Notes under the pieces: generated by a model
The model's database searches: none
Told to the model about the DNA's origin: nothing
Seen by the model: only the letters and a program-made list of their open reading frames with translations
IMG/VR virus record: IMGVR_UViG_3300021379_000848
Span: 1-63,217 of that record
Length of the DNA stretch: 63,217 bases
Strand: one strand, 5' to 3'
DNA from: a virus
Lineage: Duplodnaviria > Caudoviricetes
Shown here: in pieces, positions 1 to 63,217 of the stretch
How the letters are laid out: the number at the start of each line of letters is the position of its first letter
Position numbering within the stretch: the first letter of the stretch is position 1
Program-made: the position numbers and the translations under genes

Positions 1-135
1 GGTATTGCGGCTTTAGCTCAGTCTTTAGCTCAACAACAAGGTAAGTCAATGCAGGGAATTGCGGCTAATATTGATGCTCAAGAACGCCAGAACGAAATGA
101 TGCAGAAACAGGAAGCAGCGAGAAATCAACAGTTA
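1..135. repeat. Terminal direct overlap (copy 1), assembly circularity
   Basis: 1-135 matches 63083-63217 except one synonymous difference (pos 9 G vs 63091 A); a gene reads in frame across the junction. Confidence 0.95.
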
Positions 136-492
136 GAAAGACAAGGAGAAGCATTAGCACAACAAAGAGAGTTAGATAGAAGGTCTACTTTATTAGGAAT
201 GTCTCAACAAAGATTAGCTGCGGCAAATCAAGCAAGAGCTCAAGCAACGAAAGCATTAACTGGAGGAGTAGGGCAGATGTTAGGTGGTGTTGCTAGTTTC
301 GGCGCTACTCAAGGTTGGTTTGATAAAGGTTTACCTCCAATTCCTGATCAAAATATGTTTTTTGACGTTGGTAATCCCACAGGGCTCCCTAAAGGACAAT
401 TTAATTTAAAAGAGGGTCTCGATGCTTACTACAATCAAAGTAAAAACAAGTCTAATATAGAATGGGGCACTGACCAATTTAATATAGGATAA
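1..492 (+). CDS. 3' part of putative ejection/pilot (cargo) protein that starts at 62783 (~263 aa in total)
   Basis: In frame with the ORF from 62783 across the overlap; Gln/Ala-rich coiled coil plus Gly-rich hydrophobic segments; follows the tail genes. Confidence 0.75.
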   Translation, partial: GIAALAQSLAQQQGKSMQGIAANIDAQERQNEMMQKQEAARNQQLERQGEALAQQRELDRRSTLLGMSQQRLAAANQARAQATKALTGGVGQMLGGVASFGATQGWFDKGLPPIPDQNMFFDVGNPTGLPKGQFNLKEGLDAYYNQSKNKSNIEWGTDQFNIG

Positions 493-496
493 CAAT

Positions 497-2068
497 ATGG
501 CAGCAGACGCAAATTTAATTAAAGGAGCAGCTATGATGTACCAAAATCAAATGGTAGGTGCATCTAGCGAGGGCTTACAAAAAGGTTTTGAACAAAGCAT
601 TCAACCTTACATTGATAAAATAGAAGAAGACGAGAAGAACGCTAAATTATCAGAAGAGCAGTTAGGTAGAATGTTAAATACATTGAATTCTAATGTTGAT
701 GGTAATGGCTTTACTGCAGCTGAACAGACTGTAGCGAGAAATTGGGCTATGTCTAAACGCAATGAATACGCAGACTTAGCTAAGCAACTTTCTAAAATGG
801 ATTATTCTGATCCAAACTATTCTAATATTAAAGCAAAGTTAGATGGTATAAAACAATCATTTGAAAACCTACGTAAAAATAGAGATTTATTAGCTAACGG
901 TAAAAAAGAGTTTATTGAGCAGCAAGATAATATTTCAGCTGCAAATAGATTTTTTAATCCATATAATAAGGAATTTGCTAAAATCGGAGATGATGGTATG
1001 ATAATCTATAACTCTAAAGACGGAGATAAAAGGTTAAGTGATACGCAATTTCCTGAGTTAATAAACAAAGAAGGTTTAGATACCTTTAGAGCAATGTCTA
1101 ACCAGTTGTTTAAATTTGCAAGCACAGGAGCACCTACAAAAAACGCATTAGACGCCGCTAAGGATAAAATGAGAAGTTATTTAGATAAAGGTAATATTGT
1201 GGACTCTATTATATTTGATAAATTAATGCCTGGACTTTATGACAGTGAAGATACTAAAGCTACAATAGAAGCTTACAAAAAAGCTACTGGAGACCAGAAA
1301 AAAGCTTTTAAAGCTAAATTGATCGAAGATATCATAGATACTAACACCGGACAAGCTCTAGGTATGGGTAAGGATGTATATAGAGCTAAGCAAAGAGAAG
1401 CTGCTAATAGAGCTAATCGTAGAGGTGGATCAGGAGATTTAAGCCAAAAAGATTTATTCAAACAAACAGAAGCTAGAAGAAAAGAGTACAACACTTTAAA
1501 ACAAAATTTAGCAGAAAAAATAGATGATTTAGATATAACTCAAGATCCTAGCGGTACTTCTTTATTTGTACCAGTAATGCAAAACGGCAGGTGGACAGGA
1601 AATACCAGTGAAATTTTAGTTAGAAAAACAGCGGAACTTAAACCGGGTACAGAAGAAATGATTGTAAATACTATTAGATTTGAAATTAAAGATAATGGTG
1701 AGTGGAAAAAAGTAACTAGAGAAGAATTAAAAAATTATCAAGCTAGCTTAGATCCAAACATTAGCGCTCCTCCTAAAGACGTTGTTACAAAAGCCACTTC
1801 TAAAGCTTACAACGAGGCTGTAGCGGAATTAGAAGAAGAAGTTTCTAATTGGAAGCCTCTTGATAAATATACAAAAAAGGTATATAAAATGAACAAAAAA
1901 ACGGGTACTAATTCTTATGTTAATGAATATGAATACCCGAGTGAAGCTTATGAAAAATATATAAAGAAGGCTGATGGAGATGTTGAGGAAGCTAAAAGAT
2001 TATACTTAAGGGATAAGAAAAATTTATTAAACCCTAAAGCAGGAAGCTTAGACAATTTAGGAAAATAA
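497..2068 (+). CDS. Putative internal virion (ejection) protein, 523 aa
   Basis: Long helical ORF between the pilot-like gene and the giant protein, the usual podovirus cargo-gene position. Confidence 0.6.
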   Translation: MAADANLIKGAAMMYQNQMVGASSEGLQKGFEQSIQPYIDKIEEDEKNAKLSEEQLGRMLNTLNSNVDGNGFTAAEQTVARNWAMSKRNEYADLAKQLSKMDYSDPNYSNIKAKLDGIKQSFENLRKNRDLLANGKKEFIEQQDNISAANRFFNPYNKEFAKIGDDGMIIYNSKDGDKRLSDTQFPELINKEGLDTFRAMSNQLFKFASTGAPTKNALDAAKDKMRSYLDKGNIVDSIIFDKLMPGLYDSEDTKATIEAYKKATGDQKKAFKAKLIEDIIDTNTGQALGMGKDVYRAKQREAANRANRRGGSGDLSQKDLFKQTEARRKEYNTLKQNLAEKIDDLDITQDPSGTSLFVPVMQNGRWTGNTSEILVRKTAELKPGTEEMIVNTIRFEIKDNGEWKKVTREELKNYQASLDPNISAPPKDVVTKATSKAYNEAVAELEEEVSNWKPLDKYTKKVYKMNKKTGTNSYVNEYEYPSEAYEKYIKKADGDVEEAKRLYLRDKKNLLNPKAGSLDNLGK

Positions 2069-2085
2069 TAATTTACAAATAAATA

Positions 2086-5000
2086 ATGGAAGAATTATAT
2101 AATGATTTGTATGGTAAAGGCTTATACACTAAGTCTTTACAAGATTTTGAACAACAATTTACTGGTAAAGAAGATATATTATTTAACGCTATAGGAGAAG
2201 ATTATGCTTCTGACCTAGAGGAGTTTAAGCAAAAGTATTTTTCGCCGGGAAAGACACAAGGACCTGCAAAGGACGCTGCGGCTGTAGGTCCATTAAACGC
2301 AGCGGATTTGGATTCTACTTCTTCGGATGGTTCTTTGGATTTTTTAGAATTAGATAAAACATTTAAAGGAACATTAGAAGAACCAGCTAATCCAATGTAT
2401 CAATTAGTGGATACTTTAGGAAAACAAAAAGAAGTTGAGATTGAAAACGAATGGGTAGAAGAATCTTTATTACCTAAAAAAACAGGCTATAAGCGTGAGG
2501 ATGGGGTAACTAAAAAAATTGAAGTTCCTATATATCCAAAGGGATATGAGGAGTACATGAAAAAAGCTGAAGGAAATTTAGATTTAGCTAAAAAAATGTA
2601 CTTAAAAGATAAAAAAAGCGAAATAGTAGGTGAGGAACTTAGTAAATATATAAGTGATAAAAATTCAGATGACTTAGAAGAATATTTCGATGAATACAAA
2701 GATTTAAAAATTGAACAAACTGAAAAGCTAAGTGATGTTGTAGATATTAACTCTACCTCTTTAAAGTATCTTAAAGATGAGACTGTCAATGCTGTCAATG
2801 CAATTCAAAAAATAGATAAAGCTTTTGAAAGAGCTGATTTACTGAGCCGAGATAGGATTAAAGAACTGATTGATTACAGGGAAAATTACTTAACCGTAGC
2901 TAAACAAGCTATAAAGAAATCACAAGATTTAGTAAACACTAATACAAAATTAGCTTATTTACTTAAAGATGAAGAAAAGTTTATTGACGCAGCTAAACGT
3001 AGTTATGATTTTGTAGATATTTTAGGGTATTCAGCATTAGCGTCTACAGGTGAAATGATTGCTGGAGCAATTGATTTACCTAAAATGTTTGTTGCTTCTA
3101 CTTTATCTGGTATCTTAGATCAAGATTTAGATGATGTTGACAGAGCAGTGGTTGCTGCTTTTGCTCCATTTCAGTTTGCTGATAATTTAAGAAAAGGCTC
3201 AACTGAACTTAGAGAAGGAATAGCAAAGCCTATCAGTATTTCTGATGTTGAAAATATGTCAGATTTTGGAGAATGGGCTGGCTCATTAATAGGTAATATG
3301 GCTCCACAAATAGCTTTAGGTATTGCTACCGGAGGAGGCGGCTGGGCTGCTAGTACCGCTATGGGAGTATCATCAGCAGCTGGTAAATATTCAGACTTAC
3401 TTAAGGAAATGGAAGAAGGAGCTGAATATACTACAGCTCAAGTCTTATCATCGGCTTTAATATCCGGAGCAGCAGAAACACTTTCAGAAAAAATAACTTT
3501 TGGACAATTCAAAGGTATAAAACAAATACTTAAAAGAAACCCAAAATCTTTAAAAGCAGCACAAGAATACATACAAAACAATATAGCTAAAGGAGCTTAC
3601 CTTAAAACAACTGGGCAAGAAGCATTGTCGGAAGTTGCAGCACAATTAGCTAACAATATGGTAGATATTAATATTTTAGAAAAGAAAGATGTTAATATCA
3701 CAGATGGACTTTTAGACTCTTTAGCCGGAGGTGCTTTTATGAGTGGGGTTATGTTTAAATCTCCTGCAGTTCTAGCTAATGTTTATCATAAAGTAAGAGG
3801 CACTGAAATAGCAGAAAAATTACGTAAAAACGCGATTCAAATAACAAAATTAGATAAAGCTTTAACTGATTTAGAAAAGAAAGAAAGCACTCCTGAGAAC
3901 GAAGAGGTAAAAAAAGGGTTAATTGAAAGCATGGATAAAATAGCTAAGAACAGTCTTAATGCTATGACAGAAGATGTTCAGTTAGTTAACTTTATGACTA
4001 AAGACGAAAAAGCTGAAATTGAATCTTTAAATGAAAAGAAAGCAGATATAGAAAGTAAAGCTAAAACTATTTTTAACAACAAGGATCTTGATCCTGATAT
4101 TAAAAAACAGCAATTAGACGAATTAAATAATCAATATAAAGAAGTAACTAAAAGAAGATCATTCTTAAGTAAAGTAGCGGCTGTTAGAGTTAATCAAGGA
4201 AAAGATGCTAAGTCACTACAAGAAGCGTGGGAGAGGTCTCAAAAAGTTATGCAAGAGTTCGCTAATGATGCAGACTTAAATATAGATTATATTGAGATTA
4301 ATTCAACTAACTTTGAATCAAAGATAAAGGACTTAAATTTAACTCAAAATCAAAAGAAAAGTATACTTGAAAATAATGGTACGTTTTTAGATTCAAGTAC
4401 GAATTCTAATATTAATAAAGATATTATTTTTATTAACAAAGATTTAGACGCTGCTTATGGGGCAGCCACTACAGTTCAGCATGAGGTGTTACATGTTGTT
4501 TTAAATAAGGTGGTTAAAGATCAATTAAAAATAGCTGGTAAAGATGCTTCAAACACTCAGGCTGTTATAGATGGTATGGGTCTTAAGTTGTATGAAAAAC
4601 TATCTAAAGTAGAAGGTTTTAACGATACAACCTTAGCTAAAAGATTTGATTATTATTTAGAAAACAGTAACTTTGCTCTTGAAGAATTAATAACAGTACT
4701 TTCAGAACATATTTCAGAAACAAAAGCTAAAAAAGGAACGTTTAGTGCAATAGTTGAGTTTTTTAAAGATTTATATGCAAGATTCACAGGTCAGCAATTA
4801 CAACTTGAAACCACAGATGATTTATTAGGATTTGTGAATTCATACACTAAAATGTTTGATGCCGGTAAAATTGACACTGACATATCTGGAGCCGTAAAAG
4901 AAGCTAGAGTGAAGATTGATTTGAATGTAGATAGAGCTCAAATACAGAAAAGAATAGACGAAATTAGAAAAGAAAGAGGTATAACGCGAAGACCTCAAAT

Positions 5001-8000
5001 TAAGAATATAGATTCTAAAGCATCTAAATATTTTGATGATGAGTTAACACAGTTAGCTAAAGACTTTGAAGATGGTGTAATACCAGAGGATGAATATCTA
5101 CAGCGTATTGATGATCTGATGGATGAAATTGAAAAAGCTGAGGCAGCTAATGAAGAAGCAGAGGATTTTTCAGTTGTAAAAAAGCAACCTAAAAAAGCTA
5201 AAAAACAAAAGTCGGAATTACAAATTGAGTTAGCAGGTAAAGCTAAAATACATAAAGAATTACTAGATCGTATTGGTAATGATCCAAACGGTTATAATCC
5301 AGATGATGCTAGAATTTGGGATACGATAGCTAGCATGGTTGAATCTAAGTCTAGGAATTATACCACAGCTAAAGGTGACTATGCTCCATTAACTAATTTA
5401 CCTAAATTTGATATGGAAAGTATGGTCGCTGAAACTCAAGCTAGTTTAGTTAACTATATCAAAAAATTCGATCCTTCTTTAAATAATTCTCTTTATGGTT
5501 ATGTAAACGCGCAGCTCCTAAACAGGATGAGAGCAGCGTTGAAAACAGGCAAAGTAGCTGGTACCGAGTTTATGACGGATGTCACAGAAGCTAAAGGTAT
5601 AGCATACACTGACGAAGGTTATGTAGAAGTAAAAGGTAAAGAGTATACTAGAATATCTGATTCCAAAGCATTTTCAGATGAACTTATAGAAAAAGCTAAA
5701 GCCGATTTATTACGAGTTATAAGGGTGTTAAAATCAAAGATCGATTCCCCTATGACTATCAACCAATCTATATCACCATTAATGCGTGAAATTATCCAAA
5801 ATACTAAAAATATGATGGATGCCGATATTAAAGTTGAAATGGGAGGTAAGAAAGATGGTAAATTGCGTAAATGGTTACAAGCTAATAAGAAAATGGTAAT
5901 TGAAAATTCAACCACTACTTTCTTAATGGGTAAAAATAACGGTAAAGTTGTTAAAGGAGGTATACCTTCTGCTATTGAAAAGAAAGTTAACGGAAGATGG
6001 TTACCATATCCTGAGTGGATCGATAAGAAAATTGACAGAGAGACTACTTGGGCTAGAGGTAATACGTCTGGTAATGAGCTGGCTAGAAGAGTACCCGCTT
6101 CAAGAGTTTCAGATGCAGATTTCTTAAGTCACGTATTAGCACCTACTGGTAATCCTATTAGAGGTAGAAAAGAAGCAATAGCAATGCACTTATCTTCTGA
6201 ATTAAGTGTTGAACTGTTTATAAAAGAGCTAAAAGACGAGAATAGCGACATATCTAAAGCTTTTGAAACTAACAGGGAGCTAAGAGACGAAATACTGGTT
6301 GACAATGTTATTTCGGAATTATCTAAGCAAGCGGAAAGAGGTTTACTTAAAAACTCTATGCGTGACGGTACAATAATGGATGGAATTGCTGATCGCATAA
6401 AAAATAAAGCATTAAGTAAAACTATAAAAGCATATATTCAAAGCGAAGATAAAGAAGACCTCACAATGAGTGGTCTGTTAAGGTATATAAAGAATGAGGG
6501 CTTGTTGGATAATATGACAGTTTCAGACAAACTTAAGTTCTATATTGATGGCTTTATGGCTTTTAATGATGGACCAAAAGCTACACTTAAATTCTTTAAT
6601 CAAACAGAAGCTGTTGCTCAAGATGTTACTAGATCTGAAGCAGATGGATTAAATGAGGGTATTTTAAAATTCTCAGCTTATAGCGAAGCGGACTTAAATA
6701 AAAAGATCAATAAAATGCTGGAGCGTAAATCCGGTATAAAAGCAGGTACTAAAATTTCTAAAACTAGAGCTGCTAATATTGGAAAAAATAAAGGTAAGTT
6801 TAAATTCTTTTTACCTCCGAATGCTGAGGACTTTATGGGTTTAATATATCCTTTAATAGGTAAAGGTAAGCAAGGTGATAAAGACCTCGAGTTCATAAAA
6901 GAAACTTTGATTGATCCTTTTAATAGAGCTGAAAATGAGATTAGTGAATTTAGACAAAGGTTATCTGAAGATCTAAAGGTGCTAAACAAAGAAATGGGTG
7001 ACTTAGATACAAATGTAGACAAGGAAATTATAAAGGAATTAGCTGAGCAAAACTTTACACCTACTCAAGCTGTTAGGGTCTTTATATGGACAGCGCGTGG
7101 AGAAGACATTCCTGATTTAACTAAAAGCGAAGCTCTTAAGTTAAGATTAAAGGTTATGAAAGATAAAAAGCTGCTTAAGTACGCTAAAGATCTAATGGAG
7201 ATTACATCTAAGTTTGGTGGTTACCCACCTCCAAGCAAAACGTGGGCCGCTGGTAATGTAACAGCCGATTTCTATGAATACGCTAATGAAAACGTTAGAG
7301 CTGATATATTAGCTGATTGGCAAGCTACTGTTGATGTTATGTTTAATAAGGAAAATTTAAACAAGATGTTAGCTATTTTCGGTAAGGATTATGTAAAGAA
7401 CCTAGAGAGAAGTTTACAACGCATGAAATCTGGTAAGAATCGCCTACATACTCAAGACGATTTAGGTAGTGGGTTTTTAAATTTTATCAATGGTTCTATC
7501 GGGGTTATCATGTTTATGAATATTCGTTCCGCCGTGTTACAAACTATATCCGCTGTTAACTTTATGAACTGGACAGATAATAATCCTATAAAAGCCGCAA
7601 AAACTTTAAAAGACCCTAAGAACGTAGCTAATCACTTTATGAGACTATTGAATTCAGATTTCTTAAAACAACGAAGAGCTGGGTTAGAGATAGATGTAGC
7701 TGAATCGGAAATTGCAGACGCGGCCACAGAAGCAAGAAACTTTGCGAAAAGTGTATTTCATAAATTAATAAGATTAGGGTATAAGCCAACTCAGTTTGCG
7801 GATAGTTTTGCTATTGCTTTAGGTGGTACTACTTTTATTATTAATAGACAAGCTACTTATGAAGCTGAAGGTATGACAGCAGAAGAAGCGTATGAAAAAG
7901 CGTTTGTAGACTTTAGAGAGATAGCTGAAGAAAACCAGCAATCATCGAGAACAGATAAAGTATCTAATATTCAATCTTCTGCTTTAGGTAGATTAGTATT

Positions 8001-8718
8001 TGCATTTAACAATACACCGTTCCAGTACACCCGTATTATAAAGAAAGCTACTTTAGATCTAATAAACAATAGAGGTGATTGGAGAACAAATGTAAGTAAA
8101 ATAATTTACTACGGCGCAGCACAGAATGCAATATTCTTCACATTGCAACAGGCTCTTTTTTCAGTAATGTTTGATGATGAAGAAGAAGAAAAAACTACAG
8201 CTAAGCAACTTCGTTTGGCTAACAGTATGGTTGATTCTATATTAAGAGGTTCTGGTTTACCAGGAGCAGTAGTTAGTACACTTAAGAATACTTTAATTAA
8301 ATATACGGAAGAAGAAAAGAAAGGGTGGAGAGGCAGTCCTGAAAAAGTTGTATTAGAGCTAAGTTCTTTATCACCGCCTATCAATTATAAAGCTAAAAAG
8401 ATAGTGAACTTTATCAATAGCGCTAAATACTCAGAAAGTACATATGATGAAGTTAGAAGGTATGGTAAGCTGGTTTCAGTAGCAAATGTACCGGTTGATA
8501 GGATCTTAACCAAATACGATAATCTAACCACAGCAATGAGTGGTGATATAGAAAATTGGCAAAGAGTTGCTTTAACGTTAGGATGGGATAAATGGAGTCT
8601 AGATTTGTACGATAAAAAGAAAAAGAAAGCTAAAAAGACAAACAACGCTATAAAAACTTTAAAAATGAAACCACTAAAAATGAAACCACTAAAAATGAAA
8701 CCACTAAAAATGAAATAA
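2086..8718 (+). CDS. Giant polyvalent internal virion protein, 2210 aa, with zincin HExxH and sigma70 region-2-like domain
   Basis: HEVLH at ~aa799 with downstream EE; IWDTIASMVESKSRNY...ETQASLVNYIKKFDPS...YGYVNAQLLNRMRAAL at aa~1077-1152; Gly/Ala hydrophobic stretches; C-terminal GRLVFAFNNTPFQY region typical of large ejection proteins. Confidence 0.7.
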   Translation: MEELYNDLYGKGLYTKSLQDFEQQFTGKEDILFNAIGEDYASDLEEFKQKYFSPGKTQGPAKDAAAVGPLNAADLDSTSSDGSLDFLELDKTFKGTLEEPANPMYQLVDTLGKQKEVEIENEWVEESLLPKKTGYKREDGVTKKIEVPIYPKGYEEYMKKAEGNLDLAKKMYLKDKKSEIVGEELSKYISDKNSDDLEEYFDEYKDLKIEQTEKLSDVVDINSTSLKYLKDETVNAVNAIQKIDKAFERADLLSRDRIKELIDYRENYLTVAKQAIKKSQDLVNTNTKLAYLLKDEEKFIDAAKRSYDFVDILGYSALASTGEMIAGAIDLPKMFVASTLSGILDQDLDDVDRAVVAAFAPFQFADNLRKGSTELREGIAKPISISDVENMSDFGEWAGSLIGNMAPQIALGIATGGGGWAASTAMGVSSAAGKYSDLLKEMEEGAEYTTAQVLSSALISGAAETLSEKITFGQFKGIKQILKRNPKSLKAAQEYIQNNIAKGAYLKTTGQEALSEVAAQLANNMVDINILEKKDVNITDGLLDSLAGGAFMSGVMFKSPAVLANVYHKVRGTEIAEKLRKNAIQITKLDKALTDLEKKESTPENEEVKKGLIESMDKIAKNSLNAMTEDVQLVNFMTKDEKAEIESLNEKKADIESKAKTIFNNKDLDPDIKKQQLDELNNQYKEVTKRRSFLSKVAAVRVNQGKDAKSLQEAWERSQKVMQEFANDADLNIDYIEINSTNFESKIKDLNLTQNQKKSILENNGTFLDSSTNSNINKDIIFINKDLDAAYGAATTVQHEVLHVVLNKVVKDQLKIAGKDASNTQAVIDGMGLKLYEKLSKVEGFNDTTLAKRFDYYLENSNFALEELITVLSEHISETKAKKGTFSAIVEFFKDLYARFTGQQLQLETTDDLLGFVNSYTKMFDAGKIDTDISGAVKEARVKIDLNVDRAQIQKRIDEIRKERGITRRPQIKNIDSKASKYFDDELTQLAKDFEDGVIPEDEYLQRIDDLMDEIEKAEAANEEAEDFSVVKKQPKKAKKQKSELQIELAGKAKIHKELLDRIGNDPNGYNPDDARIWDTIASMVESKSRNYTTAKGDYAPLTNLPKFDMESMVAETQASLVNYIKKFDPSLNNSLYGYVNAQLLNRMRAALKTGKVAGTEFMTDVTEAKGIAYTDEGYVEVKGKEYTRISDSKAFSDELIEKAKADLLRVIRVLKSKIDSPMTINQSISPLMREIIQNTKNMMDADIKVEMGGKKDGKLRKWLQANKKMVIENSTTTFLMGKNNGKVVKGGIPSAIEKKVNGRWLPYPEWIDKKIDRETTWARGNTSGNELARRVPASRVSDADFLSHVLAPTGNPIRGRKEAIAMHLSSELSVELFIKELKDENSDISKAFETNRELRDEILVDNVISELSKQAERGLLKNSMRDGTIMDGIADRIKNKALSKTIKAYIQSEDKEDLTMSGLLRYIKNEGLLDNMTVSDKLKFYIDGFMAFNDGPKATLKFFNQTEAVAQDVTRSEADGLNEGILKFSAYSEADLNKKINKMLERKSGIKAGTKISKTRAANIGKNKGKFKFFLPPNAEDFMGLIYPLIGKGKQGDKDLEFIKETLIDPFNRAENEISEFRQRLSEDLKVLNKEMGDLDTNVDKEIIKELAEQNFTPTQAVRVFIWTARGEDIPDLTKSEALKLRLKVMKDKKLLKYAKDLMEITSKFGGYPPPSKTWAAGNVTADFYEYANENVRADILADWQATVDVMFNKENLNKMLAIFGKDYVKNLERSLQRMKSGKNRLHTQDDLGSGFLNFINGSIGVIMFMNIRSAVLQTISAVNFMNWTDNNPIKAAKTLKDPKNVANHFMRLLNSDFLKQRRAGLEIDVAESEIADAATEARNFAKSVFHKLIRLGYKPTQFADSFAIALGGTTFIINRQATYEAEGMTAEEAYEKAFVDFREIAEENQQSSRTDKVSNIQSSALGRLVFAFNNTPFQYTRIIKKATLDLINNRGDWRTNVSKIIYYGAAQNAIFFTLQQALFSVMFDDEEEEKTTAKQLRLANSMVDSILRGSGLPGAVVSTLKNTLIKYTEEEKKGWRGSPEKVVLELSSLSPPINYKAKKIVNFINSAKYSESTYDEVRRYGKLVSVANVPVDRILTKYDNLTTAMSGDIENWQRVALTLGWDKWSLDLYDKKKKKAKKTNNAIKTLKMKPLKMKPLKMKPLKMK
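8660..8715 (+). repeat. 15-bp tandem repeat (TAAAAATGAAACCAC) x3.7 encoding LKMKP repeats
   Basis: Directly visible perfect repeat at the C-terminus of the giant protein. Confidence 0.95.
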
Positions 8719-9422
8719 TGCAAGATCTGAGTTTTTTAAAAGAGAGTTTTGGTCAAATGAATGGGACATTGACCTTTATAACTGTGGTGCTAGTAATAAT
8801 AGCATTTGTAATTATAAAATCAAAAGATACTTTAAAAGAGTTCTTTTTGAAATCTAAAAAACCTGAAGCTAAAAGCTTAGAACCATTGAAGCATCATAGT
8901 ATGTTTTTAACTGCTGATAGGGTTATTAGTAGAATAAACGCTACCGATTTTACTACGTTTGATTCTTACGATGAAATAAAAACCAAACTATTAAAAACAT
9001 TAATAGAAATGAAGGTGGGCGTGGTTAAAAAAAGATTTTTAGAATTAATTGATATACCAGGTTTGAAAGATGAAGAACCTTTTAAGTTAAAATTCATAAT
9101 AGCAACGTCTTTGTCATCTTTAGTTAATGAATATAACGATATGGCTATAAAGTACATGAGTGATAACCTAGAAATTGATGTAAAAGACGCAAAGTTTCTG
9201 GTAGATAAATATGAGGAGTTTAGGCAATATATTGTTGATGCGTTCACTGATGAATTAGAAGTTATAGTTATGGATACAAATTATTCTGATAATTTCGAAA
9301 GATTAAATACTATATTTTACGCCGTTTCAATTAGTTTAAGCATTATACCAAGAGATGTGGTAGGTGTGTTTAACGAAATAAACGGTAGATACAAAAAATA
9401 TTTAAATGAAAAAAATACTTAA
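8718..9422 (+). CDS. N-terminally membrane-anchored protein (holin candidate)
   Basis: One TM segment (TLTFITVVLVIIAFVII) then a soluble domain; adjacent to the spanin-like gene. Confidence 0.45.
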   Translation: MQDLSFLKESFGQMNGTLTFITVVLVIIAFVIIKSKDTLKEFFLKSKKPEAKSLEPLKHHSMFLTADRVISRINATDFTTFDSYDEIKTKLLKTLIEMKVGVVKKRFLELIDIPGLKDEEPFKLKFIIATSLSSLVNEYNDMAIKYMSDNLEIDVKDAKFLVDKYEEFRQYIVDAFTDELEVIVMDTNYSDNFERLNTIFYAVSISLSIIPRDVVGVFNEINGRYKKYLNEKNT

Positions 9423-9855
9423 AATACCTTTATACTTACTTTTAGTTTTATTTTTTTTTAATAATTGTCGCACTAAAAAAACCGTTACGGAATATAAAAA
9501 TAAAATAGTACGTGATACTATAATAAAGAACGTGGTGAAGACAGTTACGAAAGAAGTAAAAGATACTATATTAATTGAAGAGCCTTGCGATTCTTTAGGT
9601 AACTTAAAAAACTTTTCTAAAATAATAAAAAATGAAAAAGCTAAAGTAGAAGTATCTAACAAAAAAGGTAATATAGAAGTCAAGGTAGATATAGATAGCT
9701 TAGTTAACTACAGGGTAGAACAGTTTAAGAAAAGCTATAAAAAAGAAATAGAAATTAAAAAAGTAGAAATAATAAAGTTTAGAACTCCGAGGTATATGTT
9801 TGTAATAATAGTTTTATCTGTATTACTTAACATAGCTCTCTTAAGATTAAATTAA
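9406..9855 (+). CDS. Lipoprotein with C-terminal TM helix, unimolecular spanin candidate
   Basis: Signal peptide ending FFFNN-C; DT(I/V) beta-rich middle; C-terminal MFVIIVLSVLLNIALL. Confidence 0.6.
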   Translation: MKKILKIPLYLLLVLFFFNNCRTKKTVTEYKNKIVRDTIIKNVVKTVTKEVKDTILIEEPCDSLGNLKNFSKIIKNEKAKVEVSNKKGNIEVKVDIDSLVNYRVEQFKKSYKKEIEIKKVEIIKFRTPRYMFVIIVLSVLLNIALLRLN

Positions 9856-9856
9856 A

Positions 9857-10072
9857 ATGGATAAAAAGAAACCAAAGAAAAAAACAACAGTAAGCTCAAG
9901 CATTAAGAAACAATTTCCAAATAGCATTGTAGCTAAAGTAAAAGGTAGAAAAAACACCTACAACGTAATGAGTAAGAAATCAGGTAGATCATTTACTATT
10001 ACTAGAACACCTGCTAAAACAGCAAAAACCTATACTGTAAAAGAAATCCTAAACCGTAAAACTAGAAAATAG
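9857..10072 (+). CDS. Small Lys/Arg-rich protein
   Basis: 71-aa ORF, highly basic, tightly packed. Confidence 0.7.
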   Translation: MDKKKPKKKTTVSSSIKKQFPNSIVAKVKGRKNTYNVMSKKSGRSFTITRTPAKTAKTYTVKEILNRKTRK

Positions 10073-10073
10073 T

Positions 10074-10220
10074 GTGAGAAAAAAAGCGAAAAAAAACACT
10101 AAAAGCAAAAAAGATTCTTGTTATACAAAGGTAAAAAGATCCTATAAGGTGTTTCCTTCAGCGTACGCGAGTGGAGCTATAGCTAAATGTAGAAAAGCTA
10201 AAGCTAGAAAAAGAAAGTAA
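10074..10220 (+). CDS. Small basic protein, 48 aa, GTG start (not in ORF track)
   Basis: Translates to ...KKDSCYTKVKRSYKVFPSAYASGAIAKCRK...; stop overlaps the next ATG. Confidence 0.75.
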   Translation: MRKKAKKNTKSKKDSCYTKVKRSYKVFPSAYASGAIAKCRKAKARKRK

Positions 10221-10474
10221 TGGCTGTTAGAAAAACAAAAAAAGGTGCTGCGCTTAAAAGATGGTTTAAAGAAAAGTGGACAGACGAAAAAGGTAATGCT
10301 TGCGGATCTACTAAAAATAAAAAAACAAAAAAGTGTAGACCTAGTAAAAGAATAAGCTCTAAAACGCCTAAGACGTGGGGAGAAATGTCTTCATCTGAAA
10401 GAAGAAAAGCAATTGCTGAAAAGAAAAGAGTAGGCATGGGAAGAAGAACATCATCATTAAAACGTAAAAAGTAA
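10220..10474 (+). CDS. Small basic protein (LKRWFKEKW...CG...CRPSKR family)
   Basis: Motif recurrent in aquatic phage proteins; 84 aa. Confidence 0.8.
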   Translation: MAVRKTKKGAALKRWFKEKWTDEKGNACGSTKNKKTKKCRPSKRISSKTPKTWGEMSSSERRKAIAEKKRVGMGRRTSSLKRKK

Positions 10475-10478
10475 TATT

Positions 10479-10589
10479 ATGCCAAAAGTAAACGGAAAGA
10501 AATTTGCTTATACAGCAAAAGGTAAAAAAGCAGCGAAAGCATATGCTAAAAAAATGGGTAAAAAAATAAAATTAAAAGGGCGGAAATAA
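10479..10589 (+). CDS. Small basic protein, 36 aa (not in ORF track)
   Basis: MPKVNGKKFAYTAKGKKAAKAYAKKMGKKIKLKGRK. Confidence 0.7.
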   Translation: MPKVNGKKFAYTAKGKKAAKAYAKKMGKKIKLKGRK

Positions 10590-10603
10590 ATCCACCCTTT
10601 TTT
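10574..10603. terminator. Bidirectional intrinsic terminator between the convergent arms
   Basis: AAAAGGGCGGA-aataaa-TCCACCCTTTT with A/T tracts on both sides. Confidence 0.75.
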
Positions 10604-10608
10604 ATTAA

Positions 10609-12381
10609 TTATCCGTCGCAAGACAAGCAGTCACTAAACGCTGTTGCTGCTATATCACCTCTAAGCGTACTTTCAGGTCTAACATAATATAACGTTTTAA
10701 TTCCATGTTTCCATGCTTCTAAATGTACTTGGTTAAACCACTTTGGAGGTACATCAACTGGAAATGCTAAATTAAGCGATACGGACTGATCTATGTACGT
10801 TTGTCTGATTCCAGCCTGTTTCACTAGCTCTAACTGATTAAGCTCTCTAAACGTCTTAAAAACGTCTTTAATCTCAATAATATTGCCAAGTCTTACATCA
10901 TCTTCAGATAAATGTTCTTTAGAGCTCAGTCTTCCATCAAAATAACACCAAGAGTCTAATTCATCAATACCTTGTACTGATCCTTCGTCAGCTAAAATTC
11001 TATTCCAGATTTCAGTATTATTAATACCCATAGCTTCTAAAACTTCTTCAAGCACTTTATTCCTTCTAATAAATGTACCCGCAGATCCTTTTTCAGTAAA
11101 TAGGTTCGCAGCCCAAGGTTCGATACCTGGTGAAACATTTCCAGCTAACTTGCTATTAGATACAGTGGGAGCTACAGCTCTAAGGTGAGTGTTCCTCATG
11201 CCTGTACCTTTACACCATAATGGCTCACCATATACGTCAGCTAGATCTCTACTTGCTCTTTCGGATTCAATCTTCATTCTTGAAAATATCTCTCTTGTAG
11301 CAAACTGAGCTGGTAAACCTTCAAATGGAATACCTCTTTCCTGGAGATACGTATGCCATCCAAGTACACCTAATCCTAAAGCTCTACCTTTTTCCGCAGA
11401 ACGTATAGCATTTTCGAAACCTTGACGATATTTAGCTTTCTGAATAAACTCTTCCAGTACACCATCTAAAAACCATGTAGCATCATAAATTAAGTTTGTG
11501 TCTTTCCATTCATCATACTTAGCTAAGTTTAAAGACGATAAACAACAAACAAAGCTATGAGACTCGTCTGTGTGTAGTACAATCTCTGAACAAATGTTTG
11601 TCATATGCACTTTAAGGCTATTCTTTTTGTATGCTTCAGGATTTGCTTTATTAACATTTCCTTTAAACATAATATAAGGTTCACCTGTTTGTTTACGCTT
11701 CTGTAAGATCTTACCCCAACGTCTTCTAGCTTCTTGATCTCCTTTTTCAAGAGAATTCATAAAACCATCATCAATAACTACACAATGATGCAGGTTTAAG
11801 CATTGTCTATTTATATCTCCTTTAGGCTCTCTGATTTCTAACCATTGATCAAAATCACCATGATTAACTTTAATATTTGTAGAAGCAGCACCTCTTCTAA
11901 CAGCTCCTTGATTTGTTGCTAAAATTGTTGAGTCATAGATTTTAGTAAAAGGTACAACACCATCTGAAGTACCATTACCTGTTATAGAAGAACCCGCTGG
12001 TCTAATCATATTTGTGCCAATACCTACACCACCTCCGTGTTTTGCTAACAGCATTAACTCTAAATTCTTCTTACCAATGTCGTAGATTGAATCCGCTACA
12101 TCAATACCGAAGCAGCTTATTGGTAAACCTCTTTCAGTTCCGGTGTTAGATAATACTGGGGAAGCGAGACATAACCAACCATTCCAAATGTATTCAAAGA
12201 ATCTTTCAGATAGTTCTGGACGATAAAGTCTTTTAGCAACTGTGGATGCCACCCTATAGTAAGCCTCCCTGGGCGTCTCGCCTTCAAGAAGATAACCGTC
12301 GGTAATTGTTCTTTTGTATATTTCGTTGTCTCCCCATTCAGGGTAATCAACTCCTTTGATCCATTCATTATTCCAAGTCAT
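10609..12381 (-). CDS. nrdA: Ribonucleotide reductase class I alpha subunit (no ATP cone)
   Basis: SPVLSN...PISCF, GGGVG, TNICSEI, APTVSNS, DQSVSLN, KTLYY, C-terminal CLSCDG. Confidence 0.95.
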   Translation of the reverse strand: MTWNNEWIKGVDYPEWGDNEIYKRTITDGYLLEGETPREAYYRVASTVAKRLYRPELSERFFEYIWNGWLCLASPVLSNTGTERGLPISCFGIDVADSIYDIGKKNLELMLLAKHGGGVGIGTNMIRPAGSSITGNGTSDGVVPFTKIYDSTILATNQGAVRRGAASTNIKVNHGDFDQWLEIREPKGDINRQCLNLHHCVVIDDGFMNSLEKGDQEARRRWGKILQKRKQTGEPYIMFKGNVNKANPEAYKKNSLKVHMTNICSEIVLHTDESHSFVCCLSSLNLAKYDEWKDTNLIYDATWFLDGVLEEFIQKAKYRQGFENAIRSAEKGRALGLGVLGWHTYLQERGIPFEGLPAQFATREIFSRMKIESERASRDLADVYGEPLWCKGTGMRNTHLRAVAPTVSNSKLAGNVSPGIEPWAANLFTEKGSAGTFIRRNKVLEEVLEAMGINNTEIWNRILADEGSVQGIDELDSWCYFDGRLSSKEHLSEDDVRLGNIIEIKDVFKTFRELNQLELVKQAGIRQTYIDQSVSLNLAFPVDVPPKWFNQVHLEAWKHGIKTLYYVRPESTLRGDIAATAFSDCLSCDG

Positions 12382-12628
12382 TTATTGCAGCTTCTTTTTT
12401 AGGTTCATTTTCTTGCTCATTGTTCGTTGTTAATTCTGACAACACCTCCTCAGCAGCTACTTTAAATGTGTCCATTTTAGATAGAGCTAAATCCATTAAG
12501 GTAACTGTTCTTTCTAATTTAGCTAATTTAGTGGCAATTTCTTCAGCTAACATGTTAATAGCGGCTCTGTTTTTTTGCGAGTAATTATAACACGCATCTA
12601 CTTTACTTTGTTTTTTATTATTCTTCAT
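12368..12628 (-). CDS. Hypothetical coiled-coil protein between nrdB and nrdA
   Basis: 86-aa ORF overlapping the nrdA start. Confidence 0.65.
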   Translation of the reverse strand: MKNNKKQSKVDACYNYSQKNRAAINMLAEEIATKLAKLERTVTLMDLALSKMDTFKVAAEEVLSELTTNNEQENEPKKEAAINDLE

Positions 12629-12681
12629 CGTTTCTGTTTTGATTATATAAATTTTCTAATACTTCTTGGGTTGACATTAAC

Positions 12682-13653
12682 CTACCAAAGGCCCTCGTTC
12701 CAGTCTTCGCCTTCGTTAGCTTTCGAGTAATCTGTTGGCCTAATGGCGAAAAAATCAGAATGAGTGAGCCCCCCGGTAAGATTATAGAACCAATTAAGGT
12801 TATCTGCTGCTTTAGCGTTAAACGGGAAATACGATCCAAGATCAACGTACCCGAGTTCAACAAGTTTTTCATTTGTTCTTCTTTTTATAAATTGTATCAA
12901 ATCATATGAGGATATACCTTCAACATCTCCTTTTTCAAACATCTTATTGATGTATTTTACTTCCAGGCTTACCATTGTTTCAGCAGCCTTAATTATATCT
13001 TCTCTGCATAAGTGCAGTAATTGATCATTTTCAGCGCACATATCACGGAATAACTTGCAACCCATTTTAGAATGTAAAGATTCATCTCTAACACTCCAAG
13101 CCATTTGTTGACCTATTCCTTTTAGCATGTTACGCAGCTGAAAACTATATAGAACAGCAAAAGCACTATATAAAGATACACCTTCAGCAAATGCTGAGAA
13201 TATCGCGAGGGATTTTCCGATCCCAATTTGAGAATTGCCGTCATACGCAACAAGATTATCAAAGCGAGCAGCCGTAGCGGGCTCATGCAAAAAAGCTTCA
13301 AAATCATCTAATCCTAATGTTTCATTTAAATAAGAATATGCTGTAGCATGAATAGTTTCTTGAGATCCAAACATCATAGCCATTTGCTGGATTTCGTGTT
13401 TCGGAAACCAACTAACTATTTTTTGTGTCCAGTAATCTGACACAGCACATTCGGTTTGGGCAAATCCTAATAGGATGTTACCAACTAAGTGTTTTTCTTT
13501 TTCATTTAATTTTTCATTCCAATCCTTAATATCTCCTTGCATTGGTATCTCAGTGTGAAGCCAAAAAGCTTGAGCTTGTTTCAACCAACCCTCCGTGTAA
13601 TAGTCTGGATACTCAAATGGTTTGTATGCTATACGCTTATCAAATAACCCCAT
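12682..13653 (-). CDS. nrdB: Ribonucleotide reductase beta subunit, NrdBi/class Id-like
   Basis: FW, AQTE, ETIHATAY, EGVSLY, RDESLH; Glu as first metal ligand. Confidence 0.93.
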   Translation of the reverse strand: MGLFDKRIAYKPFEYPDYYTEGWLKQAQAFWLHTEIPMQGDIKDWNEKLNEKEKHLVGNILLGFAQTECAVSDYWTQKIVSWFPKHEIQQMAMMFGSQETIHATAYSYLNETLGLDDFEAFLHEPATAARFDNLVAYDGNSQIGIGKSLAIFSAFAEGVSLYSAFAVLYSFQLRNMLKGIGQQMAWSVRDESLHSKMGCKLFRDMCAENDQLLHLCREDIIKAAETMVSLEVKYINKMFEKGDVEGISSYDLIQFIKRRTNEKLVELGYVDLGSYFPFNAKAADNLNWFYNLTGGLTHSDFFAIRPTDYSKANEGEDWNEGLW

Positions 13654-13814
13654 TACTTTTCTGTTTTATCAATAGTTAAACATAAATTTACAAAAGGAAT
13701 ATAAAGAGAATGAATAGTTACATTAGGCATAGAATAAGTTCTAATCCCTAATAATATACCCTCATAAAATCCTAATGTTATTTCCCAGTTTGGTCCTTCC
13801 TCCAGTTGTGACAT
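13653..13814 (-). CDS. Small hypothetical protein, 53 aa (not in ORF track)
   Basis: MSQLEEGPNWEITLGFYEGILLGIRTY...LYIPFVNLCLTIDKTEK; stop overlaps the nrdB ATG. Confidence 0.65.
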   Translation of the reverse strand: MSQLEEGPNWEITLGFYEGILLGIRTYSMPNVTIHSLYIPFVNLCLTIDKTEK

Positions 13815-13987
13815 ATAATTCCGTATTTTTCTTGCTGTTTTATTAAATCTTTATACTTTACTTTTCTTTTAATTGATAATGACCACTTAATCCATTTATC
13901 AACTTGCCTTTCCGCATACTTGAATTTAGCTACTTCTTTGCTCTTTCTAGTATCAGTCTTACTGTTTCGTCGCATTCTTTTTGGCAT
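13778..13987 (-). CDS. Hypothetical basic protein
   Basis: ORF in packed operon. Confidence 0.5.
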   Translation of the reverse strand: MPKRMRRNSKTDTRKSKEVAKFKYAERQVDKWIKWSLSIKRKVKYKDLIKQQEKYGIICHNWRKDQTGK

Positions 13988-14400
13988 TGTGGTTTATATA
14001 AGGTATAGCCAGGGAATTGTTGTTGTACTAAACGCTTGAATAGTTTCCAACGCATAGGAAACGACTCATTAGCTCTACCTTTACATTCAATTATAAAATT
14101 ATCTCCTATGAAATCAGGAGTGTACTTGATAGGCAGTATTCTTTTTTGCCCTCTATTTTTGTACTCTCCTTTTCCATTACTTTGTCTTTCAAATACTTCA
14201 TTATCAAAATGAAATCCACTTAAAAGAACAAAGGTTTCGCCTTCGTATTTAGCTTTAATTTTAGCGTTTTTTAAAGCCATATACATATACCTCTCGAGTC
14301 CCGAAGCAAAGTTGATACCATCGTATGATACCTTCTTTGCTGTTACAGGTCCTCTTTTCTTTGATCCTCTCTTATAATTCTTTCGCATCTTCAACTTCAA
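13930..14400 (-). CDS. T7 endonuclease I-like PD-(D/E)xK nuclease / Holliday junction resolvase
   Basis: FASGLE...KYE...YTPDF...IIECKG. Confidence 0.8.
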   Translation of the reverse strand: MKLKMRKNYKRGSKKRGPVTAKKVSYDGINFASGLERYMYMALKNAKIKAKYEGETFVLLSGFHFDNEVFERQSNGKGEYKNRGQKRILPIKYTPDFIGDNFIIECKGRANESFPMRWKLFKRLVQQQFPGYTLYKPQCQKECDETVRLILERAKK

Positions 14401-14644
14401 TTTTCATTGCATCACGATACAATAGCTCTTGCATTTCTTCTGAAGTTTTTTCTTTTAGCTTTTGAATATACAATGTAGCATCCATTAGTTCTTCTTGAAT
14501 GTGATTTAGCCATTCAAATAGATTTGATGGATCCTCATCTAATGTTACACCATATTTTTTAAAGCCAACGTCAGATCGTGATACAAATTTATCTACTACT
14601 CTTTCAACAACTGGATCTCTAAATTTAATTTCTTTACTACTCAT
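14372..14644 (-). CDS. Small all-alpha NTP pyrophosphatase-like protein
   Basis: RSDVGFKKYGVTL...WLNHIQEELMDATLY, an EExxD pattern. Confidence 0.6.
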   Translation of the reverse strand: MSSKEIKFRDPVVERVVDKFVSRSDVGFKKYGVTLDEDPSNLFEWLNHIQEELMDATLYIQKLKEKTSEEMQELLYRDAMKIEVEDAKEL

Positions 14645-14645
14645 A

Positions 14646-15557
14646 TTATAATGTTTCTTTTACAAAAGTTCCGTTAACCATACTACCTTTACGTTTAGCT
14701 ATTACGTTGTAAGCTGCATCAATACAGTCTTCAACTTCGAATCCTTCAAGATGAGCTAAGTTTGTAAGTACAACAATCATATCACCAATAGCATCTTTTA
14801 TCTCAGGTTTATCATTTTTTAATAATGCTTTAGCAAGCTCACCAGCTTCCTCTATTAATTTTACATATTGAGTTTTGCTATCACCTTTGCTATAGATACC
14901 ACGCTCTCTAGCCCATTCACGTATAGCTTCAAATCTTATGAAGTCGTTATCATTTATAGGTCTACATGTTGTATTATAGCTATCCGTCGTTATAATTCCT
15001 CTTCTCATGTAGATATTATCATCATTATCTGTTGTAGATGTAGTGTATCTATCACTATCACCCGAAAGAGATCTTAAGTATTCATACAATGCTTTATTGT
15101 AGATATAAGTTCTATTACTATTAAATTTTGACACCTGAGCATTGCTCAATATCCAATTGATAGTTGTATCATTTAAGGTGAAAAAATACCCTTGTGCAGT
15201 TTCCCAAGCTTCATTTTTGAATTTATTTAAATATTCAGATAATCCTTTAATAGGAACTGGAAATGTGCTTGTCGCTTCCGTTGGGTTTACATTAAATTGA
15301 TTTTTAGTTTTCTTCATTTTATTTTTATTAAATTTAAGGTTTTTATATAAAATTGTTTCTCTATCGTACCCATGAAAAGTTTGAAGTTCCACTTCGCGAC
15401 GAGATATATAATCTATATCTGTACTTTGATCTAAAACTTCATATTCACCCTCTTTGTATCCTTGCACAAAGGTAACACGTTTATTGAGATCACGAGTGAC
15501 ACCTATCTTTTTACCTGGAATATGATATATATAATAAATAGTTTGCTCTTCTTCCAT
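14646..15557 (-). CDS. mazG: Multi-domain protein: GIY-YIG-like N-terminus plus C-terminal MazG pyrophosphohydrolase
   Basis: YYIYHIPGKKIGVT...R; C-terminal KLIEEAGELAKA...KDAIGDMIVVL. Confidence 0.75.
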   Translation of the reverse strand: MEEEQTIYYIYHIPGKKIGVTRDLNKRVTFVQGYKEGEYEVLDQSTDIDYISRREVELQTFHGYDRETILYKNLKFNKNKMKKTKNQFNVNPTEATSTFPVPIKGLSEYLNKFKNEAWETAQGYFFTLNDTTINWILSNAQVSKFNSNRTYIYNKALYEYLRSLSGDSDRYTTSTTDNDDNIYMRRGIITTDSYNTTCRPINDNDFIRFEAIREWARERGIYSKGDSKTQYVKLIEEAGELAKALLKNDKPEIKDAIGDMIVVLTNLAHLEGFEVEDCIDAAYNVIAKRKGSMVNGTFVKETL

Positions 15558-15574
15558 AATGATTTCTTATTTTT

Positions 15575-16396
15575 TTACAAACCTACACTCAAAGGTGCTT
15601 TTATAACTTCTCCTGATTTGTAATTTAAAAGCTTTATATCGTCTTTTAAAGGAATATTAACCTTTCCATTTGTAATGTATATAGAATCTTTTAAAGATAG
15701 CTTAGGAAGCTCGTATGACTCTCGTTTAATATATTCTTTAGCTTGATCAATATGGTTATTATATAAATGGCAATCCCCTAATTGACCAACTAGCATATAC
15801 GGTTTCAACCCTGCTCCTTTAGCTAACATTTCTAATAATAAGCCATACATTGCAATATCATAAGGTAACCCTAAGAACAAGTCAGCTGATCTTTGCATCC
15901 AAAGTAAGCTTAAGTTACCATCTTGTACATACAATTGAAAACCATAATGACAAGGAGGTAAAGCCATTTCTTTTAGTTGCACTGGGTTCCAAGCTATTGT
16001 TAACATTCTTCTTGAATTTGGATCTTCCCTCAATGTCTTAACCACTTTCATAAGTTGATCCACACCAAAAAAGTCTCGCCATTGTTTCCCATATACAGGA
16101 CCTAATGTTCCATCAGTTCTACCTGAGCGCTCATAGTCAGGTCTCCAATATTTAACTCCATTGTCTTCAAGATATTTTAAATCAGTTCTACCGTTTAATA
16201 TCCAAAGTAATTCAGTGCGAGCGGCATTAAAACTTACTTTTTTTCTAGTTAGCAGAGGGAAACCTGCTTGCATATTGTGTTTAATTTGTTTACCAAACAC
16301 AGATATTGTGCCAGTCCCTGTTCTGTCGTCTTTTTTTCCACCAGAATATAAGGTTGATGCTAAAAGACTTACGTATTCATCCTCTATGTTTCTCAT
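15575..16396 (-). CDS. thyA: Thymidylate synthase
   Basis: DRTGTGT, LGPVYGKQWR, PNSRR, ALPPCH, QRSADLFLGLPYD, GDCHLY. Confidence 0.97.
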   Translation of the reverse strand: MRNIEDEYVSLLASTLYSGGKKDDRTGTGTISVFGKQIKHNMQAGFPLLTRKKVSFNAARTELLWILNGRTDLKYLEDNGVKYWRPDYERSGRTDGTLGPVYGKQWRDFFGVDQLMKVVKTLREDPNSRRMLTIAWNPVQLKEMALPPCHYGFQLYVQDGNLSLLWMQRSADLFLGLPYDIAMYGLLLEMLAKGAGLKPYMLVGQLGDCHLYNNHIDQAKEYIKRESYELPKLSLKDSIYITNGKVNIPLKDDIKLLNYKSGEVIKAPLSVGL

Positions 16397-16649
16397 AATA
16401 ATATTTCATAAATTTATATAATTGTTCTGCAATCTCTTCTTTAGGATATACTTTAGGACTCTCATTTACTTTTTCGTTTTTAGAGTATTGTCCAAAAGCT
16501 ATTCCTACTTTAAACACACTTGGGTTCATACCTCTTTCTTGAGGTAGCGGGAATATTCTAATATTGTTTTTAATACAATATTCCATAGCTTCAACATCCT
16601 CATCTAAAGGAGTGTAGTAATCAAAAATCCCCTTTTGTTTTTTTCTCAT
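16377..16649 (-). CDS. Hypothetical protein (probable start MRKKQ)
   Basis: The longer ORF-track start overlaps the primase gene. Confidence 0.65.
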   Translation of the reverse strand: MRKKQKGIFDYYTPLDEDVEAMEYCIKNNIRIFPLPQERGMNPSVFKVGIAFGQYSKNEKVNESPKVYPKEEIAEQLYKFMKYYYEKHRG

Positions 16650-16662
16650 TCCACTTCCCATA

Positions 16663-18369
16663 CTACCAAGGCAAACCGTTATCAATTTCGTTTGGATCTG
16701 TAGTAGGTACAAATAAACCAGACCTAGGATCCCAGGTAAAGTGAGCTTCAGCACCATTCTCACCTAGATTTTGAAACTTAACCTTAAGCACTTTTACTTT
16801 AGTGGTTTTGTTTTCATAATCTCTGTGAACTAACAAACCGTGATATGAAGCATCGTACCATTCACCTCCACCTTTAATATTGTACATAGTTGGTTCCTCA
16901 ATTTTACCATTTTTATCTTTATACATTTTAGTAGGGTGAGCTACAATAATAACTAACACATCATACTTCTTGGCAAACATTTCGATCTTCTGAAGATAAT
17001 CCATAGTATATCTATTAACATCTTCAGTTTTAGAATCTACATCTCTAACTTTGTTGAACGGGTCTAGTACTAAGCATTTAATACCTTTACGTTTCACAAG
17101 CTCCGCTCCTTTTCTAAGAACAGATTCTAAAGTGAATCTCTCCATGTCTATATGGAAGAAGTTTTTATTGTAATGAGTAGTTAATTGCTTCCACCGCTCT
17201 TGTCCAATATCTTCTTTAGATGGTAAGCCTTGCCACATTTTTCTTAGTAACTTGTGAGCATGCAGATAAGTAGGTACATTTTCAGGTGAAGCATAAGCTG
17301 TTTTCCAACCATAATTTTTATTGTAACCTACAATCATTTGATCCACAAAATCAGACTTACCTGAAGAAGGAATACCGGTTACAGTAATAAATTGACCTGT
17401 ATATGTTGAAAATATACTGTCAAAGTTTTCTAAACCAACTTGAAATCCAGGTTTAAACCCATTATGCACAAAGTCAATTACTTCTTGCTCAATATCTCTA
17501 AATGTAGTAACATTTTCTAAAGGTACAGGTTTTGCTGAAACAATACGCTCAGTTAACTTTTCTGCACCATGATCTAAAAGATATTGATTAGCATCCTTAC
17601 AATCTTCAAAATCAGCTAAATAACAAACCTCAGATCCTAACCTTCTAATAAGTTCCGTTTGTAGAGCTTGACCTGGTTCATCGTTGTCAACAGCTAAAAT
17701 TATCTTTTCCATACCTTCGAAATAATCAATACAATTATCAAGGTATTCTAAGTTGTTGTGATTTAAAGTAGCACCGTTAGGAACAGAGATAGCGTTAGTT
17801 ATACCAGCTTCGTATAAAGCAAGAACATCCATTTCACCTTCTACAATAACACAGTAGTCATATCCTACTATATTGTCTATGTTGTAAAAGATCTTTTCAG
17901 CGCCTTTGTATAACTTAAAGTTTTTAGCGCCATCTCTGTATTTAACATTAGTTAATTCTCCTCCAGCAAAGTAATTGAATTGAATAGTGTTTTCTTCTTT
18001 CCTTGTTTGAGGCATCCATTCTTTACCTTCAGATACTTTCATATCTACTAGGGTTTTTTCTGAAATACCTCTTTCTTTAAACCAATCTACTACTTTACTT
18101 GATAGATCAGATTTAACTTCGTGTGTAGGTTTTTCGTAAACAATATCCATACTCGATTTTTTTCTTTTAAATGTATGCAATTGAAATGTTGAATTGCAGT
18201 TATGGCAAGTACCTAATCCTCTACCCCAGTCATATGAAGCACATTTTTGTTTTTTATTTTTAGGCTTTCTAGTATGAGAGCATAAAGGACAAATACCTTG
18301 CTTTCTACCAACTTCTAATTTATGAACATTGAAATCCTCAATTTCGAATCCATTAATTTCTTGTTGCAT
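16663..18369 (-). CDS. T7 gp4/Twinkle-like primase-helicase
   Basis: Zn ribbon CPLC...CHNC, TOPRIM VEGEMD and DNDEPG, Walker A GIPSSGKS, LVLDP, VAHP. Confidence 0.93.
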   Translation of the reverse strand: MQQEINGFEIEDFNVHKLEVGRKQGICPLCSHTRKPKNKKQKCASYDWGRGLGTCHNCNSTFQLHTFKRKKSSMDIVYEKPTHEVKSDLSSKVVDWFKERGISEKTLVDMKVSEGKEWMPQTRKEENTIQFNYFAGGELTNVKYRDGAKNFKLYKGAEKIFYNIDNIVGYDYCVIVEGEMDVLALYEAGITNAISVPNGATLNHNNLEYLDNCIDYFEGMEKIILAVDNDEPGQALQTELIRRLGSEVCYLADFEDCKDANQYLLDHGAEKLTERIVSAKPVPLENVTTFRDIEQEVIDFVHNGFKPGFQVGLENFDSIFSTYTGQFITVTGIPSSGKSDFVDQMIVGYNKNYGWKTAYASPENVPTYLHAHKLLRKMWQGLPSKEDIGQERWKQLTTHYNKNFFHIDMERFTLESVLRKGAELVKRKGIKCLVLDPFNKVRDVDSKTEDVNRYTMDYLQKIEMFAKKYDVLVIIVAHPTKMYKDKNGKIEEPTMYNIKGGGEWYDASYHGLLVHRDYENKTTKVKVLKVKFQNLGENGAEAHFTWDPRSGLFVPTTDPNEIDNGLPW

Positions 18370-18387
18370 TTTAGTTTATTTTAAAAT

Positions 18388-18417
18388 AAAAAAGCCTAAG
18401 ACAATAATCTCAGGCTT
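18388..18417 (-). terminator. Intrinsic terminator after the SSB gene
   Basis: Minus strand AAGCCTGAGA-ttattg-TCTTAGGCTT then T tract. Confidence 0.7.
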
Positions 18418-18454
18418 ATTAGTCTCTTAATATATAAGGTAATTTTTGTTCTTA

Positions 18455-18772
18455 CTAGAACGGTAAGTCGTCCTCAACAGGTGCTGCTTGAACTTGAGCA
18501 GGTGCAGATCCTCCATTTTGTTGATAAGGAGTTTTATCTACGTTTTGACCATCAGTCCATACAACAGTGTTGTTTCCAAGATATACTTTAGCTGCTCCGC
18601 TGTCTTTTTCTTCTTTAGACTGATCAACAGTAACAGGGCCTTGATTTCCGTAATTATCAACTTCATTGTTAATTGTAGCAACAAGAGTTACATATTTACC
18701 TTTTTTTCCGTGGTAGATTTTATCAGCTGGAATTTTTGATACATCTACTTTTAATTTAATAATACTAGCCAT
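18455..18772 (-). CDS. Single-stranded DNA-binding protein (Bacteroidota phage type)
   Basis: GKKGKY...YLGN and acidic C-terminus EDDLPF. Confidence 0.75.
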   Translation of the reverse strand: MASIIKLKVDVSKIPADKIYHGKKGKYVTLVATINNEVDNYGNQGPVTVDQSKEEKDSGAAKVYLGNNTVVWTDGQNVDKTPYQQNGGSAPAQVQAAPVEDDLPF

Positions 18773-18774
18773 AA

Positions 18775-18939
18775 TTATGAGTTTTGAACTTGGTTAAACA
18801 ATTGTTTTAATTTTCTTACAGGTACACCTGTTGTTCTGCGAAAGTTATCTACTTGCTTGCAGTGAGTGTGGTTTCCATAAAAGTTGTCTACTGAGTAGAA
18901 ACGATTTGTTACGCTACATAATTTTACTTGGTTTTTCAT
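18775..18939 (-). CDS. Small Cys/His-containing protein (probable start MKNQV)
   Basis: Immediately downstream of the motif copy at 18977. Confidence 0.6.
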   Translation of the reverse strand: MKNQVKLCSVTNRFYSVDNFYGNHTHCKQVDNFRRTTGVPVRKLKQLFNQVQNS

Positions 18940-19016
18940 TTTTATAATATTTAATTTAATTAATATACGTTTTATTTTATCAATCATAGTTCGTGTTCGT
19001 TTTGTAAGCATTTAAT

Positions 19017-19106
19017 TTATTTTGTGAAATATGCTATTGTTAATGAAACTATTGCTAATATGCACCACCAAAATAAAAAGGTTCCAATTCCTTTTTCTTT
19101 GCTCAT
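19017..19106 (-). CDS. 29-aa membrane peptide (not in ORF track)
   Basis: MSKEKGIGTFLFWWCILAIVSLTIAYFTK; ATGA overlap with the upstream stop. Confidence 0.55.
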   Translation of the reverse strand: MSKEKGIGTFLFWWCILAIVSLTIAYFTK

Positions 19107-19834
19107 AACACTTCTGTTTTAAAATATTGATTAGGATCAAATTCAGTATCTCTAACAAACATATCGTATGCGATACTAGCTTCTGAAACTTTATTCTCGC
19201 CTCTTGCATAAAAATCAGGAGAGCATTCAAATAACCTTATTTGATGTGTCTTCTTACAAATAGCAATGTATAGCATCTCATAACCGAACAAAGACGAATA
19301 TATATAAGCTTGACTATCGTAATTGTATTTTTTAGCACTATACCTGAAATTTTCAATATCAGAAGTAGTCTTCAAATCTATTACGAGCTTTTCATCGTGA
19401 TTAATTATATCAGCTTTACCTTTCCATAAATTGTTGGCTAATTCACCAATAGAAGGAACTTCATATTCTACGTTGCCATTTCTAATTAGATCATGTACTA
19501 CATTGTTCCTTAATAACTTTTCAGTTAATAAATTGGTTAGATCTACTTCTTTTTGTAATAAAGCCATTTCACCTCCAGTAGCTTCTTTGTATATCTTATT
19601 GTTCCGAGTAGGAGTATCGATAATTTTATATCTACCTAATTTTTCAGGTTCTAAAATAGCTGTATGAAAATAACCTCCTATAAGTAAGTTAGGTGTTTTT
19701 TCTGTAGGTTTACCAAAGCTAGTTGGATCAGTCAATAACTTACCGATATCTGAATTACTTAAATAATTTCTACCAAAATCGCCATAATAGTTATTATCAT
19801 CCCTTAGCTTTTCTATAATTTCTTCTCTAGTCAT
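19103..19834 (-). CDS. RecE/exonuclease VIII-like PD-(D/E)xK nuclease
   Basis: YLSNSDI, GGYFHTAILEP, KGKAD...DLKTT, YNYDSQAYIY. Confidence 0.85.
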   Translation of the reverse strand: MTREEIIEKLRDDNNYYGDFGRNYLSNSDIGKLLTDPTSFGKPTEKTPNLLIGGYFHTAILEPEKLGRYKIIDTPTRNNKIYKEATGGEMALLQKEVDLTNLLTEKLLRNNVVHDLIRNGNVEYEVPSIGELANNLWKGKADIINHDEKLVIDLKTTSDIENFRYSAKKYNYDSQAYIYSSLFGYEMLYIAICKKTHQIRLFECSPDFYARGENKVSEASIAYDMFVRDTEFDPNQYFKTEVL

Positions 19835-19837
19835 ATA

Positions 19838-20377
19838 TTAGAGCTTTTTTAATTCAGCTTCCAATTCTTTACTGAAGTTATATTTAGATTTAATAGCTTC
19901 TAATGTACCACCTTTCTTGATGTAATCAACAGCTTTCTTGAATTTCTCGTCGTTTTTATCTGTGATACTCGCTTTAGTTACTTGCTTACCATGTGTGTTT
20001 GTAGCGTCGCTATCGGCTGTATCGTCAATTAAAAACAAGTTACCTAAAGCATATTTTTTAGCATATGAAGATGCACTACCAAATTTTTGAGGTAAATTCA
20101 TACCTCTTTGATCCATATCAACCCCTACAACAGCATTAGCAATGATTTCATCTTCACCGTCTGTTAGTATTGCCTGAGAAGTTAATATACACATATCGTT
20201 AACAGTAGATAAACTTTCTTCAATTCTTAAAGATAAACTATGTTCTTTGAGAAAAGGTTTGGAAGCTTCTAAAATATCTTCCGCAGATCGGTAATTGTAC
20301 TTTCCAAAAGAGTTGTATCTACTCTTTTTTGCTTTTAATCCTACTTGGATTTTACTTAATTTTTCATTTAATTTCAT
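19838..20377 (-). CDS. erf: ERF-family single-strand annealing protein
   Basis: NSFGKYNYRSAEDIL and QKFGSASSYAKKYALGNLF. Confidence 0.9.
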   Translation of the reverse strand: MKLNEKLSKIQVGLKAKKSRYNSFGKYNYRSAEDILEASKPFLKEHSLSLRIEESLSTVNDMCILTSQAILTDGEDEIIANAVVGVDMDQRGMNLPQKFGSASSYAKKYALGNLFLIDDTADSDATNTHGKQVTKASITDKNDEKFKKAVDYIKKGGTLEAIKSKYNFSKELEAELKKL

Positions 20378-20417
20378 ATATATAATATTACGTGTTTACT
20401 ATTTATTTTAACTTAAC

Positions 20418-21176
20418 TTAAAGATAATCAAGCACTTGTTCCGGTGGAACGTTTTCTATTAGCTTGGTTATTGCCTCTCTTTTTATTTGAGAAACTCTGA
20501 CAAATCCACTTTCCATAGTCATACCTAATTTATTAGCGATCTCTTTAGCGGGCACTCTGTCGCAATCTAACCCATAAGACATTCTCACAATATCATACTC
20601 TTTCTTAGTTAAATACTTATTCATGATACCTAATAAATAAACGTTTAACATGTTCGTATTGTAAATTTTTCTTGTGTCTTCGATTTCAAATATTTTATCT
20701 TCACTATTTGCAGCTAGAGCATCAGTGCTTTCAAATACACTATTGAAAAACATTTCGGTTATTTTCTGATCTTGACCATTGTTTTTACGTATCTCAATTA
20801 ACTTGTGTTCTGGAATTTTTATGCTTCCTCTATTGATATCAATTGCTCTTCTGATAGCTCCCTTAATTCTTTTAGATACAAAAGACTTCATTCTATTTTC
20901 AGGATCAGGAGATTCCATGACAATATCCCAGTCTAATTTATCTACTGCAGCTACTAAACCTAAACTACCTTCTTGTATTAAGTCATTTATACTTAACACA
21001 CCTGAAGCTTGATCTGACGTAGAAAACTTTCTTGCTATAGTTTCGACGAGTGGCAAGAAGAATATTACCAGTTCATCTCTACTATATTCATCCCACATTT
21101 TGCCTTCTAAACGACCAATACTCTGCTCTTTATCTTTTTTATACCTTACGTAGTTTTGTATATTGTATTTTTTCAT
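20418..21176 (-). CDS. Phage-encoded sigma70-family sigma factor
   Basis: Region 2 LPLVETIARKF...DLIQEGSLGLVAAVDK...RIKGAIRRAI; region 4 HTH AKEIANKLG...RVSQIKREAITKL. Confidence 0.9.
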   Translation of the reverse strand: MKKYNIQNYVRYKKDKEQSIGRLEGKMWDEYSRDELVIFFLPLVETIARKFSTSDQASGVLSINDLIQEGSLGLVAAVDKLDWDIVMESPDPENRMKSFVSKRIKGAIRRAIDINRGSIKIPEHKLIEIRKNNGQDQKITEMFFNSVFESTDALAANSEDKIFEIEDTRKIYNTNMLNVYLLGIMNKYLTKKEYDIVRMSYGLDCDRVPAKEIANKLGMTMESGFVRVSQIKREAITKLIENVPPEQVLDYL

Positions 21177-21616
21177 AAAACTTCTACTATTTCTAACTCA
21201 ACAATTGCATTTTTTTCTGAAATTAAACAGTTATTAAAAGATTTAATAGCATTTTTACTGTTTTTTAAATCAAAAATTTTATCTCCATTTATATCTTGAA
21301 GTCTATCACCAAGAGAAATACAACCGTTTAACTGAGAAACAAAGTTTGCAGGGTGAAATTTACATTCAGTTCTACCTTCAACTCCGTATATTTCCCATAA
21401 GCTCTTATCGAATTTTGGAGAGTATTCATATTTACACTCGAAAATTCCAGTAGGAATACTACTGATCATTTTTTCATTGTTTAACCAACCGCGTTCTAAA
21501 CTTAAGGATGCAAATACAGGAGCATTGTTTCCGTCAAAAACGGTACATCTACCATAAGTGTAGCCCTCTGTAACTTTAAAACGTTCAATTAAAATTTTAA
21601 ATTCACTTTTTTTCAT
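21173..21616 (-). CDS. DUF5675-like protein (putative cell-wall peptidase/endolysin)
   Basis: LER...SSIPTG...FHPAN...LNGCISLG His/Cys pattern. Confidence 0.65.
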   Translation of the reverse strand: MKKSEFKILIERFKVTEGYTYGRCTVFDGNNAPVFASLSLERGWLNNEKMISSIPTGIFECKYEYSPKFDKSLWEIYGVEGRTECKFHPANFVSQLNGCISLGDRLQDINGDKIFDLKNSKNAIKSFNNCLISEKNAIVELEIVEVL

Positions 21617-21622
21617 TTTTTT

Positions 21623-21736
21623 TTACTTATACAAATAGGTTAATAATTTTGCAATACATACTACTGGTATTGCTACTATGGCACAGGCCCATAAAAATGA
21701 GACTATCCCGTCAATTACTCTGTTTCCTTTTTCCAT
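21623..21736 (-). CDS. 37-aa membrane peptide (not in ORF track)
   Basis: MEKGNRVIDGIVSFLWACAIVAIPVVCIAKLLTYLYK fills the gap between genes. Confidence 0.55.
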   Translation of the reverse strand: MEKGNRVIDGIVSFLWACAIVAIPVVCIAKLLTYLYK

Positions 21737-22362
21737 TGTTTTAGATCTTTATTTAATAATTCTTTTTCTCTTTTTAATTCCTCTGTTAAATTTCTATTTA
21801 TAGTTCTAGATGAAACATTTAAATGTGTCGCTAACTTTTTTATTGTTATCTTCTCATGCATCTCATGAATGTATAGCATTGTTTCGTAAACATCATCTGG
21901 ATCAATTGTTTTTTTTCTACCAAAAAAGCTACCTACTATTTTCAGTTTTTCTGTTATACTTAAATTACAACTATCCTTAAATATAATTTTTCTAAGTTTA
22001 TTACGAGGAGGTTCTTCTAAATCACTCATATAAACGTCATAAACCATTTTATTAAGCACATCTCCATATACATTAAAAGTTACAAATCCATACTCTTTAT
22101 TTGAAAGCATTTTAGCCAGCTCTAAGAAGCTATCAGGGTCCAGCTTAGGGTTTAAGTACCATAACACCAAAAGATGCCATTTAAGTGATTTAAACGTATT
22201 TACCTTAGCCTTACTTTTAAACAAATCGTAGTACTCGTATGTCCCTTCTTTGTAATAAGCTCCCCAATAATATACTTCATCGGGTTTATCGTTGATTGGA
22301 TCTCGTCTATATACTATCCGATGTTTAACTAAATAAGAAAAGTCACGTTCAAATTGAGGCAT
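21715..22362 (-). CDS. DNA-binding protein with C-terminal HTH (candidate replication initiator/regulator)
   Basis: ITIKKLATHLNVSSRTINR; a GCGACA element overlaps its start. Confidence 0.6.
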   Translation of the reverse strand: MPQFERDFSYLVKHRIVYRRDPINDKPDEVYYWGAYYKEGTYEYYDLFKSKAKVNTFKSLKWHLLVLWYLNPKLDPDSFLELAKMLSNKEYGFVTFNVYGDVLNKMVYDVYMSDLEEPPRNKLRKIIFKDSCNLSITEKLKIVGSFFGRKKTIDPDDVYETMLYIHEMHEKITIKKLATHLNVSSRTINRNLTEELKREKELLNKDLKQWKKETE

Positions 22363-22400
22363 TAGTCCTTTACTTTATTTATATAACGCCCTTGTGTCGC
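22356..22400 (+). repeat. GCGACA...TGTCGC element copy 1 (left end degenerate)
   Basis: GAGGCAttagtcctttactttatttatataacgcccttgTGTCGC aligns to 56507-56551. Confidence 0.7.
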
Positions 22401-22505
22401 ATAATATTCCCACTCTGAAATATCAATGTCTCTTAACATATGTTGGATCCAATCAAAATCATAATAGTCAAGATCGTTAATTAATGATTCTTTTACTTTT
22501 CCCAT
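22362..22505 (-). CDS. Hypothetical 47-aa protein (not in ORF track)
   Basis: MGKVKESLINDLDYYDFDW...; stop overlaps the next ATG. Confidence 0.55.
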   Translation of the reverse strand: MGKVKESLINDLDYYDFDWIQHMLRDIDISEWEYYATQGRYINKVKD

Positions 22506-22508
22506 TAC

Positions 22509-22733
22509 TCATAACTTTTGTATTTCTTCTTTTACTTGTCGCCAATAATTTAATTTAGCTTGTAAATCCCAACTTTCGTATTTTGGATAAAATAGTTCTA
22601 ATTGCTTTACAATCTCATCAACAGATACTAAAGCACATCGTTTGGCTTTATTTTTATTATCATTTTCATTGTAAAAAGGCAACAGTGGACTAAAAATCTC
22701 TACTAATCTCTTTGCTTCTTCTTTTGGTGTCAT
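22509..22733 (-). CDS. Hypothetical protein (MTPKEEAK...YWRQVKEEI family)
   Basis: Motif recurrent in Bacteroidota phages. Confidence 0.75.
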   Translation of the reverse strand: MTPKEEAKRLVEIFSPLLPFYNENDNKNKAKRCALVSVDEIVKQLELFYPKYESWDLQAKLNYWRQVKEEIQKL

Positions 22734-23077
22734 TACTCTTTAAATTTTAATTCTTCACCTGTTAAAGCAAAGTACAGGTTTTGTAGTTGGTGAACGTATT
22801 TAATATGAAAATCATTGTGCTCAAAACCACTCAGATATTCGAAAATATCTACATCACTCTTTAGGTAATAAAACGAATCATCCCACGCTTTATGTTTCTT
22901 AAACCCAAACTTCAACAACCATTCTTCTGTTATTGGGATAGGATAAAGATGGTTTGTGTCTGACAAATCTTTTACCGAAACCTTTACAAAGTCCCTAAAA
23001 ATAATTTTTTCATCAACTAAATTAATGTCATCAAAAGGGTAAACATAATTCCCAATTCTTAGTTCTGTTGCTTTCAT
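22733..23077 (-). CDS. Hypothetical protein, ELRIGNYV/HQLQNLYFALTGEEL family, paralogue A
   Basis: Shares three conserved blocks with 23081-23482. Confidence 0.85.
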   Translation of the reverse strand: MKATELRIGNYVYPFDDINLVDEKIIFRDFVKVSVKDLSDTNHLYPIPITEEWLLKFGFKKHKAWDDSFYYLKSDVDIFEYLSGFEHNDFHIKYVHQLQNLYFALTGEELKFKE

Positions 23078-23080
23078 AAT

Positions 23081-23482
23081 CTATTGTTGTATTTTTAATT
23101 CCTCACCTGTCAAAGCAAAATATAAATTTTGTAGTTGGTGAATGTATTTGATGTCTTTACAAACAACTCTTCCATTACAAGTCAATTCAATAGTTGGGTT
23201 CTTAAAATAAATATCAGACCAAAGTGATATATCTAAATTATCATCCACATAAAGAGAATATAACTTACGTTCTTCTTTCTTAAAACCAAACTTCAACAAC
23301 CATTCTTTTGTTATTGGGATAGGAGTTATTTTATTAATTTTACGTGGAAATCCAATACTATCTTCAAAGTAACCTAATTCAACATCCCAATCATTTCGTC
23401 CTTCGATAGATGTCTGCAATACAATCACTTTTTGTGAAACATAATTAACATAATTCCCAATTCTTAGTTCTTTAACCTTCAT
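23081..23482 (-). CDS. Hypothetical protein, same family, paralogue B
   Basis: Tandem paralogue. Confidence 0.85.
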   Translation of the reverse strand: MKVKELRIGNYVNYVSQKVIVLQTSIEGRNDWDVELGYFEDSIGFPRKINKITPIPITKEWLLKFGFKKEERKLYSLYVDDNLDISLWSDIYFKNPTIELTCNGRVVCKDIKYIHQLQNLYFALTGEELKIQQ

Positions 23483-23498
23483 CTTTTAAATATTTTAA

Positions 23499-23585
23499 AT
23501 TTAACATTATGTAAAGTTCATTAAAACGAAACTTTACAAGGTCGTTAGAGTGCATTAAAACGGTGTTTTACGCTCACCGTTGTGC
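23499..23585 (-). repeat. attC-like hairpin plus a half copy
   Basis: CTCTAAC...TGTAAAGTT-TCGTTTTAATG-AACTTTACA...GTTAAAT, preceded by GCACAAC...CGTTTTAATG. Confidence 0.45.
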
Positions 23586-23587
23586 TA

Positions 23588-23935
23588 TTAGGACAGGTGC
23601 AACGTTATTTTAAATAGATTTCTAATTTCTTTAAGATCTGTAGTTGTTCCATTTTTTTTAAGCAAATGTACAAGTTCGTGTATAATTCCTTTATCTGTTA
23701 AGCACACATAAGTCGGAGTTTCTTTTAAAAAACATATTACACAAGCTAAATGAAGTGCATCAGGCAAATTCTTTAAGAAATCAGAGTCGCTCATATCGCA
23801 AAAGTTTAAATAATGCTCACGTAGCTCTTGATATGATAAACTAAACTTTATTCCTTCTGATAAGTATTCAATTGGCATAATCAGTACTTTATAATAGATC
23901 AGATATAGTATATCTCGAGTACTTGATAGCTTCAT
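23588..23935 (-). CDS. Hypothetical protein (probable start 23878)
   Basis: ORF in early arm; IIHELVH resembles HExxH. Confidence 0.65.
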   Translation of the reverse strand: MKLSSTRDILYLIYYKVLIMPIEYLSEGIKFSLSYQELREHYLNFCDMSDSDFLKNLPDALHLACVICFLKETPTYVCLTDKGIIHELVHLLKKNGTTTDLKEIRNLFKITLHLS

Positions 23936-24104
23936 ATATATTACCTACTTTAGTACTTCTGTTAAAAAACACTGTTGATCTATACTTTAAAGGAACATCC
24001 GTAAATTGACATAAATATTCAGGACCAACTGAATCCTTTACGAATTCGAACTTTGTATACCGGATGTATAGCACAACCGCTCTAATTAGTTTTAATAAGA
24101 TCAT
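23889..24104 (-). CDS. Hypothetical protein
   Basis: Overlaps the upstream stop (ATGA). Confidence 0.55.
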   Translation of the reverse strand: MILLKLIRAVVLYIRYTKFEFVKDSVGPEYLCQFTDVPLKYRSTVFFNRSTKVGNIYEAIKYSRYTISDLL

Positions 24105-24595
24105 AGTTTTAATTTTAATATTTCTCTAGTTATAATGTTTTCATTAGCATTACGAACAGATTGTTTTTCGGTTTCGTAATAGTTCCAGTAAGCTGAAATT
24201 GTATCTCCAGGTACTTTGTACTCATCAGGCATACATTGAGGAGGTTCTGTAAACTCATCGCCTTGTATATGCGCTGGAGGAGTTGCTAAAAAATCTCTAC
24301 ATTTAGAAATAGTCAAATGTTGCTTTCCATATCTTTTAGTATATTCTTTACCTAGAGCAATCATATGCTCATACAACCACATGTAAGTAGATCTAGATTT
24401 TCTAGCCCATACCGTTGATGGATGATTTAAATGAGCTTGACGATAAGGTACGTTACTTTTTTGTTCCGCATTACCATAACAATGGTGTGCAGTACAAAGC
24501 ATTTGAGCCGATTCTAAAATCATTTTAACCTTATGCTTGTCGTAAAAACAAGCCGCTGCTTTAGCTGGATCTGAGTGTAAGTAAAATATGTTCAT
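24101..24595 (-). CDS. Pyrimidine-dimer DNA glycosylase (DenV)-related protein
   Basis: MNIFYL...DKHKVKMILESAQML...HLNHPSTVWAR...EYTKRYGK. Confidence 0.75.
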   Translation of the reverse strand: MNIFYLHSDPAKAAACFYDKHKVKMILESAQMLCTAHHCYGNAEQKSNVPYRQAHLNHPSTVWARKSRSTYMWLYEHMIALGKEYTKRYGKQHLTISKCRDFLATPPAHIQGDEFTEPPQCMPDEYKVPGDTISAYWNYYETEKQSVRNANENIITREILKLKL

Positions 24596-24600
24596 CTTTT

Positions 24601-24795
24601 TTAGTCGTTATATAGTGCTTCTTCAATATCATATGCTAAATCTTCAACAATTTCAGTTGCTAATTCAACTATTTGTATTAAACCGCGTCTTTCATATTCG
24701 TTTAGATCGTGAATTTTACCGTCATGTATAGCATTCACACAATCTAATAGATCTCTTGACGTGTTTTCAAATCTGCAATAACTCATATTTGCCAT
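24601..24795 (-). CDS. Conserved phage protein (MSYCRFENT family)
   Basis: Recognisable N-terminal motif; preceded by a motif copy. Confidence 0.8.
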   Translation of the reverse strand: MANMSYCRFENTSRDLLDCVNAIHDGKIHDLNEYERRGLIQIVELATEIVEDLAYDIEEALYND

Positions 24796-24830
24796 AATAA
24801 TATTTTTTTTTTAGTTTATTACTTTATCAA

Positions 24831-25124
24831 TTATAATTCGTATTTAGCTTGTAAACCTAATAATTTAACTCTATTCGCTGTTTCTATATAACACTCTCTT
24901 TTATAAGATCCTCTTTTGAAGTCTATAAAATTACCTGAAAAATAATCACCTGGTTCATTGCCATGAACTATCGCGAAACTATTCACTTTCCCATCTTGGA
25001 AATAAACCCCTAAGTCAAAGTTATTTCCTTTACTATCAGTATAAGGTCCTAAGTACATACAATAACTCCACATCCATTCTCTTGCTGATGGATAATATAG
25101 ATCAACTTCGTACAATGTTTCCAT
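24831..25124 (-). CDS. Hypothetical early protein
   Basis: Between two motif copies. Confidence 0.75.
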   Translation of the reverse strand: METLYEVDLYYPSAREWMWSYCMYLGPYTDSKGNNFDLGVYFQDGKVNSFAIVHGNEPGDYFSGNFIDFKRGSYKRECYIETANRVKLLGLQAKYEL

Positions 25125-25192
25125 AATAATATTTTTTTTTATTTGTTTTACGTTTATTTTATCAATTATTATTCGTGTTCGGACTGTAAGTT

Positions 25193-25366
25193 TTAATATA
25201 AAACATCCATAACGTAGTCAGGTTCTAACCCATACTCTTCATATAAGATAGTTTCAGGATTTTCACCTTCCATAACTCTATTTCTAATTGAATTAATTTC
25301 TTTATCTGCGTGCTTACCTGACATACCGTCACGTTCCATTAGCACTCTTTTTAGTGAATATGCCAT
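25193..25366 (-). CDS. Hypothetical 57-aa protein (not in ORF track)
   Basis: MAYSLKRVLMERDGMS...EEYGLEPDYVMDVLY. Confidence 0.7.
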   Translation of the reverse strand: MAYSLKRVLMERDGMSGKHADKEINSIRNRVMEGENPETILYEEYGLEPDYVMDVLY

Positions 25367-25370
25367 TATA

Positions 25371-25982
25371 TTAGTGAAATATTAATCCTACTTTTTTGTT
25401 TTTACTAAACCATTTGGTTGCGAATAGATCAACCTTCGATGCATTCACAAATCCCGCTAAGTTTAGCTCCTCTTCTGATTTAAAAATGTCAGTGAATCGA
25501 TCATTTTGCTTATCAATCAGGTCAATTTGTTTACCGCTATTAGAAAAGATCACGTCGAAATTATCTGGTAGATCAGTTTCTTTAAACAATTGCACCATGT
25601 TAGTGTAGCTATAAAACTTTACATTCGGGTTGTGTATAGCAATCTCTATCCACTTTTGCAAATACGCTCTAGAATAGTAGTCGCCAGAGTCATGAACTCG
25701 CACATAGTCTGGTTTTTTCTTTGCAATATCAGCATTCATAGCGTCAACAAACTTATCTGTTTTACTTAGTTCATAACGTTTTTCAAAAGCTGGTTTTACA
25801 TTAGACCATATATACGCACCTTTACGGGCATAACAGAACTTTACACATTCTTTAGCCATAGGACAGATCAGTTTACCTGATTGTGATTTGTAAGCAGGTA
25901 AGCCAAAGTTGAATACTTTAACTCCTAATTCTTTAGAAGTTTTCTTTAACTTTGAATTCTGTGTTAATAGTGATATGGCCAT
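25371..25982 (-). CDS. Gp88-like radical-SAM-related protein
   Basis: CPMAKECVKFCYA Cys cluster, RVHDSGDYY, FYSYT. Confidence 0.7.
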   Translation of the reverse strand: MAISLLTQNSKLKKTSKELGVKVFNFGLPAYKSQSGKLICPMAKECVKFCYARKGAYIWSNVKPAFEKRYELSKTDKFVDAMNADIAKKKPDYVRVHDSGDYYSRAYLQKWIEIAIHNPNVKFYSYTNMVQLFKETDLPDNFDVIFSNSGKQIDLIDKQNDRFTDIFKSEEELNLAGFVNASKVDLFATKWFSKNKKVGLIFH

Positions 25983-26329
25983 TACTCTGAATATTTAAAT
26001 AATGTTGTAATATCTTGCATGATCTTATCTGTAATGCCAGCTGTATTAAGAAAATCAATACTGCACACTGAAATTTTATTATCCCAGTTTAGCTCTAATT
26101 CATATTCGAAATCCTGCTCTTCAAAGCGATAACTATCTATAGAATCTTCAATAGTCAGCTCTAACTTTTTCATAAAAGAGTCACTAACTACAGGTTTTTC
26201 TAGTTCTTCGATTAAGACTTCTAGTGCACTAATTTTAGTGTTAAAATCTTTTTTCTGCTGCTCAATTGCTTGGGTTAATTCTTCGTAAGTTGGTTTTAAT
26301 TCTTGATTTGTAATGTTTGTTGTTTCCAT
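25982..26329 (-). CDS. Hypothetical acidic coiled-coil protein
   Basis: Preceded by motif copy 26374. Confidence 0.75.
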   Translation of the reverse strand: METTNITNQELKPTYEELTQAIEQQKKDFNTKISALEVLIEELEKPVVSDSFMKKLELTIEDSIDSYRFEEQDFEYELELNWDNKISVCSIDFLNTAGITDKIMQDITTLFKYSE

Positions 26330-26542
26330 TGTTATTAAATTTTATTTGTTATTATTTTTATTATTCAATTGTATTATCAATGTTAGATCGTGCTCAGTCT
26401 GTAAAAAATAAAAGATCATTTAGCCGAGAGTACCTTTCTTACGTTTGGTGTTCAGTGTATAGCAACTCACTACATCCCCCTCAAGACTTTTTATGCTTTT
26501 GTGTCGGTTAGCTAAATAATCTTCTAACATAACAAATAACAA

Positions 26543-26806
26543 TTAATCTAACAATACGTAGTATGCATCAGGATTGTTCTTCCTGAACCACGTTAATGCT
26601 CTTTGCATATCTCTAACTAAAGAGGTTTGAACACCACCTTCAGTGTGGATCCTTTCTTCAGTCTTCTTTATAAAAAGGTACATAGATAACTCTAGACCAT
26701 TCAGTATAAACATTGCTCCACTGTATGGGTTTGTTACCATAAATTCACCTTCTTCAATAGGTCCTTTAAACCATTTTGGTATTTTATTATTCTTCATAAC
26801 CTTCAT
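26543..26806 (-). CDS. Hypothetical protein (NPYSG...WFRKNNPDAYYVLLD family)
   Basis: Packed ORF. Confidence 0.75.
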   Translation of the reverse strand: MKVMKNNKIPKWFKGPIEEGEFMVTNPYSGAMFILNGLELSMYLFIKKTEERIHTEGGVQTSLVRDMQRALTWFRKNNPDAYYVLLD

Positions 26807-27221
26807 CTAGTAATTCATCTACCACTGCGTCTTGCATTCTGTCTTGTACTTCGAAAAATAGTTCTTCAATTGCGCCTTCAACGAAATTAGCATCTAAATC
26901 GTTAACATAAATCTTCGTTTCATGACAAGGACCTTCTATTGCTGAAACTAAAGCATCAACAAGTTCATCGTCATAGTAATACACGTCTTCACTAAAAATG
27001 ATGTTATTAGGGTCTGATGTAGCTATAAATAGATCATATCCGTCAGCTGTTCCTTCCTCGTATACATAAAAATCACAATCTCTAGAGTCAAATACATCTG
27101 TTAATTCTACTTCATAGTAGTCCAACACTGCTTTTCTTTGAAGTTCTGAGTCATTCTCTTGTTTTTCACCGAAACCTTTAGCTTCTAGTCTTTCGTTGAT
27201 TAATTCATCTGTTATTTTCAT
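26787..27221 (-). CDS. Very acidic hypothetical protein (possible DNA mimic)
   Basis: Strong Asp/Glu enrichment; probable start MKITDE. Confidence 0.7.
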   Translation of the reverse strand: MKITDELINERLEAKGFGEKQENDSELQRKAVLDYYEVELTDVFDSRDCDFYVYEEGTADGYDLFIATSDPNNIIFSEDVYYYDDELVDALVSAIEGPCHETKIYVNDLDANFVEGAIEELFFEVQDRMQDAVVDELLDEGYEE

Positions 27222-27303
27222 GTTATTTGTTTTAAATAGAGTAGCTGTTACTGTCCAGTCATTAATCACCGTATTCTAGACCCGTGATCACTACTCTCGG
27301 TTA

Positions 27304-27570
27304 TTAAAAGTAGATTGTCAATCCGTCGTTTTTGATGTATAGCACACTGTCTAAGTTGAACGTGCGGAAACCATTGTCATTCATAGAGAATACAATTACG
27401 TTGTTTACTGCAGATGGATCATAAGATAAACCATTACCATTCACACCTTTCTTTACGCCAAATCTAGCGTTCATTGTTCTGATCTTACCATTCTTCTTTA
27501 CAAAAGTTACGGAAAAGATTTTACCATTTTGTCTTAATTGATCGAAGATCACTTGTTTTAAATTTTTCAT
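27304..27570 (-). CDS. SH3/WYL-like small phage protein
   Basis: FSVTFVKKNGKIRTMNAR...GFRTFNL. Confidence 0.65.
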   Translation of the reverse strand: MKNLKQVIFDQLRQNGKIFSVTFVKKNGKIRTMNARFGVKKGVNGNGLSYDPSAVNNVIVFSMNDNGFRTFNLDSVLYIKNDGLTIYF

Positions 27571-27884
27571 TTTTTTCTATTATTTTTAATTGTTTCTTTA
27601 AATTCTTTTACTGGGAAATACCCTACACCTATAAAACTAATTTCAGGATCCCATCTATACTGTATTCTAACATACACCCTGCCGTCTTTTTTCAACGTAA
27701 AATTATTGAATTCAGTAGCTTCAGGTATAGATAACTGCACTAACTCAAGAGCAACGTCAATAATGTTTTTATACTCACTTTGTATTTCTTTAGGTAAATA
27801 CTCGTATCCTTTGTTTTGAAGGGTAAGCTCAGGAAAAGCTTTGTAAATTCCCATTAACAAATCACCGTTATTCGCTCTTCTCAT
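27567..27884 (-). CDS. Hypothetical protein (probable start MRRAN)
   Basis: Packed ORF. Confidence 0.65.
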   Translation of the reverse strand: MRRANNGDLLMGIYKAFPELTLQNKGYEYLPKEIQSEYKNIIDVALELVQLSIPEATEFNNFTLKKDGRVYVRIQYRWDPEISFIGVGYFPVKEFKETIKNNRKK

Positions 27885-28146
27885 AAGTTTTCTTTTTAAA
27901 TGCATCACCAAAACGGATATCATGTGTACTATAAGCATTAAATGCTTTGTCTCGATGAGGGATAGGAACACTATTAAAAATAGTAGCTATCTCACTTATA
28001 GTAAGTTCACCCCACGAATATACTCTGCGAGAAACGATATCTTGTAATATACCGGGGTACTCCACAGCTAATACTTCTACTACGTCGTCAATTAAGACGT
28101 CAGTTAAAAAAGAATTTAATGTAATTTCAGTTTGAATTGTTTTCAT
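27868..28146 (-). CDS. Hypothetical early protein
   Basis: Preceded by motif copy 28178. Confidence 0.7.
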   Translation of the reverse strand: MKTIQTEITLNSFLTDVLIDDVVEVLAVEYPGILQDIVSRRVYSWGELTISEIATIFNSVPIPHRDKAFNAYSTHDIRFGDAFKKKTYEKSE

Positions 28147-28180
28147 AATTATAGTTTTTATTTGTTATTCAATTAATTTA

Positions 28181-28552
28181 TCAGTCAGTGATCGTGTTTA
28201 GATTGTAAGTTTCAACATACGCTTTCCACTTATTTACTTTTTTCAAATATTTTAAGTAATATAGGTATAGCATTTTTGCCCTCTCATCTTCAGAATCAAC
28301 TAACACACAAGTACCATCCTCGTTTCTTCTGTTTAATTGGTAAGATGTCCAACACCCATTCTGCCTGCGGATATACCCTGAAGAAAACGATGCTAACCTT
28401 AATTTCGTTTGTGATACAAAAGGTACACCCATCATGGTGTTACCAAAAGAACATGGTACTGGAAATTCAAACTCCCTAGTTCCGTTAACTCTTTGACGAT
28501 CCGTTGTAACTTCAACAGCTCCTAGTTTAAGTAGTTCACTATATACATTCAT
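28181..28552 (-). CDS. Hypothetical early protein
   Basis: Follows the RNA cluster; its stop lies inside a motif copy. Confidence 0.7.
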   Translation of the reverse strand: MNVYSELLKLGAVEVTTDRQRVNGTREFEFPVPCSFGNTMMGVPFVSQTKLRLASFSSGYIRRQNGCWTSYQLNRRNEDGTCVLVDSEDERAKMLYLYYLKYLKKVNKWKAYVETYNLNTITD

Positions 28553-28574
28553 AATTATAGTTTTTATTTGTTAG

Positions 28575-28662
28575 TGGACGTGGCAGGAATCGAACCTGCG
28601 TTTTGAAGCATTTGGACTCGGTAACCTGTTATTTATTCGCTTCGTCTAACCATTTCACGCCC
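28575..28662 (-). ncRNA. tmRNA-like RNA reduced to the tRNA-like domain (88 nt)
   Basis: Acceptor GGGCGTG/CACGTCC with G3.U70 and discriminator A; stemless D-loop AAATGGTTAGAC; helix GAAGCG/TGCTTC; T-arm GCAGG-TTCGATT-CCTGC; no anticodon arm. Confidence 0.75.
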
Positions 28663-28665
28663 AAT

Positions 28666-28747
28666 TGCAGCACCTACCTTCAATACTATCCGTCGATAGC
28701 GTCCTACTTTGGGTGGCATTACGGTATCGTAGAATACCTGTGCTGCA
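28666..28747 (-). ncRNA. Putative 82-nt multibranch RNA
   Basis: Closing stem TGCAGCAC/GTGCTGCA; internal hairpins GGTAT/ATACC and CTATC/GATAG. Confidence 0.5.
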
Positions 28748-28748
28748 T

Positions 28749-28962
28749 TGAGAAGCGGATAGACCTGGAATGTTAGGGATGCTCCCGGATTACACTAAGG
28801 AATGCACGTCATTTACTAGTATGCCCTGACTTATAACCTCAGTGTACGCTACCTAGACTTACACCCTTTTCTCTGTTTATACTATCTTTCACCGTCATCG
28901 AGCCGTTTCTCTCATCCCGCTAAGGAATTACGCCTTTAATCCGGTTTCCAGACTTCTTCTCA
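28749..28962 (-). ncRNA. Putative ~214-nt structured RNA
   Basis: Nested pairings TGAGAAG/CTTCTCA, CTGGAA/TTCCAG, CCGGATTA/TAATCCGG, TAGTAT/ATACTA; begins 24 nt downstream of motif copy 28986; no ORF in track. Confidence 0.55.
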
Positions 28963-28992
28963 GTTTTATTTTTTATTCAATTAATTTATCAT

Positions 28993-29208
28993 TTAACGAT
29001 CGTGCTCAGTTTGTAAGCACTCTAATATATATTCATACACCTGCTCTTCTATTTTATTAGAAGCCAATCTAAGCTCCAACGCTTCCCTATCTACTGCTCC
29101 GATCAGATTATATGTTAACTCATAGTCAATTCTCTGACGATCAAATAAAACACCGGAAAGTTTAGAAACAATCTTCGCTATAGCCCTCTCTTTTATCTCG
29201 CTATTCAT
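28993..29208 (-). CDS. Hypothetical early protein
   Basis: ORF ending inside a motif copy. Confidence 0.7.
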   Translation of the reverse strand: MNSEIKERAIAKIVSKLSGVLFDRQRIDYELTYNLIGAVDREALELRLASNKIEEQVYEYILECLQTEHDR

Positions 29209-29446
29209 CTTCTACCATCGATTTAAAATCAAAATCCCTAGTATACTTCAAACGTCGTTTAGCTTTAGCAAGTAACTGCTCGTAAAGCTCTACTTCGGTC
29301 ATGTATAGCAATTCCATCTTATCGCTATCATCATAGTAAAGATCATCCTCCCAAGATAACATGTCCGCTACATAATCTTCAACCACAAATATGCACTTAG
29401 AAACCACTCGGTCAATCACCTCATTTATATCTTCTGATTTATCCAT
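29201..29446 (-). CDS. Hypothetical acidic early protein
   Basis: Preceded by motif copy 29486. Confidence 0.7.
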   Translation of the reverse strand: MDKSEDINEVIDRVVSKCIFVVEDYVADMLSWEDDLYYDDSDKMELLYMTEVELYEQLLAKAKRRLKYTRDFDFKSMVEDE

Positions 29447-29645
29447 ATTAATCTATTTTTTTATATCTAATTAACTTCATTTATTTTATCACATGCTTAT
29501 CGTATCCAGATCGTAAGTACTACAAACTCCGTAATACCAACAATGTCAACGACAAACCTATCCGTATCCGCACTCCAATTCCAAACAAACCAAAGGATAT
29601 AAAATATTTACCCAATAATTCACTATAAGGGGTGGTTACCCAGTA

Positions 29646-29672
29646 TGACAAAGTGTCAGTGACAAAATGTCG
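29646..29672. repeat. Tandem TGACA-N3-TGTC(A/G) palindromes
   Basis: TGACAaagTGTCA g TGACAaaaTGTCG. Confidence 0.6.
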
Positions 29673-29707
29673 TGGTAGTGGAGCACTCGGTAATGAGTTT
29701 CAAAAAT

Positions 29708-29753
29708 GCGACACTAGCCTGTTATATAATATATAGTAGCACCCAATTGTCGC
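29708..29753 (-). repeat. GCGACA...TGTCGC element copy 2
   Basis: GCGACActagcctgttatataatatatagtagcacccaatTGTCGC. Confidence 0.85.
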
Positions 29754-29780
29754 ACTTTTTACGCTCTTTTTTTACTCTGA

Positions 29781-30365
29781 TTACTTATCTAGAATGGTGA
29801 GTACTACGCCAACTATGTCACTTAATTCTGCATATTTTCGTCTATCACTGTCAGCTGTATATTTAAATACACCCATACTGTAAAGACTAGTTCTTTTTTC
29901 ACCTCTTCTTCTTTGTAGTTCGCTGAGTAATTCTTGTAAATCCCATATTTTACCTGTTGATATCCATCCCTTGTGAGGTGAATCACTAGCAACATCGTTA
30001 AGTCTTTTTAGCTCTCCACGGATGAGGTCATCTAGGGTTTCTAGATCAGCATTGAATAAATCGGTAGGTACAGATTTTCTCTTCAGTTTTATACAGTAAT
30101 CTACTATTGATTCTTCGAAATCGTCGAAATCGTCTTTAAATAGATCTTTGTATAGCTCTTTAAATTTGCCGTATTTCACCTGTTTACCGCCTAGGTAGTA
30201 GGTTACGTCGCCATCTGGATCTTCTATGGAAGTATAACCAGGAACTACGCTTACTATGCCTCCGAATAGGTGGACTTCAGCTTTTATAAATTCATTTACT
30301 TGTATTTCGTAATCTGAAGAGAACCTTATATAGTCCTCGTGGTGGTGTCTTTTAATTAATTTCAT
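29781..30365 (-). CDS. Hypothetical early protein, 194 aa
   Basis: Preceded by motif copy 30391. Confidence 0.75.
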   Translation of the reverse strand: MKLIKRHHHEDYIRFSSDYEIQVNEFIKAEVHLFGGIVSVVPGYTSIEDPDGDVTYYLGGKQVKYGKFKELYKDLFKDDFDDFEESIVDYCIKLKRKSVPTDLFNADLETLDDLIRGELKRLNDVASDSPHKGWISTGKIWDLQELLSELQRRRGEKRTSLYSMGVFKYTADSDRRKYAELSDIVGVVLTILDK

Positions 30366-30410
30366 TGTTATTGTTTTTGTTACATTAATATTATCGATCG
30401 GTGGTCGTGT

Positions 30411-30599
30411 TTAGTTTGTAAGAATTTGTTTCATTAAATCCTCTATTAACATTTCTTCAGTTTCGCCGTCTTCTAGATCGCAGCAGCACTCTACAAAGTC
30501 AGTTACTGATTTTAATAAATCTTCTTTACCCATGTAGTTAGACTCGAATCTAAAGGCATTTAAGGTATCTTCATTCCAATAAAATTTCTTATTTTCCAT
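30411..30599 (-). CDS. Hypothetical acidic protein
   Basis: ORF track. Confidence 0.7.
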   Translation of the reverse strand: MENKKFYWNEDTLNAFRFESNYMGKEDLLKSVTDFVECCCDLEDGETEEMLIEDLMKQILTN

Positions 30600-30613
30600 A
30601 ATATTGATAATTT

Positions 30614-30874
30614 TTAAGCAGGAGATAATTCCCAGCTAACTATTTCTACCTCAACCCAGCCTTTTTCACTGTGGTTTCTATATACTCCTAATCCGTCTTT
30701 AGTTAGAATTTCTACTAACCTTCCGGCTGCTCGCCATAGATCAGGGTCAGGTGTTTCATCATGTTCGTGGTCGTACATTATGTCGCCTCTACACTGGTAG
30801 AACACATCGTCTACGTCATTCTCTACTAGTTCAAAATCCCAACCGTTTACGGTAATATTTTCACATAATTCCAT
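30614..30874 (-). CDS. Hypothetical acidic protein
   Basis: ORF track. Confidence 0.7.
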   Translation of the reverse strand: MELCENITVNGWDFELVENDVDDVFYQCRGDIMYDHEHDETPDPDLWRAAGRLVEILTKDGLGVYRNHSEKGWVEVEIVSWELSPA

Positions 30875-30876
30875 AT

Positions 30877-31080
30877 CTACTTAGTATTTAATAATTGATT
30901 CTTCATTTCCTCTAAGGCTAATTTATACCCAAAGTTCTTAGACAACTGCATTAATAAGAAGTCAGCTGATCCGTGGTTAGCTTTCGTGAATTCCTCGAGA
31001 TACTCCGCGGTAGGAGTCGCTACAATTCCTCTATCTAACATATTAAATTGTTCAGTTAAAAAGGTTTCTAATGTTTTCAT
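30877..31080 (-). CDS. Hypothetical early protein
   Basis: Preceded by motif copy 31107. Confidence 0.7.
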   Translation of the reverse strand: MKTLETFLTEQFNMLDRGIVATPTAEYLEEFTKANHGSADFLLMQLSKNFGYKLALEEMKNQLLNTK

Positions 31081-31196
31081 TGTTATTATTTTTTGTTACA
31101 CATATATTATCAATCAAAGTTCGTGTTTATTCTGTAAGTGCTATACACGGTGACCTCATCTACCGATCAATCTCTAAATCTAAATACGGTGTAGGA

Positions 31197-31233
31197 CGGA
31201 GTCTACTCTTCCGGTCTTATCTCAGAACCAGGC
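31197..31233. repeat. 37-bp dispersed repeat (second copy 32650-32686)
   Basis: CGGAGTCTACTCTTCCG.TC.TAT.TCA.AA.CAGGC in both places. Confidence 0.8.
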
Positions 31234-31327
31234 CATATAGTTTATCAAAAAGAAACCGTGTTTACGGTGCAGGTGCTATACACCCTGGGGGATTAGGTGC
31301 ATACACTTCAGTTTTTTATATTTAACA

Positions 31328-31483
31328 TTATACATATTTCTTATTCTCGTACTGAAGTTCATTATCGTAAAACTCAAAAGCCTCATCATCACCATTGCTA
31401 TCAGGACTCTCTAAGTAATACTCAAACACTTCTCTAATTAACGTTAGTTCATCATCTGTAAATCTTCTTGTATAGTATTTCAT
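31328..31483 (-). CDS. Hypothetical 51-aa acidic protein (not in ORF track)
   Basis: MKYYTRRFTDDELTLIREVFEYYLES... Confidence 0.6.
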   Translation of the reverse strand: MKYYTRRFTDDELTLIREVFEYYLESPDSNGDDEAFEFYDNELQYENKKYV

Positions 31484-31503
31484 ATCATTTGTTTTAATTG
31501 TTT

Positions 31504-31644
31504 TTAGTCTGATATTTTTTCAACGATCACAGCGTTAAGAGCCTTGGATATGATCCTAGCATGTTTCCAGCTGTAACAGTTGGCGTAAAACTTTCCTGAT
31601 CTGTCCCTGAATAGGAACGTCATCTCAGGTTTTTCTAAATTCAT
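31504..31644 (-). CDS. Hypothetical 46-aa protein (not in ORF track)
   Basis: MNLEKPEMTFLFRDRSGKFY...; preceded by motif copy 31676. Confidence 0.65.
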   Translation of the reverse strand: MNLEKPEMTFLFRDRSGKFYANCYSWKHARIISKALNAVIVEKISD

Positions 31645-31735
31645 AATATATCTATTTAATTGTTATTCACTTATGTTATCGATCAATGATCGTATTTGTT
31701 CTGTATGTATAGCACCCCGAGGGGCGACCCAAGGC

Positions 31736-32056
31736 CTACTCAGTAGCAGGCTCTAGGTCAATTCTCTCAATCACTAAGTGACGTACATTTGTTGGCATGT
31801 CTGTTGACTGTGACCAGTATCCGCGCTTATTCCAGCATGGCATTAGGTTTAACTTTGGAAGCATTGCTTCGAGTACATCGTCGTGATTGTACGTAATCTG
31901 TTGATTTTTGTTGTTCACGAAGGTGATGATTTGGTTTCGACCCAGCCAGCCTTTTCGGACTACGAAGTTTTTTCTCGTGATCGGTGGGAAAATTGCCGCC
32001 AATTCTTTTTTACTTAGTTTTGCGATTGCTTTTGTAATTGCTTCTTGATTTTTCAT
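31736..32056 (-). CDS. Hypothetical early protein
   Basis: Preceded by motif copy 32105. Confidence 0.75.
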   Translation of the reverse strand: MKNQEAITKAIAKLSKKELAAIFPPITRKNFVVRKGWLGRNQIITFVNNKNQQITYNHDDVLEAMLPKLNLMPCWNKRGYWSQSTDMPTNVRHLVIERIDLEPATE

Positions 32057-32138
32057 GATAAATTGTTTTTAATTGTTATTATTTATTTTTGTTATTCACT
32101 TATGTTATCGTTTATTCGTCGTGTTTGTTTTGTAAGAC

Positions 32139-32348
32139 TTAGAATCTTTCATAGTCTTTATGATCTAACACGTGATAGTACGAGTACCCTTTATGGTTGA
32201 ATTTCGGACGTTCATATTCTTTGTAATACTTGTTTGGTATTTCAGATATTCTGAACCCTATGTAGTAACAGAAGTCGTCTTTAAATTTCATCTTTTTTGA
32301 TCTTGGTGTTTTTGTTCTTGAGTGGTTGTGTCCTACTACTAAATCCAT
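32139..32348 (-). CDS. Hypothetical early protein
   Basis: Between motif copies. Confidence 0.65.
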   Translation of the reverse strand: MDLVVGHNHSRTKTPRSKKMKFKDDFCYYIGFRISEIPNKYYKEYERPKFNHKGYSYYHVLDHKDYERF

Positions 32349-32424
32349 ATTTAATTGTTTTTAATTATTATTATTTTCTTTATTCACTTATATTATCAAC
32401 TTTACTTCGTATCCAGTTTGTAAG

Positions 32425-32559
32425 TTAGTAATTTTCTAATATATCTTGTATTGAGTCGTTCGTTTTTGGGTGGATCGTATTAATCCAAAACCATTCTACT
32501 TCTTCGTTTGTCGGATTTTTAGATAAAAAATCTAAACATTCTAATTTTAATTCTTTCAT
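32425..32559 (-). CDS. Hypothetical 44-aa protein (not in ORF track)
   Basis: MKELKLECLDFLSKNPTNEEVEWFW...; between motif copies. Confidence 0.65.
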   Translation of the reverse strand: MKELKLECLDFLSKNPTNEEVEWFWINTIHPKTNDSIQDILENY

Positions 32560-32735
32560 TTTGTTATTGTTATTTTCTTTATTCGCTTATATTATCAATA
32601 GTACCCCGTGTTTACTCTGTAAGTGCTATACATGCTATACACTCCAGGTCGGAGTCTACTCTTCCGATCCTATTTCAAAATCAGGCTAAAATTATCCAGA
32701 CCAAAAGCTTGATCTGGATAGATATTTTTTTAGGT

Positions 32736-32882
32736 TTAGTTATCTATAGCTTGTTCTATCAGGCTTTTTAATAAGTCTAAAGCTTCTGGGCCTTTTTTAG
32801 TACCTTTTGATATATGATCCCATAAGATATCTTCTAAGCAGTAAAATTGATCTTTGTTTAGTTTAAAATTTTTAGTTTGCAT
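32736..32882 (-). CDS. Hypothetical 48-aa protein (not in ORF track)
   Basis: MQTKNFKLNKDQFYCLEDILWDHI...; motif copy upstream, hairpin TATCCAGA/TCTGGATA downstream. Confidence 0.65.
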   Translation of the reverse strand: MQTKNFKLNKDQFYCLEDILWDHISKGTKKGPEALDLLKSLIEQAIDN

Positions 32883-33057
32883 TTTAAATTGTTTTAAATT
32901 GTTATTTATTTTTCATTCAACTATATTATCAAAGTAAGACCGTGCCTAGACTGTAAGATGCTATACATGCTGTACACGCCGTTGGCGTACGTATATAACG
33001 GGTCAACCCCGAGCCCGTGTAAGGACCCAGGGAAACCCTGAATGGATAAAATGCATG

Positions 33058-33258
33058 TTATGATTCCAGATCCGGCTCAGTTATATGCCTCCAGGCCGAA
33101 GACTTAAGCCGAATGTTTTCAAGCTTTAGGTTTGTGTTCTTGAAGTCCAGCTCATCGGCTAGCTCAGCCAGTTTGTTGAGGTTTTCGATCTGGGTCGCAT
33201 CGTCAAGATGCTTATATAGTTCATGGAATAATTCTCCTACTTGTCTGTTGTACCACAT
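33058..33258 (-). CDS. Hypothetical coiled-coil protein
   Basis: ORF track. Confidence 0.6.
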   Translation of the reverse strand: MWYNRQVGELFHELYKHLDDATQIENLNKLAELADELDFKNTNLKLENIRLKSSAWRHITEPDLES

Positions 33259-33277
33259 AATTTATTGTTTTAAGGTG

Positions 33278-33436
33278 TTAATCGCGGATGAATATGCCGT
33301 TATACATGCTCCCGAACAAATTGTCATATAGGTCCTGGATTTCTTCGGTCGTGAACCCGGATAGGTCAAACTCACAGCCAAATTCTGATTCGATCTCGGC
33401 ACATAGCCACTCGCGTTTTGATGATTTGTAACTCAT
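33278..33436 (-). CDS. Hypothetical 52-aa protein, first early gene (not in ORF track)
   Basis: MSYKSSKREWLCAEIESEFGCEFDL...; preceded by motif copy 33464. Confidence 0.65.
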   Translation of the reverse strand: MSYKSSKREWLCAEIESEFGCEFDLSGFTTEEIQDLYDNLFGSMYNGIFIRD

Positions 33437-33899
33437 AATTATTATATTCTTGATTCACCTATATTATCAAAACCAGGCCGTGTCCAGACTGTAAGATGCT
33501 ATACACCTCGCTGCGCTCGGCTTGTAAGCCGGTATGCAATCGCACCACGGATCCGCAACCCCAAATCCGCACCTGAAAATTAGTACGGAATCCCAAACCA
33601 GTACACAAAAACCTTCCGGAATCCCAAAAACCCGACCCGAAATCCAAAAACCGAACGGGGGCTGGGTAAAAGAAACAGCTTTCCCAATGAGCCGGGTAGT
33701 GAAAATATGAGTATATTACCCCGAACCTCTATATTTCTAACATTTTTTTTTAACCTTTACATCTCTACTACTTCTTTTTAGGTGTTTTTCACGGGTACGG
33801 ATAGATTTTTTTTTGTCTTATGACATGCTGTTATGTGGAAATATTAAAAAAATTTTTCTCTTACGAGAATATACAAACGATAGGGAGCGAGTATAAAGT

Positions 33900-33943
33900 G
33901 CGACATAAGCCTGTTATATATAATAGTAGGGGGCAATTGTCGC
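33900..33943 (-). repeat. GCGACA...TGTCGC element copy 3
   Basis: GCGACAtaagcctgttatatataatagtagggggcaatTGTCGC in the divergent intergenic region. Confidence 0.85.
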
Positions 33944-34005
33944 AGTTTTAAAGCTTAAGAACCAGGGTGTTTAAGTGATATTATATGTGTAACTAATGTA
34001 ATAAC

Positions 34006-34275
34006 ATGGCACAGAAATTATCCCCTGCGGCGAGACGTAGGAAGAAAGCTAGGGATCTAGCGTATGCAAAGAATCCTGATAGGAGAGCTAAGAAAGCTGA
34101 GAATCAGAGGAAGCGAAGAGCTGCTAAAAAAGCGGGTAAGAATGTTGATGGAAAGGATTTTGACCATAAGAGTCGTAGGTTTAAAAGTGTTAAGGCTAAT
34201 CGAGGAAACGATGGTAATGGTACAAAGTGTGAAGGCAAGCGCAAGTATAAGGTTACAAGAGGCAGAAAAAAGTAA
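34006..34275 (+). CDS. Basic protein with degenerate HNH-like motif, first late gene
   Basis: Arg/Lys-rich helix then DGKDFDH...KANRG. Confidence 0.6.
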   Translation: MAQKLSPAARRRKKARDLAYAKNPDRRAKKAENQRKRRAAKKAGKNVDGKDFDHKSRRFKSVKANRGNDGNGTKCEGKRKYKVTRGRKK

Positions 34276-34306
34276 GCAAATCAATTAAATAATTAAATTA
34301 AATAGA

Positions 34307-35857
34307 ATGACAAAAGATGAGATTGTAAAAGATCTGTCATTTGGAACTGATGCGAGTTCTAAAATAATGGCAGGTGTAGATAAGTTAGCTAGCGCAGTGA
34401 AGTCTACTTTAGGTGCATCGGGGATGTGCGTAATTTATGAGGACCAGCTAGGTAGACCGGTGGTCACAAAAGATGGTGTAACCGTTGCGAGGAACGTAGT
34501 CTTAATGGACCCGGTCGAAAACATTGGTGCCACAATGATTAAAGAAGCGGCTAACAAAACGGTTGCTGAAGCAGGTGATGGTACAACAACCTCTACAGTA
34601 TTAGCTCAAGCGGTTTTACATGAGTTAAGAACTGCTGTAGACAGCGGAATGAGTGTCCGAACTGCCGTAGATGGTGTGAATACTTATTTAGCTAAAGTAT
34701 TAGAGTATTTAGATGAACATGCTATTGAGGTTAACGGTTCAATGTTATCAGATGTAGCTACTATTAGTTGTAATAATGACAGAGAGCTAGGTGGAATCAT
34801 CGGTGAGGCTTATGACAAAGTAGGTAGAGACGGAGTTGTTACAATTGAAAAGTCTGATACCTATGACACGTACTTAGAATTTATCGAGGGAGCACAGTTT
34901 GCTTCTGGATTACAATCGCAGTATTTTGCAACAGATACAGCGAAACTAATTGCGGAATATGAAAATCCGTTAGTATTATTGTCAGCATCGGAAATTGGAG
35001 ATATCCGTAAGATTCGCGGTATTCTAGAATATGCTATTAAACAAGATAGACCGTTATTAATTGTGGCATCGGTAGATGATAGGGTATTGCAAATATTGAT
35101 GGCTAATGTAGCTAACCACAATACGAAGATTAATGTAGTTGAACCTCCGGGGTTTGGTCCTATGCGTGAAGATGCAATCCAGGATTTAGCATTTTTAACT
35201 GGAGCGGCAGTTTTAAACGAAAACTTAGGTGACGACTTTGAATTAGCATCGACAGATATCCTAGGGGAAGCTAAAAAGGTTATCACAGATAATAAGACGA
35301 CTACGATAATGCTTGATAGCGTTCCAGAATCAGTTTCAGAGCGCATAGAGGACGTTAAAAATAAAATTAATAGCGAAACTAATGATTTCCTAAAAAAGAA
35401 GCACGAGGCTCGTTTAGCGACTTTAACCGGTAAGCTAGGAGTTATAAAAGTCGGAGCTCATTCTGAAATTGAGTACAAAGAGAAGTATGATCGAGTAGAG
35501 GATGCGGTTTATGCGACAAAAGCTGCTTATAAGGAAGGAATTGTTGCCGGTGGCGGTGTTGCTTTGTTAAATGCTTCAACCCTAGTGCCTGTTTCTAGTG
35601 AAGGTGAAAGATTATTGGCTTCAGCTATCATGAATCCGTATATTACAATTATAGACAACGCAGGGTTGGATGCGGTTTTCCCACAAGACAAAGATCACGG
35701 GTTAGATGTTAAGTCCGGTAAAGATGTTAATATGATTGAAGCGGGTATTATTGACCCTGTGTTAGTAACTAAAACAGCTTTAATCAATGCGGTTAGTGTA
35801 GCTACGACGATTATTTCAGCAAATTGTGTAATTAGTAACAAAAGAATCACAGTATAA
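34307..35857 (+). CDS. groEL: Chaperonin GroEL (Cpn60)
   Basis: VKSTLG, VTKDGVTVA, AGDGTTT, GIVAGGG, GIIDP; no GGM tail. Confidence 0.97.
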   Translation: MTKDEIVKDLSFGTDASSKIMAGVDKLASAVKSTLGASGMCVIYEDQLGRPVVTKDGVTVARNVVLMDPVENIGATMIKEAANKTVAEAGDGTTTSTVLAQAVLHELRTAVDSGMSVRTAVDGVNTYLAKVLEYLDEHAIEVNGSMLSDVATISCNNDRELGGIIGEAYDKVGRDGVVTIEKSDTYDTYLEFIEGAQFASGLQSQYFATDTAKLIAEYENPLVLLSASEIGDIRKIRGILEYAIKQDRPLLIVASVDDRVLQILMANVANHNTKINVVEPPGFGPMREDAIQDLAFLTGAAVLNENLGDDFELASTDILGEAKKVITDNKTTTIMLDSVPESVSERIEDVKNKINSETNDFLKKKHEARLATLTGKLGVIKVGAHSEIEYKEKYDRVEDAVYATKAAYKEGIVAGGGVALLNASTLVPVSSEGERLLASAIMNPYITIIDNAGLDAVFPQDKDHGLDVKSGKDVNMIEAGIIDPVLVTKTALINAVSVATTIISANCVISNKRITV

Positions 35858-36126
35858 TGGAAGCAATAGGATATTATGTAATCGTTGAAAAGATTAAAGA
35901 AGAACCGAAAAAAGTTGGAGGATTAGCGTTAACTGAAGCTCAAAATAAAGATATTCGCTATAGTAAAGGTAAAATTATTACAAAAGGAGAGTTGGTTCCT
36001 GATAGTGTAGTATTACAGGGTGTGTGCTGGTACGATAAAGCAGCAGGACATTCAATTCAATATATTGATGATAAGATATATCAAGTATTAAGATACGACC
36101 GTGGGGATATTGTCTTAATTGAATAA
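35857..36126 (+). CDS. groES: Co-chaperonin GroES-like
   Basis: Adjacent to GroEL; KKVGGLAL mobile-loop-like segment and KGKII..G. Confidence 0.8.
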   Translation: MEAIGYYVIVEKIKEEPKKVGGLALTEAQNKDIRYSKGKIITKGELVPDSVVLQGVCWYDKAAGHSIQYIDDKIYQVLRYDRGDIVLIE

Positions 36127-36129
36127 TCA

Positions 36130-36570
36130 ATGAGAATAGATGCGCAAGACATAAGGGAACTCCAATTATTTAAGTACTACAGGCTCGTTAGAAAATGGGC
36201 CTGTAAAACTTATAATATAAAAGACGCTGACCTGGAATTATTAATTTACCTTGATTGCGTTGGTCACTTTACGCGTGATGAATTTAAGGAGGGAGTATAC
36301 ATATACACCTGGGATAAAGGCCGGTGGGATAGGTTGCGAAAAAATGGTTGGATTGATATATTTAGGCACAGGAATCGTACAACAATTAAATATACGGTTT
36401 TTAAAGTTTCTCAGAAATGTAAACTCATGATAACTCGCGTATATCGAATATTACTAGGGCAAGAAGATCTACCTGTTAGTGTCCGAAGTGCTTTTTATAG
36501 AAATAAAACATACACGGATAAAGTAATGAATAAAGCGATAGACGATATGTTAAAAGACAAAACAAGATAA
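36130..36570 (+). CDS. Putative winged-helix DNA-binding protein
   Basis: DLELLIYL...FTRDEF...RLRKNGWI...FKVSQK pattern. Confidence 0.5.
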   Translation: MRIDAQDIRELQLFKYYRLVRKWACKTYNIKDADLELLIYLDCVGHFTRDEFKEGVYIYTWDKGRWDRLRKNGWIDIFRHRNRTTIKYTVFKVSQKCKLMITRVYRILLGQEDLPVSVRSAFYRNKTYTDKVMNKAIDDMLKDKTR

Positions 36571-36572
36571 CA

Positions 36573-36860
36573 ATGGCAAGTAAAAATGCACCTTCAAGAA
36601 AAAAATCAAAAGGATATTACGCTCCTGTAAAAAAAGGAAGCGGAACAGGTAAAAAAGCCGGAGGCGGAATGACCGCTAAAGGCGTAGCTAAATACAGAAA
36701 AGATAATCCAGGTAGCAAATTGAAAACAGCTGTAACCACACCTCCTTCTAAATTAAAGAAAGGAAGTAAAGCGGCTAAAAGAAGAAAAAGCTTCTGCGCT
36801 AGATCAAAAGGATGGACTAGTGAAAGAGGTAGAGCGGCGCGAAGAAAGTGGAATTGCTAA
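36573..36860 (+). CDS. Small basic protein (RRKSFCARS...WNC family)
   Basis: GGMTAKG...NPGSKL...SFCAR motif. Confidence 0.8.
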   Translation: MASKNAPSRKKSKGYYAPVKKGSGTGKKAGGGMTAKGVAKYRKDNPGSKLKTAVTTPPSKLKKGSKAAKRRKSFCARSKGWTSERGRAARRKWNC

Positions 36861-36870
36861 AATAATTTGA

Positions 36871-37560
36871 ATGGCTAGAATTAGTACATATGCTATAGAT
36901 ACCAATATTGTCGCTAGAGACAAGGTAATAGGTACTGATTATACAGGGTCGGTTACTAAAAACTTTAATATAGCTGATTTAGGTGAATTTTTATCTGAGG
37001 GTTATGTTAATGTAAATGGTCAGCATTCATGGAAATTTGTAAATGAAATACAAATAGGAGGATTATACGGTCCAACTGATGGTATTGCTATAAGTAATTT
37101 AAGTAGCATTAAACTCAGTGAGGTAACTATTAGCAATAAGAATATACAAAATTTTTTATTAGAGTATAAAACTAAAAGAATATTGATGGTTGACATCGAG
37201 GAACCTAATAATTATGGGATTTTTGATGTAATAAGTATAAATGAAGACCAAAACAATTTAACGAATTATGATATAGAACTGGAATATGTATCGGGTAATG
37301 GTTCATTAATATTGGAAAAAATATACTCTATATCAATGTACGCTCAAGACGCTACATATACTCATAGACAAAACAATGCTGCAACATCTTGGGTAATTAA
37401 CCATAACTTAAATAAATTTCCAAGTGTTAGCATAAAATTTTCCAGCAACGATCAAATATATGAAAATGTTGGCGCTTTTGCTGGAGTAGAATATACAGAC
37501 AAAAATAACTTAATAATTAATTTAGCAGCCGCAGAAAGCGGGTATGCTTATTTAAACTAA
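36871..37560 (+). CDS. Virion structural/fibre-attachment protein
   Basis: N-terminus homologous to 46726; C-terminal WVINHNLNKFPSV module. Confidence 0.65.
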   Translation: MARISTYAIDTNIVARDKVIGTDYTGSVTKNFNIADLGEFLSEGYVNVNGQHSWKFVNEIQIGGLYGPTDGIAISNLSSIKLSEVTISNKNIQNFLLEYKTKRILMVDIEEPNNYGIFDVISINEDQNNLTNYDIELEYVSGNGSLILEKIYSISMYAQDATYTHRQNNAATSWVINHNLNKFPSVSIKFSSNDQIYENVGAFAGVEYTDKNNLIINLAAAESGYAYLN

Positions 37561-37566
37561 AAAAAT

Positions 37567-39216
37567 ATGGCAATTCCATTTTTAAATCATTTAGATTTAA
37601 GAAGCGTAGCAGAATTACAAAACGCAATACTTCATAAAACAACTTCAGCTACAGCTTCCAACGTTGAAGGTAAAATTATATACGATACTGGAACTAATAG
37701 TTTAAAGTACTATAATGGTACAACTTGGGTTGATTTAGATGGTTCTGGTGATATAGCAGGTGTTACAGCTGGCGCAGGTTTAACAGGTGGAGGAACGTCT
37801 GGTAATGTTACATTGAATATAGGTGATGGATTAGGTATTACGGTTAATGCAGATAATATTGAAGCAAATGTTGATGATGTTACTATTCAAATTGTATCTG
37901 ATGAAATTGCTGCTAAAACCGCTGCGGTTTCAAGTGGTAGTGCTGCTTTAGCAACAGGTGGTCAGATTTATAGTTTTGTTAACGGATCATATGTAGCGCT
38001 TACAGACACTATTACTTTCAGCGGTGGAGATGTAACCGGTTCGGGAGCAGCTAATTCTAATATTAATCTTACTATTGGTTCAAGCGTTGTTGAAGCCGGA
38101 ATGCTTAATAATAATATTATTTCTGGTCAAACAGCTTTAACAGGGGGATTACTTAGCACTGATGAGTTTTTAATTAGTGACGCTGGCGTTATAAAAAGAA
38201 TGGATGTTAGCGTATTGCAATCTTACATGCAATCAAATCTAACATTTACTACAAATACAACTTATGATCTAAACGTACAGGCTGGTGGAGCTAACACGTC
38301 TGTTATTCGTTTAGCGGGCTCAAATGCTACTAATGATGATGTTACTGTTTCTGGAACTAGCACCACTATAAAAGTTACTGAATCTGGTAACACAATTACA
38401 TTGGATCTTCAAGATGATGTAACAATAGCTAACAACCTTACTGTAACAGGAGATCTTGTGGTGTCTGGTACAACAACTACTGTTAATACCGAAACTATTA
38501 ATCTTGCAGATAATATTATTACTCTAAATAGTAATTATACTGGATCAACTCCTAGTGAGCACGGTGGTATTGAAATTGAAAGAGGTACAGTAGCTAACTC
38601 TGTTTTAAGATGGAATGAAAGTTCAGATCGTTGGGAATTTACAAATGACGGCGGAACAACATATTACAATATTCCAATATCTACAGAATATGATAATTAT
38701 AGTTCATGGACAATAAGAGATGGTGATTCAACCACATATACAATTACATCAGGCGATACCCTTCAAATTGCAAGTGGTACTGGTATTGTATCTAACTTCA
38801 CAGCAGATGATGTTCTTACTATCTCACACGGTAATACTTCATCTCAAGCATCTGTAAATAATTCAGGTAGAACGTATATTCAAGATATTACACTTGATGA
38901 TTATGGTCATATTACAAGTATTAGTTCAGCTACAGAAACTGTAGTAGACACTCAATTAGCAACAGCTTCAGCACTTATAGATGTTAGCGCAATGGGTGCA
39001 AATACTGTAGCTTCGTTCACGCATGGGTTAGCTTCTAAAAATTTAATTGTACAAATGTACGATGCCACATCTGGCGAAGTCATATTCGCGGATATTGACC
39101 ATACAAGTAATAATGCAATATCAATTATATTTGCATCAACTCCGACTAGCGATATTAGAGTAGTTGTAATCGACGCTAAAAACGGATTAACTGATAAAAC
39201 AGTTAGTTATTCATAA
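37567..39216 (+). CDS. Tail fibre-like protein
   Basis: Thr/Gly/Ser-rich; AGAGLTGGGTSG, GDLVVSGTTTTVN, GIEIERG, DDYGHIT modules. Confidence 0.75.
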   Translation: MAIPFLNHLDLRSVAELQNAILHKTTSATASNVEGKIIYDTGTNSLKYYNGTTWVDLDGSGDIAGVTAGAGLTGGGTSGNVTLNIGDGLGITVNADNIEANVDDVTIQIVSDEIAAKTAAVSSGSAALATGGQIYSFVNGSYVALTDTITFSGGDVTGSGAANSNINLTIGSSVVEAGMLNNNIISGQTALTGGLLSTDEFLISDAGVIKRMDVSVLQSYMQSNLTFTTNTTYDLNVQAGGANTSVIRLAGSNATNDDVTVSGTSTTIKVTESGNTITLDLQDDVTIANNLTVTGDLVVSGTTTTVNTETINLADNIITLNSNYTGSTPSEHGGIEIERGTVANSVLRWNESSDRWEFTNDGGTTYYNIPISTEYDNYSSWTIRDGDSTTYTITSGDTLQIASGTGIVSNFTADDVLTISHGNTSSQASVNNSGRTYIQDITLDDYGHITSISSATETVVDTQLATASALIDVSAMGANTVASFTHGLASKNLIVQMYDATSGEVIFADIDHTSNNAISIIFASTPTSDIRVVVIDAKNGLTDKTVSYS

Positions 39217-39232
39217 TAATAAAATATAATTA

Positions 39233-42200
39233 ATGGCTCAAAAATTTTTAACAAATATAGAGCTTGAAGCCGGCTTGGTAGATGGTAGTGATTCAACGGG
39301 AACGTCAGGGCAAATACTATCGTCAACAGGAAGCGCAACGAGTTGGGTTAACCAATCAGACGTAGTTGCTGGAGAAGCTGATAAAGCACTTTCACTTACA
39401 TTAAGGGTAAAAAACACAGAATCTATAGCTTTGTCTAAAGGGCAGGTTGTTTGTGCAGCGCCGTCTGCTACCCCTCCGTCTGGAAATGTTATTGAAGTAA
39501 AACTTGCTGACAATAACGGAACAGACAGTATGCCTGCTATTGGTATCTTAAATGAAGATTTAGATGCAGCGGGCGGGACTAATGATGAGGGAGAGGCTAT
39601 AATGTTTGGTAGAATTTCAGGTATAGATACTTCTGCATTTTCTGTAGGTGATGAAGTGTTTGTTTCAGATACAGCTGGAGGATTGACTACCACAAAACCA
39701 ACTGGAGTGAAATATATTCAGAAAGTTGGTGTCGTTATGCGCGATAGTGCTAGTAACGGAACTATAGAGGTTTTTGGGGCAGGTAGAACAAACGATGTAC
39801 CAACTCCGTTATATGTAGACCATACTAATCAAAGGCTTGGTATTGGGACAGCTAGTCCTTCGTTTAATCTGCATGTATTAGGAACTGAAGGAGGGGATGG
39901 AACATATGATGGTGGTATTTTAATTGAAAATAATAATACAAGTAGTGATGGAGAGGCAGCCTTAGCTTTTAAGGTAAATTCGACGAGCAGTGGTTATTAC
40001 TGGTTCACAGGTCTAAATCAATCTTCTAATTACAAAATAGGATACGGCCCTGGTTTTTATGATGGAGATACCTTTTTTACTATCTCAAACACAGGTAACG
40101 TAGGTATCGGAACAACAACACCTACTGTTAATTTAGATATAGAGGATTCAACTGGTGTTACAATAGATGTAAATAGTTCGTCTGGTGATGGTAAGTTTAG
40201 GTTTCAAGACGGAGGGGTGAACAAGTGGCATGTAGGTAGAGATAATACAAATCAAAATTTTGCTTTTTCTTCTGGTAGTGGCTTAGGTAACGGAGACGTA
40301 CTTACTTTAACTACTAGCGGGAAAGTAGGTATTGGAACTTCTAGTCCATATACTAAAACACACATTTACGATGAGATAGACGGTACATTTACAGGTTTGG
40401 CTATTGACAATAGAAAAACTTATGGTGTAGGTACTGGAACTAATGAAACATCAAGATTAATCTTATCATTAAGTGAAGGTGGTGCTCCTGACCCTACAAG
40501 TAGGGTAATGGGATATCTTGAAGCAGGCACATTATCTGAAACATCCTCGGCTAATGGATTTTTATCTTTAGGTACTCGTCAAGGTTCTAGTGATGTTGAT
40601 TACATTACTCTAAATGGAAACGGAACAATAAACCTTTTTAAAAACACCGATATCACAGGGGCACTTGATGTTACAGGTGATGGACATTTTAATTGGACAA
40701 GCGCTAGTAATTTTTTAAGATTTTCAAGAACTGGTCAAAATGATTGGGATATTCGTCATCAAGATGGTGGATTGAGTTTCTATAATAGTTCATCTGTTTT
40801 CAAATCATTACAGCTTATAGGTAATCAGCTTTATAGTAGAGGTGTTCATAATTTTGATAATAAGGTAAAAATAAATCATGATGGGGGTCACACTAGTGGA
40901 ACTGTATCTTACACTCACGCCACTATTGATTTATATAATCCAGCTGAAAGCAATGTAGCAGAAAAGGGCTCTATTCTTACTTTCTCAGACAACTACTATG
41001 ACGGTACAAACTATAATAGAACCACTAGAGCTGGTATTAAGGGTGGGACTCAGTCTACTGGAAATACAGCTAATGGATTTTTAGCTTTTTATACCGATTC
41101 GATTTCTGCAAATTCTCTTGAAGAGAGAATGAGGATTGACAAAGATGGTAATGTGGGAATAGATACTACTAACCCTTTAAATAAATTCCAGATTGGTGAG
41201 TATGTGGTTGGTAGTAATGGAACTCAAAATGTTACAGGTAGAGCATCTATATTTTCGAATAGCGGGGACACAGCTTTACATTTAGGCTTACAAGATTCTT
41301 CCTATCCAAATAGAGGATGGTCATTTAAAGTCAATGAAGTTGGTGTTAATTCAAACCTTGTGATAAAAGAGCATGGATTGTCTGGAGACAGAATTCAGAT
41401 TAATTCTGGAGGTAGATTCAATATATTGGGAGGAGGATTAACTGTTCAAGATAGTACAATTAAAGTAGGTAGTTCAACAGGGGAAAACGCAGTTGATTCT
41501 GGAACTATTGATTTCTTAGAAGATACTGATGCTGATTTTGGAGCTGCTAATGGTTATGGATTTAGATTAAATTATAACGGAAACACCAATGATTTTTCAT
41601 TACAAGCAGGAAGTGATACAACTGTTACTAATGTATTTCGTGTTGATAGAGGCGCTACTGCTACTTTTGAAATATTAAGAAATACCGACATCACAGGAAC
41701 ACTTGATGTTAGTGGCATAGGTACTTTTGGAGCAACTTCACTAACGGCATCTCATTATTTTTATAATGGAAATGATGCTACAATAAGATTAAGAGGAAAT
41801 GATGCTTGGTCAGGTATTGGATTTAAGGGTACAGGTTCGGAAGGATTTATTTATCATAATTCTACTGGAAATTATTTTCAGATGACTCATAGGCTTGATG
41901 CTTTAAGTGGTATCTCTGTAGGCAATACAGCGGCTAACGCAGGGGATATTAGATTACCTAACAATGCAACAATTCAAGCTAGAAATGCGGCTAATACTGG
42001 GAACAGAATATTGATGAGATTCAACACTTCTGATGTTTTAAATATAGCTGAAAGTGGTAGTGCAACTAATTTTGGTGGCGATGTTACAATAAACGGTGAC
42101 TTGACGGTAGACGGTGTAAAATACGGCTTATATAATTCTAGCATAGAAGACGCTTATTATTTTGATGATTATAATGGTAGTAGAAATTTAAGTATATTTT

Positions 42201-44974
42201 ACAAAACTGCATATTCTGATATTCTTAGATATCAACCCGTAGATAATTTAGAGTATTGGGATGGTTCTGCGTGGCAGGACATGAGTAGTCAGCTATCAAA
42301 TGTTCAAAAACTTTTAGACGGGCGTAAGGATACAAGTTGGCAGGTTCCGTCTACATATTATAAGTTTAGATTTACCACTAACCTAAGCACATCATACCCT
42401 ACAAGAGCTATGATTTGGTTAGAAACATCATGGAGTGGGTCTTCTTATCCTGGATGTACTCTTACAGTAGAAGAAAATGTAAGCGGAACTTGGACTTCAA
42501 GGGTTGAAGCGGACTTTACTTCATCAAATGACGTAACAAACTGGGGATTAGCAGCTAGGGCTGATTCAGCACTACATACAGGTTTTGGTAATACAACAGA
42601 TAGTACAAGGATTACAGTAGATTTTTATGGGTGGACACCTAGTAACTCCAGTTATCTAACCATTCCTTTACAAAATATTATGATTACATCTCAGTATTCT
42701 GGCTCAGCTAATACTGATTATAGCAATCTATTAACTTATTCTAAAAATCTTACAACTCCTGCAAAACTTTTTATATCAACTGTTGATTCAAATACATCAT
42801 CAACTTCTGCTTTAGTATTGAATGGTACAGAAGTAGAAAAACGTACACTTGGTTCACTTGGGTTTTTGTCTACAATAAATAACAGTAACTGGTCTGGTAC
42901 AGACCTATCTATTGCAAACGGTGGTACTGGAGCGAGTAGTGCTGCTACCGCAAGAACCAATTTAGGCTTAGGCACTGCTGCAACATCAGCCGCTACAGAC
43001 TTTGTTGCTGTAACTGGAGATACGATGACAGGTAATCTTATTATTGACAAAGACGAACCATGGTTTACATTAGATTCTTCTAATTCTGGAAACCCAACAG
43101 TTGAACAAGCTGCAGGTATTTCTGTTGGAGAAAGCGGAACAAAAGGGACAGCTGCAGTTCATATTACATATACTGGAGATGGAAAAGGTTGGTTAGGAAT
43201 GGGTGCTGTTACAAATGCAGTACCAGCCTACAAGGGCTTGACTATGCGATATAATGAGCAGAGAGTTGGTATTGGTGGAGATTATAGTAATTCTTATAAT
43301 GTAAACATTAATGGAACTACTAATGTAACTAGCAATTTAACTGTAGCAGGGAACATCGATGTTGGTGGGACAGGTAGATTTGATGGTTCAGTTTATGGTG
43401 ATGATTTATTACTAAGTCCTACTGATAATGTAGCTTTTTCAAAAGGAAGTGGTGATACTCATGGTCAGATTTATTTAAACCCGCTTCGTGGTAATAGAAC
43501 TTTAGAGGTTTCAACATTACAGGAAGCAGCTGGAGATGATTTAGATGGTGTTGTTTATGATTCGTATTATACAAACACAGGTAATGCTACCGGCCATTTA
43601 TTCCGAAACGGCGGAAGTAACACAATGGTGCTTGCTTATAATAATTATGTAGGTATTGGAACTATTACTCCGTCTTATAAATTAGATGTAAATGGAGGCT
43701 CTGCAGTAGCAATGAGACTCACTACAACAGCAGATGCTGGATTGCTATTAAACTCAAGTAACTCTTGGACAGGTATAGGATTTAACGATGGAGCAGCTTC
43801 GGGTACAGATTACCTATGGCACAATGGTCAATACCAAACCTTTGCTTTAGGAGGAGGTGGAAGTAATGTTAGTGGTAAAAAACTGCATGTTCATGGGGCT
43901 GCTACTATAGGAAGTGGGCTTGCAGGAACAGCTGTCCCTACTAACGGTCTGTTGGTAGAAGGAAATGTAAGTATTGGAACAACAAATACATCATTCAAGT
44001 TTCATGTAGATGGTGGTAGCGCAATGTTTGATACTGATACAGGTAATAACCCTTTTTATATCGGAAGAAACAGCAGCACTACTGAAGCATTAAAAATATA
44101 TGTTGATGATACAGAAGTTTTTTTCGAAAGCATACAAGATGAGACAGGAGGAGACCACGGTAGATTTGCGTTCAAAATGGACGGAGATAGCCCTAATGCT
44201 TATACTAGATGGCTTCATGGTGGTACAGAACGTATGAGATTTACTGCTAGTGGGATTTTAGGTATCGGAACTACTAACCCTAATACTAGTACAAGATTAC
44301 ACGTAAATGGAGCTGCTTTGTTTACTTCTGGAGCATATATATCAGATACAAACTCTCTTATTTATAGGTATTTTAATGAGCTTATAATTTCAAACTCAGC
44401 TTCTGCAACTATAAGTATAGGTGGCGGCCCAGGTAATGTTACTAATAATCTTGGAATTAATGGAAATTTAACATTTTACAATGGGTCGCAAAGATATATT
44501 TATGGCCCACTTAATGAAAACTTAAACATAGTTACAAAACCAAACACTGCAACTGAAGGTTTCAGAGTAAGTGTTGATAGTGGTAGTAATTATGATTATG
44601 AATTTTTAAGAGACTACGCACATCTTAAAAAACCGACATTATTTCCTACGCAATACAATTCTACAGCAAATATAGATTGCTCTTTACAAACACAGGAAAT
44701 TGTAATCGCAAGTTCAAACTTAACTATAAACGTAAGTAACAATTCATCAGCTTTACACGGTGAAGTTATACTGGTGTTTTTGTATCGAAATGGTACTGGA
44801 GGAACCGTTACTTGGGGAAGCAATATTGAATTTGGTGATGAATCAGCACCAACATTAAGTACAGCAACAGGTAAATGTGATATTTTAAGTTTTGTTGTAA
44901 TAAGTTCAACAAAAATAGCTTATATAGGATGTAGAAAAGGAATTTCTAATTACGCAACAACAGCAAATCCATGA
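39233..44974 (+). CDS. Long tail fibre protein, 1913 aa
   Basis: Multiple (N/K)VGIGT..P repeats; [18 protein letters not shown]; C-terminal TVTWG...APTLS...DILSF domain. Confidence 0.85.
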
Positions 44975-45432
44975 TAAATATGCCGTCACTTATATTAGCT
45001 AAAGGTATTCAAGCAAATACTTTAACATTAAGTAATGCCATCACTTCTTCCTCTAAAAATGATATTTTTTTGATTGGAAACAGAAGTCAAAGTGGACAAA
45101 CTATAAATTGTACTGTTGAAGTAACATCTGTTAATTCTGGAGACTTAGCAACAATAAGTGTAGATGTATATACTTATGATTACACTGACAGCTCTAATCC
45201 TATACCTGACCATGATGTAGAAATTGGTGATGGACAAAGTACTACATTTAACTTAACTGATGACAACTACAACTCCGACATATCTGCTTATGAAGTATAT
45301 ATAGTGCTAGTACAAACCCCAAGTGGATGGGCACACCCAAATGACTCGGCTACAGTAAAAATAACTGTAAATTCAGCGACTATAGACACTGTCCCGTCGC
45401 CAGATAATAAAACATGGACTCTATCAGACTAA
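44971..45432 (+). CDS. Putative fibre tip adhesin
   Basis: Beta-rich protein directly after the fibre. Confidence 0.5.
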
Positions 45433-45436
45433 AAAA

Positions 45437-45739
45437 ATGAAAGAATTAAAAGAATTTATAGACAACCTACCGTCAGACAAGAAGTCTCACGTAGTTTTAG
45501 GGTTATTTTTAAACCCTTTTGCAATATTAATATCGACAATTTTAACCGATATGATTTTAAACAATATTTACACCAGCTACACACTAAGCTTAATACCATG
45601 CGCTTTTATTCATTGGGGTATTGAGTATTGGCAAAAGAAAACAGGTAAAGGGCATTATGACAATTTTGATGCTATAGCAGGGGTTAGTAGTGGTGTTGCT
45701 ATTTGGTTTGTTGGTATGATACTTATTGCTATTAGCTAA
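45437..45739 (+). CDS. Small multi-pass membrane protein
   Basis: DKKSH...TM...IEYWQ...GHYD..DAIA...TM. Confidence 0.7.
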   Translation: MKELKEFIDNLPSDKKSHVVLGLFLNPFAILISTILTDMILNNIYTSYTLSLIPCAFIHWGIEYWQKKTGKGHYDNFDAIAGVSSGVAIWFVGMILIAIS

Positions 45740-45775
45740 AAAAAAATTATATTTAACATTTAAAATAGAAAAACA

Positions 45776-46123
45776 ATGATAACTTACAATTGGAATTGCA
45801 AAACAGTAGACGTGTATCCTACACAAGGGGATTTACAGCAAGTAGTTTATAATGTTCATTATAGAATAACAGGTACATCGAACGAATTAAATGATCAAGG
45901 TGAACCTTATTCGTTTACTCAAAATGGAACGCAAGCATTAAGCACTGGAAGCATAGAAGATTTTACACCATTCTCAGAGTTAACAAACGAGCTAGTAACT
46001 GAGTGGGTTAAAGCAGCTATGGGAGAAGAAAAGGTGGTTAGTATTGAATCTGGTATTGAATCTATGATTAATCTCACAATAAACCCAGTTAGCGTTACTC
46101 TCGAGATAAATGACAATAACTAG
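45776..46123 (+). CDS. Fibre-associated conserved phage protein
   Basis: VVYNVHYR...DFTPFSELT...WVKAAMG motif. Confidence 0.7.
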   Translation: MITYNWNCKTVDVYPTQGDLQQVVYNVHYRITGTSNELNDQGEPYSFTQNGTQALSTGSIEDFTPFSELTNELVTEWVKAAMGEEKVVSIESGIESMINLTINPVSVTLEINDNN

Positions 46124-46218
46124 TAAAAAACTCTGTATCTCAGTACTTATATAAAAATACAGTCAACCTACGTAATAAAATAAATGTAAACAATAAACTA
46201 ATATTAAATTTTAAAAAA

Positions 46219-46506
46219 ATGGGAAAAACAAAAGAATTACAACCAGTTAAGATTAAAGCCAGTGAATTAGCAACTTTACAGCAATATAATGCTGAGACTA
46301 ATAAATTAACATCTATTATTGCAGATTCCGAATTAAAAAAACAAAATGCAATTAATCAGCTTTTAGCTGTTCAAAGCGAAGGGCAAAAATTTACTCAATT
46401 TTTATCTCAGAGCTACGGGTTGACTCAAGATAACGCTATTGATATTTCTACCGGAGAAATAAGTGTTGCTAAAAAAGAACCAAACCTTAATGAACCTGAT
46501 TCGTAA
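46219..46506 (+). CDS. Coiled-coil protein, possible fibre chaperone
   Basis: C-terminal YG...IDISTGEI. Confidence 0.6.
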   Translation: MGKTKELQPVKIKASELATLQQYNAETNKLTSIIADSELKKQNAINQLLAVQSEGQKFTQFLSQSYGLTQDNAIDISTGEISVAKKEPNLNEPDS

Positions 46507-46708
46507 AATAACTATAGGTAAAGATTATAAAAATGACTCCATGCACTACTCTGTAAATCAAGAGGTGTATGGAGGTCATATTATATCTCATATTATAGAA
46601 GAAGAAGAAAAGTACTCTATCTATATAAAACTAGGTGCTGAGTATAAAGTGTGGAAAGATTTTAATAAAAATATGGCTATTTCAATTGAATACAACATAG
46701 ATTATTAA
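46490..46708 (+). CDS. Conserved small phage protein (IRKITIGKDYKN..MHY family)
   Basis: ATG at 46490; motif known from crAss-related packaging regions (from recall). Confidence 0.7.
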   Translation: MNLIRKITIGKDYKNDSMHYSVNQEVYGGHIISHIIEEEEKYSIYIKLGAEYKVWKDFNKNMAISIEYNIDY

Positions 46709-46725
46709 TTAAAATAATAAAATAA

Positions 46726-47646
46726 ATGGCACAAATACGGACTATTCCTAATGATGATACAGTAGAGTTAGAGGATAAACTACTAGGGTCTAGTTCCCAG
46801 GGTAAAACAAGAAATTATAATATAGAGCTATTACTTGATTACTTTAGGGATAATATTGGTTCTATGACTAATGCAGAAATTGTAGCTGCTATTAATACAG
46901 AACTAGGTGGAACTACTTGGCAATCTAGTGGTGGGGGTAGTAGCGGATCTTTGACTGGCGCTGAAATTGTTACAGCTATTGATTTCGAGTTAGGCAGTAC
47001 AACTTGGAAATTTGATAATGACACACAATTAACTAACAACGAAGTTGTTACCGCTATAAATACACAGCTAGGTAATACAGACTGGCAAACTGATACAGAC
47101 ACACAGCTTACAAATGCTCAAGTGGTTTCTGCAATAAATAGTGAATTAGGTAATACAGACTGGCAAACCGATACTGATACCCAATTAACACCTAGCGAAG
47201 TTATTGCGGCTATTGACGGCTCTATTGGAACAGGTTGGAAAAGAGAGGACTTTGCAACAACAGCTCAAGGAACTAAAGCGGATAGCGCAGTACAACCAAC
47301 AGGTAGCAATTATTCTTTTGCTAATGTTATAAGCAGTACATTAGTAATCTTAACAATATCAGCGGGTTCTGTTAACTGGAATGCAGACGGTAGAAACCTT
47401 CATAAAATAGTATTAACTTCGAATTGCACTTTAGAAAACGGGTCAAACCCTATAAGTGGTGCTCAATATCAATTTATAGTGGAACAAGATGCTACTGGGG
47501 GTTATACTTTATCTTACGGAAACTTGTTTAGGTTTCCTGGAGGAACTGCACCTACAATCCCTATAGCTGCTAATTCAAAAAGCATAATAACCTGCTTATT
47601 TGATGGAACTCATTATTTAGCTGTGTCTGCTGAAAACTTTTCATAA
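46726..47646 (+). CDS. Short fibre with five ~26-aa repeats
   Basis: LTxxEVVxAIxxxLGxTxW repeats; N-terminus like 36871; C-terminus like the long-fibre tip. Confidence 0.75.
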   Translation: MAQIRTIPNDDTVELEDKLLGSSSQGKTRNYNIELLLDYFRDNIGSMTNAEIVAAINTELGGTTWQSSGGGSSGSLTGAEIVTAIDFELGSTTWKFDNDTQLTNNEVVTAINTQLGNTDWQTDTDTQLTNAQVVSAINSELGNTDWQTDTDTQLTPSEVIAAIDGSIGTGWKREDFATTAQGTKADSAVQPTGSNYSFANVISSTLVILTISAGSVNWNADGRNLHKIVLTSNCTLENGSNPISGAQYQFIVEQDATGGYTLSYGNLFRFPGGTAPTIPIAANSKSIITCLFDGTHYLAVSAENFS

Positions 47647-47648
47647 CT

Positions 47649-48266
47649 ATGTTTCAATCGACAGCTTTTTTTAAACCACAAAGTACTCCCGCTCCCACTG
47701 GAGTTACAATGCAAGTTGATTTTGGAAGAAATCTGTCTTACCTTATATCCACATCTCCTTGGAATAACTTTGCAACTGGTACATCTCCTGCTCAAACAAC
47801 AGGAGTCACTAATATGTCTGGAGGTGAAACCATCACAGGTCTAACTGATACTAATGGTAACACTACAAACTTAGATTTAGAAATAACATCTGCCTTTGAT
47901 GGCTATCACGCAAATACAGCAGCAACTACTGAAGTGTATGTAGAAAGTGCCTCGAGAGATTGTTGGGGAACCGGTAGGGATATGAGTGCAACAATACAAT
48001 TGCAGAATTGTGACCCTGCAAAAGTTTATGACTTTACGTTCTTTTCTTCGAGAGGTTATATTGGAAGCTTTACAGTATTTACTATTGGGTTAGACACCGT
48101 TAGTATTGACCACAGAAACGAAACCGCCGGGTCAAACACAGGTAACTTAACAACTACCGCAACTATTACAGGTGTTTCTCCAGATGCTAATAATAATATT
48201 GATATTGATGTATCAGGTCTTAATAGATATGGATTTATAAACGTATTAGAAATAACAGAAAGATAA
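47649..48266 (+). CDS. Putative tip adhesin / beta-sandwich protein
   Basis: VDFG...WNN...YDFTFFSSR...FINVLEI. Confidence 0.55.
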   Translation: MFQSTAFFKPQSTPAPTGVTMQVDFGRNLSYLISTSPWNNFATGTSPAQTTGVTNMSGGETITGLTDTNGNTTNLDLEITSAFDGYHANTAATTEVYVESASRDCWGTGRDMSATIQLQNCDPAKVYDFTFFSSRGYIGSFTVFTIGLDTVSIDHRNETAGSNTGNLTTTATITGVSPDANNNIDIDVSGLNRYGFINVLEITER

Positions 48267-48354
48267 ACATTTTTTTTAATTGTATTTTTAAAATATTTTA
48301 AAAAAATAAAAATAAATTTAAATAACGTAATACTAAATATAATTTAAATTATTA

Positions 48355-48960
48355 ATGAGAAGTACATTTAATTTTGTTATTAAACCAAAAGGTAATGCTA
48401 CGAATTCAACTATAGATATAGACGGTAAAAAATTAATTCTAAATACTGAAATGCAGAATCATCAGTATGTAAATAGGAATGCTATTGTTGTAGGAGTACC
48501 TATAGAAACACAAACTGATGTTGAGGAAGGAGATGAGGTGATTGTACACCACAATGTATTTAGAACATTTTATGATATAAGAGGAGATATTAAAAACTCG
48601 AGAAGTTATCTTAACGGAACAGAGTATTTAGCTCAACCGGATCAGGTATATTTATACAAGAGAAAAGATAAATGGAAAGCGGTTAGAGGATATTGCTTTG
48701 TACACCCTTTAAAAAACACCGATATGTTTAGTCTGGAAAAAGAAGAACCTTTGAAAGGTGTGATGGTTTATCCTGATAAATATCTTGAAGATAATAATAT
48801 AAAAGAAGGTAGTATAGTTGGTTTTAGACCAAGCAGTGAATACGAATTTATAATTGATGGCCAAAGACTATATAGAGTACCTACTAATTCAATTACAATT
48901 AAATATGACTATCAAGGAACGGAAGAAAAATATAATCCAAGCTGGATACAAAGCGGTTGA
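48355..48960 (+). CDS. Tandem GroES-like co-chaperonin
   Basis: Two repeats of (F/C)VxP...GxV...(V/I)xEG(D/S)xV; second ends EFIIDGQRLYRV. Confidence 0.65.
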   Translation: MRSTFNFVIKPKGNATNSTIDIDGKKLILNTEMQNHQYVNRNAIVVGVPIETQTDVEEGDEVIVHHNVFRTFYDIRGDIKNSRSYLNGTEYLAQPDQVYLYKRKDKWKAVRGYCFVHPLKNTDMFSLEKEEPLKGVMVYPDKYLEDNNIKEGSIVGFRPSSEYEFIIDGQRLYRVPTNSITIKYDYQGTEEKYNPSWIQSG

Positions 48961-49180
48961 AGAACTAATTAGAGTTGCTGAAGAAAAAATAATAACAGAC
49001 TCAGAGGATGATTTAACAGCAGATAAATTAAAAAATGCAGCTGCTACAAAAAAGTTGTCTATTTTCGATGCCTTTGAAATACTATCCAGGATACAAGAGG
49101 AGGAAGCGCTGCTAGAGGATAAAACTGTAGAAAAGAAAAAAAGTACTATATCTGGGTTTGCTGAAAGAAGAAGTAAGTAA
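48905..49180 (+). CDS. Putative terminase small subunit
   Basis: Helical protein directly upstream of TerL; ATG at 48905. Confidence 0.5.
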   Translation: MTIKERKKNIIQAGYKAVEELIRVAEEKIITDSEDDLTADKLKNAAATKKLSIFDAFEILSRIQEEEALLEDKTVEKKKSTISGFAERRSK

Positions 49181-51390
49181 TGTATAAGCAGACATTATAT
49201 AAAGTAATAGAACCTATCAAAAGAACCACTGTCAGCAGGATGAACAGAGGAAAAAAATGGAAGAAGGGTTATAATGAAGAGTTTGATATAGTTGTAATAA
49301 GTGATACGGGTCAAATAGGAGAGATATATGAGATCCAAAACTTAAAAATAGCTTTACCTTTAGCTCCAAAAAAAATAGATGATAGAGGTGATAAATGGGT
49401 TCCAGCTGAATATCCTAAAGAGTTAAAAAAGATTAGCACTATATTTCACTGGAATAAATATCCTGATAGTTTTAAAGAAACTTGGATCCCTTACATAGAA
49501 ACTGAGTTTGATAGGCGAGAACAGGGTTACTGGTTTGTAAACAACGGTAAACCTACATATATTACAGGCGCTCATTATATGTACCTACAGTGGTCTAAAA
49601 TTGATATTGGATTACCTGATTTCAGGGAATCGAATAGATTGTTTTTTATTTTTTGGGAAGCGTGCAAAGTTGATACCAGATGTTATGGCATGTGTTATCT
49701 TAAAAACCGTCGTTCTGGTTTTTCTTTTATGTCCTCTGCGGAAATGGTTAACCAAGCGACAATTACGTCGGATTCTAGATTTGGTATACTATCAAAAACT
49801 GGTTGGGATGCTAAAAAGATGTTTACAGACAAAGTTGTTCCAATATCAATAAATTATCCATTCTTTTTCAAACCTATACAAGACGGTATGGATAGACCTA
49901 AGACTGAATTAGCGTATAGGGTCCCAGCTTCTAAATTGACAAAAAAATCAATAAAAGAAACAGAGGATCAAGAAGAGTTAGAAGGATTAGATACATCAAT
50001 TGACTGGAAAAACACAGGTGATAACTCTTATGATGGTGAAAAACTAAGGTTATTAGCACACGATGAAAGTGGTAAATGGGAGAAGCCTGATAATATAAAA
50101 AATAACTGGAAGGTTACAAAAACTTGTTTACGGTTAGGTTCTAAAATCATAGGTAAATGTATGATGGGGTCTACGTCGAACGCTTTAGATAAAGGAGGAC
50201 AAAATTTTAAAGACATTTATTATGCGTCAGATGTCACTAAAAGGAACCGGAACGGCCAAACAAGCTCGGGATTATACTCTTTGTTCATTCCTATGGAGTG
50301 GAACTATGAAGGATTTATTGATGCTTATGGATACCCTGTATTTGATACTCCTAAAGAACCAGTGCTCGGAATTGATGGAGAGCTTATACGAATTGGGGTA
50401 TTAGAACATTGGCAAAACGAAGCAAACGGTTTAAAAGATGATTTAGATGCTTTAAATGAATTGTATAGACAATTTCCTAAATCGGAAGATCATGCTTTCC
50501 GTGATGAAACTAAAAATAGTTTATTTAATCTTGTAAAAATATACGAGCAGTTAGATTACAATCAAGGTCTTGTTAATTCAGGTATTGTGACTACAGGTAG
50601 TTTTAGTTGGGCTAATGGTGCTAGAGATACAAGAGTAGAATTTCATCCAAACCCTAGAGGTAGATTTAAGTTATCTTGGATACCCTCACCTGAAATGCAA
50701 AATGCTGTAATAATAAAAAACGGTAGGAAAAGCCCAGGTAACGAACATATAGGTGCTTTTGGGTGTGACTCATATGACATATCAGGTACAGTAGGCGGAA
50801 GGGGATCTAACGGAGCTCTAAGCGGTCTTACTAAGTTTCATATGGATAATGCACCAACTAATCAATTCTTTTTAGAATATATTGCAAGGCCTGAAACTGC
50901 TGAAATGTTTTTTGAAGATGTACTAATGGCTATTGTTTTTTACGGTATGCCTTTGTTAGCAGAAAACAATAAACCGCGGTTACTCTATTATATAAAACAG
51001 AGAGGTTATAGAGCTTTTTCTATGAATAGACCAGATAAACTTTGGAACAAGTTATCTTATACAGAAAAAGAAATAGGCGGAATACCTAACTCAGGAGAAC
51101 AAATAAAGCAAGATCATGCTGCAGCTATAGAGTCTTACATAAACAATAATGTAGGCGTATTAGAAGATGGTAATTTTGGTAATATGTATTTCGATAGAAC
51201 TTTACACGATTGGTTGCATTTTAGAATTGAAGACAGAACAAAATATGATGCAGCTATTAGTTCAGGATTAGCTATAATGGCTTGCAATAAGAATCTATAT
51301 AAACCAATAGGACAGAGAGTATCTAATACAATTAGAATGAATGTTGGTCGGTTTAAAAATACAGGTACTAAATCAATAATAAATAAATAA
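49180..51390 (+). CDS. terL: Terminase large subunit
   Basis: Walker A LKNRRSGFS, Walker B LLAHDESGKW, GSTS, nuclease GAFGCDSYD, AENN, KYDA. Confidence 0.93.
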   Translation: MYKQTLYKVIEPIKRTTVSRMNRGKKWKKGYNEEFDIVVISDTGQIGEIYEIQNLKIALPLAPKKIDDRGDKWVPAEYPKELKKISTIFHWNKYPDSFKETWIPYIETEFDRREQGYWFVNNGKPTYITGAHYMYLQWSKIDIGLPDFRESNRLFFIFWEACKVDTRCYGMCYLKNRRSGFSFMSSAEMVNQATITSDSRFGILSKTGWDAKKMFTDKVVPISINYPFFFKPIQDGMDRPKTELAYRVPASKLTKKSIKETEDQEELEGLDTSIDWKNTGDNSYDGEKLRLLAHDESGKWEKPDNIKNNWKVTKTCLRLGSKIIGKCMMGSTSNALDKGGQNFKDIYYASDVTKRNRNGQTSSGLYSLFIPMEWNYEGFIDAYGYPVFDTPKEPVLGIDGELIRIGVLEHWQNEANGLKDDLDALNELYRQFPKSEDHAFRDETKNSLFNLVKIYEQLDYNQGLVNSGIVTTGSFSWANGARDTRVEFHPNPRGRFKLSWIPSPEMQNAVIIKNGRKSPGNEHIGAFGCDSYDISGTVGGRGSNGALSGLTKFHMDNAPTNQFFLEYIARPETAEMFFEDVLMAIVFYGMPLLAENNKPRLLYYIKQRGYRAFSMNRPDKLWNKLSYTEKEIGGIPNSGEQIKQDHAAAIESYINNNVGVLEDGNFGNMYFDRTLHDWLHFRIEDRTKYDAAISSGLAIMACNKNLYKPIGQRVSNTIRMNVGRFKNTGTKSIINK

Positions 51391-51404
51391 TTTCAATAAA
51401 ACAT

Positions 51405-53810
51405 ATGGCTGAGTCAGTTATATCAAGTTATTTCCCTAGCCAAGCGGTTAGTGATGGAGAAAAAAATAGCCTAGATTATGGGCAGAGAGTAGGTAAAGCT
51501 ATTGTTCACGAATGGTTTAGTTCTATAGATGGAGCTTCACGGTACAAGAGTAATCAGAATACCTTTCACGAATTAAGATTATACGCTAGAGGAGAACAAT
51601 CAGTTAAAAAATATAAGGATGAATTTGCCGTAAATGGAGATTTGAGTTATACTAACTTAGATTGGAAGGTTGTACCTATTATTCCTAAGTTTGTTGATAT
51701 TGTAGTTAACGGTATATCAGAAAGAGTTTTTGACGTAAAAGTACAATCTCAAGATCCATATGGAGTTCAGAAACGAACGAAATATATGGAATCTATCATC
51801 AGAGATATGATGACTAAGGAGATTAATGATATGGTTGAAGAAAACTTTGGTTTCCAAATGTATGAAAACAACCCTGACACTTTACCTGGTTCTCAAGAAG
51901 AATTGGATTTACACATGCAGTTAAACTACAAGCAAGCTGTTGAAATAGCAGAAGAGCAAGCTTTAGCTGTTATGATGAAAAGCAATAAGTATGATCTGAT
52001 CTCTAAGAGGTGCGTTTATGATTTAACTACTTTAGGTATCGCAGCAGCTAAGGATAGGTATAGCAAAGCAGAAGGAGTTAAGGTTGAATATGTAGATCCA
52101 GCAAATACAGTATGGTCTTACACGGAGGACCCTTATTTTAGTGATATATATTATGTTGGTGAAGTAAAATCTATACCTCTAAATGAGCTTAGAAAACAAT
52201 TTCCTCATTTAACGGATAGCCAAGTAGAAAGCATTGTAAAATCAAAAGGAGAAGAAAGATTCCCTTACGGTGCTAATGCTAATACACATAATGAAACCGA
52301 TAATAACATTGTACAGGTTTTGTATTTTTGTTATAAAACATACAACAAAGAGGTATATAAAATAAAGAAAACAGCATCTGGAGCAGATAAAGCTATTAAA
52401 AAAGACGATAGGTTTAATCCTTCTCAGGATATGACAGATAGATTTATTAAGAACGAAAGAACTATCGAGGTGTTATACGAAGGAGCAATGGTAATTGATA
52501 CGAATATCATGCTAAAATGGGATCTAGCTAAAAACATGGTTAGGCCTAAAAGTGATGAAACTAAAGTTAACATGCCTTATCACATTGTAGCTCCTAGAAT
52601 GTATAAAGGTAGAATTGAGTCATTAGTAAGCCGTATAACTGGTTTTGCTGATATGATTCAATTAACTCATTTAAAACTACAACAAGTTATGTCTAGAATG
52701 GTGCCAGATGGTATCTATTTAGATGTAGATGGTTTAGCTGAAGTTGATTTAGGTAACGGAACTAATTATAACCCATCGGAAGCATTAAATATGTTTTTAC
52801 AAACAGGTTCTGTGTTAGGCCGATCAACGACAGGTGAGGGTGAATTTAATCACGGCAAAATACCTATTCAAGAGATTACATCAGGAGCAGGTGGTAATAA
52901 AGTTCAAACATTAATAGCTAATTACAATTATTACCTTCAAATGATTCGTGATGCTACGGGATTAAACGAAGCGAGAGACGGAAGTACACCTGACTCTAGA
53001 GCTTTAGTAGGTGTTCAAAAATTAGCGGCAGCAAATTCTAATACAGCTACTAGACATATTTTAGATGCAAATGTAGCTATAACAAGATTATTAGCCGAAA
53101 ACTTATCGTTAAGAATTTCAGATATATTAGAGTATTCTCCATCTAAGCAAACTTTTATTCAAAAAATAGGAGCGCATAACGTAGCTACTCTTGAAGAATT
53201 AAAATTCCTATATCTTCACGACTTTGCTATCTTTATTGAATTAGCTCCAGATGAAGAAGAAAAAGCTATTTTAGAGAACAATATTCAAACAGCACTATCA
53301 GCTGGTCTTATTGATTTAGATGATGCTATAGATATTCGCGATGTTAAGAACGTTAAATTAGCTAATCAGCTATTAAAAATTAAACGAAGAAAGAAATTAG
53401 AGCGCGACCAATTAATGCAACAGCAAAATATCCAAGCCCAAGCTCAAGCAAACGCACAACAACAACAAGTATCAGCTCAACTAGAGGTTCAAAAACAACA
53501 AGCACTGACTGCTTCTCAAGCTCAAATAGAAGAATTAAAAGCGCAACTAGAGATACAGAAGTTAGAATCTGAAAAAGCAGCTAAAGAATACCTGATGCGC
53601 TTAGAATTTGAAATGAATATGCAGCTAAAAGGGTTAGAAGTTGAAGCTGCTAAAAACAAAGACACTTATAAAGAAGATCGTAAAGACGATAGAGTAAAAC
53701 TTCAGGCTGAAGAACAAAGAAAAACAAAAAGCGGACAACAAAGTTTTGAATCTTCGGGTAATGATGTAATGACCGGAGGATTTGATTTAGGTTCTTTTGA
53801 ACCCAAGTAA
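51405..53810 (+). CDS. Portal protein
   Basis: 801 aa after TerL; IIPKFVDIVV, TGLNEARDG, Gln-rich barrel helix. Confidence 0.85.
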   Translation: MAESVISSYFPSQAVSDGEKNSLDYGQRVGKAIVHEWFSSIDGASRYKSNQNTFHELRLYARGEQSVKKYKDEFAVNGDLSYTNLDWKVVPIIPKFVDIVVNGISERVFDVKVQSQDPYGVQKRTKYMESIIRDMMTKEINDMVEENFGFQMYENNPDTLPGSQEELDLHMQLNYKQAVEIAEEQALAVMMKSNKYDLISKRCVYDLTTLGIAAAKDRYSKAEGVKVEYVDPANTVWSYTEDPYFSDIYYVGEVKSIPLNELRKQFPHLTDSQVESIVKSKGEERFPYGANANTHNETDNNIVQVLYFCYKTYNKEVYKIKKTASGADKAIKKDDRFNPSQDMTDRFIKNERTIEVLYEGAMVIDTNIMLKWDLAKNMVRPKSDETKVNMPYHIVAPRMYKGRIESLVSRITGFADMIQLTHLKLQQVMSRMVPDGIYLDVDGLAEVDLGNGTNYNPSEALNMFLQTGSVLGRSTTGEGEFNHGKIPIQEITSGAGGNKVQTLIANYNYYLQMIRDATGLNEARDGSTPDSRALVGVQKLAAANSNTATRHILDANVAITRLLAENLSLRISDILEYSPSKQTFIQKIGAHNVATLEELKFLYLHDFAIFIELAPDEEEKAILENNIQTALSAGLIDLDDAIDIRDVKNVKLANQLLKIKRRKKLERDQLMQQQNIQAQAQANAQQQQVSAQLEVQKQQALTASQAQIEELKAQLEIQKLESEKAAKEYLMRLEFEMNMQLKGLEVEAAKNKDTYKEDRKDDRVKLQAEEQRKTKSGQQSFESSGNDVMTGGFDLGSFEPK

Positions 53811-53864
53811 TAATAAATAAAGTAGTTACACCGCAAAAACTACACAATCATATAATATTTTATC

Positions 53865-54971
53865 ATGGAAAAAAACGTAGAAAACAATTCAGTTGAAAAT
53901 ACTGATACAGTAAACGAAACAAAAAACGGGTTTCAAGAAAACGGTAACTATCGTTTAGACTTAACTTCAATTAATACAGAAAAATCTGTAGAAACAGCTG
54001 AAGAAACAGTTACAGAAGAACCTACTAGTGAAGTTACAGAAGAAGCTACAGAAACTGAAGCAACAGTTGAACAACCTGAAGGAGAAGAATTTGTAGCTCT
54101 AACGGAAATTACCGACGAACCGGAAACCGAAACACAAGAAATAGAAGACGAACCAGAAGTAGTTAGTGGAACAGAAACAACTACAGAAGAAGTTACTAGC
54201 GAAATGCCTGAAGAGTTACAAAAGCTATGGAGCTTCATGCAAGAGACCGGGGGTAATTTTGAAGATTACGTAAAACTAAATCAAGATTACGATAAGTTGA
54301 ATGAAACTCAATTACTCAGGGAATATTATGAGTCAACTAGATCTTATTTAGATAAAGAAGATATTGATCTATTATTAGAAGATTTTTCATATGACGAAGA
54401 ATTAGACGATGATAGAGATATTAGAAAAAAGAAAATCGCTTATAAAGAAGAGTTAAAGAAAGCTAAAGACTATTTAGGTGATTTAAAAGAAAAATATTAT
54501 ACAGAACTAAAGCAAGGATCAAGGTTAACACCTGAAGCAAAAGAAGCTTTAGTTTATAAACAAGAAAGAGAGGAGGCGCAAAGAATAGCTGAAGCTCAAC
54601 TAAAAGTTTTTTTAAACCGAACAGAAAAAGTATTCTCTAAAGATTTCAAAGGTTTTGATTTCAGTGTTGGAGAAAAAAAATACAGGTTTAATGTAAACAA
54701 CGTTGACGATGTGAAATCTGCTCAAAGCAATTTAAATAACTTTATCGGGAGGTTCCTGGATGACAAAGGTGAAATTGCTGACGCAGGCGGTTATCATAAA
54801 GCTTTATTCACAGCTATGAACGCTGACAGAATTGCGCAACACTTTTACAATCAAGGTAGAGCTGATCAGGTTAAAGAATCTGGATCTAGCAGAAAAAACA
54901 TTGATATGGACCCTAATGAAGTTCATACTGATAAACCTCAAATAAAAGGTGTAACGTTTAAAGTTCTTTAA
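53865..54971 (+). CDS. Putative capsid scaffolding protein
   Basis: Very acidic N-terminus, coiled coil, between portal and capsid. Confidence 0.65.
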   Translation: MEKNVENNSVENTDTVNETKNGFQENGNYRLDLTSINTEKSVETAEETVTEEPTSEVTEEATETEATVEQPEGEEFVALTEITDEPETETQEIEDEPEVVSGTETTTEEVTSEMPEELQKLWSFMQETGGNFEDYVKLNQDYDKLNETQLLREYYESTRSYLDKEDIDLLLEDFSYDEELDDDRDIRKKKIAYKEELKKAKDYLGDLKEKYYTELKQGSRLTPEAKEALVYKQEREEAQRIAEAQLKVFLNRTEKVFSKDFKGFDFSVGEKKYRFNVNNVDDVKSAQSNLNNFIGRFLDDKGEIADAGGYHKALFTAMNADRIAQHFYNQGRADQVKESGSSRKNIDMDPNEVHTDKPQIKGVTFKVL

Positions 54972-55038
54972 GCAAAGTATTGTTCCTCACAATTAAAAAT
55001 AGAAACTAAAAAAACAAAAACTTAAAAATTAAACTAAA

Positions 55039-56451
55039 ATGGCAGGAACATTTTCAGGTAGTGCTAGTGCATTACAACATTTAACTCCACGTCCAATCCA
55101 AGGGTTGTTTGCAGATAACTATTTATCTATTGACGGTGGTGACTTTGACTTCACAAAACAATTTTTACCTGAAGTCTATGAGAAAGAAATCGAAAGATTT
55201 GGAAACAGAACAGTAGCTGGATTCTTAACTAAGGTTGGAGCTGAAGAAGCTTTAGAATCTGATGAAATCGTATGGTCAGAGCAAGGAAGATTACACATTG
55301 GTTATGATGATGTAGCTGTAAAAGCTGCTACTACTGATGTATTAGAATTCCCTGCAGGTCATGTTATCGGTCTTAATATGACTTTAGTTATCGCTACATC
55401 TAACGGTTTAACTGTAGATAAAGCATTAGTAACAGCTGTATCAGGACAAGAAGTAACAGTAAAATGTTATGGATCTCAAGCAGATTTGAATTCAACAATC
55501 GTTACTGAAGGACAAGCAGGAAGTACTTTAAAAGTATTTGTTTACGGGTCTGAGTATGGTAAAAAGTCTGCTGACGGTGGTAATTCAATCGATGCTCCAT
55601 TCACAACTTTTACTAACAAGCCAATCATTATGAGAGAGGAGTATGAGATCGGTGGATCTGATATGACTCAAATTGGATGGGTAGAAGCTACAACTGAAAA
55701 CGGAGGTACTGGTTACTTATGGTACTTAAAGTCTAGCGCAGAGCAAAGATTACGTTTCTTAGATTATTGTGAAATGGCTTTAATCGAAGGTAAGACTGCT
55801 GATGTGCCAATCACTGATGCACAAGGTAAAACTGTTACAGGTACAGAAGGTTTCTTCGAAGCTATTGAAGATAGAGGTTTAGTATTCGCTAATTCTGACT
55901 TTGATACTAACGGAGTTTCCGACTTTGACTTAATCTTACAAGAATTAGATAAGCAAGGTGCTATTGAAGAAAACTTAATGTTCTTAAATAGAGGTAAGGA
56001 AATTGAGATCGACAATATGTTAGCTGCTCAAAATTCTTACGGAACAGGTGGTACTTCTTACGGTGCTTTCCAAAATTCAGCTGATATGGCTTTGAACTTA
56101 GGATTTAGCGATTTCCGTAGAGGTTCTTACGATTTCTATAAAACTTCTTGGAAATATTTGAACGATGGTTCTACTCGTGGAATGATCGGAGATATCGAAG
56201 GAGCTTTAGTTCCAGCTGGTGTATCTAGCGTATATGACAAGAGCTTAGGTAGAAATATCAAGCGTCCATTCTTACACGTACGTTATAGAGCTAACCAAGT
56301 TGAGAACAGAAAAATGAAGTCTTGGGTTATCGGATCTGCTGGTGGAGCAAACAACTCTGCTGCTGATGAGATGGCGATTAAATATCTAACTGAAAGATGT
56401 TTAGTTACTCAAGCTGCTAACAACTTCGTTCTTTTCAAGAAAACTGCATAA
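55039..56451 (+). CDS. Major capsid protein
   Basis: 470 aa after scaffold; WSEQGRLH; biased codon use; followed by a strong terminator. Confidence 0.85.
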   Translation: MAGTFSGSASALQHLTPRPIQGLFADNYLSIDGGDFDFTKQFLPEVYEKEIERFGNRTVAGFLTKVGAEEALESDEIVWSEQGRLHIGYDDVAVKAATTDVLEFPAGHVIGLNMTLVIATSNGLTVDKALVTAVSGQEVTVKCYGSQADLNSTIVTEGQAGSTLKVFVYGSEYGKKSADGGNSIDAPFTTFTNKPIIMREEYEIGGSDMTQIGWVEATTENGGTGYLWYLKSSAEQRLRFLDYCEMALIEGKTADVPITDAQGKTVTGTEGFFEAIEDRGLVFANSDFDTNGVSDFDLILQELDKQGAIEENLMFLNRGKEIEIDNMLAAQNSYGTGGTSYGAFQNSADMALNLGFSDFRRGSYDFYKTSWKYLNDGSTRGMIGDIEGALVPAGVSSVYDKSLGRNIKRPFLHVRYRANQVENRKMKSWVIGSAGGANNSAADEMAIKYLTERCLVTQAANNFVLFKKTA

Positions 56452-56461
56452 TTAGCATAAT

Positions 56462-56499
56462 GACATACCGGTGGTTCATGCTACTGGTATGTCTTTTTT
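56462..56499 (+). terminator. Intrinsic terminator after the capsid gene
   Basis: GACATACCGGTGG/CTACTGGTATGTC stem then T tract. Confidence 0.85.
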
Positions 56500-56506
56500 A
56501 TTTTAT

Positions 56507-56551
56507 GCGACAATAGGGCACTACTATTATTATATAACGACCTTATGTCGC
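56507..56551 (+). repeat. GCGACA...TGTCGC element copy 4
   Basis: GCGACAatagggcactactattattatataacgaccttaTGTCGC. Confidence 0.85.
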
Positions 56552-56582
56552 GCTTTTAAAAACTATTTAATATTATTATATC

Positions 56583-57398
56583 ATGGCAACACAAAAAAGA
56601 AAGCCTGTGGCTAAAAAAGAAGAAGCGACAGCAACAACAAGAAAATCAGAACCTAAAGATACTTTTGAATTCAAGGATAGATTATATGTATTAAAAGGAG
56701 ATAAAAAACCTTTAGTGTATATCATCCCTTCTAAACATTCTGGCAAGAAACCATTACAATATTTTGATGAGTCTACTAGAACACTAAAAGAAATTAGGTA
56801 CGCTACAAATATGAATTCTCCATTTGCAGATGAGCAACAAGGAGATGCTACTTTAGGTAGAATTATTTTCAGAGATGGAGCATTGAACGTTCCTAGAACA
56901 AACCAAGCTTTACAAAAATTATTATCATTATATCATCCGTTAAAAGATGTTATCTACGAGGAATACGATCCAGTACAGGAATCTGTAGATGAAATGGAAG
57001 TAATTAATCTAGAAATAGATGCATTGATGATGGCTAGAGATATTTCAATTGACTTAGCGGAAGCTATTATGAGAGTTGAAATTGGAAGTCAAGTTGATAA
57101 AATGACAAGCTCTGAATTAAAAAGAGATTTAATGATATTTGCAAAAAGACAACCAGGATTGTTTTTAGAATTAGCAAATGATGAAAATGTTGAGTTGAGA
57201 AACATTGGTGTAAAAGCTAATAGCATGGGACTTATTAAATTATCTCCAGATCAACGAACATTTACATACGGAGACTCAAATAGGAAATTGATGACCGTTC
57301 CGTTTGATGAACATCCATATTCAGCATTAGCAGCATGGTTTAAAACCGATGAAGGTATGGAGGTTTACAAAACATTAGTAAAGAAATTAAAAATGTAA
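56583..57398 (+). CDS. Conserved structural-module protein
   Basis: 271-aa ORF after the capsid gene. Confidence 0.75.
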   Translation: MATQKRKPVAKKEEATATTRKSEPKDTFEFKDRLYVLKGDKKPLVYIIPSKHSGKKPLQYFDESTRTLKEIRYATNMNSPFADEQQGDATLGRIIFRDGALNVPRTNQALQKLLSLYHPLKDVIYEEYDPVQESVDEMEVINLEIDALMMARDISIDLAEAIMRVEIGSQVDKMTSSELKRDLMIFAKRQPGLFLELANDENVELRNIGVKANSMGLIKLSPDQRTFTYGDSNRKLMTVPFDEHPYSALAAWFKTDEGMEVYKTLVKKLKM

Positions 57399-57407
57399 AA
57401 ACTAAAT

Positions 57408-57442
57408 AAATAGGCTGCGAAAAATACGTAGCCTATTTTATT
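57408..57442 (+). terminator. Intrinsic terminator
   Basis: AAATAGGCTGCG-loop-CGTAGCCTATTT. Confidence 0.7.
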
Positions 57443-57458
57443 AATGTAAATAAAAAAA

Positions 57459-58145
57459 ATGTCAATAAACATCGATAAAATATACCAAAGAGTATTAAGT
57501 ATTGCTAGAAAAGAACAAAGAGGGTATATCACACCTCAAGAGTTTAACTTATTTGCGAATCAAGTACAGTTAGATATATTTGAACAATACTTTTATGATA
57601 TTAATCAATTTAATAGATTAAAAGGTAATGATACAGAATATTCAGATATGCTAACTAATTTAGAAGAAAAAATTAGTTTGTTTGAAAAAAATGCATCTTT
57701 AGTGTATGATACCGATCATTTCAATTTACCAGCAGATTTATATAGATTAGGAACAGTATTATATAATTCAACAGAAGTAGAGAGAGTTAGTCAAAAAGAT
57801 TTTATTGACATTATGAAATCAAAATTAACACAACCTACAAATACTTTTCCTATTTATACTAAAAATGAAGATGGTATAAAAGTTCAAGGGGAAGCTGAGT
57901 TAATAACTAATATTTCTTGTAATTATATTAAAAAGCCATCAAATGTTATTTGGGGTTACAGGACGGTATCGGATAATCCATTATATGATCCAACAACTTC
58001 TACAGATTTTGAGTTACATTCATCAGATGAGGTTGATGTAGTATTAGGTATACTTGAATTAGCTGGTGTATCTATAAAACAAGGGGATATTGCTCAATAC
58101 GCAGACATTGAAGAAAAAGAAAAATTACAATTAGAAAAACTATAA
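57459..58145 (+). CDS. Tail ring/adaptor protein
   Basis: GYITPQEFN...LPADLYRL...YIKKP pattern of head-tail adaptor/ring proteins. Confidence 0.65.
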   Translation: MSINIDKIYQRVLSIARKEQRGYITPQEFNLFANQVQLDIFEQYFYDINQFNRLKGNDTEYSDMLTNLEEKISLFEKNASLVYDTDHFNLPADLYRLGTVLYNSTEVERVSQKDFIDIMKSKLTQPTNTFPIYTKNEDGIKVQGEAELITNISCNYIKKPSNVIWGYRTVSDNPLYDPTTSTDFELHSSDEVDVVLGILELAGVSIKQGDIAQYADIEEKEKLQLEKL

Positions 58146-58148
58146 TAG

Positions 58149-59048
58149 ATGGGATTATTAAACGAAACAAGCGAACAATATTATTTAGGTGCAGATAGTT
58201 TATGGAACTCTCTAGATGAAAATTATGGAAATTATCAGTTTTTATCGTTAAATGATATTGTAAATAACTTTATGTTTGCTTTTGTGGGAAGCAACAAAAT
58301 TATTTCTAAAGCTAGTCGATCTGAAATATTATTTCACGCTAAGCGAGGATTACAAGAATTAAACTATGATGTTTTACCTTCGTATAAAGGTATTGAAATA
58401 GAAATTTCTAGTAACTTATATATGATATTACCTCAGGATTATGTTAATTATATTAAGTTATCTTGGATTGGTAATGATGGTCATGAAAGGGTTTTACAGC
58501 CTAATTCTAAAGTATCTAATCCACCCGCTATATTACAAGATTCTAACTATGAATATTTATTTGACGATCAAGGCGAATTATTAGAGGCTAATGATTCTGA
58601 GCAAATAAAAAAATTTAAAAAAATAACCGAAAGTGGAGATTTAAATACTGATTTACCTGACTTTATTAGGGACTCATACGGTGGTAGACGTTATGGATTG
58701 GATCCTGTAATGCAGCAAAGTAATGGTACTTTCTTTATTGATAATACTAAAGGTATTATTCATTTTAGTTCAAATCTTATAAATAAGATTGTTAAATTAA
58801 GCTATATAAGTGATGGGTTAGCTAAAGATGAAGATACACAAATTCATAAATTAGCGGAGGATGCTATTTATAAATATATTCAATATGCTATTATTAAAAA
58901 CATGCCATCCTCTCAAGAATATTTAGTTCGTAGATTTCGAAAAGATTTTACTTCAGCTAAAAGAACTGCAAAAATAAGACTTTCTAATATTAAGATAGAA
59001 GAACTTACACAATTACTTAGAGGTAAGTCTAAACATATTAAACACTAA
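58149..59048 (+). CDS. Tail ring/tubular protein
   Basis: LPQDYVNYIKL...LSYISDG. Confidence 0.65.
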   Translation: MGLLNETSEQYYLGADSLWNSLDENYGNYQFLSLNDIVNNFMFAFVGSNKIISKASRSEILFHAKRGLQELNYDVLPSYKGIEIEISSNLYMILPQDYVNYIKLSWIGNDGHERVLQPNSKVSNPPAILQDSNYEYLFDDQGELLEANDSEQIKKFKKITESGDLNTDLPDFIRDSYGGRRYGLDPVMQQSNGTFFIDNTKGIIHFSSNLINKIVKLSYISDGLAKDEDTQIHKLAEDAIYKYIQYAIIKNMPSSQEYLVRRFRKDFTSAKRTAKIRLSNIKIEELTQLLRGKSKHIKH

Positions 59049-59051
59049 AAT

Positions 59052-62000
59052 ATGCCAGAAATAAAAAATGTATTTACATCGGGTCGAATGAATAAAGACT
59101 TAGATGAGCGACTACTATCGAATAATGAGTACAGGGATGCATTGAATATTCAAGTAGCTAGTACTGATGGTAGTGATATTGGTGTTATTCAAACACTTAA
59201 AGGCAATGTATCTAAATATACAGGTACCGGAAAGTGTATAGCAACAGTTGTTGATAATGAGAATAATAAAATATATTGGTTTGTTAAAGACACTGTAAGT
59301 TCAGAGATATTAGAATACGATCCGTCAACAGAAACAACAACCCAAGTTGTAGATGATTCAACTAATGTGGTTTTGCAATTTACAGATGATATTATTACAG
59401 GAGTAGTTTTATTTGAGGGATTTATAGCATGGACAGACAATATTAATGAACCTAAAATAATCGACATAGAAGAGTCCAAATTAAATCCTAGCTCGATAAC
59501 ATTAGATGATATTACAATTATCAGAAAGAAGCCTCTAAACGCTCCTACACTTAATATAACAACAGTTGAAGATGGGACAATAAACATATCTTCACCAGGT
59601 GTAAACTTTTATACTTTTAGCATAGGTGATTTAGTATCTATAGATATTAGCGGTTTATCAGATGCGGTTGTAGGTGATATTATAGAATTTACGTATACAG
59701 ACACTTCAGATCAATATGTCGTTCAAACAAAAGTTAAAAATTTAACAGCTACAGATAATCTTGAAGTAGTATATAGAAATCATAATGCTGCTACTAATAG
59801 TTCGCAGTTTGTGTATGCAATACGTATATTTAAAAACCCTTTATTTGAAGAAAAGTTTGTTAGGTTTGGTTACCGTTGGAAATACGATAACGATCAATAT
59901 TCAGTTATGTCACCGTTTTCAGATACTGCTTTTTATCCTAATGTTTATAAGGAGTATTCTATCGAAGACGGGTATAATAATAAAATGACTAACTCTATAA
60001 CAGATTTAACACTGGAAAATATTGATGTACCTGAGGGAGTTAAAGAAGTTGAGATACTTTATAAAGAATCCAATAATACTAATATATATGTTTACTCTCG
60101 CGAAGTGGTATCAGCTCCTACAACATTAACCTTAGATATTGAAAAAGAAAATATATATGCTGTATTAGAAAGTTCTCAATTGCTAAGAGCTTACGATATG
60201 GTTCCTAAAAAAGCAAAAGCCTTAGAGGTTATTGGTAATAGATTAGTATTCGGTAATTATGAAACAGGGTTTAATTTAGAAGACTATGTACCTAATTTAA
60301 CTATAGATTTAGTATCACGATCTAATGTTAATGATTTAAGATCTATAAAGTCAGGTAGATCTTATGAATTCGGTGTTGTATTCGAAGATAACTATGGTAG
60401 ACAAACACCTGTTGTGACCGCACCTAACCTTGTTTATAAAGTCCCTTATGGTGATGCTGGCAACAATAAGCAGTTCCAAGTTACCTTAAACAACTTTCCT
60501 AATACAGATGCTGACTTAACAAAATACAAAATATACATAAAAGAAAGCTCTCAAGAGTATTATAATATTTTAATTGATAAAGCTTTTGAAGATAACAGTG
60601 ATAACTCCGCGTATTGGTTAAGCGTACCTAGTTACGAGATCAATAAGTTTGAAGAAGGTGATTTTTTATTATTAAAGAAAGGAGCAAATACTAATACTCC
60701 AGTTAACAATGCTAATGCTAAATACAAAGTGTTAGATGTGAAAACTTCAAAGCCTGACAATGTAGATTCGTCTGATAATTTTGATGGAAGATTCTTTATT
60801 AAAATTAACAAGGATGATCGTATATCTACAGAGTTTTTATCCTCTTTAGGTTTAGCTGGTCAATCAGATTTTGTTGAGCCAGATGCTGTTATTGATGTTG
60901 CTACAGTGCCTTCAGATCCTAAATCAACTTTAGGTTTTTTAGAGTACGAAGAAGAGCCGAGTTCAGGGATATTTATAAGATATGACTATTACTATAAAGA
61001 TGGTCAAATATATAGGGTTGAAAGCACAGGATCTTCTGACAACTTTAGTTTTGGGCCAGATATTACATCTGATGTTACAGTTGGTGATACGGTTTTAGCT
61101 GTAACTGACGGTTGGGATAACCCTACTGAGAGTCCTGATATTACAGATATAGTCTTTTATGCGCAATCTATAGCTTCCGATAGAGATGTACGATTTTTCG
61201 TTCACTTTACAGGAACAGTAGGTTTATCTGTTATACCAGCTATTTTTGAAACTACAGTGAAAGATGATCTTTTAGATATTTATTACGAAACCGGTAACAC
61301 ATATGCTTCAGGGACAGTTACATCGCCTCAAACGTTATCTTGGTATAATTGCTTTAATTTTGGTAATGGATTAGAATCCAACAGGATCAAAGATGATTTT
61401 AATGAGATACAATTAGAGAAAGGAGTTCGCGTATCTTCTACGGTATCTTATGACTTCAATATTATAAATGCTAAGAATAGCCTTATATGGTCAGGTTTAT
61501 TTAATTCCAGAGGAGCGGTTAATAATTTAAATCAATTTAACTCAGGGTTAAAAATAACTAAAGATTTAAATCCTGAATATGGATCTATTCAATTACTACA
61601 TACTAGGAATACAGACCTTATTGCTATTTGTGAGGATAAAGTTTTAAAGCTATTAGCTAATAAAGATGCTCTTTACAATGCTGACGGAAATATAAATCTA
61701 ACATCGACAAATAATGTTATAGGTCAAGCAGTTCCTTTTAATGGTGAATTTGGAACTCAAAATCCAGAATCTTTTTGTTCTTATGGGTATCAAACATATT
61801 TTGCAGACAAATCTAGAGGAGTCGTTTTAAGGCTATCTATGGACGGTTTAACTCCTATTTCAATGGCAAATACTGTTTCTTATTTTAGAGACAAATTAAA
61901 GGCTCATACGGGCTCTATAATTGGTTCTTATGATATTCATACATCTCAATATATATTATCTTTCGAAGATGACGAAAGTGTAGCTTATTCAGGAGTATCT

Positions 62001-62732
62001 AAAGGATGGACCAGTAGGTTGAGTTTTATCCCAGAGCAAGGATGTTATCTAAACGGTAAATATTACACATTTAAAGGAGGAAGTTTATGGTTACACCATG
62101 AAGGATCAATCGCGAATTTTTACGGAGTGCAATATATATCTTCTGTTAAATTAATACATAACGCAAACCCATCGTCAGTTAAAACATTCAAAACATTAAA
62201 CTATGAAGGTACCAGCGGTTGGTATTCACCTTCTATATCTACAAATCTAGACACTGGAAAAGTAGATGAGTTTGTAAACAAAGAAGATAAGTTCTACAAT
62301 TATATAAAAGGTGGTTCGGAAGTATTAGATACTAGTAACTTCAATACTCAAGGTATTGGTGTTATCTCTAGTATTTCAGGATCAGGTACCTTAGAAATTA
62401 CATTTGATAACGATTTAAATGTTTCATTACAAGCAAACCTTGATGAAGCAAATTCTCATATAGGTGGTGATACTATATATTTTATAGATAACAACGATGA
62501 TATACAAAGCTTAGGTAAATGTAAAGGTATTTCAGGCAAAACAATAACTGTTACGGTTCCATCAGGAGATCCTGAACCTTCTGTAGGTCAATATGTTTTA
62601 TTTTCAAAATCTAAGGTAGTAAACACAGGAGGATTAAAGGGTTATTATATGGAAGTTGACATGCAAACTGTGGATAATTCTAAATACAGAGAATTGTTTT
62701 CAGTTGGTACAGAAGCCTTTATAAGTAGCTAA
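59052..62732 (+). CDS. Tail nozzle/muzzle (stabilisation) protein
   Basis: GRMNKDLDERL...YRDALNI N-terminus; beta-propeller-like; NRLVFGNY. Confidence 0.75.
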   Translation: MPEIKNVFTSGRMNKDLDERLLSNNEYRDALNIQVASTDGSDIGVIQTLKGNVSKYTGTGKCIATVVDNENNKIYWFVKDTVSSEILEYDPSTETTTQVVDDSTNVVLQFTDDIITGVVLFEGFIAWTDNINEPKIIDIEESKLNPSSITLDDITIIRKKPLNAPTLNITTVEDGTINISSPGVNFYTFSIGDLVSIDISGLSDAVVGDIIEFTYTDTSDQYVVQTKVKNLTATDNLEVVYRNHNAATNSSQFVYAIRIFKNPLFEEKFVRFGYRWKYDNDQYSVMSPFSDTAFYPNVYKEYSIEDGYNNKMTNSITDLTLENIDVPEGVKEVEILYKESNNTNIYVYSREVVSAPTTLTLDIEKENIYAVLESSQLLRAYDMVPKKAKALEVIGNRLVFGNYETGFNLEDYVPNLTIDLVSRSNVNDLRSIKSGRSYEFGVVFEDNYGRQTPVVTAPNLVYKVPYGDAGNNKQFQVTLNNFPNTDADLTKYKIYIKESSQEYYNILIDKAFEDNSDNSAYWLSVPSYEINKFEEGDFLLLKKGANTNTPVNNANAKYKVLDVKTSKPDNVDSSDNFDGRFFIKINKDDRISTEFLSSLGLAGQSDFVEPDAVIDVATVPSDPKSTLGFLEYEEEPSSGIFIRYDYYYKDGQIYRVESTGSSDNFSFGPDITSDVTVGDTVLAVTDGWDNPTESPDITDIVFYAQSIASDRDVRFFVHFTGTVGLSVIPAIFETTVKDDLLDIYYETGNTYASGTVTSPQTLSWYNCFNFGNGLESNRIKDDFNEIQLEKGVRVSSTVSYDFNIINAKNSLIWSGLFNSRGAVNNLNQFNSGLKITKDLNPEYGSIQLLHTRNTDLIAICEDKVLKLLANKDALYNADGNINLTSTNNVIGQAVPFNGEFGTQNPESFCSYGYQTYFADKSRGVVLRLSMDGLTPISMANTVSYFRDKLKAHTGSIIGSYDIHTSQYILSFEDDESVAYSGVSKGWTSRLSFIPEQGCYLNGKYYTFKGGSLWLHHEGSIANFYGVQYISSVKLIHNANPSSVKTFKTLNYEGTSGWYSPSISTNLDTGKVDEFVNKEDKFYNYIKGGSEVLDTSNFNTQGIGVISSISGSGTLEITFDNDLNVSLQANLDEANSHIGGDTIYFIDNNDDIQSLGKCKGISGKTITVTVPSGDPEPSVGQYVLFSKSKVVNTGGLKGYYMEVDMQTVDNSKYRELFSVGTEAFISS

Positions 62733-62782
62733 TAACATGTAATAATAATAATAGATAACAACTAAAAAAAACTAGTAATAAT

Positions 62783-63217
62783 ATGGCAATAACTGCATTA
62801 GGAGCTAAAGCGTTATCAAGTGCTGTTGGAGGATTACTTGGATCATTAGGCGGAATTTTCGGAGGTGGTGCAAGAAGAAGAGAACAGCGAGCTGCTCAGA
62901 AAGAATTTGAACAAAATATGACCAGATATGAAACTCTGGATTTAAGTAATACATTTGAAGGTTTAGAAAATTTTGCTGAGGATTTAAGAGTAAGTACACA
63001 AGCAGCTGATTTCCAAGCACAACAGTCTCAACAAGGAATGGCAAATACATTAGATGCCTTAAGAAGTGTTGGTGGCGGAACTGGTATTGCAGCTTTAGCT
63101 CAGTCTTTAGCTCAACAACAAGGTAAGTCAATGCAGGGAATTGCGGCTAATATTGATGCTCAAGAACGCCAGAACGAAATGATGCAGAAACAGGAAGCAG
63201 CGAGAAATCAACAGTTA
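62783..63217 (+). CDS. 5' part of putative ejection/pilot protein (continues at 1-492; not in ORF track)
   Basis: MAITALGAKALSSAVGGLLGSLGGIFGGGARRREQ..., open to the window end and in frame with the overlap. Confidence 0.8.
   Translation, partial: MAITALGAKALSSAVGGLLGSLGGIFGGGARRREQRAAQKEFEQNMTRYETLDLSNTFEGLENFAEDLRVSTQAADFQAQQSQQGMANTLDALRSVGGGTGIAALAQSLAQQQGKSMQGIAANIDAQERQNEMMQKQEAARNQQL
63083..63217. repeat. Terminal direct overlap (copy 2)
   Basis: Matches 1-135. Confidence 0.95.

Follow-up and report, generated by a model that had tools for sequence, protein, structure and literature searches.

Phages take over host transcription by two known routes. Some produce sigma factors or modifiers of the polymerase once infection has begun, and others, such as N4 and the crAss-like and phiKZ-like phages, deliver a complete RNA polymerase into the cell. 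The locus described here raises the question of whether an uncultured phage, apparently of Flavobacteria type, could deliver a module that hijacks transcription along with its DNA. A sequence-only reading of the window (the whole stretch of 63,217 nt that was analysed) had proposed that one segment of a giant protein resembles region 2 of sigma70, and that the virion injects it to redirect host core RNA polymerase to early promoters. Overall, the underlying observation was confirmed, and the interpretation given to it was partly supported.

A giant late gene at a crAss-type cargo position

The giant ORF, taken from the ORF list and its translation (positions 2086-8718, plus strand, 2210 aa), is the final large gene of the late/structural arm and encodes a putative virion cargo (ejection) protein, for which 489 homologues were found at E ≤ 0.001 when 8000 candidates were scored. 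Its position is fixed by a gene for a 1226-aa tail protein (positions 59052-62732, plus strand) that carries the crassvirus muzzle C-terminal domain (PF25729, E = 2.5e-11, 44.3 bits against a cut-off of 27; phrog_14478, 1.6e-126) and that lies two genes upstream of the giant gene, across the ends of the window. The crAss-type cargo position that had been proposed for the giant gene was thus borne out. According to the available text on phi-crAss001, the genes that follow the muzzle encode cargo verified by mass spectrometry, including RNA-polymerase-associated proteins (PMC10172136). Also, crAss-like phages are described, in the available text of another study, as encoding a zincin protein alongside their virion RNA polymerase, the two being fused into one polyprotein in some cases, and the giant multidomain proteins found at the cargo position of phi14:2 were verified by mass spectrometry (10.1101/2020.03.07.982082). 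A giant ORF of 3859 aa occupies the same position in MW202828.1. Judging from its synteny with a crAss-type muzzle gene, the giant protein is most likely a cargo protein of the crAss type that is packed in the particle.

Several regions can be distinguished along the giant protein. A Gly/Ala-rich region (aa 374-662, positions 3205-4071, plus strand) is common to a Pachyviridae protein annotated as virion structural; it matched the Cellulophaga phages phi19:3, phi13:2 and phi46:3 with 27.5-28.8% identity (tblastn, 6 records, E = 3e-8 to 8e-8), and the phi19:3 match falls within gp129 (1871 aa). A regular expression located the zincin motif HEVLH at aa 799-803 (positions 4480-4494, plus strand), upstream of the sigma-like segment as had been claimed. 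The H, E and H of this motif, plus one E further downstream, were near-invariant, each being present in at least 90% of 69 aligned sequences, and no Pfam peptidase family matched the giant protein. The DxDGD motif, previously reported as missing, was indeed absent from the giant protein: the regular expression yielded only DQDLD (aa 345) and DLDPD (aa 667), and both strings sit in poorly conserved regions. Finally, homologue coverage defined a second conserved block, the C-terminal domain (aa 1530-2160, positions 6673-8565, plus strand), which 96-97% of 119 homologues cover with an identity of at most 0.67 per 30-aa bin and which no Pfam or PHROG family matched. Since this block contains a single moderately hydrophobic stretch (aa 1793-1818), the idea that it forms a membrane-channel domain was dropped. 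ARAGORN and Rfam returned nothing in the whole window.

A domain predicted to fold like domain 2 of sigma-70

The flagged segment (positions 5314-5541, plus strand) translates exactly as had been quoted, corresponds to aa 1077-1152, and holds equivalents of sigma regions 2.1-2.4, including the KFDP turn. It is contained in a four-helix sigma-domain-2-like domain (aa 1040-1165, positions 5203-5580, plus strand) that is supported by an AlphaFold2 model, by Foldseek and by a profile match. The model of aa 1040-1167 was confident (pLDDT 90.5, pTM 0.84) and showed helices at model residues 2-25, 36-51, 71-87 and 97-113, with the flagged stretch mapping onto the last three. A region 1.2 helix and the 2.1, 2.2 and 2.3/2.4 helices are all represented in the model, in the order foreseen by the sequence-only reading.

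Comparison of this domain-only model with the PDB by Foldseek gave, in all 44 of the matches listed, sigma factors or sigma-length holoenzyme chains, their identities being taken from entry titles and chain lengths, and the sigma rows listed superimposed with an rmsd of 2.5-3.3 Å over ~80 residues. They included domain 2 of M. tuberculosis SigA (4x8k_A; prob 0.82, rmsd 2.8 Å, 81 columns), the N-terminal domain of SigE (8b3z_C; TM 0.66 by target, rmsd 3.1 Å over 82) and 9a7s_A (rmsd 2.5 Å over 83). None of the PDB matches reached E ≤ 0.001, the best value being 0.27, and the query-normalised TM was at most 0.46. With a 391-aa model, 24 of the 44 matches listed were sigma-related, and 15 of the 50 matches listed from BFVD were named sigma factors or RNA polymerase subunits. 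We consider aa 1040-1165 to be a very divergent domain whose predicted fold is closest to sigma-70 domain 2. Neither Pfam nor Foldseek detected a sigma-3 or sigma-4 part after it, and PF04545 or any other HTH family was absent from the giant protein and from the first 25 of the 35 families listed for 66 relatives.

Judged by sequence, membership of the Sigma70_r2 family fails. PF04542, whose curated cut-off is 24 bits, gave no match at E ≤ 1 with either the giant protein or a 500-aa fragment of it; under threshold, it matched 2 of 66 family members (best E 0.014), and in a 2828-aa ORF of the relative G001 it reached 10.8 bits (E 0.024, HMM positions 20-67 of 71). Alignment of the domain family by hhalign was not significant with the phage's own sigma family (probability 0.2%, E 0.29) or with 30 bacterial sigma-2 segments (probability 0.26%, P 0.24), the 23 columns aligned below threshold in the bacterial comparison being region 2.2 equivalents. 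SigE (8b3z) was the second-best of five PDB matches of the domain profile (E 0.39), with the region 2.2-2.3 equivalents aligned in register. A 391-aa family profile gave nine PDB matches, to amyloid-precursor helices and similar and none to sigma, and phmmer with the 500-aa fragment retrieved only designed helical proteins from the PDB. As the likeness to sigma region 2 is not significant by sequence alone, it amounts to more than chance only when combined with the predicted fold. The description of the segment as sigma70 region-2-like holds for the predicted fold and for the below-threshold, in-register sequence matches, and it does not hold for Sigma70_r2 membership or for hhalign.

Conservation of the domain and of the adjoining domain X

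Positions aa 1081-1410 are covered in 119 of 119 homologues, and the 30-aa bins from 1081 to 1170, which comprise most of the flagged stretch, are among the best-conserved parts of the giant protein (mean identity 0.46-0.62). Inside the domain, the mean top-residue frequency was 0.51 and 0.59 for helices 3 and 4, the equivalents of regions 2.2-2.4, compared to 0.36-0.39 for helices 1-2. The KFDP-type turn between the 2.2-like helix 3 and the 2.3-like helix 4 is near-invariant at P91 and I86, and helix 4, the last one, carries a conserved L..Y(I/V)N..L..R pattern in which L97 and R108 reach at least 90%. That the region 2.2-like helix might be the single most conserved element, with a core-binding-only role, was dropped because helix 4 is at least as conserved.

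A low-confidence linker of ~20 aa leads to domain X (aa 1185-1425, positions 5638-6360, plus strand), which was delimited from conserved columns and model confidence and shows 22 invariant columns in 66 sequences, with pLDDT mostly 86-96. Among the non-sigma rows listed by Foldseek for the 391-aa model, the top probability was 0.06, and domain X matched nothing there. Domain X ends in a near-invariant ERGN(V/I)KFS-type motif, for which a loose pattern gave a single match in 138 of 200 giant homologues. The idea of a cleavage-site motif repeated at the borders of the module was discarded, given that this motif occurs once and most second matches look spurious. A hidden RNA polymerase in domain X or in the C-terminal block was also rejected, as a conserved acidic triad is lacking, the near-invariant DxD of domain X falls in a predicted helix and strands are few. 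Helices dominate the model of aa 1040-1430, which has three short strands and so is not a double-psi barrel. Between the window and the relative G005, identity was 25% over 59 aa in the sigma-2-like part and 42% in domain X, which makes the sigma-2-like part the fastest-evolving one within the module.

The domain-bearing group comprises 218 representatives after 50% clustering. The best 150 of these 218 were all matched in the block in which the sigma-2-like domain is fused ahead of domain X in giant proteins, and none of the best 150 is a free sigma of ~250 aa. An alignment-based scan of viral contigs found the group in 182 stretches, and a scan of viral contigs with a single protein as query gave 26 pattern matches, none of which was confirmed. 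Among the species genomes scanned there was one match only. Among cultured phages (50,697 records, tblastn, E ≤ 1e-5), none carried the sigma-2-like domain; this absence is stated from that search, since a more permissive tblastn (E ≤ 10) with aa 1040-2210 as query was oddly empty for the 50,697 phage records.

Early motif and the free-standing sigma gene

A separate sigma gene had been read from the sequence at positions 20418-21176, and it is there: a free-standing gene on the minus strand, encoding 252 aa, with matches to PF04542 (3.8e-5), PF04545 (2.8e-4) and phrog_351 (6.8e-24). It is the sole PF04542 match in the six frames of the genome. The tripartite motif CTTACA-N7-YACG-N10-GATAAnATA matched 16 times with up to three mismatches, compared to 0.24 matches expected, and 0 of 100 shuffles reached 16. 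All 16 copies are on the minus strand, between positions 18973 and 33495, where they head leftward (early/middle) genes. The host-type promoter TTTG-N17-21-TAnnTTTG, tested in the form in which it had previously been quoted, was not enriched (5 matches, 3.3 expected), in agreement with the claim that the early genes share a motif unlike the Bacteroidota promoter. In relatives, the tripartite motif was present in 10-16 copies on one strand in five of five genomes, and controls gave 0-1.

Domain and motif occur together in six genomes. The free sigma is present in the same six genomes, and two of two outgroup phages are without all three. Because the free sigma co-occurs equally with the motif, a link between domain and motif is not discriminated, and since the relatives share ancestry, co-occurrence was dropped as evidence of such a link. 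The free sigma of the window is 56% identical to that of G005, and the tripartite motif is the same in both.

Co-folding with RNA polymerase beta' and search for polymerase genes

Sigma-70 uses its domain 2 to dock with core RNA polymerase at the clamp helices of beta'. Co-folding of the phage domain with beta' of F. johnsoniae (RPOC_FLAJ1 150-420) scored 0.56, compared to 0.00 for the best of three controls. This outcome was graded as weak support and came with no interface, and values in this band tend to be wrong unless a strong prior backs them. The runs behind this weak-band score agree in at least 79% of contacts, with a partner pLDDT of at least 78. The co-fold suggested by the sequence-only reading passed in the weak band, with a score that may stem from likeness to, or memory of, solved sigma/beta' complexes.

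A beta'-type domain (PF00623) had no match in the genome, its control being positive in 14 of 14 genomes, and a DFDxD-type catalytic motif in a double-psi beta-barrel, of the kind present in phi14:2 gp66, was not found. A genome search with PF00940 returned no match and was uninformative, its control being silent everywhere.

Comparison with known systems

The phage domain has in common with sigma-70 domain 2 (regions 1.2-2.4, PF04542; closest rows 8b3z, 4x8k and the Legionella RpoS fragment 5h6x) the predicted four-helix arrangement, the KFDP-type turn and the helix-4 pattern, but it lies under every sequence threshold and, instead of standing free, begins at residue 1040 within a late protein of 2210 aa. 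Unlike complete sigma factors, it has no sigma-3/sigma-4 behind it and is followed instead by the 240-aa domain X. The crAss block, as the available text presents it (phi14:2 gp65 zincin and gp66 two-barrel RNA polymerase; phi-crAss001 gp47, gp49 and gp50), is likewise a giant late post-muzzle gene with an upstream zincin, and the giant protein would presumably leave the particle along with the DNA and set early transcription going. In contrast to that block, it has neither DFDxD/DxDGD nor a beta'-type domain, and it carries a sigma-like domain where relatives carry the polymerase.

Phage free sigmas, such as the 252-aa sigma of this phage and T4 gp55-type minimal sigmas, would likewise reprogram host core RNA polymerase, and one gp55-like BFVD row was the 'RNA polymerase sigma-like factor' of Klebsiella phage KPV15 (prob 0.63). 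Those proteins are small and made after infection, whereas here the domain is part of a giant protein of the late structural arm, so that it could already be there before phage gene expression begins. The polyvalent proteins of phages and conjugative elements are also very large and multidomain, have a zincin-type motif and a neighbourhood of virion genes, and are thought to be injected (Iyer et al. 2017, PMC5512222); none of their Pfam families matched the giant protein, and the word 'sigma' has 0 occurrences in the available text of that paper. According to the available text on coliphage N4, its giant virion RNA polymerase is expelled with the DNA and makes the entering genome transcriptionally active (PMC13434306). 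N4 brings a complete T7-like polymerase, whereas here PF00940, with its uninformative control, gave no such match, so that the host polymerase would have to serve.

Possible roles of the domain

The explanation we prefer, tentatively and as a nearly even call that leans towards doubt, is that of a crAss-type cargo protein with a sigma-2-fold domain at aa 1040-1165 that is injected and binds host core RNA polymerase. The giant protein would travel inside the virion and be driven into the cell before the DNA or together with it. In the cytoplasm, with the protein either whole or cleaved, the sigma-2-like domain would engage the core polymerase of the host, and would then bring it to the entering genome for early transcription or compete with host sigma. 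What the data show is the sequence, its conservation, the predicted fold and the location of the gene; packaging, ejection, zincin cleavage, polymerase binding and any reading of promoters are inferred.

Rather unlikely, in our judgement, is that the domain, whether of sigma-2 descent or convergent, no longer touches RNA polymerase and is instead a helical unit that binds DNA or protein within the ejection machinery or the packed cargo, where it might hold the genome end or domain X. Such a role would fit a likeness that exists at fold level only while the sequence tests fail, a sigma-2-like part that evolves fastest (25% compared to 42% for domain X), and a domain always fused before domain X in giant proteins (best 150 of the 218 representatives). 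On the other hand, helices 3-4, the equivalents of regions 2.2-2.4, are the best conserved of the domain, the co-fold with beta' scored 0.56 in the weak band compared to 0.00 for three controls, and the genome offers no other evident means of initiating early transcription from its non-host-like motif, all of which speak against this role.

We regard as unlikely the more specific proposal that the module of aa 1040-1425 is an injected initiation factor that replaces the virion RNAP and steers the host core to CTTACA-N7-YACG-N10-GATAATATA early promoters. The module would perhaps be freed by zincin self-cleavage after ejection, the tripartite early promoters would include that of the phage's own free sigma gene, and initial transcription would depend neither on host sigma nor on newly made protein. 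Comparison with G005 appears to speak against promoter reading, as identity is 25% in the sigma-2-like part, 42% in domain X and 56% in the free sigma, yet the motif is the same.

A chance likeness, in which an ordinary four-helix bundle would have no evolutionary or functional tie to sigma factors, seems to us distinctly improbable. Small helical bundles easily reach a TM near 0.45, no Foldseek match reached E ≤ 0.001 (best 0.27), and hhalign P was 0.24-0.29; however, all 44 PDB rows listed were sigma-related, with no other helical family among them, four independent weak sequence matches share one register, and the KFDP-type turn is near-invariant at P91 and I86. Least probable of all, and hardly to be expected, is that the giant protein is not delivered and acts late in the infected cell as an assembly scaffold or a transcription-stopping sigma decoy: its packaging is deduced from gene position and from the virion-protein annotation of a distant, partial homologue, but giants at this position are mass-spectrometry-verified cargo in the available texts on phi-crAss001 (PMC10172136) and phi14:2 (10.1101/2020.03.07.982082), and MW202828.1 also has its 3859-aa ORF there.

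The literature searched, which comprised sources outside subscription journals and supplements, contained no account of a virion or polyvalent protein with a sigma-like domain. If the preferred explanation is true, a sigma-type polymerase-binding domain carried ready-made in the virion cargo would represent a third takeover route, and it would explain how early transcription starts in an abundant uncultured group whose promoters are not host-like. It would also suggest that the crAss-type cargo position is a swappable slot for transcription-initiation devices.

Giant protein family and cargo position

Bases 5314-5541 encode aa 1077-1152 of a 2210-aa ORF (2086-8718, plus strand), and their translation is identical to the peptide quoted in the sequence-only reading. 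We drew the architecture of this giant protein from BLAST coverage over 119 homologues and a 69-sequence alignment: a variable N-terminus, a Pachyviridae-like region (aa 374-662), a zincin motif HEVLH at aa 799 whose H, E and H, together with a later E, are nearly invariant, and two conserved blocks, the first (aa 1050-1420) highly so, separated by a variable spacer from the second (aa 1530-2160). Pfam and PHROGs searches returned no family name for any part of the protein, and aa 374-662 was the only region matching any of 50,697 phage records; the matches came from three Cellulophaga phages (Pachyviridae), whose records call the matching protein a virion structural protein. The C-terminus (8665-8715, plus strand; aa 2193-2210) carries four tandem basic pentapeptides of the MKPLK type, a tail specific to this phage since only ∼2% of the 119 homologues cover it.

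Nearly all members of this large family are viral. Of 8000 candidates scored, 489 proteins reached E ≤ 0.001; at 50% clustering there were 218 representatives, 132 of them at E ≤ 1e-30, and 182 of 327 candidate stretches were confirmed on viral contigs. Among the species genomes scanned, the module matched once, on the 56-kb contig QQUU01000066.1 assigned to a Bacteroidetes MAG; this contig is probably phage DNA that was binned together with host sequence.

The record (63,217 bases; 98% complete according to CheckV) represents a nearly complete virus with a two-arm genome. The rightward late arm holds the genes for GroEL, terminase, portal and capsid as well as tail and fibre-like genes and the gene of a tail protein of 1226 aa, and continues across the window ends into the genes at 1-10474; the leftward arm runs from 33647 down to 10609, and in it numerous tiny ORFs precede the genes for replication and nucleotide metabolism. 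The 1226-aa protein (59052-62732) contains the crassvirus muzzle C-terminal domain PF25729 (E 2.5e-11, exceeding the cut-off), and the giant ORF lies two genes past it, across the window ends. In phi-crAss001, mass spectrometry of virions detected the cargo proteins encoded by the genes that follow the muzzle gene, and three of these are giants associated with RNA polymerase (PMC10172136). In phi14:2, the zincin protein gp65 adjoins the virion RNA polymerase gp66, and both functions are joined as one polyprotein in some phages (10.1101/2020.03.07.982082). On the basis of this synteny, it is reasonable to infer that the giant protein is virion cargo. The nearest database phages by terminase were MW202828.1 (62%) and then the Flavobacterium 'elemo' phages (45%). 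The phage GroEL (34307-35857, plus strand; phrog_5725, E 1.1e-132) is followed by a small ORF, and groEL plus a 10-kDa chaperonin are also found in MW202828.1, a distant relative.

A predicted sigma region 2-like fold

The sequence-only reading had placed a sigma region 2-like domain in this cargo-position protein, a claim that held at the level of predicted fold and failed in Pfam membership and in sequence tests. Pfam gave no Sigma70_r2 match at E ≤ 1 in the giant protein, so that the domain (aa 1040-1165) is not a Pfam sigma member; no sigma appeared among the 9 PDB matches of a 391-aa family profile; and hhalign probabilities were 0.2% against the phage's own sigma family and 0.26% against 30 sigma-2 segments from nine Bacteroidota-related genomes. 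By themselves, these sequence comparisons say that the domain is not sigma-like. The sub-threshold sigma matches fall, as aligned, in one common register: PF04542 matched 2 of 66 relatives (best E 0.014) and the giant ORF of the related genome G001 (E 0.024, positions 20-67 of 71), SigE (PDB 8b3z) ranked second of 5 with the subdomain profile (E 0.39), aligned across the 2.2-2.3 equivalents, and the sole hhalign segment against the Bacteroidota-related set spanned 23 columns at the same helix and turn.

Structure prediction tipped the balance towards a sigma-like domain. In a 391-aa model (pLDDT 82.1), a disordered linker separates an N-terminal unit of four helices from a second domain; the sigma-like domain modelled by itself (128 aa) reached pLDDT 90.5 and pTM 0.84. 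Foldseek against PDB returned zero matches at E ≤ 0.001, but all 44 matches listed for the 128-aa model were either sigma factors or holoenzyme chains of sigma length (identities taken from entry titles and chain lengths), several superposing at 2.5-3.3 Å over ∼80 residues. Sigma-related entries made up 24 of the 44 matches listed for the 391-aa model, and 15 of the 50 BFVD matches listed were named sigma factors or polymerase subunits. We consider it likely that aa 1040-1165 adopt a sigma-2-like fold; true homology to sigma is plausible and unproven. We found no published description of a sigma-like virion or polyvalent-protein domain in the main-text passages covered; supplements might bear on lists of crAss cargo and polyvalent-protein domains.

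When the domain, supplied with its alignment, was co-folded with Flavobacterium johnsoniae beta' (residues 150-420), the median score was 0.56 against 0.00 in all three controls, which the tool rated as weak support. Scores ≤ 0.60 occurred in 7 of 80 solved complexes and in both passing mismatched pairs. Contact agreement between runs was at least 79% and partner pLDDT at least 78, with no interface given; the predictor may instead have reproduced sigma/beta' complexes already solved. Downstream of the domain, neither sigma-3 nor sigma-4 was found. What follows is a strongly conserved domain X (aa 1185-1425; 22 invariant columns in 66 sequences), which none of the Foldseek matches listed ties to a solved fold. 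It closes with a near-invariant ERGN(V/I)KFS-type motif (6334-6360, plus strand; aa ∼1416-1425), bordering the variable spacer. A scan of 200 giant homologues matched this motif once in each of 138, and it may serve in processing or docking. No beta'-type polymerase domain was detected in the genome (the control was positive in 14 of 14 genomes), and the motif scan found no DFDxD and, as previously noted from the sequence, no DxDGD.

The tripartite motif and its candidate readers

The proposal that early genes share a motif unlike the Bacteroidota promoter was borne out. The tripartite motif CTTACA-N7-YACG-N10-GATAAnATA, with its parts at fixed spacing, occurs 16 times versus 0.24 expected, always on the minus strand (18973-33495) and ahead of small leftward genes, and the canonical Bacteroidota pattern is not enriched in the window. 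In each of five related genomes, 10-16 copies lie on a single strand (reversed-pattern controls, 0-1), and the outgroups MW202828.1 and phi19:3 carry none. In the same arm, a 440-nt ORF-free, GC-richer stretch (28553-28992, minus strand) terminates in the T-arm-like GGTTCGATTCC; ARAGORN detected no tRNA or tmRNA and Rfam no family in it. The intergenic regions 29447-29780 and 33648-34005 share a ∼45-nt element with GCGACA/TGTCGC inverted ends and an AT-rich core, of which the sequence-only reading listed four copies; one of the two regions lies at the early/late divergence point.

Host holoenzyme is a live candidate for reading the motif, since E. coli sigma-70 holoenzyme transcribed the tripartite middle-promoter motif of phi14:2 in vitro (10.1101/2020.03.07.982082). 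The free-standing phage sigma (20418-21176, minus strand) is itself encoded behind copies of the motif, the closest of those upstream of its gene being at 24820-24855. Transcription would therefore have to be started by something already present at entry, either host SigA or a delivered factor. Domain, motif and free-standing sigma were present together in six genomes, and the free-standing sigma was absent from both outgroups; co-occurrence cannot name the reader because the free-standing sigma is distributed identically and the six genomes are close kin. Between the window and the related genome G005, identity was 56% for the free-standing sigma, 42% for domain X and 25% over 59 alignable residues for the sigma-2-like part. 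As the motif is unchanged between them, this comparison leans against the sigma-2-like domain as its sequence reader; helix 4, however, is the best-conserved helix of the domain. A sigma region 2-like domain in a cargo-position giant protein is supported at the level of fold, and we regard the injection of a sigma that acts on the early motif as an improbable hypothesis.

At the same cargo position, MW202828.1, the closest database phage by terminase, encodes a protein of 3859 aa (741-12320, minus strand), but hhalign found no sigma-2-like/X module in it (probability 0.13%), and this phage lacks both the tripartite motif and the free-standing sigma. The presence of a giant ORF without the module at this position suggests that the cargo slot is exchangeable.

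Follow-up and report, generated by a model that had tools for sequence, protein, structure and literature searches.

A long, fixed-spacing element heading early and replication genes of an uncultured phage: a near-certain phage-specific promoter class with a phage sigma factor as candidate reader

The 63,217-nt stretch of phage DNA analysed here (the window) carries on its minus strand 15–16 elements that, judged from sequence, almost certainly constitute a phage-specific promoter class. The explanation that we favour for how they are read, with the balance about even for and against it, is that a sigma-70-family protein encoded by the phage directs host core RNA polymerase to them. A promoter class had been proposed in an earlier sequence-only reading of the window, and the proposal is supported indirectly by the sense orientation of the elements, their placement before ATG-started ORFs, their lack of likeness to TAnnTTTG, their sense bias in related phages and a spike of ATG codons at motif position 40.

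The motif CTTACA-N7-YACG-N10-GATAA had been claimed to occur in fifteen copies. At up to one mismatch the whole window does hold 15 matches (0 forward, 15 reverse), although only 11 of them are exact and four carry one mismatch; the exact matches, for which 100 shuffles gave an expectation of 0.00, all lie on the minus strand. The control pattern, read backwards, gave 0 forward and 0 reverse matches at up to one mismatch. When two mismatches were allowed, a degenerate 16th copy was added (core 31,242–31,273), and all 16 matches were on the minus strand versus 0.33 ± 0.62 in shuffles (shuffle maximum, 3). Both the claim that every copy faces the minus strand and the check on opposite-strand frequency thus came out clearly, with no plus-strand copy at up to two mismatches. 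The core motif copies span 18,977–33,495, and the density peak reported at 31–33.5 kb was recovered, with eight of the 16 copies falling within 31.1–33.5 kb. CTTACA by itself is not enriched in the window (47 seen versus 45.3 expected), so the signal is the fixed combination of boxes. In a weight matrix built from the 16 sites, these scored 26–50 bits and everything else on both strands scored below 12 bits, a scan that is circular because the same sites were used for training. A matrix built mostly from relatives gave the sites 16.5–45.6 bits, against 12.1 bits for the top plus-strand match. The suggested scan of the genome and its relatives found sites that stand out from background in the window and are sense-biased in related phages.

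The full element extends over about 45 nt and reads CTTACArnCTrAAYACGA-N8-TTGATAAwATAAnTGAA. Its layout is two long blocks, positions 1–18 and 26–45, with about seven variable bases between them, and it includes a fourth conserved block, wATAAnTGAA, directly after GATAA. The spacers of 7 and 10 nt are fixed in length as first described, but their sequence is not simply variable: the 7-nt spacer is r-n-C-T-r-A-A, and the 10-nt spacer ends in TT. The extra middle element is likewise present in the window copies, but its ACG becomes ACA or AAT in some relatives, which makes it the least essential box. The GATAA core occurs in 16/16 copies and is followed at position 33 by T in seven, A in seven and C in two, so that the complete GATAAT hexamer is present in 7/16; a likeness to TATAAT (A at hexamer position 2, T at position 6) arises through the GATAA core, with the position-6 T in only these seven. 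No TTGACA-like hexamer was found 16–18 nt upstream at the sites, where TTACAr stands 20 nt upstream instead, and a sigma-70 consensus scan of 18,000–34,300 returned 63 sites versus 71.7 ± 8.7 expected.

For 14 of the 16 copies, an ATG-started ORF of 44 aa or more begins 18–41 nt downstream of position 40, the predicted transcription start (given below as 'start'). Site 1 (33,451–33,495; exact; start 33,456) is the first of the minus-strand block; it precedes a 52-aa ORF from 33,436 and is abutted upstream by GTATAGCA. Exact copies also precede ORFs of 48 aa from 32,882 (site 2, 32,913–32,957; start 32,918), 44 aa from 32,559 (site 3, 32,579–32,623; start 32,584; two GTATAGCA copies upstream), 69 aa from 32,348 (site 4, 32,380–32,424; start 32,385), 106 aa from 32,056 (site 5, 32,092–32,136; start 32,097), 67 aa from 31,080 (site 8, 31,094–31,138; start 31,099), 194 aa from 30,365 (site 9, 30,378–30,422; start 30,383), 92 aa from 28,146 (site 12, 28,165–28,209; start 28,170) and 97 aa from 25,124 (site 14, 25,146–25,190; start 25,151). 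Copies with one mismatch are site 6 (31,663–31,707; CATACA; start 31,668; 46-aa ORF from 31,644), site 10 (29,473–29,517; CTTACG; start 29,478; 81-aa ORF from 29,446), site 13 (26,361–26,405; TTTACA; start 26,366; 115-aa ORF from 26,329) and site 15 (24,811–24,855; TTTACA; start 24,816; 64-aa ORF from 24,795), the last of which is the final site upstream of the operon with the helix-turn-helix and sigma genes. Site 16 (18,964–19,008; exact; start 18,969) is followed by small ORFs and then by primase-helicase, thymidylate synthase, MazG and ribonucleotide reductase genes. The motif had been said to head the early genes; it does head the early block, but further sites, as far down as 19 kb, precede operons for replication and recombination, which makes this a class of early and middle genes.

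Two copies depart from this arrangement. Site 11 (28,973–29,017; exact) has no ORF within 260 nt and leads into about 430 nt free of ORFs, at whose end lies a tmRNA-like tRNA-like domain. Site 7 (31,229–31,273) is doubtful: it carries two mismatches, heads no separate ORF, contains a hairpin and T-run, and may be a terminator or a decayed promoter. Five of the 16 copies overlap mechanically called ORFs, four at the 3′ end of the preceding ORF and the copy at 19,008 at the start of ORF 18,775–19,011. Six GTATAGC(A) copies, read in the sense direction of the minus strand between 31,140 and 33,504, immediately precede sites 1, 2, 3 (two copies), 7 and 8, and constitute an additional upstream element of the earliest predicted promoters.

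Related uncultured phages carry variants of the element, predominantly in the sense orientation. A softened matrix gave 298 sense versus 4 antisense matches in 98 sources, the hard matrix 175 versus 1 in 80 primase-anchored loci, and ACG-N10-GATAA 100 versus 3 in 19 sources. Among 278 distinct sites in relatives, the ATG of an ORF stands exactly at motif position 40 in 33, at positions 41–48 in 11 and at positions 49–74 in 151. From this split into leaderless and leadered start codons we infer that transcription starts at position 40, 8 nt past the final A of GATAA, which would make GATAAT the −12 to −7 element. The sigma gene itself is leaderless behind the motif in two relatives, G001 and L110. 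The boxes are uniform within one phage and differ among phages (TTACAAAC, TTGCAGAC, ATCGAAA, CACAAA), and Flavobacteriaceae MAG chromosomes contain only 1–2 motif copies.

The candidate reader is a 252-aa sigma-70-family protein with regions 2 and 4, encoded at 20,418–21,176 on the minus strand. It scored 48.4 bits against TIGR02937 (NCBIfam sigma-70 superfamily; cut-off 42.9), matched PHROG 351 with E = 6.8e-24, and fell slightly under the Pfam cut-offs for region 2 (23.8 versus 24) and region 4 (20.8 versus 24.1). Its region 2.4 contains RIKGAI and its region 4.2 RVSQIK, as in FliA, which among solved structures also gives the top region-2 match (28.9 bits; RIKGAI and RVSQxK common to both). 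This FliA likeness is only local: for the FliA/WhiG family TIGR02479 the protein scored 41.8 bits where the cut-off is 189.6, and in the alignment the tryptophan pair of region 2.3 is replaced by K-R. The sigma gene was found in 50/50 close-clade loci (primase identity of 60% or more, upstream flank of 3.3 kb or more) and in 0/5 distant loci, from which the motif is likewise absent; elemo phage NC_055853 and MW202828 also have neither sigma nor motif. Sigma residue 120 (K or R), aligned to the R of sigma-70 'TIRIPVH', tracks the base immediately before GATAA, a suggestive covariation in about five lineages with only four independent tree pairs, so that a sign test cannot reach significance. 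No covariation of the region 4.2 helix with the upstream box was visible in the relatives compared. A candidate co-regulator is a protein of 215 aa (21,715–22,362, minus strand) that carries a helix-turn-helix at its C-terminal end and whose place beside the sigma gene is conserved across 40 related loci.

As we envisage it, the phage sigma, and not the host primary sigma, would bring host core RNA polymerase to the elements, which would drive the early and replication genes of the minus strand. GATAAT (positions 28–33) would serve as the −12 to −7 element, its GATAA core as in sigma-28 −10 boxes; TTACA(A) (positions 2–7, about −38 to −33) would provide a −35-like contact, and AAYACGA (positions 12–18, −28 to −22) a clade-specific spacer element. 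Transcription would begin at the conserved G/A at position 40 and yield A-rich leaders of 18–41 nt that lack a Shine-Dalgarno sequence, with leaderless mRNAs in many relatives. Against this reading stands a start-up problem: the first sigma would have to come from a gene 12 kb into the block and downstream of these very promoters, and no promoter of host type was found where the early block begins. The −35-like box, 20 nt from the hexamer, also exceeds the sigma-70 norm. Late genes lack host-type boxes too and carry a different signal, TATTATATC-ATG, so either one sigma would have to read two classes or another factor exists. In every phage sigma system known to us, the sigma gene is transcribed by the host holoenzyme and serves later genes.

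A rival that we consider unlikely, though the strongest of those weighed, treats the elements as classical early promoters of the host primary-sigma holoenzyme, with the long upstream blocks offsetting a poor −7 box and the phage sigma reserved for late genes. It follows the scheme known from the sigma-bearing phages SPO1, phiEco32 and T4, removes the start-up problem and agrees with the location of the sigma gene behind motif promoters, directly so in G001 and L110; the late signal could then be the phage sigma's target. GATAAT moreover retains A-11 and T-7, both flipped out by every group-1 sigma, and positions 33–40 read wATAAnTG, a partial TAnnnnTG. The likely hosts are marine Flavobacteria-type bacteria, and Bacteroidota primary-sigma promoters, probably of the same host group, share A-rich leaders that lack a Shine-Dalgarno sequence. 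However, those promoters consist of −33 TTTG and −7 TAnnTTTG, and those of F. johnsoniae hardly vary at T-12, A-11, T-8, T-7, T-6 and G-5 (available part of PMC6847099), whereas TTTG at −8 to −5 occurs in 0/16 sites. The same portion of that paper says that E. coli-type, TATAAT-type promoters do not work in Bacteroidetes. The mismatch with the Bacteroidota housekeeping consensus noted in the sequence-only reading thus holds, and it extends beyond the motif sites. The −7 box, which lies 4–5 nt before the start, was searched as TAHHTTTG and is upstream of 0/78 window genes, compared with 14/77 and 14/70 genes in the sigma-less NC_055853 and MW202828; the counts were 0/57 in G001 and 2/50 in G004. 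No sense-strand TAHHTTTG was found in non-coding DNA before a real gene in the window, and none of its 12 TTG-N17-22-TAnnTTTG matches is sense-oriented upstream of a gene at motif sites. The sigma-less relatives, with canonical TAHHTTTG before early and late genes alike, show how host-read promoters look in this phage group. Boxes that diverge between phages would be surprising if their reader were the conserved host sigma A, and the scarcity of copies in Flavobacteriaceae MAG chromosomes also speaks against the host holoenzyme.

Less probable still is a virion-delivered factor, as in N4-like and crAss-like phages: a polymerase or specificity domain not recognised as such, for example in the 2210-aa virion-type protein (2,086–8,718). 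Such a factor would also remove the start-up problem, and a long, near-continuous phage-specific signal at the first genes, in a genome where no host-type promoter was found, is of the kind that injected polymerases use. The phage encodes a crAss-type muzzle protein domain, and its giant gene at the end of the structural block occupies the place of the phi14:2 virion RNA polymerase. Yet D[FY]DxD (DFDxD being the crAss-like catalytic motif) is absent from the 2210-, 1913- and 1226-aa proteins, none of the scanned ORFs of at least 500 aa resembles a single-subunit polymerase, and BLASTP against phi14:2 gp66 and gp67 gave only E >= 0.79. Pfam, PHROG and PDB gave no match to the giant protein; its neighbours in the atlas either lack a name or have large-polyvalent-protein domains at scores below 0.8, and homologous giant proteins occur in sigma-less relatives, which use host promoters. 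Early transcripts of phi14:2 are moreover described as lacking a common motif in the available part of preprint 10.1101/2020.03.07.982082. That the copies serve as operators for a regulator, as leader signals at the RNA level or as repeats for replication or packaging is very improbable: the hairpin and T-run at the copy at 31,273 and the five ORF overlaps would fit, but strict orientation, constant distance to start codons, the TATAAT-like hexamer (TATAAT proper in relatives L130 and L136) and the 33/278 ATGs exactly at position 40, which neither a DNA operator nor a replication repeat explains, do not.

The phage sigma systems of SPO1 (gp28 and gp33/34), T4 (gp55) and phiEco32 (gp36) use a sigma that serves middle or late genes, with early genes under host-type promoters. 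The window resembles these phages in having its own sigma-70-family protein and repeated matching non-host promoters before genes, but its motif is already at the very first genes of a genome in which no host-type promoter was found, and its four-block element of about 45 nt is much longer. Promoters of T7-type single-subunit polymerases share a long, near-continuous phage-specific consensus that drifts between related phages; the AATACGA resemblance is chance, the spacing to the start differs, and no single-subunit polymerase gene was found among ORFs of at least 500 aa. The crAss-like phage phi14:2, with a Flavobacteriaceae host, has 'extended tripartite' middle promoters that form a phage-wide motif (available part of preprint 10.1101/2020.03.07.982082). 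Its sites, however, combine a canonical host promoter, TTG-N20-TAnnTTTG, with a third block, stand before middle and late genes and are read by host polymerase; none of their boxes recurs in the window motif. Sigma-28 promoters are given as (−36)TCTAAAG(−30) and (−15)GCCGATAA(−8) in the accessible text of PMC12784957. Beside the sigma-28 GC extended −10 at −15/−14, the corresponding bases vary (TT in the window; G, A or C in relatives), and C precedes GATAA in only 3/16 copies, where sigma-28 has a CGATAA core at −13 to −8. The upstream box, TTACAAAC, reads ACArnC at −36 to −31 in the window copies and ACAAAC there in relatives, beside a sigma-28 TAAA at about −34 to −31; the window element adds the AAYACGA box and a conserved start region, and the phage sigma is below the FliA/WhiG family cut-off. 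The likenesses to the FliA system are an A-rich −35-like box about 18–19 nt upstream, the RIKGAI and RVSQxK helices in the phage sigma, and an invariant GATAA (16/16) at the same predicted −12 to −8, a register that itself places +1 at motif position 40.

The CTTACA-N7-YACG-N10-GATAA pattern that the sequence-only reading reported on the minus strand is real and far from chance: the window holds 11 exact copies, 15 with at most one mismatch and 16 with at most two, versus approximately none in shuffled sequence, and all of them lie on the minus strand between 18977 and 33495. The fixed boxes of that reading are present; their number had to be revised, as the aligned copies show more than three, running CTTACArnCTrAAYACGA, about 7–8 variable bases, TTGATAAwATAAnTGAA and an A-rich leader. 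An ATG-started ORF of 44–194 aa lies downstream of 14 of the 16 copies, beginning 18–41 nt past motif position 40 (counted from the first C of CTTACA), and a G is conserved at position 40 itself in 14/16. The two exceptions to the ORF rule are site 31273 (sites are named by their upper coordinate), which has two mismatches and a hairpin plus T-run inside it, and site 29017, which is followed by an ORF-free stretch of about 430 nt. Six of the eight upstream-most sites have an extra GTATAGCA element directly upstream, with GC-rich hairpins before them. A matrix scan proposed one further site, at 12649 (15.6 bits), which would have been the 17th; it was dropped, its boxes being absent on reading. 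Also rejected was the idea that GATAA forms part of a -35 element (TTGATA) paired with a -10 element in the A-rich leader, as a scan finds at five sites, because positions 49–55 are only A-rich, the last-position T is not conserved and there is no overall enrichment.

The one-sided orientation seen in the window extends to related phages. The same architecture was found on the sense strand in 16/16 IMG/VR loci retrieved with the sigma protein described below, as well as in two sources retrieved with the terminase (G001 and G003). ACG-N10-GATAA occurs in 100 sense and 3 antisense copies across 19 sources, a hard matrix gave 175 sense matches versus 1 antisense match in 80 primase-helicase-anchored loci, and a softened matrix gave 298 versus 4 in all 98 sources. 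The clade consensus is TTACAAACtAAATACGA-N9-(G/A/T)GATAATATAaATGTAAC, and the motif is uniform inside each phage and variable between phages: the upstream box may read TTGCAGAC, TTTGCAAAC, ATCGAAA, CACAAA or ATGCAAAAT, ACG is replaced by ACA or AAT in some relatives, and loci L130 and L136 carry AAAAACGAC-N8-TATAAT. The constant part across the clade is GATAAT. In the literature searched, supplements excluded, neither this motif nor a sigma was described for these phages.

Among 278 distinct related sites, the ATG of the downstream ORF coincides with motif position 40 in 33 and falls at positions 41–48 in only 11, at 49–74 in 151 and past position 75 in 38, with no ORF within 160 nt in a further 31. 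The ATG falls at positions 34–38 in the other 14 (seven at 38, five at 34); those at position 38 are probably over-extended ORFs, since most of the seven inspected have an ATG in frame around position 59. Such a sharp leaderless peak with a gap after it is what transcription starting at motif position 40 would be expected to leave, and from these sequences we infer position 40 to be the start. A query for sequencing runs with 25000-34000 listed none, which carries no weight either way.

In the available text of PMC6847099, T-12, A-11, T-8, T-7, T-6 and G-5 are nearly invariant in F. johnsoniae promoters, and promoters of the E. coli type are said to be silent in Bacteroidetes. None of the 16 window sites has TTTG at -8..-5, in agreement with the earlier statement that the motif does not match the Bacteroidota housekeeping consensus. 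We counted genes with TAHHTTTG 8–75 nt upstream, using the reversed pattern as a control. This gave 0/78 genes in the window (control 1), 0/57 in the related source G001 (control 3) and 2/50 in G004 (control 1), versus 14/77 in the elemo phage NC_055853 (control 5) and 14/70 in MW202828 (control 1), both of which are distant relatives without the sigma. The only sense TAHHTTTG in the window, at 10490, stands before a minus-strand 77-aa ORF that is spurious, the real gene being a plus-strand DUF5872 ORF. Boxes of the TATCTTTGCA type precede late genes and stand at the early-block head in the elemo phage, and the middle promoters of phage phi14:2 (TTG-N20-TAnnTTTG) are host-type as well; no host-type promoter was found at the head of the early block in the window or its relatives. 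There is a sharp split inside one phage lineage, in which sigma-less relatives use host promoters and sigma-bearing ones have none. Taken together, the interpretation of the motif as a promoter, and the earlier proposal that it represents a phage-specific class, are well supported, if indirectly.

A candidate reader is encoded at 20418-21176 (minus strand) by a 252-aa sigma-70-family protein (PHROG 351, E = 6.8e-24; TIGR02937, 48.4 bits versus a cut-off of 42.9), which PDB sigma chains match down to E = 9e-9. The sigma was present in 50/50 close loci with enough flank, some 2.5 kb upstream of the primase, and in 0/5 distant loci. In 50,697 deposited phage records, tblastn at E ≤ 1e-5 gave no match to it; at least 8000 metagenomic relatives were found at E ≤ 1e-5, including one whose name comes from a Polaribacter MAG. 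Of the solved structures, Aquifex FliA matches the sigma's region 2 best (28.9 bits), and with FliA it has RIKGAI (region 2.4) and RVSQxK (region 4.2) in common; however, it scores below the FliA/WhiG cut-off and lacks the tryptophan pair of region 2.3. Sigma-28 promoters are given in the available text of PMC12784957 as (-36)TCTAAAG(-30) and (-15)GCCGATAA(-8), with A-11 flipped out. A start at position 40 would place GATAA precisely at -12..-8, with TTACAAAC falling at -38..-31, so that the motif geometry is sigma-28-like to within 1 nt, which is a resemblance and not membership.

Residue 120 of the sigma is the K or R of (K/R)IPEH, opposite the R of TIRIPVH when sigma-70 is aligned with it, and it varies with the base that precedes GATAA. 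K120 occurs with T or C in four of five K lineages, where L105 (which has G) and L110 (which has C) share an open fork and are counted as a single lineage; the remaining one, L130/L136, has TATAAT instead of GATAAT. R120 occurs with A or G in most lineages, L142 and L147 being exceptions. As there are just four independent pairs on the tree, this covariation is suggestive only, and none was evident between sigma region 4.2 and the upstream box. The adjoining 215-aa HTH protein (21715..22362, minus strand) was rejected as a second sigma, since hhalign against the sigma returned a probability of 0.6%. We consider the phage's own sigma the most likely reader of the motif, at roughly even odds.

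The main rival, that the host primary sigma, sigma A, reads the motif, appears unlikely to us; the missing TTTG speaks against it, and the order of events at the onset of infection speaks for it. The sigma gene lies behind the motif promoters themselves, with a motif copy directly abutting its ATG in G001 and L110, and since no host-type promoter was found at the block head, one of three start-up routes must hold. Host holoenzyme may fire the motif sites at least weakly; something that comes in with the virion may do so, whether a separate factor that reads the motif or the sigma itself; or the route is of another, so far unrecognised kind. We know of no precedent for a virion-delivered sigma factor, and no polymerase signature was seen in the 2210-aa protein. 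If the phage sigma is the reader, a wider and rather doubtful proposal is that this abundant clade of uncultured marine Flavobacteriia phages gave up host-type promoters and uses a sigma and promoters of its own for the whole programme, first genes included. With the sigma gene itself under such promoters, either the sigma or some other specificity factor would then have to enter with the DNA, or an unknown start-up route would prime the system.

An exact 31-nt clade pattern matched 36 stretches in species-representative genomes, most of them small phage contigs binned into assorted MAGs. The many copies in one of these genomes (G009) lie on contig C7 (117,301 bases) and the short contig C18; on C7 the motif copies recur at a distance of about 62.6 kb, so this contig has the look of a phage genome present twice in tandem. 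Four Flavobacteriaceae/Flavobacteriales MAGs carry one or two exact or near-exact copies on contigs of 0.2–1.4 Mb (L238-L243: G005:C2:141677 and 160150; G006:C1:4274; G007:C2:984323; G008:C1:632765), preceding genes for small, mostly secreted or unknown proteins. In G005, two paralogous signal-peptide-protein genes have 120 nt of upstream sequence in common. With the phage sigma as query, no sigma homologue was found in these MAGs. These observations support a Flavobacteriaceae host and argue against a host regulon, which we rejected on the one or two copies per chromosome and the lack of a match to this sigma query; the copies may be phage-derived morons or host genes turned on by infection.

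The window is 98% complete (CheckV). Its ends (1-170 and 63048-63217) repeat each other over about 170 nt with one mismatch, which points to a circularly permuted assembly or else to terminal redundancy. In terminase comparisons, MW202828 (62% identity) is the closest named relative, followed at about 45% by podophages of Flavobacterium, Cellulophaga, Tenacibaculum and Maribacter; among the matches listed, more than 600 stretches encode a relative of the large terminase subunit. Megablast of 28000-34000 against the 50,697 phage records gave no match. The minus-strand block runs from 33.6 kb to 10.5 kb, with many tiny ORFs first, then an Erf-type annealing protein, exonuclease, primase-helicase, thymidylate synthase, MazG and both ribonucleotide reductase subunits. 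The plus strand encodes GroEL (34307-35857; PHROG 5725, E = 1e-132), a GroES-like protein (48355-48960), terminase, portal, capsid proteins, a protein with a crAss muzzle C-terminal domain and giant proteins of 1913 and 2210 aa; GroEL and a GroES-like protein are common to the window, its relatives and phi14:2. Leaders in the window are A-rich without Shine-Dalgarno sequences, as are Bacteroidota leaders in the available text of PMC6847099.

Late genes carry yet another non-host signal. Copies of this late-type signal, a TATTAT or TAATAT hexamer 6–7 nt before the ATG (e.g. TATTATATCATG), stand at 56540-56585 and 53835-53867 (plus strand) and 20378-20400 (minus strand), a spacing that implies leaderless mRNAs. 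Ten upstream regions were collected, window included, and all seven distinct relatives inspected have a near-identical (T)TATTATAT(C/T)ATG after the capsid gene, with the ATG at the inferred start. ACGTAATA was rejected as a late-promoter word (4 found versus 2.8 expected), as were enriched k-mers, which had picked up conserved coding sequence through an ORF-calling artefact.

Several other elements lie near the motif sites. Downstream of site 29017, inside the ORF-free 28553-28985, positions 28572-28662 (minus strand) give a ~91-nt match to the tRNA-like ends of tmRNA (RF00023; 35.1 bits versus a gathering score of 47, E = 2e-12). It has only 44 nt where the model has 326, and within these a possible mini tag frame, GCGAATAAATAA, can be read; ARAGORN made no call at this match, tRNA and Rfam scans returned nothing at gathering scores, and the whole 421-nt stretch folds at z = -2.06. 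In the degenerate motif copy, a hairpin, ACCGTAAACACGGT, followed by TTTCTTTTT (31255-31268, minus strand) is terminator-like; 18000-34300 has 15 such sites versus 5.7 ± 2.2 expected. GCTATAC occurs 24 times versus 7.2 ± 2.7 expected, a number reached in 0/100 shuffles: 14 sense copies (11403-31713, minus strand; consensus tGCTATACa) are spread across the early block, mostly inside genes, and six reverse-complement copies (31140-33504, plus strand) abut the earliest promoters. TGCTATAC occurs nine times in L130 and 11 times in L136, counted over the initial 10,000 bases of each locus. Terminal inverted repeats bound a 48-nt element, TGCGACAAT...TATATAAC...CTTATGTCGC, that is present twice with about 80% similarity: where the early and late blocks diverge (~33896-33946, minus strand) and directly after the capsid gene (~56506-56554, plus strand). 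It may be a terminator or regulatory hairpin. Directly upstream of the first promoter, direct repeats at 33544-33646 comprise three ~20-nt copies ending CGGAATCCCA (plus-strand reading) and two 14-nt ACC..ATCCGCA units, which could be origin iterons or a binding array.

The motif defines the transcription signals of a widespread, uncultured marine phage group, and poses a concrete puzzle as to how transcription begins in these phages. It also makes it possible, in hundreds of metagenomic phage contigs, to annotate transcription units and to tell early from late genes. Genetic tools for Bacteroidota are scarce, and since host sigma A probably ignores the ~45-bp promoter, that promoter and its compact sigma would make an orthogonal expression switch ready for use. 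A phage sigma with cognate promoters is a known kind of system; this one stands out because the element is so long, because it serves the first genes and because host-type promoters have been lost completely.

What the first reader, a model, noticed from the sequence alone, without database searches (positions are those of the whole stretch)
28575..28662. tmRNA mimic consisting only of the tRNA-like domain
Seen (minus strand): GGGCGTG AAATGGTTAGAC GAAGCG-27 nt-TGCTTC AAAAC GCAGG TTCGATT CCTGC CACGTCC A. Established: G3.U70 plus A73 are the AlaRS determinants; a stemless D-loop with GG ending in GAC, a P2 helix in place of the anticodon arm and a short linker into the T-arm define the SmpB-binding domain of tmRNA. 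The ~270-nt pseudoknot/tag region is replaced by 27 nt, and CCA is not fully encoded (ACTA). Inference: an alanylatable SmpB/EF-Tu decoy or tag-less ribosome-rescue RNA that could shield phage proteins from trans-translation or counter tRNA-cleaving defences.
Basis: partly seen in the sequence, partly recalled or inferred. Interest (0 to 1): 0.82.

Follow-up and report, generated by a model that had tools for sequence, protein, structure and literature searches.

The report
Phage tag-less mini tmRNA gene
A flavobacterial-type phage carries a 91-base gene that copies only the alanine-accepting, tRNA-like end of the bacterial ribosome-rescue RNA (tmRNA), a rare kind of molecule already noted once in a mycobacteriophage and probably used to interfere with, or replace, the host's rescue of stalled ribosomes.

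Summary
Minus strand 28662-28572 holds a 7-bp acceptor stem with G3.U70, A73, a stemless 12-nt D-loop (GG...GAC), a 6-bp P2 helix closed by 27 nt, a canonical T-arm and a CTA tail.

Identity: the Rfam tmRNA model matches both of its ends with the middle deleted (35.1 bits, below the cut-off of 47). The tRNA model matches only the T-arm, and ARAGORN calls nothing.

It is not a one-off. I found 67 unique relatives (57-149 nt) in 78 loci. P2 and T-stem pairs covary, and G3 is kept in 64 of 67. Five of 5 near-complete sister genomes carry 1-2 copies and no full tmRNA. A more distant cultured relative, Cellulophaga phage phi38:1, has a full-length tmRNA with the same CTA tail.

The kind is already in print: mycobacteriophage DS6A "TLD only", reported to inhibit E. 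coli tmRNA. DS6A's element has the same build and scores 43.2 bits in the same test. Other agents of this scan noted similar mini-tmRNAs on other DNA.

Function is untested. Most likely it competes for SmpB and blocks tagging.

New here: the size of the family, swappable hairpin modules, and a conserved structured leader RNA in an early, promoter-headed RNA cassette.

The parts
28572..28662 (-). TLD-only tmRNA-like RNA gene: acceptor stem with G3.U70, stemless D-loop, P2 hairpin (6 bp + 27-nt loop), linker AAAAC, T-arm, A73 at 28575, and a CTA trailer at 28574-28572
   Evidence: RF00023, both ends matched; family model R1, 85.4 bits, the only strong hit in the window; R1 was built from an alignment that includes this sequence; homologues, covariation
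28975..29004 (-). Early promoter-like tripartite motif (CACG-N10-GATAA-N6-TGAAT) heading the RNA cassette
   Evidence: 12 matches at up to 2 mismatches, all on the minus strand between 26.3 and 33.5 kb, 0.63 expected from shuffles. One copy sits here and the next is at 28196-28167, after the downstream ORF
28895..28962 (-). First upstream RNA module (GATTAAAGGCG-hairpin-CGGCTCGATGA). The same module lies upstream of the mini-tmRNA in other loci and inside the P2 loop of the L126 element
   Evidence: 47 nt at 96-98% identity to L066, L099, L126; in L126 it is INSIDE the element; L126 and L137 sequences
28748..28905 (-). Conserved structured 'leader' RNA: two covarying helices close a nearly invariant ~37-nt loop (core 28835-28798). 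In the window the inner helix is lengthened by two matching insertions
   Evidence: 8 of 14 pairs changed on both sides, 97% of cells paired against 33-51% when slid; the two window-specific insertions pair with each other
28666..28747 (-). 82-nt hairpin module closed by an 8-bp stem (GCAGCACC with GGTGCTGC), between the leader and the mini-tmRNA
   Evidence: fold. No full homologue among the held loci; partial likeness by eye to inserts of L067 and L075
28181..28552 (-). 123-aa ORF starting 19 nt after the RNA's CTA trailer (22 nt after its discriminator), with no terminator between them. It belongs to a small protein family found near the mini-tmRNA in many related loci
   Evidence: (homologues in 35 loci at E <= 1e-3, 50-1300 nt from the element where one was recorded); no Pfam or PHROG family; confident model with no PDB match

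Best explanation
The element is a phage gene for a tag-less mini-tmRNA. It is the complete tRNA-like domain of tmRNA, with helix P2 closed by a short hairpin where the pseudoknots and tag reading frame would be. It derives from a full-length phage tmRNA of the kind still carried by related flavobacterial phages.

Shown by these calls: the anatomy, the homology, the family, and its position in an early, promoter-headed cassette.

Inferred mechanism:
- It is transcribed early, together with the upstream RNA modules and the downstream ORF.
- RNase P cuts it out at G1 and an RNase Z-type activity cuts after A73. The host CCA-adding enzyme completes the 3' end.
- AlaRS charges it with alanine through G3.U70 and A73.
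- It binds the host's SmpB (and, once charged, EF-Tu) through its D-loop/T-loop elbow and P2.
- With no resume codon and no stop codon it cannot complete trans-translation. It therefore acts as a competitor that draws SmpB, and stalled-ribosome A sites, away from host tmRNA. This keeps proteins made during infection from being ssrA-tagged and degraded.

P2 points away from the ribosome, like a long variable arm. That would explain why anything from about 20 to 110 nt is tolerated there.
For: Identity
- RF00023 matches 28572-28662(-) over model positions 1-374 at 35.1 bits; the alignment is.
- RF00005 matches only the T-arm, at 14.5 bits. ARAGORN calls nothing.
- The published DS6A 'TLD only' element behaves the same in the same test (83 nt, 43.2 bits) and has the same order of parts, including the A-CTA tail.

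Selection
- 67 unique TLD-like homologues in 78 loci. G3 opposite U70 in 64 of 67. A closing P2 helix of at least 4 bp in 58 of 67, against 23% of shuffles.
- On 39 aligned members the first P2 pair is GC 11, AU 8, CG 8, UA 7. Two T-stem pairs change on both sides. The covariation score is 0.282 against 0.091 in shuffles (0 of 500 reach it) and at most 0.102 when slid.
- A near-identical copy in L006 differs by a compensatory T-stem change, GCAGG/CCTGC to GCGGG/CCCGC.
- A second scan found 13 unique mini-tmRNAs of the canonical GGTTTCGAC...GGAC type with several different acceptor sequences. All 13 keep G3.U70 and A73. 12 of the 13 are not called by ARAGORN; the 13th, L241, is called as a longer tmRNA.

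Stability in the lineage
- 5 of 5 near-complete sister genomes (62.7-69.4 kb) hold 1-2 such elements at 33.5-38.9 bits and no match over the tmRNA cut-off.
- phi38:1 holds a 362-nt tmRNA at 87.6 bits. Its relative Calle is reported with one tmRNA gene (PMC8776804, passage).

Expression context
- An early promoter-like motif lies 313 nt (28974-28663) upstream on the same strand.
- No terminator-like site lies between the element and the next ORF.
- The window encodes no SmpB, so any SmpB partner must be the host's.

Mechanism
- PMC4131195 (passage) and PMC11915505 (passage) state that a DS6A-like molecule strongly inhibits E. coli tmRNA, charged or not, perhaps by titrating SmpB.
Against: - No expression, processing, charging or binding data exist. 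The run search listed no RNA holder.
- The fold is not more stable than shuffles (z = -1.54).
- The linker before the T-arm is AAAAC (TAAC or AAAC in 53 of 67 relatives). Bacteroidota and phi38:1 tmRNAs, and the Rfam consensus, have GGAC there. A contact that needs those two G's could be lost.
- 3 of 67 relatives have A3-U70, which should not be charged.
- The acceptor 3' strand, T-loop and A73 were fixed by my search pattern, so their invariance within the family is ascertainment, not evidence.
- A pure SmpB sponge does not explain three things: some genomes keep two copies with different P2 inserts, the inserts are shared modules, and the element sits in an array of other structured RNAs.
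- The inhibition experiment is known to me only through two secondary passages. The original (Mao et al. 2009) is not held.
- The host is inferred only from terminase similarity.
Confidence: 0.45

Rival explanations
1. Tag-less ribosome rescue. The charged mini-tmRNA enters stalled ribosomes with SmpB and accepts the nascent chain. The peptidyl-RNA then drops off and is hydrolysed. This frees ribosomes during infection, when host mRNA decay creates many non-stop messages, without marking the products for proteolysis.
For: The anatomy is the same as for the competitor model. CDS-less tmRNAs are retained in mitochondria together with a nucleus-encoded SmpB, and in two plastid genomes; the database authors read this as a remaining role in handling incomplete mRNAs (PMC11915505, passage). 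Keeping G3.U70 in 64 of 67 and in 13 of 13 argues that charging matters. A pure SmpB sponge would not need it, since the DS6A-like inhibitor is reported to work uncharged.
Against: There is no stop codon or resume codon, so no canonical release. The release step is hypothetical. The only reported experiment on such a molecule found inhibition, not rescue. Nothing here tests it.
Confidence: 0.2
2. tRNA-like scaffold and punctuation. The conserved tRNA-like shell mainly supplies RNase P and RNase Z cleavage sites and nuclease-resistant ends. These serve a processed early RNA array and whatever RNA module sits at the P2 tip. The payload modules, not trans-translation, would be the function.
For: The same modules occur either upstream of the element or inside its P2 loop. 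The window's 28941-28895 is 96% identical to the insert of the L126 element. By eye, the segment upstream of L006 copy 2 matches the inserts of L117 and L167. P2 content ranges from about 20 to 110 nt. Two copies with different inserts occur in L006 and in G006. A covarying leader RNA precedes the element in 12 aligned loci and the window. The cassette has its own promoter-like motif.
Against: A scaffold needs neither G3.U70 nor A73, yet both are kept across different acceptor sequences. The shortest members (57-70 nt) have almost no payload. The two roles are not exclusive.
Confidence: 0.15
3. Decoy for a host defence that senses or cleaves tmRNA or tRNA-like RNAs. Examples would be systems with SmpB-like domains, or nucleases acting on tRNA or tmRNA.
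For: Context only. The element lies among small early genes of unknown function. Defence systems with SmpB-like domains have been predicted (PMC11090510, passages). A staphylococcal phage anti-CRISPR uses tRNA and tmRNA fragments (PMC11662646, passages).
Against: No defence or anti-defence gene was identified next to it. It has no anticodon loop, so it cannot stand in for a cleaved tRNA. Nothing I ran links it to any system.
Confidence: 0.08
4. Ordinary or decayed tRNA, a decaying remnant of a phage tmRNA, or an attP copy of the host ssrA 3' end, with no function of its own.
For: It scores below Rfam's tmRNA cut-off. No CCA is encoded. The fold energy is unremarkable.
Against: No anticodon arm: ARAGORN calls nothing and RF00005 matches only the T-arm. 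Both halves of the acceptor stem are present, which an attP fragment would not need. No tyrosine integrase was found. The 3' end pattern occurs in only 29 stretches of genome contigs; none of those record titles names a flavobacterium, and none of the 29 that carry a full-length tmRNA is labelled Bacteroidetes. The element is conserved with compensatory changes in 67 unique variants and in 5 of 5 sister genomes.
Confidence: 0.03

Closest known systems
'TLD only' tmRNA of mycobacteriophage DS6A (tmRNA Website; Hudson, Lau & Williams 2014, PMC4131195; Mao et al. 2009, known to me only through citing passages)
   Same: Same order of parts: 7-bp acceptor with G3.U70, stemless D-loop with GG...GAC, P2 hairpin, short linker ending in AC, T-arm TTCGATT, A73, CTA tail. 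Same behaviour against RF00023: both ends matched, below the cut-off, 43.2 bits against 35.1 bits here. Phage-borne, intergenic, and unannotated in the record.
   Different: Unrelated phage and host phylum (Actinomycetota, against a flavobacterial-type podophage). There is no sequence homology beyond the shared TLD consensus. The window's P2 loop differs from DS6A's (AAAACCGCACGCGGTAC). The window's linker is AAAAC and DS6A's is CAC. The window's element belongs to a large family with modular P2 inserts and a conserved upstream leader RNA; nothing like that is described for DS6A in the passages I read.
CDS-less tmRNAs of organelles (jakobid and other mitochondria, Rfam RF02544; two ~65-bp Mallomonadaceae plastid genes; PMC11915505)
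   Same: tmRNA reduced to the tRNA-like domain, with no tag reading frame.
   Different: These are organellar genes working with an imported SmpB, in a reductive-genome setting. Here it is a virus gene acting in a cell that has its own complete tmRNA.
Full-length phage tmRNAs (Cellulophaga phage phi38:1 and Calle; mycobacteriophage Bxz1 group; two-piece tmRNA of Melnitz and pelagiphages)
   Same: Phage-encoded. phi38:1 shares a terminase at 37% identity with this phage. Its tmRNA has G3.U70, a 12-nt D-loop and the same A-CTA tail.
   Different: phi38:1's RNA is 362 nt, passes the Rfam cut-off (87.6 bits) and carries a tag frame. The window's element lacks everything between the two P2 strands.
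Bacterial tmRNA (SsrA, Rfam RF00023)
   Same: Acceptor stem, G3.U70, A73, D-loop analogue, P2 and T-arm. Two Bacteroidota MAG tmRNAs have a D-loop of the same length, ACCGGTTTTGAC and ACTGGTTTTGAC.
   Different: No pseudoknots, no resume codon, no tag frame, no stop codon. The score is below the gathering threshold. The linker is AAAAC instead of GGAC.

Membership tests
tmRNA proper (Rfam RF00023) | tRNA-like domain: 7-bp acceptor stem with G3.U70, discriminator A73, T-arm, and a D-loop analogue without a stem | tested here: met
tmRNA proper (Rfam RF00023) | mRNA-like domain: resume codon, tag reading frame and stop codon | tested here: not met
   Only 27 nt lie between the P2 strands. In the Rfam alignment 326 model positions are replaced by 44 nt.
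tmRNA proper (Rfam RF00023) | Pseudoknots PK1-PK4 (or their replacements) around the tag frame | tested here: not met
tmRNA proper (Rfam RF00023) | Score at or above Rfam's gathering threshold (47 bits) | tested here: not met
   35.1 bits; 26.5 bits; nothing at gathering thresholds
TLD-only (CDS-less) tmRNA forms, DS6A type | Complete TLD with P2 closed by a short hairpin; total length roughly 65-110 nt; no tag frame | tested here: met
   88 nt to A73. Part-by-part match to DS6A's 83-nt element.
TLD-only (CDS-less) tmRNA forms, DS6A type | Closer to tmRNA than to tRNA by covariance models | tested here: met
   RF00023 35.1 bits over both ends against RF00005 14.5 bits on the T-arm only. DS6A scores 43.2 bits in the same test.
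TLD-only (CDS-less) tmRNA forms, DS6A type | Alanylation, SmpB binding, inhibition of host trans-translation | not testable with these tools
   Needs bench work. Only second-hand reports exist for DS6A.
tRNA (Rfam RF00005 / ARAGORN) | Cloverleaf with D stem and anticodon stem-loop | tested here: not met
   ARAGORN finds 0 genes. RF00005 matches only model positions 43-63 at 14.5 bits, E 0.139.
attP copy of the host ssrA 3' end | Only the 3' part of ssrA, identical to the host gene, next to an integrase | tested here: not met
   The 5' half is present too. No PF00589 integrase. The 3'-end pattern occurs in 29 stretches of genome contigs. None of their record titles names a flavobacterium, and those carrying a full-length tmRNA are labelled Chloroflexi, Anaerolineae or Gammaproteobacteria. 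The two Bacteroidetes-labelled stretches (L143, L167) hold the mini-element, not a host tmRNA.

The most novel reading that the evidence does not exclude
The mini-tmRNA is the 3' terminal unit of an early, promoter-driven, processed array of exchangeable structured RNA modules in flavobacterial-type phages. The array holds a covarying leader hairpin whose invariant loop carries an 8-nt palindrome that changes while staying a palindrome, a GATTAAAGGCG...CGATGA hairpin, an 82-nt module, and then the TLD. The P2 tip of the TLD is an alternative docking site for the same modules. On this reading the TLD is both punctuation and a vehicle: a stable, chargeable shell that binds SmpB and EF-Tu and stabilises or delivers RNA cargo. 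The system would be a modular phage ncRNA toolkit, not a simple tmRNA decoy.
Probability: 0.2. Interest if true: 0.75.

Novelty: new member of a known kind. Interest (0 to 1): 0.52.

Why it matters
What phage-encoded tmRNAs and their reduced forms do during infection is unknown. In the papers I could read, the only TLD-only phage case is a one-line note on DS6A, plus a reported inhibition of E. coli tmRNA.

This window shows the reduced form is a conserved feature of a whole lineage of about 63-kb flavobacterial-type phages. A second, independent set of mini-tmRNAs with other acceptor sequences exists in other viral contigs. Every one of those keeps the alanine identity pair.

Together this makes 'phages tamper with ribosome rescue through a chargeable SmpB ligand' a general, testable hypothesis. 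It also gives a covariance model and about 80 natural variants for designing the tests. The modular inserts and the leader RNA may matter for RNA engineering, as a natural tRNA-like scaffold, and for finding further phage ncRNAs.

Tried and rejected
- ARAGORN on the window and Rfam at gathering thresholds: nothing. The identity rests on sub-threshold RF00023 matches.
- BLAST of 1.2 kb around the element and of the 97-nt element against cultured-phage records: no homologue, only T-arm matches to tRNAs.
- Family model R1 on five cultured relatives (MW202828.1, elemoD, phi19:3, phi38:1, Gundel_1): no family member. The best hit is 31.7 bits, a G3-C70 tRNA-like oddity in Gundel_1. I therefore found no cultured system carrying this family.
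- Public sequencing runs: no RNA holder listed, only small DNA shares.
- SmpB (PF01668) and tyrosine integrase (PF00589) in the window: none.
- Sigma-70 promoter and terminator scan: nothing above shuffles near the element. Bacteroidota promoters are not covered by that tool.
- A short tag frame in the P2 loop (GCG AAT AAA TAA), or GGG CAT ACT AGT AAA TGA in the leader core: considered and dropped. Other family members have unrelated P2 loops. Three leader variants (L029, L082, L086) carry a 2-nt insertion inside the putative frame.
- Complementarity of the RNA array to two Bacteroidota MAG tmRNAs and to phi38:1's tmRNA: longest stretches are 9, 9 and 7 nt, within the range of shuffles. The true host is unknown, so this says little.
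- Downstream ORF123: no Pfam or PHROG family. The AlphaFold model is confident (pLDDT 88.3). There are 0 PDB matches at E <= 0.001 out of 101 listed. I found no SmpB-like fold and no functional link.
- An alternative acceptor pairing of the leader's TGACGTG with CACGTCC: noted, not tested.
- Mao et al. 2009 could not be read. Supplementary files of the tmRNA database papers were not opened; they may list further viral TLD-only entries.
Full report
WHAT IS THERE

On the minus strand, 28662 to 28572, the sequence reads: GGGCGTG / AAATGGTTAGAC / GAAGCG / 27 nt / TGCTTC / AAAAC / GCAGG / TTCGATT / CCTGC / CACGTCC / A / CTA.
- The two outer heptamers pair 7 of 7, with G.T at pair 3-70.
- The pentamers form a T-stem around a canonical T-loop.
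- The hexamers form a helix that takes the place of an anticodon arm.
- There is no D stem.
- RNAfold returns exactly this fold. It is not more stable than shuffles (z = -1.54; 20 of 200 shuffles do as well), so energy alone proves nothing.

The element lies in a 440-nt ORF-free gap between two minus-strand ORFs. A 57-aa TTG ORF on the plus strand (28603-28776) overlaps it. The pattern of variation among relatives (whole-hairpin replacement, 1-2 nt indels, paired changes) is that of an RNA, not of a coding frame.

WHAT THE WINDOW IS

The window is a whole IMG/VR virus record of 63,217 bp, estimated 98% complete, with about 33% G+C. It encodes ribonucleotide reductase, a primase-helicase, GroEL, large terminase and portal.

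Its terminase finds 87 cultured-phage records: Flavobacterium 68, Cellulophaga 15, Tenacibaculum 2, Maribacter 1 and one uncultured podovirus. Identity runs from 62% down to 32%. The host is therefore most likely a member of the Flavobacteriaceae. That is an inference from similarity.

tmRNA OR tRNA?

- ARAGORN calls nothing in the window. Rfam at gathering thresholds finds nothing.
- Scored alone, the tmRNA model RF00023 matches 28572-28662(-) from model position 1 to 374: 35.1 bits (E 4.6e-14 for the record) and 26.5 bits (E 1.2e-9).
- The alignment pairs the 5' 17 nt and the 3' 30 nt with the consensus. It replaces 326 model positions by 44 nt.
- The cut-off is 47 bits, so this is not a tmRNA by Rfam's rule.
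- The tRNA model matches only the T-arm (14.5 bits, E 0.139).

Two Bacteroidota MAG tmRNAs have a D-loop of the same length (ACCGGTTTTGAC, ACTGGTTTTGAC). They have GGAC before the T-stem where the phage element has AAAAC.

THE FAMILY

Three exact-pattern scans of IMG/VR brought in 139 loci (the third found 110 stretches, of which 80 were fetched).
- A script found 103 elements (83 unique) whose 5' heptamer pairs 7 of 7 with CACGTCC. Six 3' ends had no partner.
- Of the 83 unique, 7 are 217-398 nt, of which several are full-length phage tmRNAs. One of 243 nt has a tag frame ending ALAA.
- 9 have a D stem and were set aside as tRNA-like.
- 67 are TLD-like, 57-149 nt, from 78 loci.

Among the 67:
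- G3 stands opposite U70 in 64.
- The tail after the stem is A-CTA in 56 and A-CCA in 3.
- The four bases before the T-stem are TAAC or AAAC in 53.
- A closing P2 helix of at least 4 bp is present in 58, against 23% of shuffled centres.

The acceptor 3' strand, T-loop and A73 were fixed by the search pattern, so their constancy is not evidence. The 5' half, G3, the D-loop and P2 were free to vary.

On a 39-sequence alignment the first P2 pair is GC 11, AU 8, CG 8, UA 7. Two T-stem pairs change on both sides. The covariation score is 0.282 against 0.091 +/- 0.011 in shuffles (0 of 500) and at most 0.102 when the partners are slid.

The closest copies, L006 825-917 and L107, keep the 27-nt loop almost unchanged. 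L006 carries a compensatory T-stem change and a 2-nt longer D-loop.

Five of 5 near-complete sister genomes (62.7-69.4 kb) hold one or two such elements (33.5-38.9 bits) and nothing over the tmRNA cut-off. The two in G004 are the two copies of its terminal repeat.

In the bacterial genome collection the same 3' end occurs in only 29 stretches. The family members among them lie on MAG contigs, most of them short (0.6-8.6 kb; L167 lies on a 56-kb contig). No stretch is named as a flavobacterial tmRNA. In three of those MAGs the elements score 35-39 bits against RF00023, while the MAGs' own tmRNAs score 142-174 bits.

BEYOND THIS FAMILY

The first scan also found two other groups with other acceptor sequences, GGGGGTG/CACCTCC and GGGTGTG/CACATCC. 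Both have G3.U70 and A73.

Of 81 matches in the 80 fetched loci, 13 unique elements of 75-82 nt fit the full descriptor.
- They carry several different acceptor sequences.
- All 13 have G3.U70 and A73.
- ARAGORN calls none of 12 of them. The 13th, L241, is called as a longer tmRNA and should be set aside.
- Four of them abut tRNA genes.
- Several share a P2 design with DS6A: P2a, then UAAA(A/G), then a small hairpin, in two cases the very CCGCACGCGG of DS6A.

The alanine identity pair is thus kept while the rest of the acceptor stem changes. This is the best evidence that charging matters.

WHAT IS KNOWN

- Hudson, Lau and Williams 2014 (PMC4131195, passages read) list 'Mycobacterium phage DS6A (TLD only)'. 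[quoted passage not shown] 2009).
- The 2025 tmRNA database paper (PMC11915505, passages) repeats this. It adds CDS-less forms in mitochondria and two plastids. Its virus set was RefSeq.
- I located the DS6A element myself: 28478-28560, 83 nt, 43.2 bits against RF00023, unannotated between gp33 and gp34. Part for part it has the window's build, down to the A-CTA tail.
- Cellulophaga phage phi38:1 has a 362-nt tmRNA (87.6 bits) with G3.U70 and A-CTA. Its relative Calle is reported with one tmRNA gene (PMC8776804, passage).
- Full-length phage tmRNAs are reported in 2.3% of phage genomes (PMC9004378, passage).
- My five literature searches turned up no description of TLD-only genes in flavobacterial or metagenomic phages. 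That is a statement about those searches only.
- Other agents of this scan reported similar mini-tmRNAs on other DNA. I did not test those.

The element is therefore a new member of a known, little-studied kind.

SURROUNDINGS

A tripartite motif, CACG-N10-GATAA-N6-TGAAT, occurs 12 times at up to 2 mismatches (0.63 expected). All copies are on the minus strand between 26.3 and 33.5 kb. One lies at 29004-28975 and the next at 28196-28167.

Between those two copies lie, in order:
- a hairpin module (28962-28895);
- a leader RNA (28905-28748);
- an 82-nt module (28747-28666);
- the mini-tmRNA;
- a 123-aa ORF, starting 19 nt after the RNA's CTA trailer (22 nt after its discriminator), with no terminator-like site before it.

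The leader recurs upstream of the element, on the same strand, in 15 other held loci; twelve of these were aligned.
- Its two helices covary: GATAG/CTATC, GACGGG/CCCGTC and GGCAG/CTGCC for the outer; AGGG/CCCT, AGGA/TCCT and AGAG/CTCT for the inner.
- 8 of 14 pairs change on both sides. 97% of cells are paired, against 33-51% when slid.
- The loop of about 37 nt is nearly invariant. It holds an 8-nt palindrome that changes from TACTAGTA to TACCGGTA and stays a palindrome.
- In the window two extra segments, one on each side of the loop, pair with each other and lengthen the inner helix.

The upstream 303 nt fold better than shuffles (z = -2.26; 3 of 100 shuffles do as well). Rfam finds nothing there.

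Modules move. The window's 28941-28895 is 96-98% identical to segments upstream of the element in L066 and L099, and to the P2 insert of the L126 element. By eye, the segment upstream of L006 copy 2 recurs as the P2 insert of L117 and L167.

ORF123 belongs to a family found in 35 held loci at E <= 1e-3, 50-1300 nt from the element where one was recorded. It has no Pfam or PHROG family. It gives a confident model (pLDDT 88.3) with no PDB match at E <= 0.001.

HOW IT MOST LIKELY WORKS

Shown: the anatomy of a complete TLD, its descent within a phage lineage that elsewhere keeps full tmRNAs, purifying selection on structure and on G3.U70, an early-gene setting, and the absence of a phage SmpB.

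Inferred from established knowledge of tRNA and tmRNA maturation (recalled, not tested):
- cutting by RNase P and an RNase Z-type enzyme;
- CCA addition;
- alanylation through G3.U70 and A73;
- binding of SmpB at the elbow and P2, and of EF-Tu when charged.

With no resume or stop codon it cannot finish trans-translation. The simplest outcome is competition with host tmRNA for SmpB and for stalled ribosomes, as reported second-hand for the DS6A-like RNA.

I put about 0.9 on 'tmRNA-derived TLD-only gene under selection' and about 0.45 on the competitor mechanism. The rivals are:
- tag-less rescue (0.2), favoured by the retention of charging identity;
- a scaffold and punctuation role for the RNA array (0.15), favoured by the modular inserts and double copies;
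- a defence decoy (0.08);
- junk, tRNA or attP (0.03).

The first three are not mutually exclusive.

WEAK POINTS

- No expression data: no RNA holder was listed.
- The AAAAC linker differs from the GGAC of real tmRNAs.
- Three relatives have A3-U70.
- Much of the family's uniformity is ascertainment, and the members are related, so counts of sequences are not counts of independent events.
- The host is unknown.
- The key experiment is known to me only through citing papers.

VERDICT

The kind is already known, so this is a new member. Added value comes from the size of the family, its spread to independent acceptor types, and the RNA cassette around it.

Noticed in passing
window 28748-28905 (-); also L006 233-340, L053 10344-10451(-), L084 284-391(-) and 9 more loci: Conserved structured leader RNA upstream of the mini-tmRNA. 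Two covarying helices close a nearly invariant ~37-nt loop (core GGGCATACTAGTAAATGACGTGCAT). An 8-nt loop palindrome changes TACTAGTA to TACCGGTA and stays a palindrome, which would suit a kissing dimer or a dimeric protein site. No Rfam match.
   Followed up: partly
window 28895-28941 (-) against L126 1643-1689, L066 919-965, L099 1141-1187; L006 761-824 against the inserts of L117 and L167: The same structured modules occur either upstream of the mini-tmRNA or inside its P2 loop. The P2 tip is a permissive docking site, and the modules behave as exchangeable units.
   Followed up: partly
window 26363-33482 (-): Twelve copies of CACG-N10-GATAA-N6-TGAAT, all on the minus strand (0.63 expected). 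They head small early-gene cassettes, including the RNA cassette at 29004-28975. It is not the Bacteroidota consensus promoter as I recall it.
   Followed up: partly
window 28181-28552 (-): A 123-aa protein family (motifs EVTT.RQ.KNGTREFEFP, SGYVR, YQLNP) near the mini-tmRNA in 35 related loci. Confident AlphaFold model, no Pfam, PHROG or PDB match.
   Followed up: partly
L191 (Cellulophaga phage phi38:1, record 26803-27164, minus): Full-length phage tmRNA whose tag frame reads by eye as about 30 codons and does not end in the usual ALAA. It also lacks an encoded CCA (A-CTA).
   Followed up: no
L003 9342-9420, L007, L016, L017; MW202828.1 532-630 (L185): Leu-like class II tRNA shells (GGTGGCGGAAT TGGTTAGACGC ... 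TTCGATT) with a long insert in place of the anticodon region. ARAGORN does not call them, although they sit in large phage tRNA clusters.
   Followed up: no
L141, L151, L157, L158 (Acidobacteriota-labelled genome contigs): 69-72-nt elements with the GGGCGTG/CACGTCC acceptor, a T-arm and an AACC tail, but a different interior. They may be another tRNA-like small RNA class in cellular genomes.
   Followed up: no
L162 (2.6-Mb contig labelled Anaerovoracaceae): 147-nt tmRNA-like element with the same acceptor, intermediate in size between mini and full-length forms, on a chromosome-sized contig.
   Followed up: no
L183 (Tenacibaculum phage Gundel_1, record 73061-73132): 72-nt tRNA-like element with no anticodon arm and with G3-C70, just upstream of the phage's tRNA cluster. 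ARAGORN does not call it.
   Followed up: no
L174 1318-1640 (= L167, a 56-kb contig of a Bacteroidetes-labelled MAG): Leader RNA followed by two tandem mini-tmRNAs. The first has an encoded CCA and a G7.U66 pair; the second has the CTA tail.
   Followed up: no
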